NCBI RefSeq assembly: GCF_006345805.1
Contig: NC_043013.1
Coordinates: 34,100,001-34,164,000, forward strand
Length of the DNA stretch: 64,000 nt
Direction: 5' to 3'
Source: Octopus sinensis
Lineage: Eukaryota
In this document: in pieces, positions 1 to 64,000 of the stretch
How positions within the stretch are numbered: position 1 is the stretch's first letter
How the letters are laid out: each line of letters begins with the position of its first letter
The notes under the pieces: model-generated
Told to the model about the DNA's origin: nothing
What the model saw: the letters and a program-made list of their open reading frames with translations, nothing else
The model's database searches: none
Program-made: the position numbers and the translations under genes

Positions 1-231
1 TGCAAAACTTTGAGTTAGTTAGCTCTTTGTTCCAACTTCCTGTCCATGACAAAAACTGCAGAGCGCAACATACATGTGATCACAAAAAAACCCCCAAATT
101 TCACAACTTGTGAAGTAAATACAGCGATGTCATGAAGGTCACTGCTAGCTCTCATTGCACATGCAACGGCGTGCTGTCATCTGTTGGTGTGCTACATAAC
201 TTGTCTGGGAACATTTTCATACCTCCTCATA
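1..231 (-). mobile_element. 5' end of a mariner (Tc1/mariner) DNA transposon, running off the window edge
   Basis: The minus strand starts with a mariner-like TIR (tatgaggaggtatgaaaatgttccc...). An ATG at 47 gives MDRKLEQRAN..KFC (frameshifted), which resembles a mariner transposase N-terminus. Confidence 0.65.
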
Positions 232-249
232 CATTATACTATTTAACAA

Positions 250-415
250 GACATTCGGAGAAGGCAAATCTTTGCCAAGGCAACACCAACATCCTCTCAA
301 CGATTAGCCAGAGAGGATTTTTTAAATGAGAATACCTGAAATAAACTCGACTGCTCTCACAAACTAGAAAACTAGAAATGAACGTGACTGCTCTCAAAAA
401 TTAAAAATTTTTACC
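250..415. mobile_element. Partial copy of the Helentron/HINE-like element at 10271
   Basis: Shares cattc.gaga..gc.aa.ct..gccaag and gaaataaact.gactgctct.acaaac with 10271-10420. Confidence 0.55.
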
Positions 416-556
416 AACCAAATACATTAAAAGGATATCGGCTAGCCTGGGGCTATGATAGAAGACACTTGCTGCACGGTCGAACTGAATCCATATCTGC
501 ATGGTTGCAAAGTGAACTTCGTAACCATCCAGTCCCACCTGTGTCTATAAACTGTT

Positions 557-925
557 GTGGCTGTGTGGTAAGTAGCTTGGTTACCAGCCACATGGTTTCA
601 GGTTCAGTCCCACTGCATGGCGTCTTGGGTGTGTGTCTTCTACTACAGCCTCAGGCTGACCAAATCCTTGTGAGTGGATTTGATGGAGGAAAACAGAAAG
701 AAGCATATGTGTTTGTATGTCTGTGTTTGTCCCCCACCATCACTTGACAACCGTTATTGGTGTGTTTAGATACTCGTAACTTAGCTGTTGGGCAAAAAGA
801 CCAATAGAATGAGTACTAGGCTTACAAAGAATAAGTCCTGGGGTTGAACTGTTCGACAAAAGGCGGTGCTCCAGCATGGCCACAGTCAAATGACTGAAAC
901 AAGTAAAAGAATAAAAGAATAAAAA
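557..925 (+). mobile_element. tRNA-derived SINE family A (most abundant family here)
   Basis: A-box-like gtggctgtgtggtaag, B-box-like ggttcagtcc, and tail ...cagtcaaatgactgaaacaagtaaaaga. More than 15 homologous copies occur in the window. A partial inverted copy lies at about 440-545. Confidence 0.85.
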
Positions 926-1032
926 GTCAAATATAAAATGTTCCGAATGTCAGAAAGTCAAATTACTTCAAAATTATAAATCCCTCACTGAAGTATGTAT
1001 GTGCATATGTGTATGTATGTGTGCACGCGCGT

Positions 1033-1082
<50 letters not shown>

Positions 1083-1515
1083 GTATATAGCAATAAAAAA
1101 AGAATATGATTGACATGTCCCACTTTAAGTTGTTCTAAACTACATAAACAAAAACCCATGGGTGATTTTAACCAATTGTTAACAATATCTGCATCTGCTT
1201 AAACTTATACAAACACACACAAGCATATTCACATGAGCATACATGCTTACCGATGTTAGTCCACGTTTGTAAGAAGTGGAATGTGTCATAAAGAATTGAA
1301 TTATTCAATGCATGGCATCAGATTATGACATATTTCGTAGATATTTATATAGTGCTTGCATATTTTTAGTTATTTCTTAAAAAAACAAAAAAATGGTATT
1401 GGTGTTTAGTCTCTAACCATCACCAGACTACAAGATTTTATCTAATAAATCTATGCATACATTGGTGTATATAAATGCATATGACTATATGTCATATATA
1501 TATATATATATTATA

Positions 1516-1630
1516 TCGTCCTGTACTCTACTTTTTCGTTGTTTAAGAAAAATGTCCATTTCCTTGGTTTTGTGTTTATGTTTTCGTTTCTCATTGTGTT
1601 CGACGTTTTTTTGGTGTCCTGTACCCATAT
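1516..1630 (+). repeat. Short interspersed repeat (family F, cctgtac...cctgtac) in a TA tract, homologous to 7045-7165
   Basis: cctgtactctactttttcgttg...gttttcgtttctc...gtcctgtac matches the reverse complement of 7045-7165. Confidence 0.6.
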
Positions 1631-1789
1631 ATGCATGTATATATACATGTAGATGTAGGTACGTACATATATGTGGGTATATATGCATATGTTTTAGTTA
1701 TTAATTTGATATTATATGAATATATGTGTGTGTATACATATATATATATATATACATACATACACACATACATGTCAATATATTTGTGG

Positions 1790-1820
<31 letters not shown>

Positions 1821-2687
1821 TATATACATATATATATACATACATGCACACATATATATCTATAATTAAGTAAATATATTTGTATATATATATATACATA
1901 TATATACATACACACATTTCTATAAGTGTGTATATATATTTGTGTGTATATATATATATATATACATATCTGTAAATGTGTATATATATATTTATATGTA
2001 CATATATATATATGTATGCATGAAGTACCTGTGTGCGCTTTGTATGCTTTCTCCAGTAGGATTTTAGGGTTTTCTATACTACAGTATTCAGTGAATATTG
2101 CACACCAGAACCAAAGAGTCAATGACAGATGTATCAAATGATTTCTTCCTGCTTGAGTCACATTCATATGGTCAAAATTTCACAGACTGACAAATGACAA
2201 AATCAAGCCAGCCTACCTTGTTCTGTCTATATAAAAGATTGCCGTGACATAAGATAATCAACCTTGAGGGACTGATGTCATATATAAATATTTAATATAA
2301 TAAAATGCCCAGTATGTCTGTATTGGCATTCATTGTTTGCAGGTAAAACTCTGACACAATGGACCACGATGTTATAGTGGCAAGGGCAGATCATTCTTTC
2401 AAGTAAGAATATTCTATACATGAATAAGTAATGTAATACTACAGATAAAAAGAATTTAGATAAATGCTTTTATTCAATCTTTTTTTACATAAACTGGAAA
2501 TTTTTTTAGCATTCAAAAAAAGAACAGGCAAATCTCATGGGTTGGGGGCAGGAACATGGAAATGTCCAAATTTTATATCATGAAAGAAATAAAGAAATTT
2601 TCTTGCAAAATGTGTGAAGAAATCAGAATACCCAAGCATTGAAATGGCTAATATTTTTAGGGTTTTTTTGTGTCATGGGTATATTAG

Positions 2688-2735
<48 letters not shown>

Positions 2736-3227
2736 AATATATATATATACATGCATATATATACATATATATAGTGACGTATATTTGCCATTTGAATATG
2801 GCTAACCCCTAAGGGTGGATGCTACTGTAGTTTTATATATATATATATAATATATATATATATATATTATTATATATATCTATAATTAAGTAAATATATT
2901 TGTATATATATATATATTATATATATATATATGAATACATGTGTACATATATAATTATTTATATATCCATATATATACGTGCATGTCTATGTGTGTGTGC
3001 ATGTATATATATATGTATAGATACTGAATTATTTACATTGTGTATGTGTCTATGCATGCATATATACAAGCAATATATTATATTATATATATCTATATAT
3101 ATATATATAATATTATTTATTCCTTCAATATAAAACAACAACAAAAATAAGAAACTTATGTGCTCAGTGCACCTTTGTGTTGAAGAAAGTTCTGACATAT
3201 GATGGGCACATGTAAGGTAAATAAGGT

Positions 3228-3375
3228 TATATGTCAAGACCTAAAAGTTTCATGCAATTTATCTTAGGACTGACTAACTCATCAGTGGATTGAAAGGAAA
3301 TTTCTTTTCAATATGATGATGAGTACAGCTGGCCATAATGTTGATTGCATGAAACCTTTAGGTTTGGATAAGTAA
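3228..3375. mobile_element. Degenerate hammerhead-bearing palindrome (PLE inverted pLTR-like)
   Basis: Arms meet near 3300. Minus arm has CTGATGA (3279-3285) and GAAAC (3247-3251). Plus arm has aTGATGA (3316-3322) and GAAAC (3351-3355). Confidence 0.65.
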
Positions 3376-3584
3376 TCCAGTTAAAATTCTACATAACACA
3401 TATGTATATGCATGAACAAACACAAAATACACATAAACCAGATATGTGTGTATATTTATATATACACACACATGATTATATATGTGTCTGGGGATAGGTT
3501 GTGTGTAAACTTTTACAAAATGAGATACCTTGTATACTTAATCTGATTGGCAACACATTTCTGTATAAAGACACCTATATGTAG

Positions 3585-3632
3585 TTATATATATACGTAT
3601 ATATATATATGTATATATAATATATACGTATG

Positions 3633-3663
<31 letters not shown>

Positions 3664-3664
3664 G

Positions 3665-3719
<55 letters not shown>

Positions 3720-3870
3720 GTATATATATGTATGTATATATATATATATATTATATATATATATGTGTATATATATATATGTATATATATATGTATATAT
3801 ATGTATATATGTATATATATATGTATATATATGTATATATGTATATATATGTATATATATATATATATAT
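3585..3870. repeat. (TA)n/(TATG) compound microsatellite
   Basis: Directly visible, and one of many such tracts. Confidence 0.95.
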
Positions 3871-4107
3871 AAGTTCTAGACACTGAATTACTAAACTTAC
3901 ATTGCTACATACATTTAGATATATAGATACATATATATCAATCTATATACATGTATATGTAAACAACATTATATATACTTACATATGAATATATATATAT
4001 AACATATACAAAAATCTCAAAATGGACATACATATACACATCCACGTATATTCACACACATTCATATATATGCATATATATATGAATGCAAATATCAATA
4101 TTATTAT

Positions 4108-4480
4108 CATCATTTAGTGTCTTCTTTCTATGCTAGCATGGGTTGGACTGTTTCATAGAAGCTGGCAACGTGGAAGACTGCATCAAACTCTGCTGTCTTC
4201 TTTGGCACGGTTTCTATGGCTAGATGCACTTCCTAATGCCGACCATTTTACAGAATACATGGGTGTTCTTAATGTGGCACCAGCAATTATGAGGTCACCA
4301 AGTTACTTGCAAGCCAAGACTACTCAACTGTGGATTGATTAGTATTGAGGGAGGTGGTTTTTGTGCCAGATGTTGAGAGGTTAGAGTGGGAATAAAGAGA
4401 CAGAAATAGGTGCCTTGCAGTGGTGGAGATACATGGTTACTTTATATGGAAAGAGAGAAGATTGTGAAGATGTGATGGCG
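4108..4480 (-). mobile_element. Family E retroposon (…ccaacccatgctagcatggaaa…(gat)n tail)
   Basis: Homologous to 28455-28852, 19460-19780, 35785-36060, 60245-60385 and 61100-61300. Confidence 0.7.
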
Positions 4481-4634
4481 AAGGAAGATGATGAATATAT
4501 GTATGTATGTTTGTATGTATGCATGTGTGTATTTATGTATGTATTCATGTAAGCAATGTATGTATTTACGTATGTTTATATGTATGTATGTTTGTATGTA
4601 TGTATTTATGTATGTATGTATTTATGTATGTGTT

Positions 4635-5150
4635 AAATTTTTTTCAATAAATATAAATCTCCCACTGAGGAAGGTGCTAGTTCCCATCAAAGATACAAGG
4701 CTCTATCTTTGGGATGTAGTTAACACAGACAAATTCACATTTGGAACTTGAGAAAAGTCTTGCATATTTTTACTGTTCCACTTACAGATTGCACTTGTAA
4801 TGTACGAATCAGCCGGTCGGTTTCTCTTTTTGAAAATCTCAGTTTACCCAGATTCTTCTTCAAGCATCTACTAACCAAACCTAGTGCTCCAATTATTATT
4901 CGTATGAATATGAATTCATAGTCTGGATATAGAAGCTGGAGGTTTCGAAGCAGTTGTCCATAGATATCATCTTTTTCATTGATTTTTAAAGAGAGATTTA
5001 TATCTGCAGGGCATATGATGGTATACACCTTTGCTCCTCTGTTCCAAATAACAATATCCGGCCTGTTATGTTTATATTTGACAGAAGTTTTACAGTATTC
5101 CTTGTATTTATGTATGTATGTATAATCTTTTGAAAACTGGTGTTATATGT
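4635..5150 (-). mobile_element. 5'-truncated R4/Dong-clade (RLE-type) LINE: endonuclease C-terminus plus 3' UTR
   Basis: Minus-strand translation KYKHNRPDIVIWNR...CPADINL..KINEKDDIYGQL...IIIGALG...SGTVKICKTFLKFQM* carries the PD motif and IIIGALG of a restriction-like endonuclease. It ends in a (CATA)n tract. Confidence 0.8.
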
Positions 5151-6020
5151 GGGATACATCAAATTTCATGCTTAGACTGTCAGTAAACAAATAGGCTTGA
5201 ATAGTGCACTATGTACAACTTGGTAATCGTTCAGTCTCAAATGACATGGATATTCCATGGAGATATATGAGAAAGAAAAATAAGTGAATAGGAAGAAATG
5301 CTTTAAAATAAAGTAGGGAAAATTTACATTGATTTAACCTGTTAAAAGAAGAATATTGTTAACATTTTGTGTCTTGATATCTAGAAATGCATACCTTCTG
5401 GAGGTATCAAATCAGAGAATGGTAAAGTGCATGAAACTGTATGTAATCTGGGAGAGGGGTAAGTTCCAGTTTGATAACAGAAACGTGTGAAATATACATC
5501 TTGTTTAGACGATTGATACAGTTCATCACATTCCTCTGAAGGCACCATCTGTCTACATCGAATCCCAAAAATTTATACGAGATGTGTACATCTCAATAAG
5601 TTTATGTTGTCAAACAGGAGGACACACCACACCACCAGATTAGACTTACACTTAATGCACACTTGATGCCTTTCCTCCACCACCACTAGACATAGATTTT
5701 AGATGTAATAATAACTCAAGAGTAACATTATTCTTTTTTAAAGACTTAAAAAGATATAATACCTATCACCCTTTCCTTTAAAACCTTTCTTAATTTTTTT
5801 CTTGTTTTCTTACATTTCCTCATTAAGTAGCAATGTAATTTGAGCCTGAAGGGATGCTGAATCATTTATGATAAGTTATACAAGCCAGATAGATTACTGT
5901 ATAATATGAGAATAAAATTAAAAATAGTTCATGTATAACTCCTTTATTTTTTAAATTCTATTTATCTCTCATCACTGAACTGGGTATTTTTTTTGTTGAT
6001 CCTATCAAAACGCAAACTGT

Positions 6021-6088
<68 letters not shown>

Positions 6089-6367
6089 TACACACCAACA
6101 CACATATATATACGTATATACTCCTATATATATGAGTTGAAAAATGTATAATTTATATATCTATATGTATATATCTATATATTTGTATGCATATTTGTAT
6201 AATTATATAGGCACACTGGATTTAGCACTAGCAAAAGTAAATTGCCTCGTGATTAAGATAGCTATAATTTTTTTATTCTTAATTGAAATGAATAAAATAC
6301 TGAAGAGCGATAAAAAAAATAGAGAAACTCTGACAATGCTTATACACAATTACATGAGTATCAGCTA

Positions 6368-6379
6368 ATACTACTACTG

Positions 6380-6428
<49 letters not shown>

Positions 6429-6445
6429 AGGGCAATGCTGCTGCT
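6368..6445. repeat. (CTA)n-(CTG)n trinucleotide repeat
   Basis: Directly visible. Confidence 0.9.
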
Positions 6446-6820
6446 TAGAACTACAACTAACAACATCAATAATTACCATTATTATTGTTGTAAAAATAAT
6501 ACCATCAATAATAATAATAATAATAGTTACAAAAATATCGAGTATGATGAGCATAACATAACAAAAACAACAACGAGCACAGAAAATTAAGGGAGCTGGA
6601 GAGAGGAAAGACGAAATGAGGAAAAGTGATGGGGTGACAAATGAGAGCAGCATGTATATTTTGAATTATTTATCTAACTTTGTTAATTTCTCTCAGATAG
6701 TGAAGTGATTGGAGAGGAAATGTATGCAAACGCATATTAAAAATTACATTCACACAAACACACAGCAAAAATATAAACAAGTGTGTGTGTGTCGCTCTCT
6801 CTCTCTCCCCATGTAATATA

Positions 6821-6875
<55 letters not shown>

Positions 6876-7044
6876 CTATAAATACAAATACAAAAACTTA
6901 CTTGGAGAACAGAAAAGAACGAAACGACGCGAGGGCGCTCAGTCATGCAATAAATTAATAAATAAAATATATGCATACATACATACATATATGTACGTAC
7001 CTACATCTACATGTATATATACATGCATATATAGACATATATAT

Positions 7045-7222
7045 GTGAGTACAGGACGCCACAAATAGACGTAGAACTTAACGAGAAACGAAAACGTAAA
7101 AACAAACATGGAAACGGACTTTTTTTAACAACGAAAAAACAGAGTACAAGACAAACAATACAAGGAAAATTCCCCTTCATCAGCTGTCCCTAGTTAGACT
7201 CCATGCGTGTTTCGAAGGAGGC
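7045..7222 (-). repeat. Family F repeat with a cGAAAC...CTGATGA motif pair, possibly a PLE terminal sequence
   Basis: Homologous to 1516-1630. The minus strand reads ccttcGAAACacgcatggagtctaactagggacagCTGATGAagggg. Confidence 0.5.
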
Positions 7223-7224
7223 TG

Positions 7225-8040
7225 CACTAGGCTGCCAGATCAGACTGCCTACCAGCATCATCAAGTGAGATTGTATTGCCATGTGGTGCGTCTTTGTTTT
7301 GCAGTGCTTCTGCCCTTTGCGTCGAGTTTTGCAATAATTGAAACAAAGAAACAGGGTGCTTCTGTGAAATTCTGTTTTCTGCTGGGGGAAATTGGCGGCC
7401 AGAACAGTTGCCATGCTTCAAACAGCTACCAAGGACATTGCCATGCAGAAAGCACAAGTTTATGAGTAGTCCATGCTTTAAGAATGTTCACTTGACGCTT
7501 GGAGACTAACCTTGCTCAGGACGAACGTCGACATCCTGAACGAATGAAAACATCAAGAAAATTCATGAACTGATCTTAGAAGACCATCACCAAACAATTG
7601 ACAAACTTGTTGATATGACAGCTGTGTCCTGGAGCTCCTGCCAATGAACTCTGAGTGAGGAACTGCGAAGGAAAATAGTTGCAGCAAAATTTGTGCCCCG
7701 CTTGCTCACAGAAGATCAAAACTAGTCATGAGTGAATGCACGTCGTGACCTGAAAGAAAATTTGGAAGATGATCCAGACCTTTTGTCGCAGGTCATCACT
7801 AGTGACAAAAGTTGATGCTATGGAATTTGCAGATGTTGAAGAGGTGAAAAAAAGCAAAGCGCTGGAGGTGTTGAAAAGCATCACTTTGCAAAAGTTCCAG
7901 CACTGTTTCAAATAGTGGAAAACATGCCTAACCATTGCATTGTTTCAAATGGAGACTACTTTGAAGGTGATACAAGTGTAAACATGTGAAAATAAGTGAA
8001 TAAAATAATATTGCAAAATTCCGGGTTCTCTTGGGAACCC
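7225..8040 (+). mobile_element. Internally deleted, pseudogenised mariner transposon
   Basis: Broken translation ASVKFCFLLG...SGRTSTS...VAAKFVPRLLTEDQ...LSQVITSDKS*CYG is joined at about 7824 to FADVEEVK...FQHCF...SNGDYFEGD. WVP(H/R)xL-like and GDYFE motifs are present and the catalytic middle is missing. Confidence 0.85.
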
Positions 8041-8099
8041 CACCCCATATATCTTTATATATATACATAAAATGTACATATATATATTATACATATGTG

Positions 8100-8158
<59 letters not shown>

Positions 8159-8177
8159 TATATATCCATATATGTAT

Positions 8178-8389
8178 ATTCTTTTATTCTTATACTGGTT
8201 TCCGTCATTTGACTGTGGCCATGCTGGAGCACCACCTTAAGTCAACTGAATCGGCCCCAGGACATTCTTTTTAAGCCTAGTACTTATTCTATCGGTTTCT
8301 TTCACCAAACCACTATGTTACAGGGACGTAAACACACCAACATCGGTTGTCAAGGGATGAAGGGGGGACAAACAAACATACAAGCATGC

Positions 8390-8436
<47 letters not shown>

Positions 8437-8543
8437 TACGATGGGCTTCTTTCAGTTTCCGCCTACCAAATCAACTCACAAGGCTTTGGTCAGCCCGAGG
8501 CTATAGTAGAACCCGGAACCATGTGGTTGGTAACAACACACCA

Positions 8544-8545
<2 letters not shown>
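8178..8545 (-). mobile_element. SINE family A
   Basis: Reverse-complement homology to 557-925, with an internal (TA)n. Confidence 0.85.
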
Positions 8546-8584
<39 letters not shown>

Positions 8585-8589
8585 ATAAA

Positions 8590-8993
8590 TATTAGGGAAT
8601 AAATCCAAATTTACAGGGAAAAAAATCAGATTTAGGATTAAATCCAATTTTATAGTAAAATATTATAAAATATTATTAGAGACAAAACCACTATTTTGCA
8701 AAACAAACAAGGAAAGACTTAATCAATACATAAAATTTAATAATAATAGTCAAAAAAACCGCCACTACAATCGTTTCTTGTCTTGATCGACAATCTTCAG
8801 GTGGACTTCCAATAAGTCAGTTTCAAATTATGAGAAACTGACTTATTGGAAGTCCACCTGAAGATTGTCGATCAAGACAAGAAACGATTGTAGTGGCGGT
8901 TTTTTTGACTATTTATTAAAATTTTATGTATTGATTAAGTCTTTCCTTGTTTGTTTTGCAAAATAGTGGTTTTGTCTCTAATAATATTTTATA
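8590..8993. mobile_element. Near-perfect palindrome with about 160-bp arms (8664-8824 / 8834-8993) plus a left-arm tail; PLE inverted pLTR-like
   Basis: Arms are reverse complements apart from a small AT-patch difference, with a 9-nt spacer. (TA)n flanks both sides. Confidence 0.85.
8854..8896 (+). ncRNA. Minimal type-I hammerhead ribozyme motif (mirror copy on the minus strand at 8762-8804)
   Basis: ccac CTGAAGA ttgtc-gatcaa-gacaa GAAAC gatt GTA gtgg: stem I ccac/gtgg, stem II ttgtc/gacaa, intact core and GUA cleavage triplet. Confidence 0.8.
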
Positions 8994-9660
8994 TATATAT
9001 ATATATATATATACAGCTACTCCTTATATATATATATACATACATACATACATACAAATATACATACATTCATAGGTACATATGTATGTATGCATACATA
9101 TATATTCATATACATATATATAATACTTACATTCGTATATTCATACATACTCATATTTATCTTAACTCTAAATGTATTTAAGCAAAAGTTCCTCTAATAT
9201 TTGGAGACATATGCTTATGGAGAAATCCACATAATAGCCTTAGTAAAGAACTTCATAAACGTAGGATGATGTTTATTAATTTTGGCAGAAAATAATAACA
9301 TCTTGCTCAACACATCCATTACACAATTTTGAATTACGCAGAAATACACATGCACAAACACATAAATACAAGCACACACCTACATTCACACATGCATACA
9401 CACAGCTCTTCGCATAATTAATTAGGATGTCACTTGACAGCAATCACTGCACGAAATATTTCGTTATCTTTTACAAATCTGTAACATATTAATCACTTTA
9501 TATGCTCTAGTACAGCTATTGAGTACGCAATCATCCTTGTTTTATATTGTCCTACAATAATCTTTTATGTGTCTATATGTATGTGACTGTGTCTTATCTG
9601 TATTCTTGTATATATATCAGCACACACATTGTGTATATGTGTGTGTGCGTGTGTTTATAT

Positions 9661-9956
9661 ATTCTGTAAATAATAATAGCAATTATAAGCTTAAAGCTTA
9701 TAAGCAATCACCATATATTGGCTTAAAAAAATAGTCTAATATTGGAACATATAAACTTTCGATAGAAAACAGTGGGTTTTGTGTACGCATGGGAATCGAA
9801 CCCAAAACTCATACATTTGTGTACACAAAACCCATATACAAAACTCACTTTCTTTCTATTAAATGCTTATATACTCAATATTAGACTATTATCTTCAGTC
9901 AATACACAGCAATTGCGAATATGCTTTAAGTTTTTAATTGCTATTATTTAGAGAAT
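9661..9956. mobile_element. Degenerate foldback/MITE-like inverted repeat
   Basis: aataatagcaatta...atagtctaatattg...gggttttgtgtac is mirrored by gtacacaaaaccc...caatattagactat...taattgctattatt. Confidence 0.6.
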
Positions 9957-9996
9957 TGTCATTTGTCTCTGTTTCTCCATTTAATACAGAAGATGC

Positions 9997-10028
<32 letters not shown>

Positions 10029-10270
10029 ATTTATATACACGCACACATATATATCACCGTATCACTGCATCAACCAGGTTATTGGATGCTGTTGCTATGC
10101 ACGACTGATCAAAATGCTTTTTCTTCCAATGGTTTAACTCCCAAACAATGGTACACTGCTAGTTAGGTAGCTAGGCTTATATATCAAATGGTGTGAGAAG
10201 TGTGAGAACTCATTATACATATGCTTACGCACAAATTGCTACTCAAATGCAGAGCAGAAAATGAAATTAA

Positions 10271-10627
10271 ACTAGAGCATTCAGAGAGCGAAAGCCTCCG
10301 CCAAGAAAATACTAAAGTCTTGTTGACGAATAACCACTATAATTTTTAAAATGATAATATATGAAATAAACTTGACTGCTCTAACAAACGAGAATACTAA
10401 AAATGAACCCGGCAAAAAAATTAAGTTAAAAAACGGGAAAATAATCCAGAAAACTTATCCGGTAATAGATCGATCCCAAAATCTAATCAGTTCGTGCCAG
10501 TCATGAGGCCAAACATCTCTGAAAGTTTCATTTGAATCCATCTAGAGGTTCTTGAGATAACTTGTCCACAGACAAACAAACACAACTGAAAACAATACCT
10601 CCGCCTTAGAGAAGGCGGAGGTAATAA
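10271..10627. mobile_element. Non-autonomous Helentron/HINE (DINE-1-like) element
   Basis: Terminal 12-bp hairpin tacctccgcctt-agag-aaggcggaggta (10596-10623), the cctccgcc motif repeated near the other end (about 10295), an internal acagacaaacaaac simple repeat, and A/T-run flanks. Confidence 0.65.
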
Positions 10628-12836
10628 ATGATAAACGAACAGAAAATTATGCAATAAAGTTTCTTGTATATTCCGTTTTTTGTCTCTATCATTTGTTGTA
10701 TACTCAACGAACGCTGAGCAATTCCTGGGGTAGATCCAATGACAATTGTGTAAATATTGTGAATTATGTCAGGTAGTCATAGGCAGTGAACGTGCATTAT
10801 CAGGTAGTATGTTTAAATAATTACTAATAAACACACACATATATCTCACACTGTTTTCTTTCTTTCCTCTCCCTCTATAATCCTCTATAATTTCCATTTA
10901 TACCCCCCTTCTTTGCTGTCCTCTTTCTCCCACTCCCTACTACCTTTCGTTTCTTCTCTCTTCTCCTCACTCCCTTTCTTTCTTTCTTTCTCTCATCCTC
11001 TCTCTTTTCCCCATTCCTCTCTGCCTGTTGTTCACACGTGTCTACGGACCATTTCTCTCGCCCCTGTCTTTTCTGGACAAGACATCCACCAGGCTGGACG
11101 TCATTTCTCTTGCCTCCCGACATTTTTTCTCTTCTATTATTTTCTTCTCTTCTCTTCTATTTCCTTTAAGACTTTCTCCCAGGCGTCACCCATTACAGTT
11201 CGTCTTGGCTTAACAGCACTTAATGCTTGTCTTCATCGATTTTGTACGACTTTGTACGTCCACTCTGTTGCTGTTTGTTTGTTCGAAGCCTTAACTGTCC
11301 ACAAATTTTATATTTTCAAAATTTCTGGATTCTGCTGTCTTATGACATTTTCCTATCTTGTCATTAAAAGCACGAAATAGGGAGTAGTAAAACAGCCGGT
11401 AACCGACGAGCGAGGCTTTTTGTTTTTGAATTTTATCCTGTACTGACCTCTCGAGTCGTGTCTTCACGTATTTTTCACTCGCTGGTGATGTCTTGTACAT
11501 GTGTATTATATATATATATATATATTGTGTATGTATGTACGTACGTATGTATGTATGTATGTATATAAGCATATATACAAATATGTATACATATAACTGA
11601 TAGATAATTGGTTAGGAACCTTGCCTCAAATACTATCCAACAATCTACCATCCTGTTTGGTTTTATATAATCAAGAATGTACTATTGTGCAATTCATGTT
11701 GACACCATTGAATTATGGTCTCATAGGTTCAACTTAAATTCTCTTATTCTACAACTATACAGATCGAATCATTTTATCAAAGGCTAGGTTAAAATTCCGG
11801 GTCTGAATGGCATTTAAGAAAAACTGAAAGCAGATGAGATAGTTGTATGGCTTTGGGTATATATATATATGTTGCAATGCACCAATAAATGTATATCGTT
11901 GTTATTATGTTAAACTGTCGTATGTCCAAACACGGTCAAATGCGTTTGATTCAGTATTTAATTTTGTTTGCAATAGCCGGTTCTTTGGGGCAAACTATCG
12001 TATCTCCTGCTGCTTGAGCTGCCAAGATATCAAAAATTGTCAAAGTGTAGTACAACGGTTTTGCTGTGGAATGGTGAAACAATTTTTTGTTTGTTTTTGA
12101 AAAAAAAAACACAATGATTTGGACTTACGACACTTTTGCATAATAGCAACTATATATATCATTTTTGTTTTGTGTTAGTCAGAGGGCTGCAACCAAGCTC
12201 GGTCATCACGTTGAATTACTCAGTTGAAAAAATATACCTTAATACTGAATTTTTAAATTCTGGTATTTATTTTATCCATCTTATTTGCTAATCCACAAGG
12301 ACATGAACAAACCGAACCTGGCTGTCAAGTAGAGAAGTGGGCACAAAAATCACACACATATACATATACGAAGAGCTTCTATGCAGTTTCCAAATATCGA
12401 ATTAATTTACAAGGTGCTATGCAGTGAGATTGAACCTGAAACGATATGATTGGAGAGTGAGCTTCTTAACTACACACCTATACCACATATGCATATATAT
12501 ATATGTATATGCATATTATATGCATATGCATGTATACACATACATGCATACACATACATGCACACATATATATATGCTTGCTTAGGCTTGTATCTCTCTC
12601 TCTTTCTTTATTTATATAAATGTATATATTAATATTCATATATATATATATATATAGCAATTGCAATTTCTTCAACAATTTTTCGAAGATTGTTCAGTAA
12701 GTGTGAAACTGTAATAAGTGGAGAATCCTTTAGCAAGCTAAGTGGAAATATTTTTATGTGGCAAGATGCACCCTCCCAACACCAATAGTAATCTCACTTT
12801 CTCACAAATACTCACACATACTTACAAACACACATA

Positions 12837-12839
<3 letters not shown>

Positions 12840-12869
<30 letters not shown>

Positions 12870-13105
12870 TTGCAAAATTACTTGCACAAACATATGGTGT
12901 AAAATATAAAGATTTTGAATTTTTGTGTGTGCTTATAGACTTGCAAAGAATCACATACAGCTATAGCTGTATTATATTATACGCACATAGGACACACACA
13001 TGCACACATATCTATGTAGGCCAGCGTGGAACATGAACGTTAAATGATGATGACAATGATGATGAGGATGATGTGAACATACATACACATATATATACTC
13101 ATATA

Positions 13106-13144
<39 letters not shown>

Positions 13145-13259
13145 TTGTTACGTTTGTAAATAAGGTATACATATGCATACAGTTATTCATATGAATGAAT
13201 GTATATACATACATGTGTGTGTATATGTGTAATTGTAGATATGTATACATGCACACACA

Positions 13260-13293
<34 letters not shown>

Positions 13294-13902
13294 TAACAAA
13301 GTGGAGTTACACACACACACATGTGCATGCATGTATATAAAATCTTTTGTTATTTCATTGTTATCGATAACTAGGGTTTGACCATGCTGGACAATACTAT
13401 CAAGGATATATATTAATTATAATCTCCCAGTAGTTTGCTGGTACATAGTTTATTGAGCTGAAACAATGATGAGAGGTGAAGATGACCACTTCAGAGTATA
13501 ATGGAATATAAAAATTATCAGGAAGTATTTTTGTCAAATACCCTAAAGGCACAATTTCAAAGTTTATACACATTCATACATATACCAGTATGTGCATATA
13601 CATCCGTATACATACCCATATATATACATACATATATATATATATTATATATATATATATATATCATTGCAAAATTACTTGCACAAACATATGGTGTAAA
13701 ATATAAAGATTTTGAATTTTTGTGTGTGCTTATAGACTTGCAAAGAATCACATACAGCTATAGCTGTATTATATTATACGCACATAGGACACACACATGC
13801 ACACATATCTATGTAGGCCAGCGTGGAACATGAACGTTAAATGATGATGACAATGATGATGAGGATGATGTGAACATACATACACATATATATACTCATA
13901 TA

Positions 13903-13945
<43 letters not shown>

Positions 13946-14424
13946 TTGTTACGTTTGTAAATAAGGTATACATATGCATACAGTTATTCATATGAATGAA
14001 TGTATATACATACATGTGTGTGTATATGTGTAATTGTAGATATGTATACATGCACACACATGCATATAATATATATATATATATATATATGCATAACAAA
14101 GTGGAGTTACACACACACACATGTGCATGCATGTATATAAAATCTTTTGTTATTTCATTGTTATCGATAACTAGGGTTTGACCATGCTGGACAATACTAT
14201 CAAGGATATATATTAATTATAATCTCCCAGTAGTTTGCTGGTACATAGTTTATTGAGCTGAAACCAATGATGAGAGGTGAAGATGACCACTTCAGAGTAT
14301 AATGGAATATAAAAATTATCAGGAAGTATTTTTGTCAAATACCCTAAAGGCACAATTTCAAAGTTTATACACATTCATACATATACCAGTATGTGCATAT
14401 ACATCCGTATACATACCCATATAT

Positions 14425-14455
<31 letters not shown>
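12840..14455. repeat. Near-identical tandem duplication of about 800 bp bounded by (TA)n tracts
   Basis: atcattgcaaaattacttgcac starts near 12866 and 13663. The units differ mainly in TA length plus a 1-bp indel (gaaacaatg vs gaaaccaatg). Confidence 0.9.
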
Positions 14456-14465
<10 letters not shown>

Positions 14466-14989
14466 TGTACTTGTGTGTGTTTGTGGTGGGGGTTTGTATA
14501 AATTATAAGTGTGTTCAGAAATACGTGAAATTCTTTAAAAAAAAACCTAACATTAAACATATGCTCAAACACACACACACACGTGCTTGCGTGTACGCTT
14601 ATATATTTCATAGGTAGAGAGATAGAATGTGTATTTGTGTTTATGTATTTGATAGACATAGATATTTTAGGCAATCACACTTGTTAATAATCACATTCAC
14701 ATACACTTACTAATATTTACCTCTCCTGGTGTAACTTTAAATGTACACACATACACACACACACATATGTTTGTATATGTTCGTGAGTGTGTGTATAAGT
14801 GTGTGGCTGGTGGGTACATGTACATGTAGAAATGCAAATTGTCTCCCTCTCAAATGCAAATATATTGCAATAAATTTTTTTTTCTCTGCATGAAATGCTA
14901 TTTGGTGTATGATACACCCACACCACACATGCACACATTATTAAAAAAACCTCCGATGCCGAAAAAAAAATTACTATTTTTATAACTGC

Positions 14990-15032
<43 letters not shown>

Positions 15033-15924
15033 ACATTAAAAATATAGAAGTATGGGAAGAAATTTGAAGAAGAATGCAGCATATTAATAAATCAATGATG
15101 TTCCAAAAAAAAAAATGCTGATGTATGTGTGTGTGTGTGTAGAATGGTGCTTATATATGGGTGTAAATTTAAGGGTAGGGAATTTGGTTAACAAAAAAAT
15201 ATGTTTAAAAGAAATATAGGGAAAAATAAATATTTAAAAAAACACATAATGATAAAATGAATACATAAATGTATAAATATACACAAAATTGAATCCAGGA
15301 ACTGGAAATCTGTATTGACTTGGAGAATTTGAAAGCACATCACATCTAATAGAGAATTTGGTTGGAATGAGGAAAGAAAAAAGAAAGAAACAAAAAGAAT
15401 TACAAGAAGATGTACAATAATAACAAGAGTAGAAGTGGTGAGAAAATTAGTGAAAGCAAAGATGAAATTATATGGAAAGAACAATATGAGATAAAGAGGG
15501 AAATGAAGGATGAACGCTATATGAAGTAGCTGGTATATTTGTGCGTGCGTATTAATATATATATATATGTTATGTTATGTGTATATATACGTACAATATA
15601 AATATGTTTGTGTGTGTGTGTTTATACATATCTATCTATATATCTATATCTATACGTATATATGTATACACATATATTACAAATATATGATGTTTGCATG
15701 TGTGTATATGTATATATGTTTGTATTTGTGTATGTGTATATATATATATATGTATATATATACAGGGAGAAAGAGATGGGGAAAGAGAAGGGAGAAAGTG
15801 TAGGTGGATGGATGGATGGAGAGATGTAGTGGTGTTGGATTTGATGGATACATGGATGGATGGATAAATGCATGGAAACTAAATAGATGGAATGGTTTGT
15901 GCAAGTGGAAAGATGCCAGTGATA

Positions 15925-15925
15925 A

Positions 15926-15992
<67 letters not shown>
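15925..15992. repeat. (GATA)n microsatellite
   Basis: Directly visible. Confidence 0.9.
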
Positions 15993-16494
15993 GAAAGCGA
16001 TTGATAGATATACGGAGATAGATATTATAAATGACAGAGGAATAATGAAACTGAAGGAAGAAATGATGAAGAAGTAAAACTTTAAAGGGAAAATAAATAA
16101 AAGATGGAAAGAATGATAGAAATAATGTATAACATATATGAGGGCAACAATAAAAAGTAAGAGCAAATGAAGGAAAAAAGAAATGGCGCAAAATAGAAGA
16201 AAACTAAGATGCAGGTGAAGAAGAAAGACAGGGTAAAAAGAAGAAAATAACAAAGAAGTTTGAATAAAGCAGGTAACAATTAGAAAATCAGAAAAGAAGA
16301 AGAAAGCAGGTAAGTTATTAAAATATGAAGAGGTGAAATAATTAACTAATTTACATAAACACACACACACACATATTTATTATACATATATGTATATTCA
16401 TATGTGTGTGTCTCTTTTTCTCTATCACTTTATATATATATATATGTATGTAAATATATACACACATACTTATACATATATACACACTCATGCA

Positions 16495-16526
<32 letters not shown>

Positions 16527-16531
<5 letters not shown>

Positions 16532-16663
16532 TTCTGGGTTCAGTCCCACTGCATGGGAACTTGGGCAAGTGTCTTCTACTATAGCCTCGGGCCACCCAAA
16601 GCTTTGTGAGTGGATTTGGTAGACGGAAACTAAAAGAAGCCCGTCGTATATATGTGTATGTAT

Positions 16664-16721
<58 letters not shown>

Positions 16722-16922
16722 CATATATTTGTCCCCCCAACATCACTTGACAACTGATGCTGGTGCGTTTATGCCCCTGTAACTTAGTAGTTCGGCAAAA
16801 GAGGCCGATAGAGTAAGTACTAGGCTTACAAAGAATAAGTCCTGGGGTCAATTTGCTTGACTAAAGGCGGTGCTCCAGCGTGGTCACAGTCACATGACTG
16901 AAGCAATTAAAAGAGTAAAGAG
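16527..16922 (+). mobile_element. SINE family A (5' truncated)
   Basis: Homology to other family A copies. Confidence 0.85.
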
Positions 16923-16946
16923 CACATATATATATATATATATATA

Positions 16947-17275
16947 TGAGAGACAGAAAATGAAAATGGAATTCCTGAGGTTCTTCATTAATTGCTACAA
17001 CTATTTCAACCCAACCAGAGAAAACATGACCTTTACAGGTTATTTTTTCACCTGTATGTGACTAGCTACAGGAAAGTACCAAAATGTATTCTAATCAAAT
17101 TAAGTGAAAGAGAGATTATGAAATGAGGTACCTTTTGGCAGGTCACCTGATGAGGCACAAACAACTATTTCTATGGAATGTCATCACCCATGAAGGACTG
17201 ATGCCAAATGGGTCAAAACAACCATAATGATGAATAAAGAATCTTATGAATGCCATTTTCTTTTTCTTTCTCTCA
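16947..17275. mobile_element. Old, diverged inverted repeat with a decayed hammerhead core
   Basis: gaaaatgaaaatggaattcctgaggttcttc...aaccca mirrors tgggtc...gaatcttatgaatgccattttctttttc. The plus arm has tcac CTGATGA ggc (17147) ... gtc aAAAC aacc aTA atga. Confidence 0.55.
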
Positions 17276-17439
17276 AATGTTATAAACTCAACAGACATGA
17301 AAGAAGCAGGATTTAAATTCATATTGTTGATGACTTTAGGTAGCTGCATACAGGGAATGTGCTTCAAATGGCATAATACCAGGTGTATTGCTAAATTAAG
17401 AATTATATATGTATAATCTTTTTGTGGCACAGTTTGTGA

Positions 17440-17782
17440 CAGACCATGCCTTTCTTTTGCTGGGCTCAAATCTCATTTGCGAACCCATGGAAAACAAAAT
17501 TCCACCAACTAGACTGCCTCTATATCTGTGCACACCTTTCAATGCAATGTATGTCAGAAGGTCTGCAACTCTAAAGGAGGCCTCAGAAGACATTTTAAGA
17601 CCCACAATGATCAGAACTTATCTGCAGCTCTGGGTGGTCAAAATCAGATATGTTAGCTATGTGGGGTTCTTTTCAAAACATTGTGTGATTTAAAAAGCCA
17701 CATCAGATGCCATGATGGTTGTAAGGTGTCGGTACAGGAGGTGGTCAAATTCTGCATAAGCAGTAGACAACCACCATATATA
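17440..17782 (+). mobile_element. 3' end of an RTE-type LINE encoding two C2H2 zinc-finger remnants
   Basis: The frame from 17534 reads TFQCNVCQKVCNSKGGLRRHFKTH...C*LCGVLFKTLCDLKSHIRCH. There is no TGEKP linker and one in-frame stop, followed by a short UTR-like tail. Confidence 0.65.
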
Positions 17783-17853
17783 AATACATCATCATGATCA
17801 TAATCATCATCGTCATCGTCGTTGTTATTGCTGCCACCACCACCACCACCACA

Positions 17854-17908
<55 letters not shown>

Positions 17909-18181
17909 CCATTATTACTGTTATTAATATTATTATTATTATTATTATTATTATTTAAATTCTGCTTTCCGTGCTGGCATAGGTTGAATTGTTCAGCAAC
18001 AACCAACAAGTCAACAGACTTGGAACCAGTGACATTACAATTCATTTCTACAGGTGAGTTAACTGGAGCCACTTGAAATAAAGTATCATGCTCAGGAACA
18101 GAACACAGCCCAGTCCAGGAATTGAACTTACTACCTCATGATTGTGAACCTGACACTCTAAACACTGATAGATAGATAGAT

Positions 18182-18222
<41 letters not shown>

Positions 18223-18394
18223 TAGATAGATAGCCAGACAGATAGTTAGATCGATAGATAGCCAGACAGATGGCTAGATAGATAAACACAGACAGACAGA
18301 CACACATAGACAGACAAACAGTCAGACAGACAGACAGATAGATAGATAGATGATCCATGGATACACTGCTATATAGTTATGGATAAATATACCT

Positions 18395-18626
18395 ATTTCT
18401 TTACTACCCACAAGGGGCTAAACACAGAGGAGACAAACAAGGATAGACAAACGGATTAATCCGATTACATCAACCCCAGTGCGTAACTGGTACTTATTTT
18501 ATCAGCCCTGAAAAGATGAAAGGCAAAGTCGACATTGGCGGAATTTGAACTCAGAACGTAGCGGCAGACGAAATACCACTAAGCATTTCACCCAGCGTGC
18601 TAACGTTTCTGCCAGCTCGCCGCCTT
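18395..18626 (-). mobile_element. SINE family B with target-site duplication
   Basis: Minus strand ggcggcgagctggcagaaacgttagc...gagttcaaattcc...gactttgcc.ttcatc. Flanking direct repeat ttatggataaatatacct at 18377-18394 and 18625-18642. Confidence 0.85.
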
Positions 18627-18689
18627 ATGGATAAATATACCTTTGCACCTGTAGGATCAAAAGTGCATTTGATGTAAGTGTAGAGATTC

Positions 18690-19040
18690 ATATCATTGGG
18701 TACAAACAGTGAGAATCGTGTGCCTGCAGTTTTACTAGAGTTTTACAAGAGTTGAATTGCTTCCATACAGAGATATACATTTGGATTTATGTTCTACTGA
18801 GAATATTAGGAGAGATTTATTCTGTAAAAGAGAGATATATACTGATGATAGTGTTGATAAATAGAGATATACGATGGAGTAAGTGTAGTAGCGAATTGGT
18901 TTTTTTTTGTAGCCTTCAGTATAGTGATGTGAGTTGATCATTAAAAGTGATTTTGTTGGTGCTTAGCGTGCCTCTGTTAGTGGTGTTGAAATGTTGATGC
19001 GGCAGAAAAGTTTGTATCAAGCAGTATTTTGGCATTTGTA
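18690..19040 (-). pseudogene. Highly decayed PLE GIY-YIG C-terminal remnant (tentative)
   Basis: Scattered minus-strand motifs QRHAKH..ITFN, FATTL, LCME and CRH appear in the order expected for a Penelope endonuclease, with many frameshifts. Confidence 0.35.
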
Positions 19041-19062
19041 GGTTAATTATCATCATCATCAT

Positions 19063-19460
19063 TTGACCCATTCCTTACTGTATTTATTTTGAGATGCCCT
19101 GTGTTTCTTTCAATTACTTTAAATATAACAAAGAATTTAGTAAAATAACTTAGTTATCATTCAGCTAGTGTTAGGAACATAAATTGTGACTAAGGTTTGG
19201 TGGAAGATTTTAATTAAAAACTTATGAAAACAAGACATTTGTACTGTGGAGCCAGAGGTGGTTTCAGCCAGGTTGGTATCGAAAGGGTTAAATATAACAA
19301 AGAATTTTCTAAAATAACTTAGTTATCATTCAGCTAGTGTTAGGAACATAAATTGTGACTTAGGTTTGGTAGAAGATTTTAATTAAAAACTTATGAAAAC
19401 AAGACATTTGTACTGCAGAGCCAGAGCTGGTTTCAGCCAGATTGGTAACGAAAGGGTTAA
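19063..19460. mobile_element. piggyBac-like MITE (TTAA/CCCT ends) with a 169-bp duplicated right half
   Basis: Ends in ggtaacgaaagggTTAA, with TTAA at 19119, 19288 and 19457. A second copy lies at 48423-48821. Confidence 0.75.
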
Positions 19461-20039
19461 AGTCCATTTTCCATGTTGACATTGGTTGGACAGTTTGACA
19501 AAAGCTGGTCAGCCAGTTTTGGTAAGGTTTTAATGACTGGATGTCCTTAATGCAAAGGCTACTTTACTAAGGGTACTAGGTGCTTTTTATTGTGCCATCA
19601 GCACTGGTGAGATTGCTAAGTAGCTTGCAAGACAATACCTTTTGATTGTGAGGGCTGTGATATTTCAACAGGTGAATTATACCAGGTGTTGAGAGGCGAT
19701 AGTATGAAAGCCGTATAGGAACAGGTGTCCTGCTATAGAAAAGAAACATAGCTAAGCCAGCTGGAAAAAGGAAGAAGTAGATAGTGGTGATGTAGTACCA
19801 GTACCTTCCCCCAGGGTACAGGGGGGTTAAGTTGATGGGCATGGTGATAGAAAAGCAGGTGAGGTGGAAGGGAACAGTAGAACAAGATGAAAGGGATAAG
19901 GGTAGAATATCAGGTAATTTCACAAGTGTGAGATGAGTGACACGTATGCAGAGTTAGGGGTTATAGGAGTGTTGTATAGGTGATGTTGTGAAAGAAATAG
20001 GAGTGGGCCAGGAAAGAGGATGTGATTTTTTATCTTTCA

Positions 20040-20428
20040 TTCTTTACTTGTTTCAATCATTAGACTGTGGCCATGCTGGGGCACTGCCTTGAAGAATTTC
20101 TAGCCGAATGAATCAACTTCAGTACTTCTTTTTAAAGCCTAGTACTTATTGTTTTGATTTCTTTTGCCAACCTGCTCATTTACAGGGATGTAAACACACC
20201 TACACTGGTTGTCAAGTGATGGTGGAGGACAAACACAGACAATGACACACATACATACACATATATAATGGGCTTCTTATAGTTTCCATCTACCATATCC
20301 ATTCACAAAGCTTTTGTTGGTGCAAGGTTATAGTAGAAAACACTTGTCCAAGATTTCAAGGAGTGGGACTGAACCTGGAACCATATGGCTAGGAAGAAAA
20401 CTTCTTACCGCTCAGCCATGCCTGTGTC
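20040..20428 (-). mobile_element. SINE family A
   Basis: Homology to other copies. Confidence 0.8.
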
Positions 20429-20853
20429 TGATAAGTAGCAGTACAAAATTTTTTTTAAAAAAACAAAAGAAGCAAAACATGGAGTGGAAAGCAGTGTGAA
20501 GAGCTGGGGTGGGGTGAAGGATGGGTGCTCAATGATGAGGGTGAAGATCCAAGCTACGTTAGGCATGAATGCATTCAAAGAGAGGGGACAAAGGTTGGGG
20601 GTGGTGGTGAGGTGATGGCTGACATGAGATGATCAAAGTGAGTAACTTTTGTACAGTTTATTATGTTTTCTGTTAACGATTATTGTTACAAGAAAATAGT
20701 TTCATGAGATTCAACATTTGCCAGATCAGGAGTTAGGTTTGATGTGAGATGCATCTAGATATTTTTTTTTAGAATTTTTTTTTTAAGAATTTTTTTTTTA
20801 AGAATGTTTTTTAGAATTTTTTTTTTATATTTATGGCTAATGTTACAATGAAT

Positions 20854-21080
20854 TCAAGCAAAGTTAGGGCTGCTGGTGGAGTAGAAGAATTTAAGTGAGT
20901 TTGTATTGAAGATTGCATGATGAAGGCAGTGTTTTCTGATTAAGTTAAGGAAATACTTGGCAATGGGTGTGGTCACTCGGAGACTGATTGGGGGAGTGTA
21001 CCATATGTTTTGTGTATTCTTGTCGTTGGGTTTGTTTATTTCTAAGTATTGATTCGTTAAAACTTTAAAGTATTGATGGG
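20854..21080 (-). pseudogene. Penelope-like element ORF remnant (post-RT linker region)
   Basis: NIWYTPPISLRVTTPIAKYFLNLIRKH..HHAIFNTNSLKFFYS matches the PLE motif IIWFNPP...FLxLIxKHF...IFNxNTxKxSYS. Confidence 0.7.
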
Positions 21081-22679
21081 GGTGTGATTTTTCTTTTATA
21101 CATATATGTGTTTGTCTGTGTACACCCTCCACCCCCCACACACATATACATACATAACAACAACAACAACAAAAGATAGAGGAGAGGGAGAAAAAAAAAT
21201 TATGGTATCTTGTTTTGAGACTGAGAAGACTTCAGGAAATTTCTCATTGCTATTTTTATGTTCAGTATTTAAATAATCTATTATGTCTGGCAGCTTGGCT
21301 GATGTAAAAATATTAAATTCTATGTAAATTTCTATTGTTAATTACTCAAGCACAGCAATGTATTATCACTTCGGAACCGAAAAATAATTTTCGTTCTTGC
21401 TGCATTGTCATCAATGAAATCATCATCATCATCATCCCCATTACCATCATCCTCATCATCATCGTTGTCGTCATCATCATTGTCATCATTATTATCGTTG
21501 CTCTTTATAATTTTTCACTTATGGTTTAACATTGAGTTATCTGTAATGTAATGGCTTTGATGGATCTGAAGAAAAATCAATCTACCCCCACCCTTATACC
21601 TTCCATCAATCACTAAATCCATATATCAATTCCTTCCTTTTAATACTTTATCATTTCGTTTACTTAGTTTGGGGAGAGATGAGTTTTGAAGGTTTCATTT
21701 GATTTATCGACTTTTTTTTTCCTACATTTTTCCCCTAATATCCTGGCAAGAAAATATTTTCGTTCTTCTTTGCCTAAAATAAATAAATTTTCAATTCTCC
21801 AGTTATGGGCCCTAAATGTCTAAAATTCTTATTTTCAAAATACTCCAATGAAGCCCTCTCTCTTACCTCAAATTCTTCTTTCGTATTGGGTTTTGCTATG
21901 CGTTGCTTCAAATGCATATCATACCCAATTTCATACATGCTATGATAAAGAAAGCTGCTCCCTTCTACCCTGCTATGAAATATTTTACTACTAATGAAAT
22001 AACTGTCCTCTGTTCTGCCCAGTGTTAACAATCTACCTAAATTTGTAAAACTCCAAATTAAGTTCCCTGCAATTCTTTATTATTCCTAAACCATTGAACT
22101 TCTTTCAGTGACATTAGAATGGTTCTTTATTCCCTTCTTAAGTTGAACAGTTAAACTTTGAGAATATCCTAAGAAAAAGCAGCATTTCTATGGTTAACCA
22201 GAATTTTGAAATAGCCAAACCTGTTGTAGCACTCATCAAACAATACTTAACTTTTCATTTGGTCTCTAATTTTCTCTAAGGTTTATCTGAATTTGTGTTG
22301 GTTTGCCGTTATGTTTATTATATATCTAATACATTACAGGCATATGTATTTGTATATAGATGCATATTTAGGTAGATATAAACCACTGTACAACACTATA
22401 TATATATATATACACACAACTCCTTCCTTGAATCATACTATGACAATACCACAAAACTCCACTTACATGAGACTTAGCAGATTTCCTCAGGAGGTTTCTA
22501 TTAAGTTAGACATGTCATGGGCCAATTCTGTCTGAGACTCATCATAGTTTATCTCAGTTTATGTACACTTTTGTTACAACTATCACATGACAGTAAGCCA
22601 AGGAGACACAAACATGCATGCTCATTCACATACATACACATATATAGACATATAATACTTATTTTACACACACACACAC

Positions 22680-22726
<47 letters not shown>

Positions 22727-22728
22727 TG

Positions 22729-23125
22729 TAGGCATAGGAGTGGCTGTGAAGTAAGAAGCTTGCTTCCCAACCACATGGTTCTGGGTTCAATCCTACTGCA
22801 TAGCACATCAGACAAATGTCTTCTCCTCTATCCTCGGGCTGACCAAAGCCTTGTGAGTAGATTTGGTAGACGGAAACTGAAAGAAGCCCGTTGTATATAT
22901 ATATATGTATATTTTTGTGTGTCTGTGCTTGACCCTTCACTTGACAACTGATGCTGGTGTGTTTAAGTCCCTGTAACTTAGTGGTTTAACAAAAGAGACT
23001 GATAGAATAAGTACTAGGCTTAGGAAAGAATAAGTCCTGGGGTCGATTTGTTCAACTAAAGGTGGTCCTCCAGCATGGCCGCAGTCAAATGACTGAAACA
23101 ACTAAAAGAATAAAACAATAAAAGA
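22729..23125 (+). mobile_element. SINE family A, full length
   Basis: Head ggcataggagtggctgtg through to tail gactgaaacaactaaaag. Confidence 0.85.
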
Positions 23126-23599
23126 ATATGTGTGTGTGTATGAATGTGTATGTGCTTATGTTTGACATTATGTGACAATATTAAAAACAAATGTCACTTT
23201 TAATCAAACAATGTTGTATGTTTCTAATCTTCATTGCAGAGATGTCCAGCTATAAGGAAATATTACCTTGCTTGGGAATACATGCAACAAGGGTATTTGA
23301 ATGTAAAATATCTGCTTCAAAGAATTTATGCGTGGATTAACAATGCTGCCAATGGTTTCATGTCGAAAAAATCTTTTCCTGGATTGCTTGAAAATTGTGA
23401 AAATACTCCACATAAAACCATTGGTTGCATTGTTTATCTAGAAATATTGAATATTTATCCACCAGTACTGTTATGAGCAGTCATTCTCACAATTATTTGT
23501 ATGTTTGAGTGGTGTACATTCATATATATATATATATATATATATAAGTAAATAATATTATTCTCAAACACAAGATAATGCTAAGAATATAGCATGAAC

Positions 23600-23945
23600 A
23601 AGATAAGCTAATTCATTATTTGAATTTAATATACAGAGGAAAACAGACAAATAAAATTTAAGAGTGGACACACATTCAAAATAAATGCAAACATGAATTA
23701 CTAGACACAAAACTTAATATATAGCATAACCTGTCCCATATGCAATGAGAACTATATAGGTGAAACTGGCAATTCTTTATGCCAACGAGCCAGAATTCAC
23801 CAACAACATATCCAACAGGGAGCCCTACAAAAAATTCCACTAAGTAAACACTTAGAAACATTTGGAAAAGGAAAATTCAAGATCTATAAATGCCCAAGGA
23901 ATGACACCTTCTTCAGAAAAAATATGAAACAACACTTCATAGTAG
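23600..23945 (+). pseudogene. PLE GIY-YIG endonuclease remnant (missed by the ORF track)
   Basis: The frame including 23708 reads GHTFKINANMNY*TQNLIYSITCPICNENYIGETGNSLCQRARIHQQHI...LSKHLETFGKGKFKIY...KQHFI, which is the LIY-x-CxxC-YIGET-R-H signature. Confidence 0.85.
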
Positions 23946-24909
23946 TGAGTAGAGAGTAGACACCCAACATTCTCCTGTCTGCTAACTGTCCACAAAAAAT
24001 ATACTCATTCTACTATAGGTCAAAGATCTGAATTTTTGTGGAAAGTATGGGCCGGGGGAGGGCTTCTTGTTGATTCCATTGGCCCTGGTACCCAATTGCT
24101 ACTCATTTTATTGACCCTGATAAAAAGCAAAGTAGAGTTGACTTTGATGGAATTTGGATCCAGAACATAAAACCATGAGAAATACTGCTAGGCATTTTGT
24201 CTAGTATTGTAATAATTCTACCAGTTTGTTATCCTCTTCTTTATAAAAATATTATTGACACACATAAACACATGATAGGCTTCTACGCATATTCCATCAG
24301 CCAAATTCAACTCACACCACACTGGTCAGTGTGAGCCAATAGTAGATAACACTTTCTTGAGCTGCTGAGCAATGTGATTGAAACTTGTACCATTTGATTG
24401 TAAAGTAAACATCTTAACCACAGAGCCATGCCAATTCCTTTACAAAGCAGGATATATATATATATATGCACACACACATATAAATTCATACATTTACTTA
24501 GATATATATATATACATACATACTTATGAGCACACACATTAACTGAAAAGATATGAAGTAGAAGAAATTGCTTGTGTGAGAAGGAAGAAACCTATCTTAG
24601 TAATTATCTATAAACTTATATATTTTACATTATATCTATCAATCTATGTGCCTATCTCTCTTTTTCTCTTATTCATTCTTCTACATAATTCTATTATTGA
24701 TCAAATCTGACATATCAATTTATTTAAGTATAACCATTTATACATATATGTTTGTGCGAATGTGCACATGTGTATATATGTGTGTGTGTGCGCATGTATG
24801 TGTGTGTATATAAGCATACACAAACACGCACACAGTGCACAGATATATATCCCATCAATTCTTGGTTTGTCTTGTAATTTTTTCTGATGCTGTCATTGTT
24901 GTGGTTTAT

Positions 24910-24942
<33 letters not shown>

Positions 24943-25084
24943 TTGAGGGTAAAAATCATTCTTTTCCTTTTCTTAGTTTTTTTAGGGATATCTCTTTGGA
25001 TATTCGTTGTATTTTGTTGGCCTTGTGTTCTGATCAGTTTGTGGTTTTTAATGCAAAAAAGAATCATTGTTGTTGTTATTATTA

Positions 25085-25148
<64 letters not shown>

Positions 25149-25151
25149 ATG

Positions 25152-25770
25152 TAAGGCAGCAAGCTGGCAGAATCGTTAGTATACCAGGCAAAATGCTTAA
25201 TTGCATTTTATCTGTTTTACATTCTGATTTCAAATTCCACTAAGACAGTTTTTTGCCTTTCATCTCTCATGGATGAGAATTGGGGTTGATGTAATTAAGA
25301 TTGATGACCTCAGTGTAAAATAAGAAAGGATAATTATTATTATTTAAGGCGTTGCACAGTATGAAATGCTTAGCTGTATTTCACCAGTCACAACCTTCTG
25401 AGTTCAAATTCCACCAAGGTCAACTCTGCCATATCATCTTTTCGCAGTCGATAAAATTAAGTACCAGTGAAAAACTGGGGTCAATGTAATTGACTTGTCC
25501 CCTCTCTCCAAATTTCAGGCCTTGTGCTTTTAGTAGAAGGCATTATTATTATTATTATCATTGTTATTAGGATGATAGATCTGCAAAATCATTAGACCAT
25601 TGCTTTGTGGCAGATTTTCTAGACCTTGACATTCTAAGTTCAAATTCCACGAAGGTCAATTTTGTTTTAATACATAAAAAAATAATAAAATAAAGTAACT
25701 GTCATATTTTGAGGTCAATGGTTTAAACTAACATCTTTCCTCTAAAATTGCTGGCCTTGTGCCTATCGCT
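25152..25770 (+). mobile_element. Cluster of SINE family B copies separated by (ATT)n
   Basis: Three successive gagttcaaattccac..aggtcaa cores. Confidence 0.75.
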
Positions 25771-26329
25771 ATTATTGTCATTGCTGTTGTTCTAATTATA
25801 AGCAGAATTTTTCTTTATGTAAATAAATAAGACTTTAGAGATTCAGAAAGAGATATACTCGTGTGTACATGTATGTGCTTATGGATGGCTATGTAAATAT
25901 ATGCATTCAATTTCTTATTGGTTTCAAACATCAGGACTACACCCATGCTGAGAGTGTATATTCATATAGCAACTCTATTACATTTTCCAGTATTTATTTC
26001 ATGAAGTGCAGGTGGAGATAGGCAAAGTCAAGCTAAGCAGGATTTGAGGATTCTCTAAGGGGAATAAATAAAGGCAAAAAAAAAGAAAAAAGAAAAACTA
26101 CTTTTGTAACAATTACTAAATGCAAATATACAGATGCGTGAATATACAGTCTGTGTCTAGAATATCGGTATTTTGCAAAGATGGTAATAAAATAAAATCA
26201 ATAACAATAAATATATACATATATTATCATGTTTTTTATAAACATTCAAATATACATTTAAATACACATACATATATATCAAAAAGTTAATACATATTTA
26301 TACACACACACATGTGTCATGTATATGTG

Positions 26330-26367
<38 letters not shown>

Positions 26368-26370
<3 letters not shown>

Positions 26371-26624
26371 TGTTTGTAGAAATACATATATCCAGAGAAG
26401 CACACTCTAAAGTTTAGAGCAGTTAATATTATAATGGGGAGGCTGGTTTATGGGGTTACTCTGGGTTTCTTGCTCATAAGAGGTTTAGCCTTACAGAGTA
26501 TCTTCAGACCCCAAAACACTGCTGGTCTAATTGTTTTGGAGTCTGAAGATACGTTGCAAGGCTAAACCCCTTATGAAGGAGAAACCCAGGGTAACCCCAG
26601 AAACCGGCTTCTCCCATTATAATA
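26368..26624. mobile_element. Hammerhead-bearing palindrome (arms 26427-26518 / 26532-26624) plus a left tail
   Basis: gg(a/g)gt CTGAAGA (26543-26549) ... GAAAC ccagg GTA acccc (26581-26598), mirrored on the minus strand. The arms differ at roughly a dozen positions. Confidence 0.75.
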
Positions 26625-26640
26625 CATACATATACATATA

Positions 26641-26693
<53 letters not shown>

Positions 26694-26770
26694 ATTAGAA
26701 TAGACAAAAATATGTGTCTGTTCACAGAATTGATAGTAACCAGAGTAAAATATGAATATTTTTTTTTTAG

Positions 26771-26859
26771 ATATTTGCTTATGTTCAAAGATCCTTTGAC
26801 ATTGTTCAGGATGTATTTGAAGCTATGGTTATGAATTTATTTGTTGCAGTATATGAAAG
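26771..26859 (+). other. Candidate 89-nt internal exon of an unidentified gene
   Basis: Poly-T+AG acceptor and AAG|gtaagt donor. One frame is open (IFAYVQRSFDIVQDVFEAMVMNLFVAVYE); no homolog is recognised. Confidence 0.25.
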
Positions 26860-27484
26860 GTAAGTAACAACATTTTTGAATACCCTGTGTAAGTAAGTAG
26901 TTATGAAACAATGTTTTGACGAATAAAATTTCAACTCATTCAGCTGTACAGAGGTGCAAAGGCTTTTCTTTCTTATTTCTTGTGTATGATTTTGTGATGG
27001 TAAAATACCTTCTATATTTAAGTTGTACTTGACAATTTTTTTTTTCAGTTCCCCTATAAACTTGGATAAGGAGGTGTCATTGCTTATATTTTGGCTGCAA
27101 AATGTGCAGCTGTGATACAGTATCTAAATTTTAAAGAATTGATTGTGAGATCGATATTTGTTTAAGATCGGTGATTGTTTTCTGCTGTCGATTGGTATAT
27201 GATGTCTTTAAGTTGGTCTGACCAAAGCCTTGTGAGTGCATTTGGTATAAGGAAACTGAAAAAAACTAATCATGTGTGTATCCATCTTTTTTTCTGTGTT
27301 TGGCCCTCACCACTGGTTCATAACCAGTGTTGGAGTGTTTACATCCTCATAACTTAGTGGTTCAGCAAAAGAAAACCAACAGAAAAAGTACCAGGCCTAG
27401 TACTGGAGTTGATGCCTTCAACTAAAATTTTTCAAGGTAGTGCCCCAGCATGGCCACAATCTAATCACTGAAACAAGTAAGAAA

Positions 27485-27515
<31 letters not shown>

Positions 27516-27557
27516 TTATTAATAGTTAGGTAATATAAAATATATATATATATAATA

Positions 27558-28075
27558 TATAAGCGAGAAAGAAGCAACAAGAATGGATAGGTTTTTAGTA
27601 CGATCGTTTCATACAAGGACAGGGTTTATTAAAAGTTGCAAAGATTACAGCATATAAACGAGTCCCGTACTCATCAGCTAAAATACATGTAAGTTCTCTA
27701 GACATCCTAGTGTTTGAGGCTATACTCATGAAGTAATGTAGATAATTAAACAGATTCTAAAGTTTAGAATCTGTTTAATTATCTACATTACTTCATGAGT
27801 ATAGCCTCAAACACTAGGATGTCTAGAGAACTTACATGTATTTTAGCTGATGAGTACGGGACTCGTTTATATGCTGTAATCTTTGCAACTTTTAATAAAA
27901 CCTGTCCTTGTATGAAACGATCGTACTAAAAACCTATCCATTCTTGTTGCTTCTTTCTCGCTTATAATCACCCCACATTACTGTATTGTTAAATCAGTAT
28001 AGTTTTTTTTGGTGCATCTAAGTTAGGTACCATATTCAAGTAAATTTTTTTAAATTAACTTGAATCTTTATTGCT
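27558..28075. mobile_element. Almost perfect 409-bp palindrome (27558-27966, centre 27762) plus a right tail; PLE inverted pLTR-like
   Basis: 204-bp arms around a single central G, with one mismatch noticed (acagggttt vs aaaacctgt). Flanked by TA tracts. Confidence 0.9.
27841..27931 (+). ncRNA. Type-I hammerhead ribozyme motif with extended stem II (mirror copy on the minus strand at about 27593-27683)
   Basis: ttttag CTGATGA gtacgggac...gtccttgtat GAAAC gatc GTA ctaaaa: 6-bp stem I, intact core, palindromic stem III ACGATCGT. Confidence 0.8.
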
Positions 28076-28094
28076 CTTTGTATATATATATATG

Positions 28095-28445
28095 TAGGCA
28101 CAAGAGTGGGTGTGTGGGAAGCTTGCTTCCCAACCAAATGGTTCCAGGTTCAATCCCACTACATGGCACTTTGTGAGTGGATTTGGTAGAGAGAAACTGG
28201 AAGAAGCTTGTCGCGTATACATATATGTATGTATGTATTTGTGTCTCTGTGTATGTCTCCCCATCATTGCTTGACATCGATGTTAGTGTGTTTACATTCT
28301 TGTAACTTAGTGGTTTGACAAGAGACTGATAGAATAAGTACTATGCTTGCAAAGAATAAGTCCTGTGGTCGATTTGTTTGACTAAAGGTGGTGCTCCAGC
28401 ATGGCAGCAGTCAAATGACTGAAACAAGTAAAAGAATAAAAGAAT
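28095..28445 (+). mobile_element. SINE family A with an internal deletion
   Basis: Homology to other copies. Confidence 0.8.
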
Positions 28446-28454
28446 ATATATATA

Positions 28455-28852
28455 ATTTCTGCTTGAGGAGACCTATTGAGTCAAGTGCATCAACACCAAA
28501 ATAAAAGTCAAATGGAAATTGTAGTTTTGATTCCTTTGCTGGTGGCACGTAAAATGCACCATCTGAACGTGGCTGATGCCAGCACTGCCTTGACTGGCTT
28601 CTGTGCCCGTGGCACATAAAAAGCACCAACTGATCATGGCCATTGCCAGCCTCCTCTAGCCCCTGTGCTGGTGGCACGTAAAAAGCACCCACTACATTCA
28701 CAGAGTGGTTGGTGTTAGGAAGGGCATCCAGCTGTAGAAACTCTGTTAGATTAGGCTGGAGCGTGGTGCAGCCTCCTGGCTTCCCAGACCCCAGTCGAAC
28801 CATCCAACCCATGCTAGCATGGAAAATGGACGTTAAACGATGATGATGATTG
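28455..28852 (+). mobile_element. Family E retroposon, long copy with three internal gtggcacgtaaaaagcacc units and a (GAT)n tail
   Basis: Units near 28541, 28609 and 28670. Tail ggacgttaaacgatgatgatg. Confidence 0.75.
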
Positions 28853-28865
28853 ATGATGAGGATAA

Positions 28866-28912
<47 letters not shown>

Positions 28913-28978
28913 CACACAATTTTTATATATATATTTATGCATAACAATACTCTAGATACATACCTACTATTTATATAT

Positions 28979-29176
28979 TCTTTTATTCTTTTACTTGTTT
29001 CAGTCATTTGACTGCAGCCATGCTGGAGCACAGCCTTTAGTTGAACAAATTCACCCCAGGACTTATTCTTTGTAAGCCTAGTACTTATTTTATTGGTCTA
29101 TTGGAGATGTAAATACACCAACAGTTATAAAGCGATGGCGGAGACACAAACACAGGCACACTCTCACATAAACATA

Positions 29177-29217
<41 letters not shown>

Positions 29218-29551
29218 TATATATATGTATGTATGTATACGTTTTATTTATTATTTTGCACATTACTTAATCATCATTATATTTTTTACCTTATATTTAA
29301 TCTTTCTATTATATGTAATTTTCTAGATGGTGTAATTTAATTTTTCATTTTGAATAGACAAAAGGTGGTTCTTTCTAATTTATATATATATACGATGGGC
29401 TTCTTTCAGTTTCCATCTACTAAATCCACTCGCAAGGCTCTGGTAAGCTTGATGCTATATAGACACTTACCCAAGTTGCCATGCAGTGGAACTGAACCAA
29501 GAACCACGTGGTTGGGAAGCAAGCTTCTTACCACACAGCCACGTCTGTGCC
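28979..29551 (-). mobile_element. SINE family A split by about 150 bp of foreign AT-rich sequence inside its internal (TA)n
   Basis: Tail half at 28979-29160 and head half at 29390-29551. Confidence 0.7.
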
Positions 29552-30599
29552 TTTATGTGTATAGCATTGATATTGCTGTATTTTTGGTTCTATATATGTC
29601 TTTGAAACATATTTACCTACATTGGTTTTATGGATATACAGGTTTTCTTTCACCCATTTGGTAAATCTTCAAATATTTCGTTCTGAAAAGTTACTTCATT
29701 CTATCTCATACTTTCTCATTCAACCCATTATTCCAATACCCTTCTTTTATATTTCCATTTCCATTTAAAATACACCCCTTTACTGTATTTTATCTCCATC
29801 AATTTATTCATTAATAATACCTGGCTATTGTCTCTTATTTTATCATTTCATTTCATATTTACCTTTTACTCACACTTACCTTAACCAAACAGCTATATCC
29901 CTCTTTCTTCCCTTATAGATTAACCATACAACCTACCTTAATTCATATATGCTTCTATACATAATTGATCACTATTACCAGCTACAAACATTATCAAATA
30001 TCAGTAATTTTAACTTTCATTGCATGTAACAACCTATACACATACCAATTTAGGTCTAATTCATCCTAATTCAACATAAATGGAGTTACTCTATTACAGC
30101 TCTTCCTCAGACATTTAAACAGATAAGCTCTTCAATGCATTCATTCTGGTTATGCACATATTAATTTTAACATTATTCTACATATTTAAACCTTACATTC
30201 ACATATTATAAATCTTATTTACACGTACACTTATCTCATTCAGTCGACCTTTAAAATTCATTTGAAAGTTTTAAATCTATAAACGATAATAAATCATTTA
30301 TTATTTGCATGCTAATTTCATTTAATTGCTTCCACTAATACACATATATGCAGATAACTAACCAGCATTATTTAATACCATGTTGTTTTTATATGGAGCA
30401 CGTTTTCCTTTTCTTTCACTCTTTGTTTTAACAAATAAAATTTCACTTTGCTCTACTGTACAGAAGTTAATTTCCTGACATACTTCCATATGGAAAAGTC
30501 AAGCAATTTCGAAATCCTAACCAGTTTGAAATTGCTGTAAGTGTTTTAGTGTACAAAACAATCCTTACACACACATATATATATAAGTATATACATCTA

Positions 30600-30650
30600 T
30601 ATCAATATATATAAATATATATTTATATATATATACATATATATATATAC

Positions 30651-30746
<96 letters not shown>

Positions 30747-30765
30747 GTATATATATATGTATATG
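30600..30765. repeat. Long (TA)n microsatellite
   Basis: Directly visible. Confidence 0.95.
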
Positions 30766-30766
30766 T

Positions 30767-31073
30767 GGAGGCGCAATGGCCCAGTGGTTAGGGCAGCGGA
30801 CTCGCAGTCGTAGGATCGCGGTTTGATTCCCAGACCGGGCGTTGTGAGTGTTTATTGAGCGAAAACACCTAAAGTTCCACGAGGCTCCAGCAGGGGGTGG
30901 TGGCGATCCCTACTGTACTCTTTCGCCACAATTTTCTCTCACTCTTTCTTCTGTTAGCCTGCCCGCTTAGCCAGCGAGATGGCATCATTTGAAGGCTAAA
31001 ACAATGCGAAGCGCATTGTGACCAGCGATGTGTAGCAACATCTGATAGCCTGGTCGGTGACGGTGACGGTGAT
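30767..31073 (+). mobile_element. tRNA-derived SINE family C, young CpG-rich copy
   Basis: tRNA-like head ggaggcgcaatggcccagtggttagg...ggtttgattccc with A/B boxes, and tail (cggtga)n. Confidence 0.8.
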
Positions 31074-31305
31074 ATATGTATATATACATACACCCCCCCA
31101 CACACACACACACTCACTCGCACACACATATAGGTATGGCTGTGTGGTAACAAGGTTGCTTTCCAACCAAATGGTTTCATGTTCAGTCCTGCAGTGTGGC
31201 ATCTTGGCCAAGTACCTTGTACTATAGCCCTGGGCTGACCAAAGCCTTCTGAGTAGATTTAGCAGACCAAGATTGAAAGAAGTCAACTGACACTAAGGTG
31301 TATGC

Positions 31306-31342
<37 letters not shown>

Positions 31343-32029
31343 TGTCTCCTTCTCTTGACATTGCACAATAGTTGTCAAATGACTGTCACCATCATAGAAG
31401 CAATCCATTTCTGATATTCTGCTAGAAATTCTCTGGACATTGGAAGACATCACCTTACATGAAACAAGTGAGGGTTGGGGACAGGTAGAGCATCCGGCTG
31501 CATGGCTCTTGCTCCAGTTCCTTTTAACAATAATATGACACATTATTTTAAAATTTTGCTACATTAATTAAATAAAATGTTGCTTCACAATTAAATTCAT
31601 ATGCATTCATATACACAAGCCTTCAAATTTTCAATTGGTGTTCTTTGAAATCCTTGAAGAAGAGTGAAACATTGGTACTTTTGTTAACACTCACTGCTAC
31701 AGTGAATATATATCTATAATGTTCTACCATATTATAAGGTAATATCAAGTTCTTAACACTACTTAGTGGTTTCCCATGTTCTTATGGACAAACAGATTAT
31801 AATATATCAATATCTATCTATCTATCTATCCACCCATCCATCTATCTATCTATTTATCTATCTATCTACCTATCCATTTATCTATGCCTCAATACACACA
31901 CTCACAAACATATAAATGCACACATACATGTTTATTTATATATACATTTATATATCCACATAAATCACTCCCGCCCCATATATATATATATATATATACA
32001 TACACATATATATATATAATACATACATA

Positions 32030-32060
<31 letters not shown>

Positions 32061-32073
32061 GATATATATATAT

Positions 32074-32141
<68 letters not shown>

Positions 32142-32533
32142 CATATGTGTAACTATGAAAAACATTAAAAAATAATAGGAAACAATTTACCATTTCAGAC
32201 ATTTTCCGAAAATATAATTTACCATTCTTTTATAGCTAATTTAACAATTGTCTTAAATATAGAACATAATATCTGCTGTATTGTGTTATATTTAGCAGTG
32301 TTGTGTTTTTGTTCACCATTGTATGGTTGTTAGTCTACAGAGTTATATATGTGGAGATGTATCATTGTGAAATATTCCAATGGACTTGGAGACCATTTAC
32401 TTGGCTTTTATTATTGATGGTAAATAAATGTAAGAGTGGTGTGTATGTTTGTAGAGCAAGAATATTTATGACTGTGTGTGTATGTATATACATATATATA
32501 TATATATATACTATATAATATATATATATATAG

Positions 32534-32567
<34 letters not shown>

Positions 32568-32719
32568 TACATATTATACAAATACATATATATATACACA
32601 CACACACATATACACGAACGCATACATACAGCTATATATACACATGTATATTACAAATGTATGCATATATGTATTAACAAACATGTTTGAATAACTATCT
32701 ACTGTCTGTCTGTCTTCTG

Positions 32720-32757
<38 letters not shown>

Positions 32758-32789
32758 AGTGTATACATATTATACTCTTAAGGTATGTG

Positions 32790-32831
<42 letters not shown>

Positions 32832-32843
32832 GTGTATATATGC

Positions 32844-33175
32844 GAAGGCATATGGCTCAGTGGTTAGAACGTAGAGCTTACGATCGTGAGGTTTTGTGTT
32901 CGAATCATGGACTGGGATGCATGTTGTGTTCTTGAGCAAGACACTTTATTTCATATTACCGCAGTTCACTCAGCTGTAAAAATGAGTTGTGACATACAGG
33001 TGCCAAGCTGTATCTACTGTTGCCTTTCCCTTGGATAACACTGGTGGTATGGAGAGGGGAGGCCGGTATGCATAGGTGACTGCTGGTCTTCCATAAACAA
33101 ACTTGCTCGGACTTGTGCCTAGGAGGGTAACTTTCTAGGTGCAATCCCATGGTCAGTCATGACTGAAGCGGGGTT
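32844..33175 (+). mobile_element. tRNA-derived SINE family D
   Basis: tggctcagtggttaga...gttcgaatc head and cttgagcaagacactttatttca core. A homolog lies on the minus strand at 35203-35531. Confidence 0.8.
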
Positions 33176-33529
33176 ATATATATACATATAACATGTATAA
33201 GTGTGTTATGTGTAATGTTTATAATTATAGTCATGAATATAAAAATATGTTCATTGATGGTTTTGTAGCAGAGTTGTTTCAGTATTAAATGGAATGTTTT
33301 GCTTTATTCATTATAGTTCTTCATAATTATGCTAACAATGCCACCTTTGTTTTCCAGCCTTTTGGGGTTCCTAGATGATGTACCTCTCCAGAAAAGAATT
33401 CCATTATTATTATTTCAAAATTCTTTGTATCTCACCCCTATGATGGAATTTAGGTGTTCACTCTTGGGTGACTAATTGCCACATGTGATCTCAGCCATCC
33501 AAGTACATTTGAAGGATCATCACTGTTCT

Positions 33530-33731
33530 TAACAGAATCATTAGCATGCTGGAGGAAATGCTTAATGGTGTTTCACCCGTCTTTGCATTCTGAGTTCAAA
33601 ATTCACCAAGGTCAACTTTGCCTTTCATCCTTACAGGGTTGATAAAATAGGCACTAGTAGAGTACTGGGGTCGATGTAATCAACTATCCCCCTCCCCCAA
33701 ATGTCAAGCCTTGTGCCTATTAGTAGAAAGG

Positions 33732-33784
<53 letters not shown>

Positions 33785-34022
33785 GCAATGAGCTGGCAGA
33801 ATTGTTAGTATGCCAAGTGAAAATCTTAGTTGCCTTTCATCCTACTTTATGTTCTGAGTTCAAATTCTGCTTAGTCTGTCTTTACATTCTGAACCCAAAT
33901 TCTGCCGAGACTGACTTTGCCTTCAAGGTCGATGAAATAAGCACCAGTTAAGCACAGAGGCTGAATGTAATTGACTTGCTCCCTCTTCTCTGAACTTGCT
34001 AATCTTGCGGAAAAATTTGAAA
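33530..34022 (+). mobile_element. Two SINE family B copies around an (ATT)n tract
   Basis: Homology to family B. Confidence 0.75.
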
Positions 34023-34042
34023 TTATTAACATTATTATTATT

Positions 34043-34563
34043 GAGTGACACTGTGGTAAAATATAAGAAGCTCAGTATACCTATCATGATAAGGGTACAC
34101 TAGGCACATGCATCACAACTGTGTGTGCGTGACATGGTGATCTCATATCAAGATAAACAGTGCATGACCTTGCGGGTGGAGCTCAGTTAGAATTGTCTTC
34201 TGGTCGAGTAGCCCATCCTGCTCAAAAGGACCCTGAATAAGGGTTGCTTAAGGATGTTGAATGAAACCCCCCCCCATGTTTCGATAGGTGAATTGTAGAA
34301 ACCTCCAAGATTCTTTCTCAACACATGGCTATGATGCTCCCCCACTACTTCTGCTTGTGATCAGAGATGCACATATCGTCAGCCACTAAGGGACATGCTG
34401 AACTGTTTAAGGTCAAACAACTGGCAAGCAAATCTGTGGTATTGAGCAGAATATTTGCTGTAGCCCATCTTTTATACCAAGACAAAACAATGTACATGAT
34501 AACACTTCCAATCAGTTAAGATCAGAAGCCATGAGAGCTACTGCCTTGTACAGCATCAGGACA

Positions 34564-34615
<52 letters not shown>

Positions 34616-34700
34616 GAGTGAGAGAGCAGCACATGCCATCAAAGTGACCCTGGGCTACAAATATATGAATTCCCAATATACCCATCATGACTCTCTGTAA
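34043..34700. mobile_element. Unclassified repeat of about 520 bp embedded in (ATT)n, followed by a partial second copy
   Basis: gagtga...aaatata...tatacc.atcatga occurs at both about 34043 and 34615-34690, each directly after (ATT)n. Confidence 0.5.
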
Positions 34701-34873
34701 TGGTGTCACATAAAAAGCACCCAATAAACTTTGTAAAGTGGTTGATATTAGGAAGAACATCCAGCTGTAGAAACTAAGCCAATAACAGACTGTGGAACCT
34801 TGGTATGGCCTCCTGGCCTTGCAAGCTCCTGTCAAGCTCTCTAATCCATGCCATCATGGTAAGCAGACAAATA

Positions 34874-34923
<50 letters not shown>

Positions 34924-35202
34924 ATCTGCATATGCCAACAGCTTTGTCTAATGAGTTGAAGAAATTCTTTCATGGCACTGTTCCCAGACATTTGTATGTC
35001 TTTCTTTTCAGCATTTCCTTCAGTCTGGCCCCGTGTAAATTAACTTAGCACTAAACACTGAGGGCCCATCTCATCACCATAAGAATTCAATGGATAATAC
35101 ATACACTGTTGAAATATGTGAGTAATCTGTATGCTCCATAGAATACAAGTCCACCTTGTCAGACGTTTGAAGACAAAATCTGTCACTAAACATGTAAAAG
35201 GA

Positions 35203-35531
35203 GTAAAGACCTAGTTTAGTCATGAATGCGCATGGAATTGCTCCTAGAAAGTTCCCCTTCTAGGCACAAGTCCAAGTAAGGTTGTTTACAGAAGACCAAC
35301 AATCACCCATGCATACCAGCCTCTCTTCTCCATGCCACCAATGTTATCCAAGGGAAAGGCAAAAGCTGACACAGCTTGGCACAAGTGACGTCACAACTCA
35401 TTTCTACAGCTGAGTGGACTGGAGCAATGTGAAATAAAGTGTCTTGCTCAAGAACACAACACACTGCCTGGTCTGGGAATTGAACTCACTACCTCATGAT
35501 TGTGAGCCCGATGATTTAACCCTGTGCTTTC
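35203..35531 (-). mobile_element. SINE family D
   Basis: Reverse-complement homology to 32844-33175. Confidence 0.8.
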
Positions 35532-35784
35532 ACTGTAATTAAATGCATGTAACTCCAAACAAATATGTTGGGTACTTCCTTTCAGTTGTTCATTCAGTTA
35601 GGTGTATGTATTTATAAGTGTGTGTATACACACACTTCTATATATATGTATATACACACACTCATACATTTGTATAAATATCTGCATATATATAGATAAT
35701 ACACACATCTATAAGCACAGGAAGAAATCATATATATTATGTATGTAAGTATGTGTGTATATATATGTATGTATGTATGTATGC

Positions 35785-36060
35785 CAGAGCACCTGGCTGG
35801 CTTCCATGTAGCTGGCACGTAAAAAAACACCACTTGAGCATGGCTGTTGCCAGTACTTCCTGACTGGCCCTAGTGCCAGTGGCACGTAAAAGCACCTACT
35901 ACATTCTTGGAGTGGTTAGCATTAGGAAGGGCATCTAGATGTAGAAACTCTGCCAGATCAGACTGGAGCCTGCTGCAGCCATCTGGTCCACCATTCCTCA
36001 GTCAAATCGTCCAACCCATGCTAGCATGGAAAGCAGACGTTAAATGATGATGATGATGAT
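35785..36060 (+). mobile_element. Family E retroposon
   Basis: Homology to 28455-28852, with a (GAT)n tail. Confidence 0.75.
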
Positions 36061-36112
36061 ATATATATTTGGCTGTGTGTGTGTATGTATGCATGTATGT
36101 ATGTATATATGT

Positions 36113-36146
36113 ATAGATAGATAAATAGACAGACAGACAGACAGAC

Positions 36147-36203
<57 letters not shown>

Positions 36204-36275
36204 CATACATACATACATACATAGATACATACATACATAGATAGGTAGATAGATAGGTAGATAGGTAGATAGAAT

Positions 36276-36320
<45 letters not shown>

Positions 36321-36386
36321 GTAGATAGATAGGTAGATAGGTAGATAGAATGATAGATAGATAGATAAATAGACAGACAGACAGAC

Positions 36387-36431
<45 letters not shown>

Positions 36432-36540
36432 CATACATACATACATACATACATACATACATAGATACATACATACATAGATAGGTAGATAGATAGGTAG
36501 ATAGGTAGATAGAATGATAGATAGATAGATAGATAGCTAG
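36113..36540. repeat. Compound GATA/GACA/CATA microsatellite with a higher-order duplication of about 240 bp
   Basis: Marker ataaatagacagac at 36121 and 36365. The block at 36201-36290 recurs at 36441-36530. Confidence 0.85.
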
Positions 36541-37168
36541 ATGATTGATATACACACAGATACAGCTGTATATACACATATATATGTAAATGTATATATG
36601 TGTGTCTGTATGTATGTGTGAGTGTGTGTTTGTCTTTTTTACATATATATTTCACCTTACATTGAAATATAAGAAATATTTCAAAAGCAATTCATAAACA
36701 CACACACACACATATACATACATATGTGTATATATATATATGTTGTATGTTATTTATCATTATATACATTGATATCTATAGTGATAATGACATAACACAT
36801 AAGTGTAAGTTTATGTGCTGTTATGGTAGTATGTATATACTTACATACACACACACTTATATAAATATCTATGGAAACAGACAGACAGACACACACATAT
36901 ATATATTCAGGTGCATACCAACACACAAACATACATCTATATTAAACAATATTTGGTTGTAGCTTATTGTTTAATACCTAGCTGTGCTATATAAATTATT
37001 TTGGAATAACATGGTAGGACGTGTTATTATGGCTGAAAATTATTGAAGAACAAACAATGCTACAATTGTCATATCTATTAATATTGTTGTTGTTGTTCTC
37101 TCAATACTTCTTAGCTCATTTCTGTAAAATACTTCCCCTGCTGTTATTATTATTATTATCACTATTGC

Positions 37169-37222
<54 letters not shown>

Positions 37223-38093
37223 TGCTATTGTTGTTTCTGTTATTATTCCTATTATCATTGATCATGATATAGTTGTTTTACTTGTTGATGTTGTTGTTGT
37301 TGTTTTAAACTCTGCTATTTTTTTTTTTCATTTTTTATCTCACAATTCTCTTTGTTAATTTTTATTGCTATATTGTCGTTATCTTATTCGTTTAGATTAT
37401 GTGTTTATTTTTATTTTTAATAATTCATATCTCTTCAGGAGATATATTTGTTGTAGATGTTGTCATAGTTATTACAATAGTTGTATATTTATTTCTCATG
37501 GTAGAAGTACTAAGTATTAGTCATATATGAGAGGTGAGGAGGGTTTTTTTTTTAGATGTAAATATAGCAATATATAGCAAATGTAATTGAAGGTCTCTGT
37601 TATTTATTTATTTCCTGTTCTCACTCTTTGGATCATGGTCATGCTGGGACAACACCTTCTTAAGCTGTAGTTGATGATGTCAACTTCAGGTCTTGATTTT
37701 ATCCATCAATGTTTTATTGATAGGTTAGCACACCTTGGCTGAAATTACTTTCTAACCAAGACTGTTATGTGAACACATAAAAACAAAACAGCATCACAAG
37801 CAATTGTCACTTTGGCATTGACATCTTGAAACGGACACAGGTTAAATGAAACTTTTTGAGGCTTTATTTCACAGTAGGACGCGTATGTCAATCCTTTTAG
37901 TTATCTCTTATATCACACAAGGATCCTCCTCCTCCTCCTCCTCCTCATCATCATCATCATCATCATCGTCGTCGTCATCATCATCATCATCAACAAACAC
38001 CTGTCTTCCATGCCGGCATGGGTTGGATGGTTTTATCAGAGCTGGTAAGCAGGAGAACCGTACTAGGTTCTAGTCTGATTTAAGTTAATTTCT

Positions 38094-38326
38094 TATGTCT
38101 TTACTGCCCACAAGGGGCTAAACACAGAGAGGACAAACAAGGACAGACAAACGGATTAAGTCGATTATATCGACCCCAGTGCATAACTGGTACTTATTTA
38201 ATCGACCCCAAAAGGATGACAGGCAAAGTCGACCTCGGTGGGATTTGATCTCAGAACATAACAGCAGATGAAATACCGCTAAGTATTTTGCCCGGCATGC
38301 TAACATTTCTGCCACCTCACCACCTT
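38094..38326 (-). mobile_element. SINE family B nested in a family E copy, with a 14-bp TSD
   Basis: ttaagttaatttct at 38080-38093 and 38325-38338. Family E halves lie at 37995-38080 and 38335-38410. Confidence 0.85.
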
Positions 38327-38424
38327 AAGTTAATTTCTATGATTGGATGCTTTTCCTAACACCAACAACTTTACAGAGCATGCTGGGTGATTTTTGTGTG
38401 GCACCAGCATGGGATATATATATG

Positions 38425-38594
38425 CGCAGGAGTGACTGTGTGGTAAGTAGCTTGCTAACCAGCCACATGTTTCCGGGTTCAGTCCCACTGCGTGGCATCT
38501 TGGACAAGTTGTCTTCTACTATAGCCCCGGGCCGACCAATGCCTTGTGAGTGGATTTGGTAGACAGAAACTGAAAGAAGCCTGTCGTATATATG

Positions 38595-38625
<31 letters not shown>

Positions 38626-38850
38626 ATGTGTTTGTGTGTGTGTGTTTTTCCCCCTAGCATTGCTTGACAACCGATGCTGGTGTGTTTACGTCCCCATCAC
38701 TTAGCGGTTTGGCAAAAGAGACCGATAGAATAAGTACTGGGCTTACAAAGAATAAGTCCTGGGGTCGATTTGCTTGACTAAAAAGGCGGTGCTCCAGCAT
38801 GACCTCAGTCAAATGACTGAAACAAGTAAAAGAGTAAAAGAGTAAAAGAG
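38425..38850 (+). mobile_element. SINE family A, full length
   Basis: Complete head, internal microsatellite and (gagtaaaa)n tail. Confidence 0.9.
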
Positions 38851-39059
38851 TATATATATATAGGGTTAGCTTACCCTCTGTAGTTGGGCTGATGGTTTTA
38901 ACTACCATGAACTGGAGTGCACTAAGCAGAGCCTGATGTAGTAGCAGAAATAAGTATATTCCAATCTTGGGTGACTCTTGTCCTTCACTACGTAACACTG
39001 GGGATCTCTCTGTCTCTGTAATGGATACTAAAAGCATCCCCTCATCCCTCCATATTGTT

Positions 39060-39390
39060 ACTATTGTATAAACCTTATAGACACCCTGCTAACAATATGA
39101 CGCTGTGATGGAATTCTACCACTGCCCACTGGCATCTCAATCAACATTTACCTTCCCATTGCAACTTATACAGTCACAGCCCCTCAAAACATGACAAGTA
39201 ATCTAGGGTTTGTGACATAATCTGGTTTCACCCCCACCCTTCTATCTTAATATCCAAAAGAGGTTACCCAAGCAATTTTTTGCTTTGTTAGAAAAACGCT
39301 TCCCCAGATCTAGTAAATTTAGCAAGATATTAAACCCCCAATCAATGAAGCTGTCCTCTTGGTATTTATTGGATAGTAAATGTCTCACCA
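39060..39390 (+). pseudogene. Penelope-like element RT/linker remnant
   Basis: LYKPYRHPANN (39064) followed by DIIWFHP...KQFFALLEKRFPRSSKFSKILNPQSMKLS (39214-39357), both resembling PLE motifs. Confidence 0.7.
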
Positions 39391-40276
39391 TGAATATTGT
39401 GAACAAGAGCACAGTATCTACAGACTGATCTAGATTGTCTACATAAGCACAGGCACAGTTTTCTATGACTAGAGTTTCTTATATAAGGTAATTTTATCAT
39501 TCTAGTCCTTACATTTCAAAATCAATTAAGCCAGCGAATTGTAGGATTTTGTTTACTGGAAAATGTTTCTCGGCGCTAAAGATGACATGCAGAATTAACT
39601 TGCAGAAACACACACACAATGAGCATTTGCAGTTTCTGTCCACCAGTTCCACTCTCAAAGCCTTAGTCAGCCTAAGGCTATTATAATAGAAGGCATTTGT
39701 CCATGGTACCAAATAACAGGACTGGACAGAAAACCACGTAGTTGCAAAGCAAGCCTTATTATGGTCACACAATCAAACATACAAACACCTACACATATGG
39801 AGGGGAAGAAAGAGGAGGGAAAGAAAGAGGAGGGTGAGAGAGAGAGAGGAGGGGAGGGGAGTATATTATTGAAGCTAAGAAAAGTACACAAACTGTTATT
39901 CCAAGTTTCAGACAACTGATCATCAGGCAAAAGTGTACTTTGGAACAATAAATTGTTTTCTTTTGCTACCAAACAAAGTATATATTTATAATTAATTAGC
40001 TATCAATAGATTTTTAAAAAATTTCTCAATCAATTAACAAATCTGAAACCATCATACATAATCAATCTTTACCAATGTGATGGTATGTATGTATGTATGT
40101 ATGTATGTATGTATGTATGTATGTATGTATGTATGTATGTATGTATGTATGTATGTATGCATGCATGTATGTATGTATGTATGTATGTATGTATGTATGT
40201 ATCTATCTATCTATCTTTCTATTTATCTATCTATCTGTACATATATATACATATATGTGTATATATATACATATAT

Positions 40277-40499
40277 TCTTTATATTCTTTTATTTGTTTC
40301 CATCATTTGACTGTGGCCATGCTGGAGCATCAAATTTAGTCAAACAAATTAACCCCACAACTTATTCTTTATAAGACTACTACTTATTCTATCAGTCTCT
40401 TTGCCGAACCGCTGAGTTACGGGGATGTAAACACACCAGCATCAGTTGTCAAGCGATGGTGGGGGGACAAACATAGATATGCAAACATGCACACACACG

Positions 40500-40531
<32 letters not shown>

Positions 40532-40690
40532 CGACGGGCTTCTTTCAGTTTCCGTCTACCAAATCCACTCACAAGGCTTTGGTCGGCCTGAGACTATAGT
40601 AGAAGACACTTACCCAAGGTGCCACGCAGAATGACTTAACCTGGAACCATGTTGTTGGTAAGCAAGCTACTTACCACACAGCCACGCCTA
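40277..40690 (-). mobile_element. SINE family A
   Basis: Homology to other copies. Confidence 0.85.
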
Positions 40691-40697
40691 TACATAA

Positions 40698-40728
<31 letters not shown>

Positions 40729-41503
40729 CATGTATATTTCTTCCATCTTTCGTCGCTCTAAATATAACACACTGTGTTCTTTCTCTCACACTCTTTCTCA
40801 CCCTACTCTTTCTATTTTCTTCTTTCTCAGAACTCACACACATCTAAGAAGCTATATTTTACTTCTCTATCTCCATAAGTAGTTCCCGCCCAGCTATCCC
40901 TCTTCTATATCCAATTCCTAATATTTGCTTAATCATTGTTTTTTAGGGTTTTTTTTTTTTTTACTTATTTTCTAATTCACTTTTCTTTGTTTTTACAACT
41001 TGAAAAAAATAAACAAAACAATGAAGAAAATTCTATCCTTAAGGACTTCTATCAATTTAGTGCATAAAATAACAACAGCAGAATCAAAAGCAACAACAAC
41101 AAAAACAACAACAACAACTGCATAACATCAACAGTAACAACTACAACAGCAACAACAACAATAACATCGACAATGAAAACAACAAAACAAGAACAACAAA
41201 AACTGCAACAGTGCCAATAGTATCACCTGTGATAACAATAACAGACAGGACAGCAACAACAGCAGACGAAACAACAACTATAAAGTGTGGAAATAAATAC
41301 TAAAAATAATATGGAAGACAACAACAACAACAACAACATCAAGAATAAGAGTAATGGTAAGAACAATATAATGGAGAATATCAACTACCACAATAGCAAC
41401 GAGAACAACAAGATGAGACAGCTGACAACACAACAATAATGGTAAGAACTACGATGATAAAACCAACAACAACAATAATAATGATAATAACAATAATAGT
41501 AAT

Positions 41504-41549
<46 letters not shown>

Positions 41550-43220
41550 GTAATAATAATAATAATAATGATAATAGCTTCAACAATAAAGATGAGAACA
41601 AGAACAAAACAACAATAAAAGCTACTATCCTATTGATTCTTTCAACCATGGTTTTAGATTTATTTTTGTGTTTTTTTTTTTCTTTCAAAACAATCGTCAA
41701 TGATAACGGATTGCCCAAACGAAGCGTTGATGACTCGAGGCGGTGTAAATGAGAATAAAATAGAGGGGAAGGTTGGAAAGAAGAGGAAGAGAAAAACTAG
41801 AGAAAGCAAGCAAAAGAATTAAAAACATATGAATAAAAAAACAAACAAATCTCAATCAAACCAGAAAACAATACCAGCGACGACAACAACAACAACAACA
41901 ACAACAAAACTTACAAAACAAACAAAAGGAAAGTAAAAACAACAAGAAACAAAGGTCCTTCTCCATCCCTTCTCTTCTGCCTCGACACATCAAAAAATAT
42001 CGTTCATGATATTTGTATCTTCATTAGTTTTATCGTTAATTACAAATTCGCTAATTGTTCAGAATCGTTACCGGCAATAATAGCAGAAAGCTATTATTCT
42101 TAATTGGTTGCGTTCATAATTGTTACCGATATTAGATTCCCTTTCATCACGCCATAAACCCCTACCCACACCAACCTGTGCCCCTCTCACTTCACCCCAC
42201 CATGACCGACTCTTCCCCGCCACCTCCTCCTCCTCCTCTATTGCCTATCTCTAACAGTCAAACTTCTCTAACTCTTTTCTTCTATCTAGATTCACATAAC
42301 ACCGTTTCTATCACCACACTATCTCATATGCTCTATCTTTACACTCTGGCTCATCTCTCTGTCTATGAGCTCCATATAGCTCATCATTCTATCTATATTC
42401 CCTATCACATCTCTCTATCTACTATCTATTTTGTCTTTCTATCTACACTCTATCTTATCACATCTCTATCCAGCGCTTCCTTCTGTCAACATAAACCATC
42501 TATCTATTTCCTCTGTCTATATACACAACCTCACCTCTCCATCTACATATGCTATCTCTTTCCTCTGTTTAACACTATCTCTTTCTCCTCTCCATCCATC
42601 CACAATCTCATCTCTACTTACACTGTGTTTCTCTACCATATATATCTACCTCTACATCTAAATCCTAATTTTCTCTCTATGTACCTACACTATCCATCCT
42701 ATCATTTTACCAACATTCTATCTATCATACCTCTCCATCTGTCTACATATCTATTCTATCTCACCTCTCCATATTCATCTTATATCTCTCTTTTCAACCA
42801 TCTCTATATACACACTGTCTATCTCATCTCAACCTATACACACTATCTCATCCTTCTACACACTATTCATCTATCTTATCTCTTTATCTACACACTTGAC
42901 ATATCCCATGTCTATCTACATACTGTTTCAATCCCATTGTTCTATCTACAAACTGCATCTAACTCCCTATCTCATATGTATATTTACACCTTCTTTCTAT
43001 TAGATACTCACTATACTGTCTCTCTAGTTCACACATCTCATCTTTCCAATCTCATTCATTGCATACACACATTTAGCAACAGTTCAGTGCCTGGGTTAAG
43101 GTACTTCAAATATAAAAGTTTGTGTTGGTGTGATGCAAACAGAAAATGTGTTTCTTTACATAAAGTAAACTATTTACTTGAACACTTGATCAATGCTGCA
43201 ATCTATACATGTTATAGTTA

Positions 43221-43666
43221 ACATGTATTTTTCTTTTCTTTAGGCATAGGAGTGGCTGTGTGGTAAGTAGCTTGCTTACGAACCACATGGTTCCAGGTTC
43301 AGTCCCACTGCGTGGTACCTTGGGCAAGAGTCTTCTACTATAGCCTCAGGCCGATCAAAGCCTTGTGAGTGGATTTGGTAGACGGAAACTGAAAGAAGCC
43401 CATCGTATATATGTATATATATATATATATGTGTATGTGTGTATATATGTTTGTGTATTTGTGTTTATTCCCCCCACAACATGGCCTCACAATCGATGCT
43501 GGTATGTTTACCTCCTCATAACTTAGTGGTTCGGCAAAAAAGAGTGATAGAATAAGTACTAGGCATACAAAGAATAAGTCCTGGGGTCGATTTGCTTGAC
43601 TAAAGGTGGTGGTGCTCCAGTATGACCACAGTCATATGACTGAAACAAGTAAAAGAGTAAAAAGAG
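43221..43666 (+). mobile_element. SINE family A, full length
   Basis: Complete head to tail. Confidence 0.9.
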
Positions 43667-43934
43667 TATACATACATACATATATACATACACATGTACA
43701 TACATGTACACAATATCTCAAGCAGACAATCATGGACTCTGTGACAGACTAAGTCAAAAGTCATTGAAAAGGTTGCAAGTAACTATGAAAGAGCTTTGGC
43801 TAAAAAAAACAAAATAAACGACTCACTGTTTAACTAAGTTAAACAAACAATCGATTAGTTAGTTAGATATTTAACAAATTGACTAATAATAAAGGAGTGG
43901 AACTGAACCAATGCACGTGTTAATAAGGATTTAA

Positions 43935-44555
43935 AATTTTTTCCACAAAGGTAGCTTGGGGGATGGAATTAATCTGATTACAACGACCCCAGTGTGTAAC
44001 TGGTACTGGTTTAATCGACCCTGAAAGGATGAAAGGCAAAATCAGCCCCAGCAGAATTTGAACTCAGAACATAGCAGCAGACGAAATACCTATTTCTTTA
44101 TTACCCACAAGGGGCTAAACACAGAGGGGACAAACAAGGACAGACATAGGTATTAAGTTGATTACATCGACCCCAGTGCGTAACTGGTACTTAATTTATC
44201 GACCCCTAAAGGATGAAAGGCAAAGTCGACCTCGGCAGAATTTGAACTCACAATGTAACGCAGACGAAATACCGCTGAGCATTTTGCCTGGTGTGCTAAC
44301 GATTGTGCCAGCTTGCCACCTTGTGTGCATGAATTAATAATCTTTTCTACTTTAGGCAATAAGTCCAATATTTTGGGGGAGGGGGCCAGTCAATTAGATC
44401 GACCCAGTATGTGACTGGTGCTTAATTTATCGACCCTGAAAGGGTGAAAGGCAAAGTCAACCTCGGTGGAATTTGAACTCAGAGCATAAAGACAGACGAA
44501 ATACTGCTAAAGGTTTCGCCCAGCATGCTAACACTTCTGCCAGCTTGCCACCTTA
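43935..44555 (-). mobile_element. Tandem/dimeric SINE family B cluster
   Basis: Three gaaaggcaaagtc.acctcgg..gaatttgaactc cores. Confidence 0.8.
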
Positions 44556-44636
44556 TGCTTGTATTAATAATATTGGCATACTGACTCTCCCTAGAATTCT
44601 ATTTATAATTCCTTTCACATCTATGATGCTTTAGAG

Positions 44637-44887
44637 CAGCAGTGATCAACCTTTTAATGCTTATGAACCCTTTTGATTCCGATAATACTATGCTGGACCC
44701 CCATAGCCATTTGATGTTTAAAAGAACCCTACCATACTTTTATAATATGATGAGAAATTTTAAAAAAGAATTTGTTAAAATGTTTTGTCTATTGTAGAAG
44801 TATAACCAATTTTTTGCACATAAACTTTAACAGTAAAATCTTATGTGGACCCTTGAGGGTCATGTGGACCCTGGTTGAGAACCATTG
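44637..44887. mobile_element. hAT (Charlie-like) MITE
   Basis: Degenerate TIRs cagcagtgatcaacc / ggttgagaaccattg, imperfect 8-bp flanks ctttagag / ctataaag, and internal ggaccc repeats. Confidence 0.6.
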
Positions 44888-45455
44888 CTATAAAGAGATA
44901 TTATATAAACCCCCAATACTCGACTGGAACCTTATTGTGTTATTGACAGTAAAAATAATTAAAGAAAAGTTAACTTCATTGAGATTTCAACTAAGAAAGA
45001 CATTCTGTGTTTGTGAGGTAGTGGTGGTTTGAAATTGTTTTTTTTTTACATTGGCATGAATCTATGCATTTCGGGGTAGCTAGTGTTGATAAACACCCTG
45101 ATTGAAGTTTCAATACTTGACAGGTACACTGTTTTATTAACACAAAGGAATGAAAAGCAAAGTTGAATTTGATGAGATTGTAACTCACAATGTAAAAAGT
45201 TGTAACTAAACAACACGTCAGTTTTGTTGGATGTTAATAATTGTGCCAAACCACCTCCCTTGGTGGGTTTTTTTTTACTTATATTTATTTCTAACATTGG
45301 CACTAGATGGCATATTTGGAGAGTGGCCACATTTGTTATTGACCTCAGAGTACAAAGTACTTGTCAGGTGCTTATTTTATCAGCTGATGGATCAGTCATT
45401 GATTTCAGCAATGAATATTCAGTTGTTTGATTAACTGAATAGTCATCTCATTAAG

Positions 45456-45639
45456 TTAACCCTTTGGCATTCAGTTTACTCTGACAAATGTAATGCTTAT
45501 TTATTCCTGATGTTTTGAATTAATCATGCATTATTATCCAGTAGCTTTGAGATTTCAGTGATGAGAAGCAAAATTTGGCTACTTTTAACAGGTAGAATAT
45601 TTGGGCTGGACATAGCTGGTTTAAATGCTGAAGGGTTAT
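45456..45639. mobile_element. piggyBac-like MITE family 2
   Basis: TIRs ttaaccctttggcatt / aatgctgaagggtta. Homolog at 59939-60166. Confidence 0.65.
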
Positions 45640-46074
45640 CGTTATAATTGGTTGAATATTCTATAGATGCAAAAGGTACATGGCTCAGAAGATAGGGATG
45701 TTTGGCTCAAGATCATAAAGTCGCAGTTTCAATTCACATGTAGCACTCTGTATCCTTTAGCAAAGCCTGTCTTTATATGTTGTTCCTTTCTGCTAAACTA
45801 TAATGTGTAATATTAGGAAACTGGAGTAATCTTCTCTTCTTCTATAAAATGGCTTATTAACATAGTAAGCTGGCAGAATCGTTAGCATGCTGGATGAAAT
45901 GCTTAGCAGTGTTTCGCCTGTTGCTATATTCTGAGTTCAAATTCCGTCGAGGTCAACTTTGCCTTTCATATTTTGGGGTCGATAAATTAATTACCAGTGA
46001 AATACTGGGGTCGATGTAATCAACTAGTCCTCTCCCCACAAATTTCAGGCCTTGTACCTATAGTAGAAAAGATT

Positions 46075-46320
46075 ATAATTATTATTATTTTATGTTTGAC
46101 TTTTGCTTTGCATTTGTACAACATAACTCCAAGTCTCACCCAGAGACAACAAGAGACAACAAGTTAGGAGTCCATGTTGGTGTTATGCCTGGGGTGCCAT
46201 ATATTTGGTTCTGTACATAGTGTTGTTCCACAGAATGTTTAAGAAAACATAAGAAAATTATGTGTTTGTTTTAAAATTTGAGATTACATAGAAAGTATCT
46301 TGTGTAGGATATGGAGAATT
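46075..46320 (-). mobile_element. R4/Dong LINE extreme 3' end
   Basis: Minus strand HILHKILSM* (stop at 46284-46286), then a UTR ending in (TAA)n. Confidence 0.6.
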
Positions 46321-47804
46321 CCGGCAGGTCGACTTTGCCTATCATCCTTTTGGGGCTGATTAAATAAGTACCAGTTATGCACTGGGGTCAATATAATCGA
46401 CTGAATCCATTTGTCTGTCCTTGTTTGACCTCTCTGTGTTTAGCTCCTTGTGAGTAGTAAAGATATAGGTATTTCATCTGCCACTACATCCTGAGTTCAA
46501 ATTCCACTGAGGTCGACTTTGCCTTGCATCCTTTCATGATTGATAAACTAAGTACCAGTTGCATATTGGGTTTGATCTAATCGACTGCCCCACTCCCCAA
46601 AAATTTCAGGCATTGTACCTTTAGTACAAACAAATGTTGTCATTTAGCTTCAGGTGAGCTTTGATTAAGCAGACCTACAAACCAAAGACCTGGATTATCC
46701 TATCCTTATTATATAACTGGTATCTTTAAGACTTCTATATCCAATGTGTTTTTAAAAGACCCTCGAATGCCATTCAGGGATGATTTAGCAGCTATCTCTA
46801 GCAAATCTAACAACCACATACAGACTCCCTAATTGGCTCATTATGATGATGTTGGTGATGATGGTAGAGATGGTGGTGTGGGTGATAATGACGATGACGA
46901 TGTTGGTGATGATGGTGGTGGTGATTATATTTGTAGTGTTGATAGTGTTAGTGTCGTGGAGCATTGTTGATCATGATAGTGCCAGTGGTGGCGATGGTGA
47001 TCATGGAAGAGATGATAGTGATGGTAGTGAAAGCGGTGGCGATTTTCGAAGAGAAGGCATTGATAATGATGGTAGTGGTGGTGGTGATGGTAGTGGAACC
47101 AGTAATGGGGGGGGGGGTTGCGGCAAGCCGTGTCATTTCACGCCAAGAGAACATACTTCCGATGTTATCAGGAAAACGTAACAAGCCAAAGGCGAAACTA
47201 AAGTCTAAATATCAATCATAAAATGAAATTAAATAGACTAAAACAAAAAAAAAAACACAAAGAAGTAAAAAAAAATAAACTTTAAAAAAAGGGCAAATTT
47301 TTAAACATATTTTAAAGAATACTTTCCTGCTTCTATGCCCCCACCACCACCATCATCACCACGGCTACTACTACTACTTACACCACCACCACTACCACCA
47401 CCACCACCACCACTAATTTCATTTGTATGTTTTATTAATAGATTCTTATTTTTACTGTTTTAGTATTTTTTTTGCATTTTGCGAAATTGTTTTTTTTTTC
47501 AATATTTTCATTTTTATTTTAATTATTAATTTTGTTATTAATTTTATTATTTTATTATTAATAGCTTTTTATATTGTTTTAATGTTTTGCTTTTGTATTC
47601 GTCTACAAAAATTTTTTTTTTATTATTTGAAAATTTTAAAAACAATTTTTTTTGTTTCATATTTTGGTTTTTCACTGTTTTTACTTATTTGAGATTTATA
47701 AAAGATTAGTTTGGTAAAATCTGTCTTGGGAGTTTAATTAGAATATATCACAATCTCCATCAAAACATACATGCGTACATGTGTGCATGCATTTAGGCGT
47801 TTGT

Positions 47805-47925
47805 GCATGTGTACATGGGTGTATGTGTGCACATGTGCCTGTATGTGTGTGTTTGTATATGCCTGCATGTGTACATGGGTGTATGTGTGCACATGTGCCT
47901 GTATATGTGTGTTTGTATGTGTATG
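47805..47925. repeat. 60-bp tandem duplication in TG-rich sequence
   Basis: gcatgtgtacatgggtgtatgtgtgcacatgtgcctgtat recurs at a 60-bp period. Confidence 0.85.
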
Positions 47926-48422
47926 CATGCGTGGTATCTTAATAAGTGTCTCACTTATCATTAGCCAATCAATCAATTGTTTATTTATCAACTGTTATAT
48001 CCACCACACAGATGTCACTGTGGTTGTTGTTGTTTTTTTTAATGCTTATGTTGATATTGACGACGATGACAATGATGATGATGATGATGGCTTTATTATT
48101 GTTAATATTGTTATCATTATTCCTCAGCTGTTGTTGTTTTGAAGGTGCCAGTCATGTTGCCTATCTTAACATGATTTCCACAGTGTTATTTATAATGGTG
48201 TGACTCTTGCTGTTACTGTGATTGTTTCAGGTTTTTATCAGTGTTGCTACTGACATCATCGTTTTTTGTCACAAATTGTTATTTTAGTTGCTTCTTGTAT
48301 AATACGTATGTATGAACGTGTATGAGGTGGCAGGTCAGGTTGGATTGGTTTGGATTAGATACATTTGATTTTGCAAAGCAGCTGTTTCAGTGATATAGCA
48401 TGGGTTTTGTCTACCAGCTTCC

Positions 48423-48821
48423 TTAACCCTTTCACTACAATATTTATTTTGAGATGCTCTGTGTTTCTTTCAATTAATTTTACATATAACAAAGAATTTA
48501 GTAAAATAACTTAATTATCATTGAGCTAGTGTTTGGAACATAAATTGTGACTAAGATTTGGTGGAAGAGTTTAGTTCAAAACTTATGAAAACAAGACCTT
48601 TGTGCTACAGAGCTAGAGGTGGTTTCAGTCAGGTTGGTATCGAAAGGGTTAAATATAACAAAGAATTTAGTAAAATAACTTAATTATCATTAAGCTAATG
48701 TTAGGAACATAAATTGTGACTGATGTTTGGTGGAAGATTTTAATTCAAAACTTATGAAAACTAGACATTTGCACTACAGAGCCAGAGCTGGTTTCAGCTG
48801 GGTTGGTATCAAAAGAGTTAA
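48423..48821. mobile_element. piggyBac-like MITE, second copy with a duplicated right half
   Basis: Starts TTAAccctttc. Right ends at TTAA 48649 and 48818, 169 bp apart. Confidence 0.75.
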
Positions 48822-49023
48822 ATATAACATACTTTCAGCAACAGTATATAAATTGGCCACACTGTATGGTCTCAGAATCCATACTATGCCATTGTGTTGC
48901 TTTAATTTATTGCTGCATTTTATTGTATTTACTTTAGTTTTGTTATGGTTTTTGCTTTTGCTTATGATTGATTCTTTTATTTGTTCTTATTACTGATATA
49001 GAGAAAAAGTAACTTGTTATATA

Positions 49024-49056
<33 letters not shown>

Positions 49057-49574
49057 GGTGTGGTTGGAGTCAGGAAGGGCATCCAGCCATAAAAACCATG
49101 CTAAAACAGACAGTGAATCCGTGTGTAGTCGTCTGCCTCGCTAGCTCCTGTCAAATCATCCAACGCATGCCAGCATGGAAAACGGATGGTAATTAATGTA
49201 GATTATTATTGTTGTTGTTGTTATTATTATTATTATTATCATTGGTTTAGTTGCTATTATTATTATTATTGTTATTAAGGTGGTGAGATGGCACATTACT
49301 AACATTTCTTTCAACTCTTTATGTTCTGACTTCTAATTCTATCAAGATTGACTTTGCTTTTTATCCTTTTGGGGGTTGATAAAATAAGAACCAGTCAAGT
49401 ACTGTAACCAATGAAATTGACTACCAAATTGCTTGCCCCAGGTTAAAAATTGCTCTCCACCAAATTGCTGGCCTTGTGTCAAATGTTGAGAGAATTACTA
49501 TAATTATTACTATTATTTAAAATTTTTCATATTTTAATTTTTGTCATTTAGGTTTTTCTGTATTGTTTTCTTAT

Positions 49575-49897
49575 GAAGGCATATGGCTTAGTGGTTAGGG
49601 TGTTTGATTTACGATCATAAAGTCATGAGTTCGATTCCCCGTGGTGGATGGTACCCTTGAGCAAGACACTTTATTCCATGTTATTCCAGTCCACTCAGCT
49701 GGCAAAACTGAGCAGTACTTGTATTAGAAAAGGCCAGCCTTGTCACATTCTGTGTTTCATTGAATCTCTCTGAGAACAATGTTAAGGGCACACAGGTCTG
49801 TGGAGTGCCCAGTTACTTGCTCGTTAATTCCACAATCAGGTTGTTCCATTGATCATATCAACTAGAACGCTCATCAACATAACTGACAGAGTGCCAG
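49575..49897 (+). mobile_element. SINE with a family D-like head and an alternative tail
   Basis: Head resembles 32844. Tail (cagccttgtcaca...gtctgtggagtgc...atcaact.gaac) is shared with 56780-56950. Confidence 0.7.
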
Positions 49898-50419
49898 ACA
49901 TCGTCTTTTTTGTTGGTGTAGTTGTTTTTGCTGCTGTTGTTGTTGTTGTTGTTGTCATGTTTGCTTTTCATTGCATCAAGATATAAAGATGCCAAATCTC
50001 TAAAAAAATCATTCTGGCAGGAATAGGGTAGATCTGCATGGTGAAGTGATACAAATTTAAATTATGCCCATAACTCTTTACAGGCAATTCTATCTATTCT
50101 GTGTGCCATTGTTGTTGCTGTTGTTGTCATCGTTTAATATTGTTCTTGTTATTGTTTCGTTCTTGTTATTTCTGTAATTTTTAACAATTTCATTTATTCA
50201 CTTTGTTGTTTTGAATATTTATGTCTGCCTTGCTTGTTCGTCTTTATTTAAAAACAAATATTATTATCATTATTATTATTATATTTTTATTATTATTATT
50301 ATCATATTCTTTTCTGTTTTTTCTTCAAGTTCATCATATTTTAAAAACTATGATTTCTATAATTTTCAATTTTCTTTTTTATCATTTTTACATTGTTATT
50401 ATTATTATTATCATCATTA

Positions 50420-50461
<42 letters not shown>

Positions 50462-50479
50462 CATCATTATTATTATTAC

Positions 50480-50533
<54 letters not shown>

Positions 50534-50655
50534 CATTTACATATTTACATATTATCTTTGTGTCTTTTCCCCAACTTCATAATATTTAAAAAAAAACTTC
50601 TTTCTTTCTTCTTCTTATTTTTATTTACTGATTATTATTATTATTATTATTATTA

Positions 50656-50690
<35 letters not shown>

Positions 50691-51847
50691 GTTTCATTTG
50701 TTCTTTTTACAAGCTTATCATATTTGGTAAATCAGCTTTGAATTGGAATTGGTCAACATTTCGTTCTACTTCATTATTCTGATAAAAATCTTCATATTTG
50801 TTTTACATTCATTTTTTTTTCCTATTTTTTTTTATGGAGGAGGGGATGTTCATATTATAAATAAATGAATAAATAAAAATGAAACAAAAAAAAATGAGAT
50901 TAAAAAATGTATAATACATAAACAATGAAGATAAAGCCTGATAAAAAATTAATAAATTTCATAAACAAATGATTGGATAAATGTTTAAATAAATAAATAA
51001 ATAAATAAATGTAGCTGTTGTTTTTTATTTGTAAAAGGTAGAAGGATGAGATTGTTTGTTAGAAAGGAGGAGAGAAAGTTTTTTTTTTATATATAAAATG
51101 AATAAAACTAAAAAGAATAAAAATTTTTTTAAATTTTATTCATCTGACATGAGAAAGTAGAAAAGCAGAGTGGCAGACATATTGAGATGTCAATATGTTT
51201 GTGTGTACATGTGTCCGCATATATTTTGATTTATTCCCTTGTATATGAGTGTGGTGGGGTGGTGTCTGTGTGAGTGAAAGAGTGTGTATATGTGTATGTG
51301 TGTGTAAATATGTGTTGTAAATATTCATTCAGTATTCACAGACATATCTAAATGATCTAAGTTCAAATCCAAGCATGGTTGACTTGGCCTTTTATGCTTC
51401 CAGGGTCAACAAAATAAATATTAGTGGAGAAGAGAAATAACAGGGAAATCTCTATGAAATCACATGCCACCCACTGTCTTGAAAAACAGACAGCTCCAGT
51501 CTATTATGTAGTGCTAGAAGTACATCTTTGACTAAAGATCTGCTCATTTGCAGTTAATGTGAAAATAAACAGAAACAAAAATCAAACTGATGCCAAATAA
51601 AGCCTCTACATGGTCAACTGATATTCTAGAAATAACAGCCAAATGTCCCTAACACCACAAACAAACCTCTGTAAAAAGATTCTAAGTGATAAAAACATAA
51701 CTTAAAAACAGTAACAACCGTGATAGTAATAATTACAGTAATAAATCCTTCATTATTTAATACAATAGCAATGGAGAAAGGGACAAATTTGAAAACTGGC
51801 AAGGAGTAGGGTTCTTACAATAACTCACAAAATAACATAGGTAAGTA

Positions 51848-52176
51848 ATGGGTTGTCCGGAAAGTTCATGCTGATTTATAGTAGCTTACCTTTCGACTTA
51901 TTTTAGAAACTGGTTGTCCATAAAATAGGATTTGACTACACCTCCATTTAGAGCACAGTTTAAGCTATCTTTTCGTGGAAGAAGGTTTATATTCCTATAA
52001 CCTGTGTTAATTTTGTAACCCTTTAAAATGGAAGACAAGAAAGTTCATTTTCGGCACTTGGAGACACATTGTGCAACAAAATGGTTCATATTTGGTTGGC
52101 TAAAAATGTAATGGCAAGTATTTATTGATCTTTTTATTTCCTTTAAAAATCGGCATGAACTTTCCAGACAACCCAA
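51848..52176 (+). mobile_element. 329-bp mariner deletion derivative (MITE) with TIRs and TA TSD
   Basis: TA|atgggttgtccggaaagttcatgctgattt ... aaatcggcatgaactttccagacaacccaa|TA. ATG at 52028 gives MEDKKVHFRHL, fused to the C-terminal WRHIVQQNGSYLVG*. Confidence 0.9.
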
Positions 52177-52754
52177 TAAATGAGAATAATAATAATAATA
52201 ATAATCATTTCTCACAATATGCACAAGGCCTGAAATTTTTTAGGAGAAGGTGTTTGTTGGTTACATCGACCTTGGTGCTCAAAGGATGAAGGACAAAGTC
52301 ATCCTCAGTGGAAATTGAACTCCGAATATAAAGGCAGATGAAATGCTACTACATGGTTCGTCAGGCATGCTAATGGTTCTGCAAGTTCACTGCCTTGATA
52401 AGGGTAATGATTCTATATTTTGGTCCAAGTCCAGCAACTTTGGGAGAAGGAAGTAATTCAATTACACTGACGCCAGTGCTCAGCTGGTGCTTATTTTATC
52501 GACCCCAAAAGGATGAAAGGCAAAGTCGACCTTGGCAAGATTTGAACTTGGAACTTAAAGAGCTGAAAGAAATGCTGCTAAGCATTCTATCCAGTGTGCT
52601 AATGATCCTGCTAGCACACCACATTTAATAATTTCAAATTTAGACGCAAAATCAGTAATTACAGTAGGATTAAACTTGAGAGCTCATCATTATGAAAGGA
52701 ATGTCTTAATGATGCAGCTATGTCAGCAAAAGTGTATTTTTTTATTCTTTTATT

Positions 52755-53132
52755 TTTTTACTTGTTTCAGTCATTTGATTGCGGTCATGCTGGGGCACCA
52801 CCTTCATTCAAGCAGATCAACCCCAGGACTTATTCTTTGTAAGCCTAGTACTTATTCTATTGGATTTTTTTGCCAAACCACCAAGTTACAGGGATGTAAA
52901 CATACCAGCATCGGTTGTCAAGCAATGCTGGAGAGACAAACACAGACACACATGCACATATAATTATATATGACAAGTTTCTTTCAGTTTCCGTCTACTA
53001 AATTCATTCACAAGGCTTTGGTCAGCTCGAGGCTATAGTAGAAGACACTCACCCAAGGAGCCACACAGTGGGACTGAACCCAGAACCATGTGGTTGGTAA
53101 GCAAACTACTTACCACTCAGCCACTCCTGTGC
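52755..53132 (-). mobile_element. SINE family A
   Basis: Homology to other copies. Confidence 0.85.
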
Positions 53133-54331
53133 TTGTTTATCTACTTTTCTTTCTTCAATTGTATTCCGAGTGAAAATGCAATCGGTTAGCATATGCAGAA
53201 TAACATAGTGGACAAATGGTTACAGAGTATCTTTTGAGGGCAACATACTGACAAGTATGTTTGAATATAAATATCTTTTGATGACTATGACAAAATAGCA
53301 AGGACAAGTATTCAAAGTAAATGAACAAAAAATATGAAAATAAAAATCTTTTGGAAATAATTTCCTATTCAATGTATAGAATAAAGTTACGTTGCACTAT
53401 TTTGCAACATGCTTTTATTTCAAAGAACACAAATATAAATTTACCCGAGATGATGCGTGTGTGTGAATATGTATGCCTATATATATGTGTGTGTGTGTGT
53501 TTATGTGTATGTGTATATACACACATACACACATATATACAAAAGATATTTATATGTATGTTTTTACATACATATATAGACTTATATGTATATATAACTA
53601 TGCACAAATATGTGTGTGTTTATATATATATATCTATATATTTATATATACACACACATGTATGTAGGTATATGTATACATATATATGTATATACATGTT
53701 TATGCATATAGATATATATATACATATATGTGTGTGTATGTACAGATACATAAATGTATATATGTGTGTGTGTGTGTGTGCACATGTGTACGTGTGTGTG
53801 AATTCAATAATGAAGGAAACTGCAGTGTCTTCTATCTTCTATATTAGCCATAAGGAATATATTGGAAGAGATTTATTAATAACATAATGCTGTGATTGTC
53901 CATTAACTGTCCAGTTTTCTTAATATTCAAAATAAAATTCCATTTATTTCGTAAGAAACTTTCAAGCTTCAAGCCAAGAGAATGAAAGTAACAACCTTAT
54001 TGAATTCTATTTGATGATTTTTCTTTACTCTCCCTCCCTCTCTTCTCTCACACATATACATATGCTTATATATATGCATATATACACATGAATTATATAT
54101 ATATATATATATATACATACATACACACACAGATATATACATATAGATTCATACATATGTATATATACATATATATAGATATAGATATATATATATATGT
54201 ATAAGTACATGCATACATATATTTTTATATACATAATGCATATGTATATATACATGTGTGCATATTATATATATATATGTGTCATAAATATATTATATAT
54301 GCATATCTGTCTATTTATCTATCTATCTATC

Positions 54332-54362
<31 letters not shown>

Positions 54363-55364
54363 ACAAGTGTTTCCATATATATGATCATATATATATACAC
54401 ACACACTTGTTCATATACACACACACACAATGTTTTATTTCATTTTTCAGGTTGATGGTCAGTACATCAAACCAAAGGCGAAGGCTTTCTGTTGAAAAAT
54501 GTTGATGTGAAATTACATTACTTACTTCAATAATACAAGAGAGAATCACATCTCTTAAATAAATGTGTTATAACCAAGAAAATGGCAATTTTTTTCTTTT
54601 TCTTTTTCTTCTTTTTTTTTTTTGCTTTTTAATTTTCATTTTACTCATTTTGATGTGACAAGTGAAAGGACATTTCTGAATCTATCAGCTTTGACACAGC
54701 AGAATAATCACCATCCATCATCATAATTGTCACCAAAATCATCATCATGATAATCATTAATAGAGTCGCAGAGAATACCTTGTGGCATTTTGTTCCAGCT
54801 TTTATGTTCTACATTCAAATCCTGCTGAGGTCAGCTTTGACTTTCATCCCTCAAGGGTAGTTAAAATAAAATGCTGATCAAGTACTCTTCCCTAAAAACT
54901 GCTGGCCTCATGACATAATTAATTATTTATTATAAATATGGAATAAACGCTTAGTGGCATTTCATCCATCTGCCAGTTCTGAGTTCAAATTCTGCTGAGG
55001 TCGACTTTACCTTTCATCCTTTATCCTTTCAGGATGAACCCCAGTGGGCAGCTAGTATTTATTTTATCAACCCTGAAAGGTTGATAATCAAAGTTTGACT
55101 TTGGCTAGATTTGAACTCAGGATGTAAGAATCAGACAAAACGCTGCTAACCTTTTATCAGATGCATTCACAATTCTGCCAGCTCACCTTAACAACTACAA
55201 CAACAACAATAATGAAAATAGCAATCCTTTCTACTATTGACACAAAGCCTGAAATTTGATGGTGGAGATTGGTGATGTAATCGACCAGTCCCCTCTCAAA
55301 TTTCAATCCTTGTGCCACCAGTAGAAAGGATTATTATTATTATTATTATTATCATTATTATTAA

Positions 55365-55403
<39 letters not shown>

Positions 55404-55419
55404 CATCATTGTTGTTGTT

Positions 55420-55633
55420 GTTGTTTTGCTTCTCAGAATGCTTGGTCTTGTTTCTGGCAGATTCCGTGAGAGTGGACAGCAGCCTGTTGTCAGATGTCTC
55501 ACGGGGTCTCTTTCCACACATCATAAGCTTTGATACTTGGTTATTAATTATCGTGGGAGACATTCAGCAACCAAGTACCAATCTCAGAACCCCAGCTGTC
55601 CCCAGCAGAGCAGTTTTTTGGGCTTCCTTTACT

Positions 55634-55637
<4 letters not shown>
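55420..55637 (-). mobile_element. R4/Dong LINE 3' end inserted in (TAA)n
   Basis: Minus strand RVKEAQKTALLGTAGVLRLVLGC* (QK..LLGTA.IL motif). Both flanks are AAT/AAC repeats. Confidence 0.75.
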
Positions 55638-55686
<49 letters not shown>

Positions 55687-55734
55687 CATCTTTGCATTGT
55701 CCCCCTCATCCTTCACCCCTGTAGAAAATAAATG

Positions 55735-55774
<40 letters not shown>

Positions 55775-56257
55775 TATTATTATTAGTATCACTACCATTA
55801 TTATCATATAGATGGTGAGCTGGCAGAATTGTGAATGCATCAGATAGAAGGTTAGTAGCATTTTGTCTGACTCTTAAATTTTGAGTTCAAATCTTGTCAA
55901 AGTCAAACTTTGATTTTCATCCTTTCAGGGTTGATAAAATAAATGCTAGCTGTTCACTGGGGTTCATGTAATCAATTAGTCCCCTTCCCCAAAATTTCAA
56001 GCCCTGTGCTTATAGCAGAAACAGATTATTATTGTTGCTGCTGTTGTTAAGGTGGCATGATGGCTGAATCGTTAATGCATTGGACAAAATGCTTTGTGAA
56101 ATTTCTTCTGACCCTTTATCTTCTGATTTCAAATCCTGCTGAATCCAACTTATTATTTTGGAGTCGATATGATAAACTACCAGTCAAGTACAGGGTGTCC
56201 AAAAGGTCCCCCTGCCATGAATTTTTCGAAGACACCATCAACAGCAAAAGATATTCT

Positions 56258-56478
56258 CTCTTTACTCTTTACTCTTTTACTTGTTTTAGTCATTTGACTG
56301 CAGCCATACTGGAGCACCACCTTTAGTCAAGCAAATTGACCCCAGGACTTATTCTTTGTAAGCCTAGTACTTACTCTATCAGTCCTTTTTGCCAAACTGC
56401 TAAATTAAGGGGACGTAAACACATCACTATCGGTTGTCAAGCAATGTTGGTGGGAGAGACAAACACAGACACACAAAC

Positions 56479-56536
<58 letters not shown>

Positions 56537-56620
56537 GATGGGCTTCTTTCAGTTTCTGTCTACTAAATCCACTCACAAGGTTTTGGTTGGCCCAAGGCTA
56601 TAGTAGAAGACACTTGCTTA
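56258..56620 (-). mobile_element. SINE family A
   Basis: Homology to other copies. Confidence 0.85.
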
Positions 56621-56654
56621 CTGAGTAGAAGACTTCTTATAGTAGAAGACTTTT

Positions 56655-56952
56655 GCTTATTGAGCAAAAAACACCTAAAGCTCCATGAGGCTCCAGCAGG
56701 GGGGTAATGGCAAACCCTGCTGCACTCTTTCACCACAACTTTCTCTCAATCTTTCTTCCTGTTTCTGTTATACCTGTATCTCAAAGGGTCAGCCTTATCA
56801 CACACAGTGTGACGCTGAATAATCTCAAGAACTACGTTAAGGGTACACATGTCTGTGGAGTGCTCAGCCATTTGTACGTTGATTTCAAACAGGCTGCTCC
56901 TTTGATCGGATCAACTGGAACCCTCATTGTCATAATCAATGGAGTTCCACAA
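56655..56952 (+). mobile_element. SINE with a family C body and the tail seen at 49730-49897
   Basis: attgagc.aaaacacctaaag.tcca.gaggctccagcaggggg matches 30850-30950, and the sequence then switches tail. Confidence 0.7.
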
Positions 56953-57084
56953 AACCGTGTATATACTTACTTTTTTTTATCCTTTCATTATATATAAACC
57001 CCCACACTTTACATCTGTCTTTGTGCTTTTACCCCTCATCCTTCATCTTGGTGGAAAATAAATGAAATCAGCATTATTATAATT

Positions 57085-57295
57085 AGTGAGCTGGCCAAAT
57101 AATTAGCACACTGCTGGGTGAAATGCTTAGTGGTATTTTGTCTGCCACTATGCTCTGAGTTCAAATTCCGCTGGGGTTGCCTTTGCCTTTCATCCTTTTG
57201 GGGTCGATAAATAAAGTACCAGTGAAACACTTGGGTCGATGAAAATGACTATCCCCCTCCCCTTAAATTTTGGACCTCGTACCTTTAGTAGAAAG

Positions 57296-57343
<48 letters not shown>

Positions 57344-57640
57344 GAATGTGGTAAGTTGGTAGGAAGTACCAGTTTAGCATTTGGTGCTCAACTTACCATC
57401 ACCCCAAGAAATTTTAGGCCCTGTGCCTGTTATAGAAAGAATTATTATTATGGTAATAAGCTGGCTGGATCATTAACATGCCTGGCAAAATGCTTAGGGG
57501 CAATTTGTCCATCTTTATGTTCTGATTTCACATTATGCAGCGGTCACCTTTACTTTTCATCCTTTCAGGGTCAATAAAATAAGTACCAGTTACGCACTGG
57601 GGTTGATGTAAAATTTCAAACCTTGTGCTTTTAATAGAAA
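57085..57640 (+). mobile_element. SINE family B cluster in (ATT)n
   Basis: Homology to family B. Confidence 0.75.
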
Positions 57641-57642
57641 GG

Positions 57643-57675
<33 letters not shown>

Positions 57676-58227
57676 GCAATGGTTGTAGTATAAGTAATGA
57701 TGGTGGTGGTGGTGGTAGTGATTGTGGTGATGATGTGTGTGGAAGCCGTGGTGGCACTATCCACCACACCCACCCTTTCTCATGATTATTAAATATCTCT
57801 GTCACTCCATTTACACCAATAGCGTCAATCTAAAGGTTATCAATATTATTGGAAATAAGTGGCAGATAACCCAATACTTTGTTCCTTTCCTATATACTCA
57901 CACTCACACACGCACACACACAATACGCGAAAAAAACACACATACACATGTGTATATGAGAGAGAAATTGAGAGATATATATTTGGTTTGTCTTCTGGTT
58001 TTTCTCTATTTTATTCATGGATTTATCTTTCATTTTACTTATATATGTGTATGTGTGTGTATGTGTGTGTGTGTGTGTGCGTGTGTGTGTGTGTACATAT
58101 TTTTTTTTTTATTTTTAATCTTGTTGCATTTTGTCATTTTCCAATGTCAATTCCACCATATATCTAAAAACGGAAAATATTATACTTATTATTGTTATTA
58201 TTATTATTATCATCATTATTATTACTG

Positions 58228-58284
<57 letters not shown>

Positions 58285-58576
58285 TTGATAATGATATTGA
58301 CAAAGTACATTACATATTACAAGGATCAAAGAGATTATAAGAAATTTTAGTTTCCTGAAAAATTACATTCAGGCTTGGTTTAGGAATAATATCAAAGCTT
58401 ATATATATATATATATATATATATGAAAAATTATCAAAAAAAAAGAAAAAAAGCAGAAAAAGATATATAAATCAAAATCTTTCAGAGTTAATTCATATCC
58501 AACATGAAAATTGGTTGGAAGAAAAAAAGAAAGAAAAAAGAAAACAAATGAATAAATTATTAAAAGCACGATTGAA

Positions 58577-58626
<50 letters not shown>

Positions 58627-59426
58627 GAATGTTATTTTTTGCCAAAGTAGATGTCACATTTTTCTTCAGCTTTGCTACAATTTATGTTTCGTTTTTTTTT
58701 TTTCAAATTAAAACTATACAAAACACCGCTGGGGCAGGAGAAAGGGTTATTACCTAAAGATTTGTGTGAATTTCTTTTTTTGATTTCACATATTTTTTTT
58801 TTTTTGCTGTTATTGTCATATTCTTTTTCTTCAGAATATTCTTTCTTATCCTTAAGAGACCCAGTATCACCAAATAATTTGATGTCTCATATTGATTTGC
58901 TACTAAGTCATTCACCTTCCTCATATCAACACCATTGTCAAGAGGAGGAGGAGGAGGAGGAGGAGGTGAGGATGAAAGATGAGGAATAGAACCAAACACT
59001 TTTGTTGCAGAGTATCTTGTTTCAAAGAAATCTGCCACCTGAAGAATTATTCATGCATATAAGAAACAAATGCCTGCCACATTATCTGAGATATGTTGGA
59101 AGAATGGTTAAGTTTTCTTTGCAATCAGAAGGTCTCAGTTTCAAATCCACTACCTGGCAACTTGGCCAAATGTCATTTGCTATGGCTTTTAACAAACCAA
59201 TATCTTTTAAGTTAAACAGGGCTGATAAAAACTAAAAACTTTATCGAATCCTCTAATATCAAGGCTCAACATTTTCCACACATCATTTCATGCTGATTTG
59301 ACTAGTGAATTACATTAAACCCTTTTGAGACCATCCCACCTGAGACTACTCATAACCACACAGTTCAAACTTCTTGTTTTAATGTCATTTAAGTTCAAAA
59401 CTTCCATTCAAAATTTCATACACTTT

Positions 59427-59832
59427 AACTTGTTTCAGTCATTTGACAGTGGCCATGCTGGAGCACTGCCTTTAGTCAAGCAAATCGACCCCAGGACTTA
59501 TTCTTTGGAAGCCTAGTACTTATTCTATCAGTCTCTTTGGCCAAACCGCTAAGTTACGGGGACGTAAGCACACCAGCATCGGTTGTTAAGTGATGTTGGG
59601 GGGGACAAACACAGACACACAAATACACAAACACACACACACACATACACACACACACATATATATACACATGCATATATACGACAGGCTTCCTTCAGTT
59701 TCTGTCTACTAAATCCACTCACAAGGCTTTGGTCGGCCTGAGGCTATAGTAGAAGACACTTGCCCAAGGGACTGAACCCAGAGCCATGTGATTGGTAAGC
59801 AAACTACTTACCACACAGCCACTCCTGCGCCT
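59427..59832 (-). mobile_element. SINE family A, full length
   Basis: Homology to other copies. Confidence 0.85.
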
Positions 59833-59938
59833 AATGGTAATTTATGTTACAAACACCAGTTATTGAGTTCTTTGTTATTTTCAGAATTAATTGGAACAAA
59901 GGAAATGTATTCCAACAGAAATATGGTAACAATAGAAC

Positions 59939-60166
59939 TATCCCTTTAGCATTCAGATTATTCTGTCAAATGCAATGCTTTATTTCTTCACATTGCTTTG
60001 AATTAATCATGCATTATCCCATAGCTTTAGAATTTTGGCGATGCAATTCTATAATTTTAGAATAACATTGTAGGGCAGGTGTGAGAGGCTAGTTCTGGAC
60101 AGCTTGAACATAAAACAGGTAAAACATTTGGGCCAGGTATGGCCAGTTTAAATGCTAAGGGGTTAT
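59939..60166. mobile_element. piggyBac-like MITE family 2
   Basis: ccctttagcatt ... aatgctaaggggtta, homologous to 45456-45639. Confidence 0.65.
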
Positions 60167-61515
60167 GGTACAACTGTCTGTGGAATACTCAGCCACTCAT
60201 TCAATGAGCCTTGTAAAATAGTTGGCTTAACAACTGAACCCTCATCATCATCGTTTAACGTCCGCTTTCCATGCTAGCATGGGTTGGACGTTTTGACTGA
60301 GGGCTGGCGAACCAGATGGCTGCACCAGACTCCAATCTTGATCTGGCAGAGGTTCCACAGCTGGATGCCCTTCCTAATGCCTCATGGTCAGAAATTCCAA
60401 TCAAGATCTATTTTATCTGATATACAAAGACTTTGGTAGCTCGAATGTTAATGTAGTGGTGGTGGTGGTGGTGGTGGTGGTGGTGGTGATTGTGGCAGTG
60501 ATATGATGGCAGTAAGAGTATAGTGGTGGTTTAGGAATAAGAGTGTGTAAATGAAGGTGACACTGGTGCAGTGGTAGAGATGCACATGTTAAAAGTACCC
60601 AGTACACACTGTAAAGTGGTTGGCACTAGGAAGAGCATCCAGTTGTACAAACCAAGCCAAATCAGACTGGAACCTAGAGCAGCTATCTGGCCCTGCCAGC
60701 TCTGGGCAAACCATCCGACCTATGCCAACATGGAAAGCAGATGTTAACAGATCATGATGATGATGATGCTATATAAGTTATATGTGTAATAGTTAAATGA
60801 TACATTACGCATGTTAATGGGTTTTCTTATGCCAACGATTCTCCTTGGTCCAGGGGAATATTGCCTGGCATAAAACCAATCACTAGTGTAGGCAAAAGAA
60901 ACCTCATTATATCCTGTTGTGCTAATAATTATTTACTATAGAAGATGCAAAATAAGAAAAAACTATATCCATGGTTATTTGATCTACTAGAATTAGCAGC
61001 TAAATTTCACTCAAATCATAAACCTTACAGTTATAAAAGTGGAAAAAAATCCATTAATAATTACATGTGTGTATCATCACCATCATCATCATCATCATCA
61101 ATAAACCTTCGTTTTCCATGATGGCATAGGTTTAACAGTTTAATAGGAACTAGTAAGTTGGAGACCTGTATCAGGCTCCAGTCTGTTTTGGCTTGGTTTC
61201 TACAGCTGGATGCCCTTCCTAATGCCAATCACTCAAAGAGTGTTGTGGGTGGCTTTTATGTGACACCAGCACTGGTCATGATTACAATTTCACTTGGCTT
61301 GGCATATCTACACACAGGACTATAAATATATAGAGTATATGGCATATAATTAAGAATGTAAATGTATATAAACATATATCTCAAAGAGAGAGAGAGAGTT
61401 TGTGGCCATTTAAGCTCCCCAAACTGCAATATATTGGAGTTCAGATTCTGAATTCAAATATTATCTAGCCATATGCATAAATTTATTGGTTCACTTTGTA
61501 GCTAAGAAGATATAT

Positions 61516-61567
<52 letters not shown>

Positions 61568-61571
<4 letters not shown>

Positions 61572-61770
61572 TGGTAAAAACGGTAAGATAACAAAAGAAA
61601 GAAAGAGACCTCAATATTATGTAAATAGAGGAAATTTATCTATAAAATAATATGTTACATTTACTCAATAGTCAAAATAAAACTCAGAGTTTCAGATGCC
61701 GAAGTGGAAATCCACAACACCATCTCTTCGGTTATCTGGCCATCAAAGAGATGGCCAGATAACCGAAGGG
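61568..61770 (-). mobile_element. PLE-like terminal fragment with a variant hammerhead core and a short 19-bp snap-back arm
   Basis: Hairpin cttcggttatctggccatc-aaaga-gatggccagataaccgaag (61726-61768). Minus strand reads agataa CCGAAGA gatg...catct GAAAC tctga GTT ttattt. TA tracts lie on both sides. Confidence 0.6.
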
Positions 61771-62519
61771 ATATATTTATATATATATGTATATATATGC
61801 ATGTGTGTATGTGAAGGTTTATGCAATAAAATTTATTCTGCAGAATGGGCCACACATGATGAGGTGTAATTAAATTTCCCACCTGTAGTCAATCATTTGT
61901 ATATAGTAATTTCTACTGTCAGTAATCAGGAATACACTGGAAGAAATTTAAATCTATATCTGCATTTGCAAAATACATCATATCAAAAACTTATCAGAAT
62001 GTAAATTACAAATGCTTACATATTTAATTACAGAATTACTTCATCAATTTGAGCAAGAAAATGAAAGTCATCTTCATCTAGTTTAAAGAATTTAGCTGTT
62101 TTCAAAAAAGGTGTTAATTTAAGAACTGTTTGTTTAAATAGAAAATGGTGTCTATCATTTCCTCAGAAAATTTGAAAAAGTTAGAAGCATATATATATAT
62201 GAATATATATTATGATGACGATATACATATAAATATTATTCCTCTCTCTCTCACACACATACACTCTTAAAATCATCATTTAAAAGAAAAAACTGAATTT
62301 GTTCAGGCAAATTTTCTATGGCTAGAAGCCCTACCTGTCACCAAACCTTACCTGAGTTCAAGAAAGTAAGCTATCCCCATGGCCCAACATGAAGATAGGA
62401 AATAGACAACACTCATATAATTTGTGACAATTGTTTACACCTAAAACAAAATGCCAAGACAAGGGTATGTGCAAACACAAATACATGATTACAAGTATAA
62501 ACATATATTTATACATGTG

Positions 62520-62578
<59 letters not shown>

Positions 62579-62624
62579 CTATATATGTATGTATACATAT
62601 AAATACATAGGTACAAGAGTAGCT

Positions 62625-62827
62625 GCACCCAACATCACTTGGTAACTGATGCTGGTGTGTTTACATATCCGAAACTTAGCGGTTTGGCTAAGAGATCAAA
62701 AGAGTAAGTACTAGACTTATAAAGAAGTTCTGGGGTTGATTTACTCAGCTAAAGGCAGTGGTCCAGCATGGCTGCAGTCAAATGACTGAAACAAGTAAAA
62801 GAAAAAAGAAAAATACATACACACACA

Positions 62828-62880
<53 letters not shown>

Positions 62881-63130
62881 CATATATATACATATATATA
62901 TATATACGTGTATATATACATGGATATATATATATGTATAAATGTATATATATATACATATATGTATATATATATATCTTAAGCTTCTTTCAGTTTCAGT
63001 CTACAAAATCCACACACAATGCTTTGGTTATGCTGGGGTTACAGTGGAAGACACTTGCCTAAGGTGTTGCGTAGAGTGCTTCTTCAATCAAGTAATACAT
63101 GCTTAGGTAGGAAGCTTCTTCACCACACAG
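62625..63130. mobile_element. SINE family A halves (plus-strand tail at 62625-62805, minus-strand head at 62980-63130) around microsatellites
   Basis: Homology to family A. Confidence 0.7.
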
Positions 63131-63254
63131 CACATATATATATATTTTTTATATATAAATAATATATATATAGCACATATATAACATATATATATACACA
63201 CACATACTTAAATAATATATATATATAGTACATATATAACATATATATATATTC

Positions 63255-63285
<31 letters not shown>

Positions 63286-64000
63286 TACATAATAATATAT
63301 ATATACATATATATATTTAGTACATATATAACATATATATATTATATATATGTATATACATATATAAATATATTGCATATATATTAGATATATATCATAA
63401 GAGTATATATATCTTATATATACATAAATATACTACATATATATTACATGCATATGCTATATATGTATATATCACATACACAAACACATATGCATGCACA
63501 CACACACATATATACTACTTATATATCTGTACACTCATATACACATACATACGCATAGACTGATGCACAAATGTGTGTGTAGGTATGCTATAAATGTGTC
63601 TAATGTTACACCAGTGGATGCACTTTACAATAAGTTACAATAAATCAGATGTTTAATTTTTTTTCCACCCTCTCACATGATATCCCTCACTTCTAGTTGC
63701 TATTTCACTCTCTGCACACTTAATACGCTTAAGAGTAAGCCTTTATTATTTATGTGAGTTTTAATTCCTTTTTATTGTTCTTCAGGGTAACAGAGTTTTT
63801 CTCATCACATATATATACATATATATATATATACACACACATATATGTATGTATCTATATCTACATATGTGCATAAAATTATTAATGTAATGCAGGTTTC
63901 ATATATATTATATACCTATATGCATATATTATTAATATGATACATAATCTATATATATATATATTTAATATAACTATATATATACATGTGTGTGGATATG

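Follow-up and report, generated by a model that had tools for sequence, protein, structure and literature searches.

The DNA analysed here (the window) is a 64,000-nucleotide stretch of the Octopus sinensis genome (contig NC_043013.1, positions 34,100,001 to 34,164,000). It contains six inverted repeats, designated P1 to P6, which a sequence-only reading had proposed to represent unrelated families with one common architecture. All six were found at the positions given, and comparison of each with the window by blastn detected no common primary sequence. The one-sided tails and TA-rich ends were both confirmed in the sequence. As for the hammerhead cores thought to occupy the arms, this part of the claim stood for three repeats, which carry a hammerhead in both arms, and not for the other three, which have a core in one arm or decayed cores only. 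One arm ends at a position referred to here as the inner site, and the second ends 57–120 nt beyond it, after the tail.

P5 (27558–27966) consists of 204-bp arms with 99% identity, and P2 (8664–8993) of arms of about 165 bp with 96% identity. In each, both strands carry an outward-reading strict hammerhead with an intact core and both stems (I and II). The left arm of P5 (27558–27761, minus strand; hammerhead 27593–27683) has its inner-site end in (TA)n, and the right arm (27763–27966, plus strand; hammerhead 27841–27931) corresponds to the last 207 nt of a 4553-bp unit with RT and GIY-YIG domains. The P5 tail (27967–28080, plus strand) corresponds to the first 120 nt of the next unit, a 5′ leader immediately before the ORF, and is followed by TA. 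In P2, the left arm (8664–8830, minus strand) includes a minimal type I hammerhead at 8762–8804 and an exon–exon junction at 8814/8813, and it alone bears a tail, of about 77 nt (8587–8663, minus strand), ending in TA. The right arm (8831–8993, plus strand) has a hammerhead at 8854–8896, a junction at 8844/8845 and its inner-site end in (TA)n.

The remaining repeats are more diverged or less symmetrical. The head-to-head arms of P4 (26427–26624) are 82% identical, both with core and stem I (cores approximately 26452–26512, minus, and 26538–26598, plus), and the core is intact in the majority of the family; the tail of about 57 nt lies at 26370–26426 (minus strand). P1 (3228–3375) is an old head-to-head repeat whose arms (3239–3363) are 73% identical, with one near-intact core (3279–3285, minus strand) and one decayed core on the plus strand. 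By analogy, 3114–3227 (minus strand, approximate boundaries), from the arm end to a TA tract, is its probable tail; a parent element was not found among five candidates. The short arm of P3 (16947–17015, minus strand; about 46–70 bp) is an inverted 3′ end that contains just the 3′ half of the hammerhead motif and has its outer end in (TA)n; the long arm (17045–17405, plus strand) has a decayed, non-canonical core (approximately 17185–17232) and a tail of about 120 nt. P6 comprises a long arm (61569–61745, minus strand) ending in (TA)n, with a U4C-variant hammerhead at 61676–61737 and a 65-nt tail at 61569–61633, and a short arm of 21–25 bp (61746–61768, plus strand) with stem I and half a core only. 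This short arm stops short of the element end, before the inner site, and in this it differs from 11 further inverted P6 copies. The P6 core is CCGAAGA in 25 of 25 copies.

Seven hammerhead cores were counted in the window and none in the reversed sequence; in 60 ten-kb stretches at fixed positions the numbers were 22 and 2, and a strict descriptor gave 4 against 0 in both sets. A chance origin of the cores is excluded. The window is not typical, being about ninefold richer than a 600-kb genome sample: an outward core was present in 5 of its 12 inverted repeats, three of these in both arms, as against 6 rows (5 loci) among the 71 inverted repeats of the sample, none in both arms. TA was found on both sides of 5 of the 6 hammerhead-bearing rows in the sample versus 8 of the 65 others (background 12% per side). 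Together with TA-rich ends across the families, this supports the TA targeting proposed earlier; the (TA)n flanks mask any target-site duplication. A scan against Rfam returned only TA-driven microRNA matches, and no hammerhead family, among the best 150 of 402 rows.

The minimal type I form (core boxes, stems I and II, short palindromic loop III) was found in both arms of P2 and P5 and in the majority of the P4 family, and P1, P3 and P6 deviate from it. Among P2 subfamilies, U-A and A-U are exchanged at the base of stem II. Type I form, short stem I, palindromic loop III and dual motifs on opposite strands are shared with the hammerheads described for metazoan Penelope-like elements (PLEs) (Cervera and de la Pena 2014, PMC4209133). 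Differences are that the usual G10.1-C11.1 pair is missing from P2 and P5 and that U4C is fixed in P6. No single arm folded more stably as a monomer than shuffled sequences (z −1.5 to 1.1, 6/6), as expected of dimer-type motifs, and monomer cleavage is described as low or absent for PLE hammerheads (PMC4209133). When the whole palindromes were folded, 98–100% of the hammerhead region was paired, so that the earlier suggestion of ribozyme and dsRNA together was not supported; in read-through RNA the hammerheads would be buried in the hairpin. We infer that they are passengers of the pLTR.

P2, P5 and P6 match the 3′ ends (pLTRs) of units with RT and GIY-YIG domains (L271 for P2; L061, L062 and L207 for P5; L092 and L093 for P6). 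The arms in these three families are thus the 3′ ends of elements. All parent ORFs are broken by frameshifts or stops; Pfam gave only a weak GIY-YIG match in the P5 unit (E 0.002, below the curated cut-off), and three fragments of broken ORFs matched none of its RT families. No ORF-bearing copy of P1, P3 or P4 was found among 6, 25 and 25 loci, respectively, with 1.5-kb flanks, and these families fit by architecture alone; the proposed PLE origin accordingly stands for P2, P5 and P6 and lacks an ORF link for the other three. The PLE coding relics reported for the window are indeed present: tblastn detected two decayed RT–EN linkers, at 20869–21006 (minus strand, E 2e-5) and 39237–39356 (plus strand, E 7e-5).

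RWK, DKT, a CxCx5C linker and CxxC near a conserved E are all found in P5 and P6, and KWK, CxxC and CxH in a decayed P2 copy. Between GIY and YIG, where Hydra-clade elements lack CCHH, inspection by eye showed no cysteine pair in P6 and a single cysteine in P5 and P2. The order of RT and GIY-YIG and these motifs, with CxxC near the C-terminus, are common to the Hydra clade of C-terminal EN+ PLEs, which includes Hydra-1_Obim with its (TA)n preference, and so are the pLTR hammerhead, (TA)n targets, inverted 5′-truncated copy and one-sided tail (Craig et al. 2021, PMC8557442). The PLE hallmarks of partial tandems, an inverted 5′-truncated copy and a single-end tail were all found. The parents of P2, P5 and P6 are probably PLEs of this type, assigned by motifs rather than by a tree; an initial identification as Neptune was replaced by Hydra on the clade motifs. 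The P5 unit (4.55 kb) is longer than Hydra-clade elements, generally below 3 kb, and the tails here (57–120 nt) exceed the 30–40 nt given for that clade (PMC8557442).

The layout itself is already known, and what we add is mechanistic. The sequence-only reading had suggested a possibly under-annotated class; that this class is undescribed is not supported, since opposite-strand hammerhead pairs (PMC4209133, with dual minimal hammerheads 100–700 bp apart in metazoan PLEs) and head-to-head inverted pLTRs with a one-sided tail (PMC3846280, PMC8557442) are in print. Penelope insertions of Adineta vaga share the head-to-head arms, tail on one arm and junction palindromes, as well as an initiator-like pLTR motif and asparagine-rich ORF stretches (Arkhipova et al. 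2013, PMC3846280). How the inverted ends form is stated as open in both papers (PMC8557442, PMC3846280). The count of tails per pair, the allele test and the spliced copies described below were not found in the portions of PMC8557442 available to us.

We examined the arm ends of P5 in 35 independent insertions (28 inverted and 7 solo), represented by 43 rows. In all 28 inverted copies an inner-site arm was combined with a tail arm (p 4e-9 against a free 50:50 choice), and either could be the longer (tail arm in 13, inner arm in 7, equal in 8). Solo copies were of both kinds, 5 with tail and 2 ending at the inner site. By hand count, the same rule held in 47/48 P2, 11/12 P6 and 11/13 P4 inverted loci, the P2 and P6 loci having been picked in part with tail-containing queries. 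Among the exceptions, L303 had two inner-site arms, and L075, L088 and the P6 of the window also misfit. In P2, the inner arm was the longer in many copies (for example L037, L039, L224, L233 and L243), and several tail arms were barely longer than the tail itself (L046, L047, L223, L255 and L302). Tail-less solo copies also occur (L006, L218, L040, L041 and L058).

The centres lie at self-complementary motifs, junctions vary from copy to copy, and arm length forms a continuum between 20 bp and 4.5 kb that reaches full-length elements. The variable junctions and arm lengths run against the proposal of separate non-autonomous families; the reading of the loci as abundant, ORF-less integration products is supported. 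Short palindromes moving as whole hairpins, that is, self-standing retrozyme- or MITE-like elements acting as ribozyme or dsRNA loci, appear quite improbable to us. One P2 centre does recur in 36 of 100 listed arms, animal retrozymes have been reported as non-autonomous PLE derivatives (bioRxiv 10.64898/2026.07.22.740005), and intronless copies with upstream promoter sequence exist. Against this, centres otherwise vary widely, a full hairpin buries the ribozyme, and copies are solo or head-to-head instead of forming tandem monomer arrays like those of retrozymes, the tandems being full PLE units. The asymmetric ends and lack of a fixed internal sequence differ from the terminal inverted repeats of a MITE or DNA transposon. 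Three candidates from this part of the work were discarded: what looked like a repeated P5 5′ end at reference position 4194 came from a 30-bp indel in the reference copy, two upstream forms of P6 taken for splicing reflected a microhomology deletion, and the view of P2 as a separate non-autonomous family without a parent, which came from a first search biased to spliced copies, gave way when intron-bearing and ORF-bearing copies were found.

The 99% identity of the P5 arms might raise suspicion of long-read fold-back artefacts of assembly, and the P5 centre was not recovered in four public short-read runs, whose assembled contigs did not cover it. However, the arms of P1, P3 and P4 have diverged by 17–27%, the ends follow the family-specific one-tail rule, and the inner-site/TA junctions were present in three public runs. 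We consider such an artefact extremely improbable.

We compared polymorphic positions between P5 arms. Within a locus, the two arms differed at 1 of 97 positions; between loci, the figure was 525 of 1220 (43%). Junction-near sites and a pyrimidine-rich stretch were excluded from both counts; before those exclusions the contrast was weaker (23/181 against 997/2843). Assembly polishing or gene conversion could raise allele sharing.

The P2 palindrome in the window lacks precisely the GT-AG intron of its parent (1.0–1.8 kb in parent copies), where an exon is followed by GTAAGT and the acceptor TTTTAG lies directly before the hammerhead, an arrangement resembling that in D. virilis Penelope (PMC4209133). 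One parental allele has its donor displaced by 4 nt, and corresponding copies contain 4 additional bases. Exon joins were exact in 77 cases and shifted in 3 and 1 (overlapping loci counted twice). Two sister subfamilies also have the pLTR intron near the promoter and behave alike; 8 forms with the donor and about 90 joined ones were counted in the first 100 of 139. In P5, no spliced form or alternative 5′ exon was seen at the one place tested. Among the first 100 of 1900 P2 cores, 26 were spliced, 72 unspliced and 2 other, and the 19 opposite-strand pairs among them were 15 unspliced/unspliced, 4 independent spliced/spliced and 0 mixed (p 8e-5). Both arms thus share alleles and splice state.

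Most spliced arms end within an initiator-like motif: in the first 100 of the 130 that extend this far, 89 stop at either of two neighbouring bases there. At this stop, G replaces the parental C in 58 of 79 spliced arms; 36 of these 58 come from one recurring junction in which the other arm also supplies G, leaving 22 of 43. As 11 of 100 spliced arms continue into parental upstream sequence, intronless source copies may exist.

Self-priming on antisense RNA, the hypothesis of the Adineta vaga paper (PMC3846280), would generate head-to-head repeats, in agreement with the polarity of P5 pairs (31 head-to-head, 0 tail-to-tail among 100 arms), and would explain intron retention in the 72% of P2 copies. 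An antisense RNA, however, cannot be spliced at a sense GT-AG intron, yet the exact join is present in 26% of P2 arms, the two in the window among them, and this requires a sense template. Since spliced arms moreover end at the likely start site, this hypothesis is already hard to hold for P2, and we regard it as very improbable.

Taking into account the one-of-each ends, the greater length of either arm, the shared alleles and the unmixed splice state, we favour double priming on one sense RNA over antisense self-priming or snap-back. On this reading, which we think is probably correct, the palindromes are 5′-truncated PLE insertions in which both cut TA strands each prime cDNA on the same sense RNA, and the products are joined head to head. 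The GIY-YIG nuclease would cut both strands within (TA)n; priming would take place at the inner site from one 3′ end and at the end of the tail from the other; a second enzyme would displace the first cDNA; each cDNA would halt at random or at the capped 5′ end of the RNA; and the two cDNAs would anneal at a few self-complementary bases, followed by fill-in.

In the snap-back alternative, which we judge rather unlikely, a cDNA primed at the tail end folds back and copies itself to the inner site, attachment to the target follows there through the nuclease or TA microhomology, and later central deletions produce uneven arms. This would likewise give a single tail per insertion and arms identical in alleles and splice state, and it accounts for the P5 copies with a longer tail arm or equal arms and for the centres at self-complementary motifs. 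The short arm of P6 in the window also resembles a local fold-back. Long palindromes lose their centres through asymmetric deletion, and snap-back products could acquire a longer inner arm in this way. Snap-back would, however, have to invoke secondary deletions for many P2 copies and for 7 of the 28 young P5 copies, and in L046, L255 and L302 deletions with an end close to the inner site; the tail-less solos are left unexplained. The simple snap-back proposed in the sequence-only reading is thus not upheld, the tail-less arm being the longer in those P5 copies and some P2 tail arms barely exceeding the tail. The tail has been ascribed to nuclease resolution of an intermediate, a view favourable to snap-back (PMC8557442).

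Double priming on a sense RNA has counterparts in systems already studied. The PLE protein of PAc, an Anolis Poseidon, cuts and extends both strands in vitro from two internal start points, one at each side of the tail; these bounding start sites and the AT-rich targets are shared with the elements here, and the hammerhead is dispensable for insertion (Frangieh et al. 2024, PMC11167929). PAc belongs to another clade, and its start-site choice showed no strand difference, so that a so far unobserved asymmetry would have to underlie the one-of-each rule; the inverted products are not explained in the available parts of that study (PMC11167929).

The arrangement can also be set beside that of L1 elements. 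In L1 twin priming, two primers from one target cut act on one RNA and are joined through microhomology. Two primers, one RNA and a microhomology join are shared with the process proposed here, and the P2 copies whose tail arm barely exceeds the tail have the same geometry. L1 inversions show no sequence duplication and a variable second site, whereas here the second site is fixed and the arms overlap; strand displacement would thus be needed. Outside Arkhipova 2003/2006, Evgen'ev and Arkhipova 2005 and Lunse 2017, we found no printed account of PLE twin priming or intronless copies.

Both start sites in P2 would lie 175–250 nt from the promoter, and for this reason the spliced message would give rise to short dead-end copies only. 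Full-length copies would need a read-through RNA whose downstream pLTR retains the intron. In its wider form, to which we give an even chance, the proposal is that Hydra-type PLEs obligatorily double-prime one sense RNA from two fixed internal sites just behind the promoter, that the spliced, capped message yields nothing beyond a short dead-end palindrome, that introns persist since only read-through RNA is copied whole, and that on the order of 20,000 hairpin loci have been left behind. A rough extrapolation from 600 kb gives about 90,000 hammerhead cores and about 20,000 hammerhead-bearing inverted repeats genome-wide; these may be a source of dsRNA.

The counts place three constraints on the process: an inner-site arm is paired with a tail arm, a single template serves both, and that template is sense RNA, spliced in some cases. 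They count against self-priming on antisense RNA as published, and could be tested in the existing in vitro system (PMC11167929). If true, double priming would answer the puzzles of inverted ends and intron retention together, and an enzyme that uses fixed internal sites to write onto the two strands of a single break would bear on RT-based genome writing.

The positions of six head-to-head inverted repeats, P1 to P6, and their lack of a common primary sequence were borne out by blastn of each against the window. The palindromes P5 (27558-27966) and P2 (8664-8993) are near perfect, and in both of them each strand carries a strict minimal hammerhead directed outward; P4 (26427-26624) also contains both cores. 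The sequence-only reading had assigned an outward hammerhead to every repeat; this held for both arms of these three, and in the others the hammerhead was confined to one arm or present only as decayed cores. P1 (3228-3375) is an old repeat with one decayed core, and P3 (16947-17275) and P6 (61726-61768) are lopsided, the short arm of each having just part of the motif. The P3 core is a decayed, C-rich variant, and that of P6 is the variant CCGAAGA in 25 of 25 family copies. In this young family (window 61721-61737) the substitution (U4C) is fixed together with an extra U before GAAAC, again in 25 of 25 copies; relatives in our sample of 60 ten-kb stretches at fixed genome positions (600 kb) have the usual core (L195). 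A control with reversed sequence gave 0 hammerhead cores against 7 in the window, and in the sample 22 cores were found against 2 in the control. As hammerhead-bearing inverted repeats numbered five in the 64-kb window and occurred at five loci in the 600-kb sample, the window lies approximately ninefold above the genome average. The window also has a seventh inverted repeat at 9672-9948, which is older (72%) and bordered by TA at both ends; its sole core-like motif is inward-facing and non-canonical.

Searches of the genome itself yielded 973 candidates for P5, 641 for P2, 589 for P4, 1265 for P6, 5 for P1 and 219 for P3, of which at most 40 per family were scored. The P5 arm corresponds to the final 207 nt of a unit of 4553 bp that retains remnants of reverse transcriptase (RT) and GIY-YIG nuclease domains, and the P5 tail to the first 120 nt of the following unit. 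P6 (L092, L093) and P2 (L271) likewise map to ends of RT and GIY-YIG units, and two coding relics of Penelope-like elements (PLEs) were found within the window. The proposed PLE origin of the arms stands for these three families; own-genome copies of P1, P3 and P4 (6, 25 and 25 loci with 1.5-kb flanks) tied none of them to an ORF-bearing element. The encoded proteins display RWK, DKT, CxCx5C and a late CxxC, marks listed for the Hydra clade in PMC8557442, which also describes (TA)n targets, hammerheads and an octopus member. Two families contain asparagine-rich stretches between RT and nuclease (L061, 5006-5300; L271, 5300-5900), resembling those of Adineta Penelopes as portrayed in PMC3846280. 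One sample stretch taken blind (L148, 10 kb) holds at 1-1084 a perfect palindrome with arms of at least 542 bp, centred within a PLE RT coding region.

The ends of the arms followed a fixed rule. The 43 search rows for P5 represented 35 independent insertions, every one of which was examined; 28 were inverted and 7 solo. Each of the 28 combined one arm stopping at an inner site with one running past it, through the tail (p = 4e-9); across the families this extra length was 57-120 nt. Which arm was longer varied: it was the tail arm in 13 P5 insertions and the inner arm in 7, and 8 had arms of equal length. Arms measured from 60 bp to 4.5 kb. By hand count, the rule applied to 47 of 48 inverted loci for P2, 11 of 12 for P6 and 11 of 13 for P4; L303 broke it in P2 and the window copy in P6. 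The P6 loci and some P2 loci had been selected with queries containing the tail. When the first 100 of 588 exact matches to P5 were paired at distances up to 10 kb, 62 of them fell into head-to-head pairs (31 in all), and there was no tail-to-tail pair. A G immediately preceded the terminal TATA of P5 copies, at the equivalent of window 27962, in 11 of the 31 arms that end at the inner site and in 0 of 50 tail arms (overlapping loci counted twice); this G may derive from the target and show where the cut was made.

The two arms of a P5 locus also have alleles in common. In 26 of the 28 pairs (two were unscored), polymorphic positions differed at 23/181 within pairs vs 997/2843 between loci. 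With 15 nt at the centres, the target junction and one pyrimidine-rich stretch filtered out, the values were 1/97 and 525/1220. Twenty-seven alleles were common to both arms of a locus and absent from all other loci. Polishing or gene conversion could have inflated the allele sharing as a whole. We consider it probable that such insertions arise by double priming: the two 3′ ends left by a cut in (TA)n would each prime on the same RNA, one starting from the inner site and one from the end of the tail; the cDNA made first would be displaced by the second enzyme, and both cDNAs would then unite at short self-complementary stretches. Snap-back with a central deletion at a later time accounts for the common alleles equally well. 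However, it would require many precise deletions, and we hold it rather unlikely. The simple snap-back origin initially proposed is not supported, the inner arm being the longer one in 7 of 28 P5 copies.

P2 provided a record of the template. All P2 copies of the first search end at a single 5′ point. The copies with an intron (parent copies) explain this: there the initial 26 nt of the short form, an exon, lie 1.0-1.8 kb further upstream with GTAAGT directly after them, and the remainder starts right after TTTTAG. The exact exon join is present in both window arms (8844/8845 and 8814/8813), a parent allele with its donor shifted by 4 nt corresponds to copies with 4 additional bases, and two sister subfamilies with different first exons behave in the same way (L295 intron, 1464 nt). 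At the one place checked in P5, no such exon join was found. Parents often have the block of promoter, first exon and donor two to three times, spaced 1.0-1.2 kb (L279/L280, L283/L284, L291/L292).

Spliced copies numbered 26 and unspliced ones 72 among the first 100 of 1900 exact matches to P2. Of the pairs on opposite strands no more than 15 kb apart, 15 were unspliced in both arms, 6 (4 of them independent) were spliced in both and 0 were mixed (p = 8e-5), a check that a pair is one insertion covering only part of them. Paired P2 arms share their splice state, and their template was of sense polarity. Self-priming on antisense RNA, hypothesised for the head-to-head repeats of Adineta, which have palindromes at their junctions (PMC3846280), is incapable of giving spliced arms, and we regard it as highly improbable here.

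When the first 100 of the 130 spliced P2 arms reaching the 5′ point are considered, most end in an initiator-like motif, 79 at its A and 10 one base further; the other 11 continue into parent sequence. We infer that P2 transcription starts at this motif. By hand count, 58 of the 79 arms have G instead of the parent C, as do 22 of the 43 without the commonest junction; a copied cap would yield such an extra G, as in L1 work. The commonest P2 centre is also compatible with a non-autonomous family moving as a whole hairpin, an explanation to which we attach little likelihood. P2 tail arms ending near the inner site (L046, L255, L302) and solo copies of both kinds fit directly with double priming. 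In L056 (1666-1826) and L236 (1380-1986) the P2 arms are separated by 160-600 nt of other sequence; the L056 spacer repeats flank lying past the tail and looks like the product of a cDNA that switched onto target DNA prior to joining.

Concerning function, no single arm tested folded better than shuffled sequences. In the folded whole palindrome, 98-100% of the hammerhead region was paired, so that read-through RNA would be double-stranded RNA and not a ribozyme; the predicted fold does not support the suggestion that such loci form both. One run, tentatively taken as RNA, showed A>G at 27879 and 27917 in three contigs each, a difference absent from three further runs; the runs are from other individuals, and this is a weak hint of RNA editing. 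Elsewhere in the window, a 135-aa frame (4735-5142, minus strand) without a Pfam match has motifs that we take to resemble the C-terminal restriction-like nuclease of a non-LTR retrotransposon, and two dimers of one 169-bp tandem unit lie 29 kb apart (19119-19461, 48480-48829).

In the literature, an inverted 5′-truncated copy with a one-sided tail is depicted as usual for PLEs (PMC8557442), and dual minimal hammerheads on opposite strands, 100-700 bp apart, are attributed to truncated PLEs in Schistosoma (PMC4209133). Also reported are an intron close to the promoter of D. virilis Penelope (PMC2377424), and a purified PLE protein by which both strands are cut and extended, with starts at two internal sites flanking the tail (PMC11167929). 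The mechanism of formation is described as open (PMC8557442, PMC3846280), and our search, with several older papers outside it, found no printed account of PLE double priming or spliced retrocopies. As its structure appears in PMC8557442, PMC3846280 and PMC4209133, the class of insertion is already known, and what is new is the evidence on the variant.

Follow-up and report, generated by a model that had tools for sequence, protein, structure and literature searches.

What kind of element leaves two inverted copies of one short sequence head to head, each with a hammerhead ribozyme motif, between tracts of TA repeats? This question is raised by a near-perfect palindrome centred at position 8829 of the window, as we call the whole 64-kb stretch of DNA that was analysed. 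In answer, we conclude that the locus is a head-to-head pair of a short, high-copy, non-coding unit in (TA)n, likely inserted by the reverse transcriptase and endonuclease (RT/EN) of a Penelope-like element (PLE), and the assignment to PLEs as a class is the part of this reading of which we are most confident.

Anatomy of the palindrome and its repeat family

An earlier note on this DNA had described a palindrome here, and comparison of its arms, read directly from the window, bears this out. The inner arms (8745-8824 and 8834-8913) are identical at 80/80 positions and the outer arms (8664-8738 and 8919-8993) at 75/75, the sole difference, with the other 155/155 positions identical, being an AT-rich patch (8739-8744) where several family variants also occur. 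As delimited by arm comparison and contig alignments, the left copy (8582-8833, minus strand) is a long form of 252 bp that reads leftwards and has no ATG-led open reading frame (ORF), and the right copy (8834-8993, plus strand) is a short form of 160 bp that lacks both the tail and the first 9 nt of the left copy. Beyond the symmetric part, the left arm continues for 82 bp (8582-8663) up to (TA)n, much as the earlier note had estimated (about 75 bp), and this one-sided tail on the minus strand is covered by contigs in 4/4 runs aligned to this copy. Within the tail, two imperfect repeats (8591-8621 and 8630-8660, together spanning 8591-8660) lie about 39 bp apart and match at 77%, and the tail may be an ordinary one that was doubled.

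Both ends of the palindrome lie inside (TA)n tracts, and the flanks on its two sides are unlike each other. The left target tract (8547-8581) closes a common host repeat of about 430 bp (8158-8578, which aligns with 16498-16945 at 79%), and the element sits in the TA tail of that repeat. The right tract occupies 8990-9013, with 8990-8993 common to the tract and the element end. Because both flanks are (TA)n, a target-site duplication is not readable. No further copy of the unit, tandem included, occurs within the 64-kb window.

Several other features were observed in the neighbourhood. A SINE-like repeat of about 430-470 bp is present in many copies at 67-86% identity (8158-8578, 16498-16945, 22688-23129, 38414-38862, 40236-40737, 43239-43710, 52740-53140, and 59415-59835). 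On the plus strand, 7380-8030 holds broken reading frames, which by eye resemble a mariner/Tc1 transposase remnant, and on the minus strand, 4735-5142 holds a 135-aa frame that by eye looks like the restriction-like endonuclease end of a non-LTR retrotransposon and has no Pfam match. Moreover, 12816-13664 and 13610-14466 form a tandem duplication of about 850 bp (97.9% identity), which is either a recent duplication or an uncollapsed haplotype.

The unit belongs to a family seen directly in public sequencing runs, 20 of the 23 listed (10 studies, 8 organisms) containing at least half of 21 sampled words; one of the 20 may be the window's own sample, and none is recorded as RNA. Contigs were aligned from six of the 20 (X1, X2, X3, X7, X11, and X18). 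On 8582-8833, these numbered 2,859 (X1), 13,170 (X2), 2,042 (X3), and 1,252 (X11), and on 8812-8925 they numbered 1,758 (X2), 279 (X3), 6 (X7), and 6 (X18), contig depth not being a copy number. For X7 and X18, RNA status is a guess. A 25-nt pattern of the unit gave 0 matches in metagenome and prokaryote collections. A 16-nt pattern gave at least 149 loci (at least 120 metagenome and 29 viral), none continuing as a hammerhead and with a best alignment of 21 nt, and these were set aside as chance.

Among the loose-end rows listed, (TA)n is joined directly before 8664 in at least 19 contigs of X1 and at least 39 of X2. Because such ends recur in both runs, the outer end of the right arm (8993, mirrored at 8664) is, on these alignments, a point at which the family stops repeatedly, and copies need not carry the 82-bp tail. 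On the minus strand, 8660-8667 would then hold the first RT start site, with a TA-like microhomology at 8664. The right arm had earlier been taken for a truncated inverted copy; an inverted short copy it is, but its outer end is not random.

At the head-to-head junction (8823-8836), defined by contigs and folding, a micro-hairpin of 3 bp with a 5-nt loop is predicted for the unit's 5′ end (8823-8833). Nor is 8825-8833 a 9-nt spacer: the matching contig ends identify it as the 5′ part of the left copy. In fact, loose ends before 8834 match 8825-8833 in at least 19 contigs of X2 and at least 5 of X3 among the rows listed (median of 12 nt). The common sequence apparently extends no further than some 12 nt upstream of 8834, where TA repeats precede it (X2 consensus, agreement 0.73), and some single 5′ ends join (TA)n directly.

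Contigs that cross the centre show directly that hairpin centres cluster at this 5′ end. In X2 and X3, they gave seven indel rows at 8827-8833, some on one contig, and the commonest junction lacks 8832-8833 (61% of local depth in X2 and 70% in X3), the window having 2 nt more. This commonest junction equals the product predicted for priming at the unit's own 3-bp micro-hairpin. One X11 contig shows another junction, and one X3 contig joins 8833 to 8901, its right copy starting at 8901. The variable inversion points anticipated by the earlier note are thus present, but apart from the joint at 8901 they differ by a few bases only. Judging from the bases that separate the two sides in that same X3 contig, the 5′ end of the unit may carry a TCACT initiator-like motif, which is also quoted for an Adineta pseudo-LTR. 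Depth at the centre is about 0.3% (X2) and 0.1% (X3) of the hammerhead depth, which is depth and not copy number; hairpins look like a minority, and most copies appear to be single arms.

The hammerhead motif

Each copy carries a minimal type I hammerhead motif of 43 nt, the one at 8854-8896 (plus strand; predicted cut after 8892) being, as previously claimed, the exact reverse complement of the one at 8762-8804 (minus strand; predicted cut after 8766). The two were found by descriptor match and lie on opposite strands only 49 bp apart. All core positions are present in both (C3 U4 G5 A6 N7 G8 A9, G12 A13 A14, A15.1-U16.1, and a non-G at 17), and stems I and II are pairable over 4 bp and 5 bp, again in agreement with the earlier reading. 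In the right motif, the core occupies 8858-8864 and 8881-8884 and the self-complementary stem III 8884-8891 on the plus strand, and the triplet is GUA, which is found in natural hammerheads (PMC1636495). These are the only two matches of the type I descriptor in 64 kb; when the window was resampled 30 times under a first-order Markov model, the strict descriptor gave 0 matches and the loose one 0.07 per 64 kb.

To call the motif textbook, as had been done, goes too far. Its pair 10.1-11.1 is U-A and not G-C, stem III of the monomer has only 2 bp, the closing of which costs 0.8 kcal/mol, and on its own the motif is no more stable than its shuffled versions (z -0.70). With Rfam, the whole window gave no hammerhead match at the gathering score, and for 8581-9000 none of the 31 matches up to E=10 is a hammerhead, these being generic, sub-threshold hairpins. 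A miRNA precursor was rejected as well, the Rfam matches being hairpin-only.

As modelled, cleavage would require two sense RNAs to join in a dimer, and small PLE hammerheads reportedly cleave in this way. The lowest-energy dimer of the 43-mer is a double hammerhead for both common alleles, which holds for 27/256 possible loops, and an 8-bp self-duplex of stem III (8884-8891) is predicted for both alleles as well. The allele concerned, 8886 G>A, makes up 47% of depth in X2 and 54% in X3 (contig depth, not copy number) and converts a G.U to an A-U pair, by which the palindrome is kept and made perfect. At the mirror site 8772, this allele is absent among the variants listed for 8582-8833, which disagrees with its share at 8886. 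The energy gain of the dimer is unremarkable, with 120/500 shuffles as good, and with flanks (8845-8905) a different fold wins over the dimer hammerhead. Only 1/11 listed variant sites falls in the 43-nt motif against about 2 expected, which is not significant and gives no signal of selection. In the 8812-8925 alignments, the rows listed show neither a loose end nor an accumulation of ends where the cut is predicted, and contigs cannot show RNA ends.

A read-through transcript of the locus is predicted to form one hairpin of about -261 kcal/mol. Because such an RNA would be one long hairpin with its motifs on opposite strands, the copy at this locus is probably inert as a ribozyme. In addition, a related subfamily (X18 and X3, aligned at 8848-8875 and 8805) has a different sequence upstream of stem I, and in one diverged X18 contig core position 4 is altered and loop II differs, the 5′ strand of stem II being retained.

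Assembly of the head-to-head pair

The earlier note had taken the unit for a hammerhead-bearing retroelement whose longer 3′ end is reached by the left arm, and both points are supported; it named neither the PLE class nor the requirement for a dimer. By analogy, the locus likely works like a PLE pseudo-LTR insertion, strict membership depending on the parent ORF; no parent RT/EN (GIY-YIG) ORF was found in the 64-kb window or linked to the unit, and Pfam gave nothing at cut-off for 5 nearby ORFs. The unit would be the pseudo-LTR or 5′ leader of a PLE transcript, and a PLE enzyme would act in trans and nick the (TA)n target on both strands. Two cDNAs would then be primed at two internal TA-like start sites (8664 and about 8582) and extended as far as the 5′ end of the RNA. 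A small inverted repeat there, the micro-hairpin, would let the cDNA 3′ ends anneal, with fill-in giving the palindrome. The recurrent short end and the optional tail match what is described for an anole PLE, where two RT start sites flank the tail and each strand of the target is nicked and extended by the enzyme (PMC11167929). Truncated copies in inverted orientation, tails at one end, and a bias towards (TA)n are likewise in print (PMC8557442; PMC3846280). Counting against PLE insertion are the tail, which at 82 bp is twice the 30-40 bp in print, and the lack of an ORF start after the hammerhead.

The two-cDNA detail is favoured by us only slightly. The arms differ by two events at 8739-8744, whereas a single event separates the left arm from each of two other family variants, and this mildly favours two templates. 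Against two templates count the 155/155 other identical positions and the slippage-prone nature of the differing patch.

A single cDNA may instead have snapped back on the 5′ micro-hairpin, self-primed its second strand, and been resolved at the short end, an explanation within the same PLE class that we regard as possible but doubtful. The commonest junction is exactly its product, the rare GTAA variant is apparently present in both arms of one X11 hairpin, which favours one source, and self-priming has been proposed for Adineta PLE palindromes (PMC3846280). However, the fold-back has only 3-4 bp (-0.3 kcal/mol as DNA), and intermolecular annealing yields the same junction. Moreover, snap-back alone explains neither the stop of the second arm at the short end nor the difference at 8739-8744.

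A non-LTR retrozyme, of which a tandem unit is transcribed, cut by its hammerheads to monomers, circularised, and reinserted, would suit a non-coding, AT-rich 250-bp unit with a type I hammerhead and the RNA-like contigs in two runs (RNA status guessed), and retrozymes have been argued to derive from PLE pseudo-LTRs (bioRxiv 10.64898/2026.07.22.740005). We consider this improbable here, given that the window holds no tandem copy, that the contig rows listed include neither a joint of tail to head nor a loose end where the cut is predicted, and that about 70 nt separate the unit's 5′ end from the cut site downstream of it.

Less probable again, and largely refuted, is an ordinary MITE or fold-back DNA transposon with a chance hammerhead-like string. 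Tc1/mariner-type MITEs have inverted repeats and TA flanks, and the long, near-perfect inverted repeats and TA flanks of the locus do recall them. The earlier note had named identical symmetric ends as the mark of such an element, but the ends are asymmetric by 82 bp, the centres differ among copies, and most copies appear to be single arms (low centre depth, with some 5′ ends joining (TA)n). A chance string is itself unlikely given the 0 strict descriptor matches in 30 resamples. The least credible explanation is that sequencing or assembly of a solo copy produced a fold-back artefact. Artefacts of this type, palindromes, are known, and no aligned contig spans the whole stretch, but the two flanks differ, as do the arms at 8739-8744, the outer end of the right arm is one found in the family, and three runs (X2, X3, and X11) have contigs that cross the centre.

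There is a hint of splicing at 8844/8845 (plus strand; mirror 8813/8814), a putative exon-exon junction where three upstream forms meet. The first is the window's own sequence across this point, the second is a T-rich tract ending in AG (at least 8 X2 contigs among the rows listed, agreement 0.88), and the third has four additional nucleotides, GTAA, at this point (a single contig in each of X1, X2, and X11). Read with the splice-site consensus, the first and third forms fit two donors 4 nt apart joined to the acceptor of the second. In X7 and X18, whose RNA status is guessed, 6/12 aligned contigs begin their match at 8845; three of these have long, different upstream sequence (95, 1,790, and 1,197 nt), one has a single base, and two begin there. 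The long contigs of X7 (1,820 nt) and X18 (1,227 nt) have their ends on 8845-8874. The X18 upstream sequence ends in CC, which is unusual for an exon end. Donor and acceptor were not found on one molecule among the contigs, the hint coming from contig ends, and a different subfamily or a truncation hotspot at 8845 could give the same picture. Elsewhere, one family variant of the tail (near 8612-8620) matches the consensus of a splice donor when read along the element strand.

Our tentative reading, to which we give somewhat less than an even chance, is that the unit arose by retrocopying of a PLE 5′ leader after splicing; such a processed copy would start at the transcription start, lack an intron at 8844/8845, and end at two RT start sites. 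Transcription would begin about 12 nt upstream of 8834 in element terms, and in the rarer form the splice would fall 4 nt further on. To give the hairpins, two such RNAs would undergo reverse transcription simultaneously, starting at the two nicks, the two leader RNAs possibly being paired via the palindromic stem III of the hammerhead. PLEs are known for keeping introns. Such an intron is found in Drosophila virilis Penelope 46 bp after the start site, ending at the hammerhead (PMC2377424; PMC4209133), and an antisense template has been favoured for PLEs partly because of intron retention (PMC3846280). In the open-access literature, to which our search was confined, we found no report of spliced or intronless PLE copies. 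If the spliced leader is real, thousands of such copies would imply that spliced sense RNA serves as template for a PLE enzyme, contrary to the view that the template is antisense or unspliced.

Comparison with known systems

As a PLE hairpin locus, the palindrome is ordinary: opposite-strand pairs, inverted pseudo-LTRs, one-sided tails, and (TA)n targets are already in print, and the locus adds one member. Its value lies in what it allows to be tested. Why PLEs retain introns and how their inverted repeats arise are stated to be open questions (PMC3846280; PMC8557442). A high-copy family whose 5′ end is defined, with two 3′ ends, numerous independent hairpin junctions, and perhaps both spliced and unspliced forms would make both questions testable by copy counts within a single assembly.

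Among known systems, metazoan non-LTR retrozymes (PMC7229834; bioRxiv 10.64898/2026.07.22.740005) resemble the unit in being non-coding, AT-rich, equipped with a type I hammerhead, and likely moved by a PLE enzyme. In contrast to what is described there, the unit is not tandem in the window, its hammerhead is minimal and not canonical, and its ends lie off the cut site. The minimal PLE hammerheads of Cervera and de la Pena (2014, PMC4209133) are alike in type I topology, a 4-bp stem I, a predicted dimer, and a palindromic 15.2-16.2 and loop 3. Unlike the unit, with its U-A and its stem II of 5 bp, those in the part cited have a conserved G10.1-C11.1 pair and a stem II of 7-8 bp. Opposite-strand pairs are described there at a spacing of 100-700 bp (PMC4209133), as against 49 bp here.

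Endonuclease-bearing (EN+) PLEs with an inverted pseudo-LTR (PMC3846280; PMC8557442; PMC11167929) share with the locus a head-to-head inverted copy, a tail at one end, an AT-rich or (TA)n target, a hammerhead in the pseudo-LTR, and a palindrome at the junction. They have two fixed 3′ ends, to which the recurrent short end and the end of the one-sided tail may correspond here, and solo pseudo-LTRs are mentioned for them, as single-arm copies also appear in the unit family. The locus differs from those described in having no ORF between the copies, a tail of 82 instead of 30-40 bp, and no ORF start in the unit, whereas in the anole and Adineta PLEs an ORF start follows the hammerhead. As for the 5′ leader, that of D. 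virilis Penelope (PMC2377424; PMC4209133) has a short first exon and an intron ending just upstream of the hammerhead, an arrangement that here would be a reconstruction from contig ends. According to the passages cited, most D. virilis Penelope copies keep the intron, whereas the unit appears to lack one.

In style, the hammerhead resembles those of Hydra-clade PLEs, and this clade has, in our estimate, an even chance of being the parent, clade assignment depending on the protein. The hammerhead listed for Hydra-1_Obim differs in sequence from that of the unit (PMC8557442), and the unit's short motifs gave no relevant match in the part of the PMC8557442 supplement that was searched. In the rows of that supplement, stem II opens with U-A in 15/26, as in the unit, and the cut falls after A in 12/26, as predicted for the unit; because of these 15/26 rows, a G10.1-C11.1 pair is not required. 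Moreover, Hydra-clade PLEs share insertion into (TA)n and a hammerhead 90-210 nt from the 3′ end, and one Hydra-clade family has an inverted, 5′-truncated copy like that of the locus (PMC8557442).

What the first reader, a model, noticed from the sequence alone, without database searches (positions are those of the whole stretch)
27558..28075. Youngest case: 409-bp essentially perfect palindrome with intact hammerheads on both strands
The 204-bp arms have a 1-nt spacer and one visible mismatch. The hammerhead ttttag-CTGATGA-gtacgggac…gtccttgtat-GAAAC-gatc-GTA-ctaaaa has a 6-bp stem I, an unusually long stem II insertion and a self-complementary stem III (ACGATCGT), the feature that allows dimeric folding of minimal hammerheads. 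Spacerless palindromes are normally unstable, so this implies a recent event or active arm homogenisation.
Basis: partly seen in the sequence, partly recalled or inferred. Interest (0 to 1): 0.75.

Follow-up and report, generated by a model that had tools for sequence, protein, structure and literature searches.

The report
Back-to-back Penelope ends with hammerheads
This 409-base palindrome is two back-to-back copies of the end of a very abundant repeat, each carrying a complete hammerhead self-cutting RNA motif; it was likely pasted in recently by a Penelope-type jumping gene, a kind known to leave such hairpins, so it is ordinary in kind, though its RNA appears to be heavily edited by the host.

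Summary
In detail: 204-bp arms, a 1-nt centre, one mismatch, and a full type I hammerhead core on each strand. The insertion is larger than the palindrome. The right arm continues into a 114-nt tail (27967-28080) of the same high-copy family, and TA tracts flank both ends. Public contigs show family copies ending into (TA)n at exactly these two points (27966 and about 28080). This matches the published Penelope-like anatomy: head-to-head 5'-truncated pseudo-LTRs with a tail on one arm. The centre base comes from the tail-less copy, with a 2-nt overlap, so simple fold-back of one cDNA cannot make it. Recent insertion fits better than arm homogenisation. The two ribozymes lie on opposite strands, cannot dimerise in cis, and would be locked in a hairpin. 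One probable RNA run shows clustered A>G changes, including core A6 and A9, consistent with ADAR editing. Whether the parent is autonomous, whether cleavage occurs and whether this exact locus is real were not tested. The scan already reported this kind on other pieces of this genome. Verdict: new member of a known kind.

The parts
27485..27557 (.). TA-rich tract left of the insertion (target side), at the 3' end of a SINE-like repeat
   Evidence: sequence; the flank matches many other window repeats
27558..27764 (-). Short (tail-less) 5'-truncated copy, sense on the minus strand. Its 3' end is the family's short end. It also supplies centre base 27762 and the 2-nt overlap 27763-27764
   Evidence: family letters upstream of the arm in X18; short end into (TA)n in 19, 15 and 8 contigs of X1, X4, X8
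27593..27683 (-). Type I hammerhead motif of the left copy; predicted cleavage after 27599; carries the private change at 27624 in distal stem II
   Evidence: descriptor search; the family shows A or G at the matching place 27900
27762..27762 (.). 1-nt centre, templated by the left copy and not an added base
   Evidence: the minus strand across the centre matches the family's upstream letters in X18 for three bases beyond the arm (compared by eye)
27763..27966 (+). Right 5'-truncated copy (pseudo-LTR-like part), sense on the plus strand
   Evidence: the family continues upstream (115 nt in X3, up to 482 nt in the X18 contig)
27841..27931 (+). Type I hammerhead motif: stem I 27841-46/27926-31, core 27847-53, stem II domain 27854-27913, core 27914-17, stem III 27917-24, predicted cleavage after A27925
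27967..28080 (+). 114-nt tail on one arm only, from the family's short end to its long end; two predicted hairpins; no ORF start
   Evidence: covered by family contigs in X1, X4, X8, X3, X13; long end into (TA)n in 40 X1 contigs, 1 X3 and 1 X13; folds and translation
28081..28093 (.). TA tract right of the insertion, followed by a SINE-like head

Best explanation
The locus is two 5'-truncated copies of one high-copy hammerhead-bearing repeat, joined head to head with a tail on one arm only and set in a TA tract, and it was likely inserted recently by a Penelope-like reverse transcriptase/GIY-YIG endonuclease. Shown: the anatomy, the family's two fixed 3' ends, and the origin of the centre base. 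Inferred steps: the enzyme cuts both strands of a TA tract. One target end primes cDNA at the short site (27966-equivalent) and the other at the long site (about 28080). Both cDNAs stop early at nearly the same place. They are joined through a 2-nt overlap at a tiny inverted repeat in the parent, possibly after a short snap-back of the tail-less cDNA. The hammerheads are passengers from the parent's pseudo-LTR, where they would cut as dimers in tandem transcripts. Here they are predicted to be silent, because a read-through RNA zips into a 204-bp hairpin that ADAR would hyper-edit. Whether the parent encodes its own enzyme or is a non-autonomous, retrozyme-like unit is open.
For: (1) The arm and the right 'flank' are one family: 3097, 652, 404 and 1 contigs were laid in four runs, with cover continuing through 27967-28075. 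(2) Two fixed 3' ends run into (TA)n: 27966 in 19, 15 and 8 contigs (plus 27960 in 7), and 28093-behind in 40 X1 contigs, 1 X3, 1 X13; depth drops after 28078 (both loose-end tables were cut, 55 and 27 rows not shown). The locus's two ends are exactly these two sites. (3) Two unrelated palindromes in the window have the same layout: one arm with an extra 60-80 nt, TA tracts on both sides, hammerhead-type cores. (4) Other copies of this family show head-to-head junctions at other places: X1 at 27883 (1 contig, centred on the self-complementary 6-mer 27883-88), X4 at 27923 (2), X13 at 27768 (2) and 27827 (1) (compared by eye). (5) Published anatomy: an inverted 5'-truncated pLTR, mostly head-to-head, a tail at one end, (TA)n bias (PMC3846280 passages; PMC8557442 passages and section 15); paired hammerheads 100-700 bp apart on opposite strands (PMC4209133 parts 1-2). 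A purified Penelope protein cuts and extends both strands and starts at two internal sites that bracket the tail (PMC11167929 parts 1-2). (6) The five commonest family variants I mapped inside the ribozyme fall at unpaired places (27863, 27881, 27922) or give G-U wobbles (27900, 27907); the 27922 allele keeps an 8-pair stem III duplex at -5.8 kcal/mol. (7) Run X13 (RNA is a guess) has 16 changed places, 13 of them A>G. Ten of the 13 are at zero in X1, two at about 1% or less, and one (27900) is a genomic variant. They include core A6 (27850) and A9 (27853). One loose end equals the antisense arm with 8 of 10 A read as G and all 11 other letters matching.
Against: No RT or GIY-YIG coding sequence was linked to the family: no Pfam hit above cut-off in 150 of 208 candidate frames of the window, and no longer homologue of the arm's 53-codon frame. 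The tail is 114 nt against the 30-40 nt in print, and it holds no ORF start, unlike the rotifer Pen2a and anole Poseidon elements. Both arms lack one A at 27768-69 that 5 of 5 displayed family witnesses have, which fits copying of one arm from the other near the centre as well as a source variant. Short inverted junctions in contigs can be library chimeras. The A>G signal comes from one run, compared with DNA of a different organism label, and an earlier unchecked note reports edited Penelope copies fixed in DNA in a related genome. The variant tables are truncated, so core conservation is only partly seen.
Confidence: 0.87

Rival explanations
1. Same element, different route: an antisense RNA self-primes at the tiny inverted repeat and is extended into a hairpin, which is then integrated and trimmed at the short site (the self-priming idea of Arkhipova et al. 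2013). This is a rival for the joining step only and overlaps the best explanation in identity.
For: It also puts the centre G on the plus strand and explains the A missing from both arms. It was proposed for head-to-head palindromes in rotifer Penelope elements (PMC3846280 Discussion passage).
Against: A fold-back at this centre has only 1-2 pairs round a 3-nt loop (DNA fold). Asymmetric junctions in other copies are simpler with two truncated cDNAs. In vitro, both target strands prime at two sense-template sites.
Confidence: 0.25
2. Fold-back chimera of a read, or an assembly artefact.
For: The arms are nearly perfect with a 1-nt centre, and such structures trouble assemblies (PMC8557442 passage). 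No read-level confirmation of this locus was obtained.
Against: The mirror stops exactly at the family's short 3' end and does not extend into the flanks, which differ. One arm has a tail that the other lacks. The arms differ by a substitution. Two more loci, one with diverged arms, show the same layout.
Confidence: 0.05
3. An older insertion kept perfect by arm-to-arm gene conversion, or selected as a hairpin-RNA or ribozyme-switch gene.
For: 99.5% arm identity; one shared single-A loss; signs of double-stranded RNA from the family.
Against: The right arm has 0 substitutions against X3 and X18, so there is no accumulated age to homogenise. The 26.4-kb palindrome has 12 mismatches in 91 columns, so such arms do drift apart. 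Both flanks are repeats.
Confidence: 0.04
4. A MITE or foldback DNA transposon whose terminal inverted repeats happen to hold a hammerhead.
For: Palindromic shape and TA target.
Against: Ends are asymmetric, centres lie at variable places (27762, 27883, 27923 and others), and the family continues upstream of the centre.
Confidence: 0.02

Closest known systems
EN+ Penelope-like element insertions with inverted pseudo-LTR and one-sided tail (PMC3846280, passages; PMC8557442, passages and section 15)
   Same: Head-to-head inverted 5'-truncated copies, a palindromic junction with a small overlap, a tail on one end, an AT/(TA)n target, a hammerhead in the repeat.
   Different: No ORF lies in the insertion; the tail is 114 nt rather than 30-40; no ORF start in the arm or tail; the clade cannot be assigned.
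Penelope-associated type I hammerheads with palindromic helix III (PMC4209133, parts 1-2 of 4; PMC6765202, passages)
   Same: Type I topology, 6-bp helix I, 2-bp helix III with a palindromic 4-nt loop, pairs on opposite strands 100-700 bp apart.
   Different: The helix II domain is 60 nt, far longer than the 4-8 bp described, and has no unpaired base at its 5' start. Rfam models miss it.
Anole Poseidon PAc in vitro system (PMC11167929, parts 1-2 of 4)
   Same: Two fixed 3' ends that bracket a tail; AT-rich target; priming on both strands would give this product.
   Different: In PAc the start sites lie inside the ORF and show no homology to the target; here both ends adjoin TATA-like letters and no ORF is present.
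Metazoan non-LTR retrozymes (PMC7229834, passages; bioRxiv 10.64898/2026.07.22.740005, part 1 of 5)
   Same: Non-coding high-copy repeat with a type I hammerhead, proposed to derive from Penelope elements.
   Different: No head-to-tail tandem at this locus; unit length and circular RNA were not testable.
ADAR hyper-editing of palindromic repeats (PMC5625713, passages)
   Same: Self-folding repeats (frog Harbinger), lizard Penelope and octopus near-perfect dsRNA are described as heavily edited.
   Different: Editing of hammerhead core bases in Penelope-type hairpins was not found in my one search for it (0 papers).

Membership tests
Penelope-like element insertion | Inverted, head-to-head, 5'-truncated terminal copies | tested here: met
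   both hammerheads point outward and the family continues upstream of the centre
Penelope-like element insertion | Tail on one end only, between two fixed 3' ends | tested here: met
   its length is 114 nt, longer than the 30-40 nt in print
Penelope-like element insertion | AT-rich or microsatellite target | tested here: met
   TA tracts on both sides; family ends run into (TA)n
Penelope-like element insertion | Linked ORF with telomerase-like RT and GIY-YIG endonuclease | not testable with these tools
   no genome held; no locus in the public collections scanned; none in 150 of 208 window frames
Penelope-like element insertion | Partial head-to-tail tandem forming a direct pseudo-LTR | tested here: inconclusive
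   absent at this locus; no displayed contig continues past the tail into element sequence, but the tables were cut
Type I hammerhead ribozyme | Core CUGANGA, GAAA and UH in order, with three stems, stem I open | tested here: met
Type I hammerhead ribozyme | Core conserved among paralogues with structure-compatible variation | tested here: inconclusive
   A6 and A9 show no A>G in X1; five mapped variants are unpaired or wobble; tables truncated, no alignment of copies available
Type I hammerhead ribozyme | Self-cleavage (monomer or dimer) | not testable with these tools
   the 2D probability of the active monomer fold is about 1e-4 and the dimer stem III is -10.0 kcal/mol; predictions only
Non-LTR retrozyme | Tandem non-coding units each with a hammerhead, expressed as circular RNA | not testable with these tools
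   a single unit per strand here; only contigs were available
MITE / foldback DNA transposon | Symmetric fixed termini and a fixed internal structure | tested here: not met
   asymmetric ends and variable centres

The most novel reading that the evidence does not exclude
Head-to-head Penelope-type ends are a main source of the near-perfect double-stranded RNA behind the exceptional hyper-editing of octopus-type genomes, and ADAR editing of the hammerhead's catalytic adenosines is a host brake on these elements. Their junctions also record the unsolved joining step: the spacer comes from the tail-less arm, which points to two cDNAs primed on opposite strands from two fixed sites. Thousands of copies would make this directly testable.
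Probability: 0.2. Interest if true: 0.55.

Novelty: new member of a known kind. Interest (0 to 1): 0.27.

Why it matters
As a structure it is ordinary: Penelope-like elements are known to leave hammerhead-bearing head-to-head hairpins, and this scan has met them elsewhere in the same genome. Its value is as a clean specimen for an open question that the literature names, namely how Penelope insertions get their inverted repeats and one-sided tail. Here the centre base can be assigned to the tail-less arm, which excludes single-cDNA fold-back. It also links these hairpins to A-to-I hyper-editing that reaches the ribozyme core, which could matter for how cephalopods control these elements.

Tried and rejected
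No whole genome is held, so copies could not be counted or aligned. The centre (27728-27763) had no cover in 6 of 6 distinct runs laid. Contigs show presence only, so this is no evidence on the locus. No RNA holder was listed as on record; six holders are guessed RNA, I laid two (X13, X18), and I laid no silent control stretch. Pattern scans found 0 matches in metagenome contigs, viral contigs and prokaryote genomes. Rfam gave 0 hits at gathering score for the window; 23 weak hits at E up to 10 are hairpin-shape matches below gathering score, with no hammerhead family. Pfam on 150 of 208 frames gave 4 sub-threshold hits, dismissed. The 53-codon frame through the ribozyme has no longer homologue and is taken as chance. 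A possible intron ending at stem I was looked for: no splice-like joint appeared in X13 or X18, which is inconclusive. A single X1 joint skipping 118 nt has unknown letters between and was set aside. ADAR neighbour bias: 7 of 12 sites have a 5' T (21 of 53 background) and 4 of 12 have a 3' G (7 of 53), but 2 have a 5' G; too few to count (the preference itself is recalled). A 9-nt match between the left flank and the tail was judged chance by rough estimate. No target-site duplication can be defined in TA tracts. Earlier-finding look-ups near this place, by sequence and in relatives returned nothing. Paper searches for ADAR plus Penelope hammerheads gave 0 papers; twin priming plus Penelope gave 1 unrelated listing; octopus plus Penelope plus palindrome gave 2 editing papers. 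No supplements were read; those of PMC4209133 and PMC8557442 may list cephalopod families.

Full report
OBSERVATION. The palindrome is as described: arms 27558-27761 and 27763-27966, centre G27762, one mismatch at 27624/27900. Shuffled windows give perfect arms of at most 8-12 nt (10 shuffles). A type I hammerhead descriptor finds the motif on both strands (cores at +27847 and -27677), and a core with stem I of 5 bp or more arose once in 30 shuffled windows. Stem I has 6 bp, the stem II domain is 60 nt, and stem III is 2 bp round a palindromic 4-nt loop. Rfam does not recognise it. The window is AT-rich, repeat-dense animal DNA.

THE FAMILY. The stretch 27558-28075 is held in part by 20 of 24 listed public runs from 10 studies, best share 0.82. 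I laid 6 of the 20, all as contigs. In four runs 3097, 652, 404 and 1 contigs were laid, and cover continues without a break from the arm through 27967-28075. The 'right flank' is therefore part of the element. Copies leave the sequence into (TA)n at two places: 27966 (19, 15 and 8 contigs; 27960 in 7 more) and the TA run after G28080 (40 contigs in X1, one each in X3 and X13), where depth falls about fourfold (both loose-end tables were cut). These are exactly the two ends of this locus. The left arm stops at the short end, and the right arm carries a 114-nt tail to the long end. The family runs on upstream of the centre (115 nt in X3, up to 482 nt in the X18 contig), so both arms are 5'-truncated and joined head to head.

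SAME LAYOUT NEARBY. Two unrelated palindromes in the window, at about 8581-8998 and 26370-26625, have one arm with an extra 60-80 nt, TA tracts on both sides and hammerhead-type cores. The first passes my descriptor; the second shows the core words by eye only. Their arms are 163 of 163 identical with 5 gap positions, and 79 of 91 identical. Other copies of this family show inverted junctions at other places: 27883 (1 contig), 27923 (2), 27768 (2) and 27827 (1) (compared by eye). These short junctions could include library chimeras.

THE JUNCTION. X18 shows the family's letters upstream of the arm. The minus strand of the window follows them for three bases past the left arm (27762-27764), while the plus strand does not. 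So the centre base is templated by the left, tail-less copy, and 27763-27764 belong to both copies. Fold-back of the tailed cDNA would put the G on the other strand. Fold-back of the tail-less cDNA alone cannot supply the tail. Two priming events, or an antisense template trimmed afterwards, are needed (inferred). Both arms lack one A at 27768-69 that 5 of 5 displayed family witnesses have. That fits a source variant, or a short snap-back before joining.

AGE. The right arm has no substitution against X3 (27775-28093, one gap) or X18 (27768-27937). The left arm's change at the mismatch is not a listed family allele (A or G there). A young insertion explains this without homogenisation. A fold-back artefact would mirror the flanks and would not stop at the family's own end, but no read confirms this exact locus.

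RIBOZYME. Forced into the active fold, the monomer is -9.0 kcal/mol against -14.3 for its best fold, with a 2D probability of about 1e-4. Two stem III segments form an 8-bp duplex of -10.0, so a dimer is the plausible active form, as published for Penelope hammerheads (PMC4209133; PMC6765202 passages). Five mapped family variants are unpaired or give G-U pairs. At this locus each strand has one ribozyme, preceded by its antisense copy, and the whole hairpin folds at -354 kcal/mol. Cutting here is predicted not to occur unless transcription starts inside the palindrome.

EDITING. Run X13 (RNA is a guess; 74 contigs laid) differs at 16 places, 13 of them A>G. In X1 ten of these are at zero, two at about 1% or less, and one is a genomic variant. 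They include core A6 and A9 and four stem I adenosines. One loose end is the antisense arm with 8 of 10 A read as G, followed by nine letters I cannot place cleanly, and other loose ends show T>C runs. This is the pattern of ADAR on double-stranded RNA of both strands. Heavy editing of lizard Penelope, palindromic frog repeats and octopus dsRNA is in print (PMC5625713 passages).

COMPARISON. Inverted 5'-truncated pseudo-LTRs, mostly head-to-head, with a tail at one end and (TA)n targets are standard for endonuclease-bearing Penelope-like elements (PMC3846280 passages; PMC8557442 passages and section 15). Opposite-strand hammerhead pairs 100-700 bp apart are described. A purified Penelope protein cuts and extends both strands from two internal sites bracketing the tail, and its hammerhead is not needed for insertion (PMC11167929). 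Differences here are the 114-nt tail without an ORF start and the long stem II. No coding partner was found, so an autonomous parent and a retrozyme-like parent (PMC7229834 passages; bioRxiv 10.64898/2026.07.22.740005 part 1) both remain possible. Earlier agents reported this kind on other pieces of the genome; none matched this family by sequence.

VERDICT. A real feature and a new member of a known kind. Confidence 0.87 for a Penelope-type head-to-head insertion; interest 0.27.

Noticed in passing
window 8581-8998: Second family, same layout: 9-nt spacer, arms with 0 substitutions in 163 columns and 5 gap positions, hammerhead on both strands passing the descriptor, about 80-nt tail on the left arm, TA tracts on both sides.
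   Followed up: partly
window 26370-26625: Third family, older: 13-nt spacer, 79 of 91 columns identical, hammerhead core words on both arms by eye (failed my strict descriptor), about 60-nt tail on the left arm.
   Followed up: partly
window 3239-3363 and 9716-9904: Decayed palindromes (about 70-73% arm match) with a hammerhead-like core word on the minus strand; probably older events of the same kind.
   Followed up: partly
window 26406-26418 and 27756-27768: The 13-base centre of the main palindrome also occurs exactly in the tail of the 26.4-kb element; unexplained, possibly chance among palindromic words.
   Followed up: no
window 55226-55329 and 61726-61768: Two shorter palindromes beside simple-repeat tracts, with no hammerhead word found.
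   Followed up: no
window 4735-5142 (-): A 135-aa frame that by eye (recalled motif) resembles the C-terminal restriction-like endonuclease of R2/CRE/NeSL-type non-LTR retrotransposons; no Pfam hit.
   Followed up: partly
window 28319-28454 and 28968-29103: Inverted pair of SINE-like ends, 89% complementary and 513 nt apart, just right of the insertion; another possible source of double-stranded RNA.
   Followed up: no
window 27775, laid runs: At least two subfamilies: X1 and X3 contigs carry about 9 extra bases before 27775 that the window and X18 lack; the region upstream of the centre has a short direct repeat in X18.
   Followed up: partly
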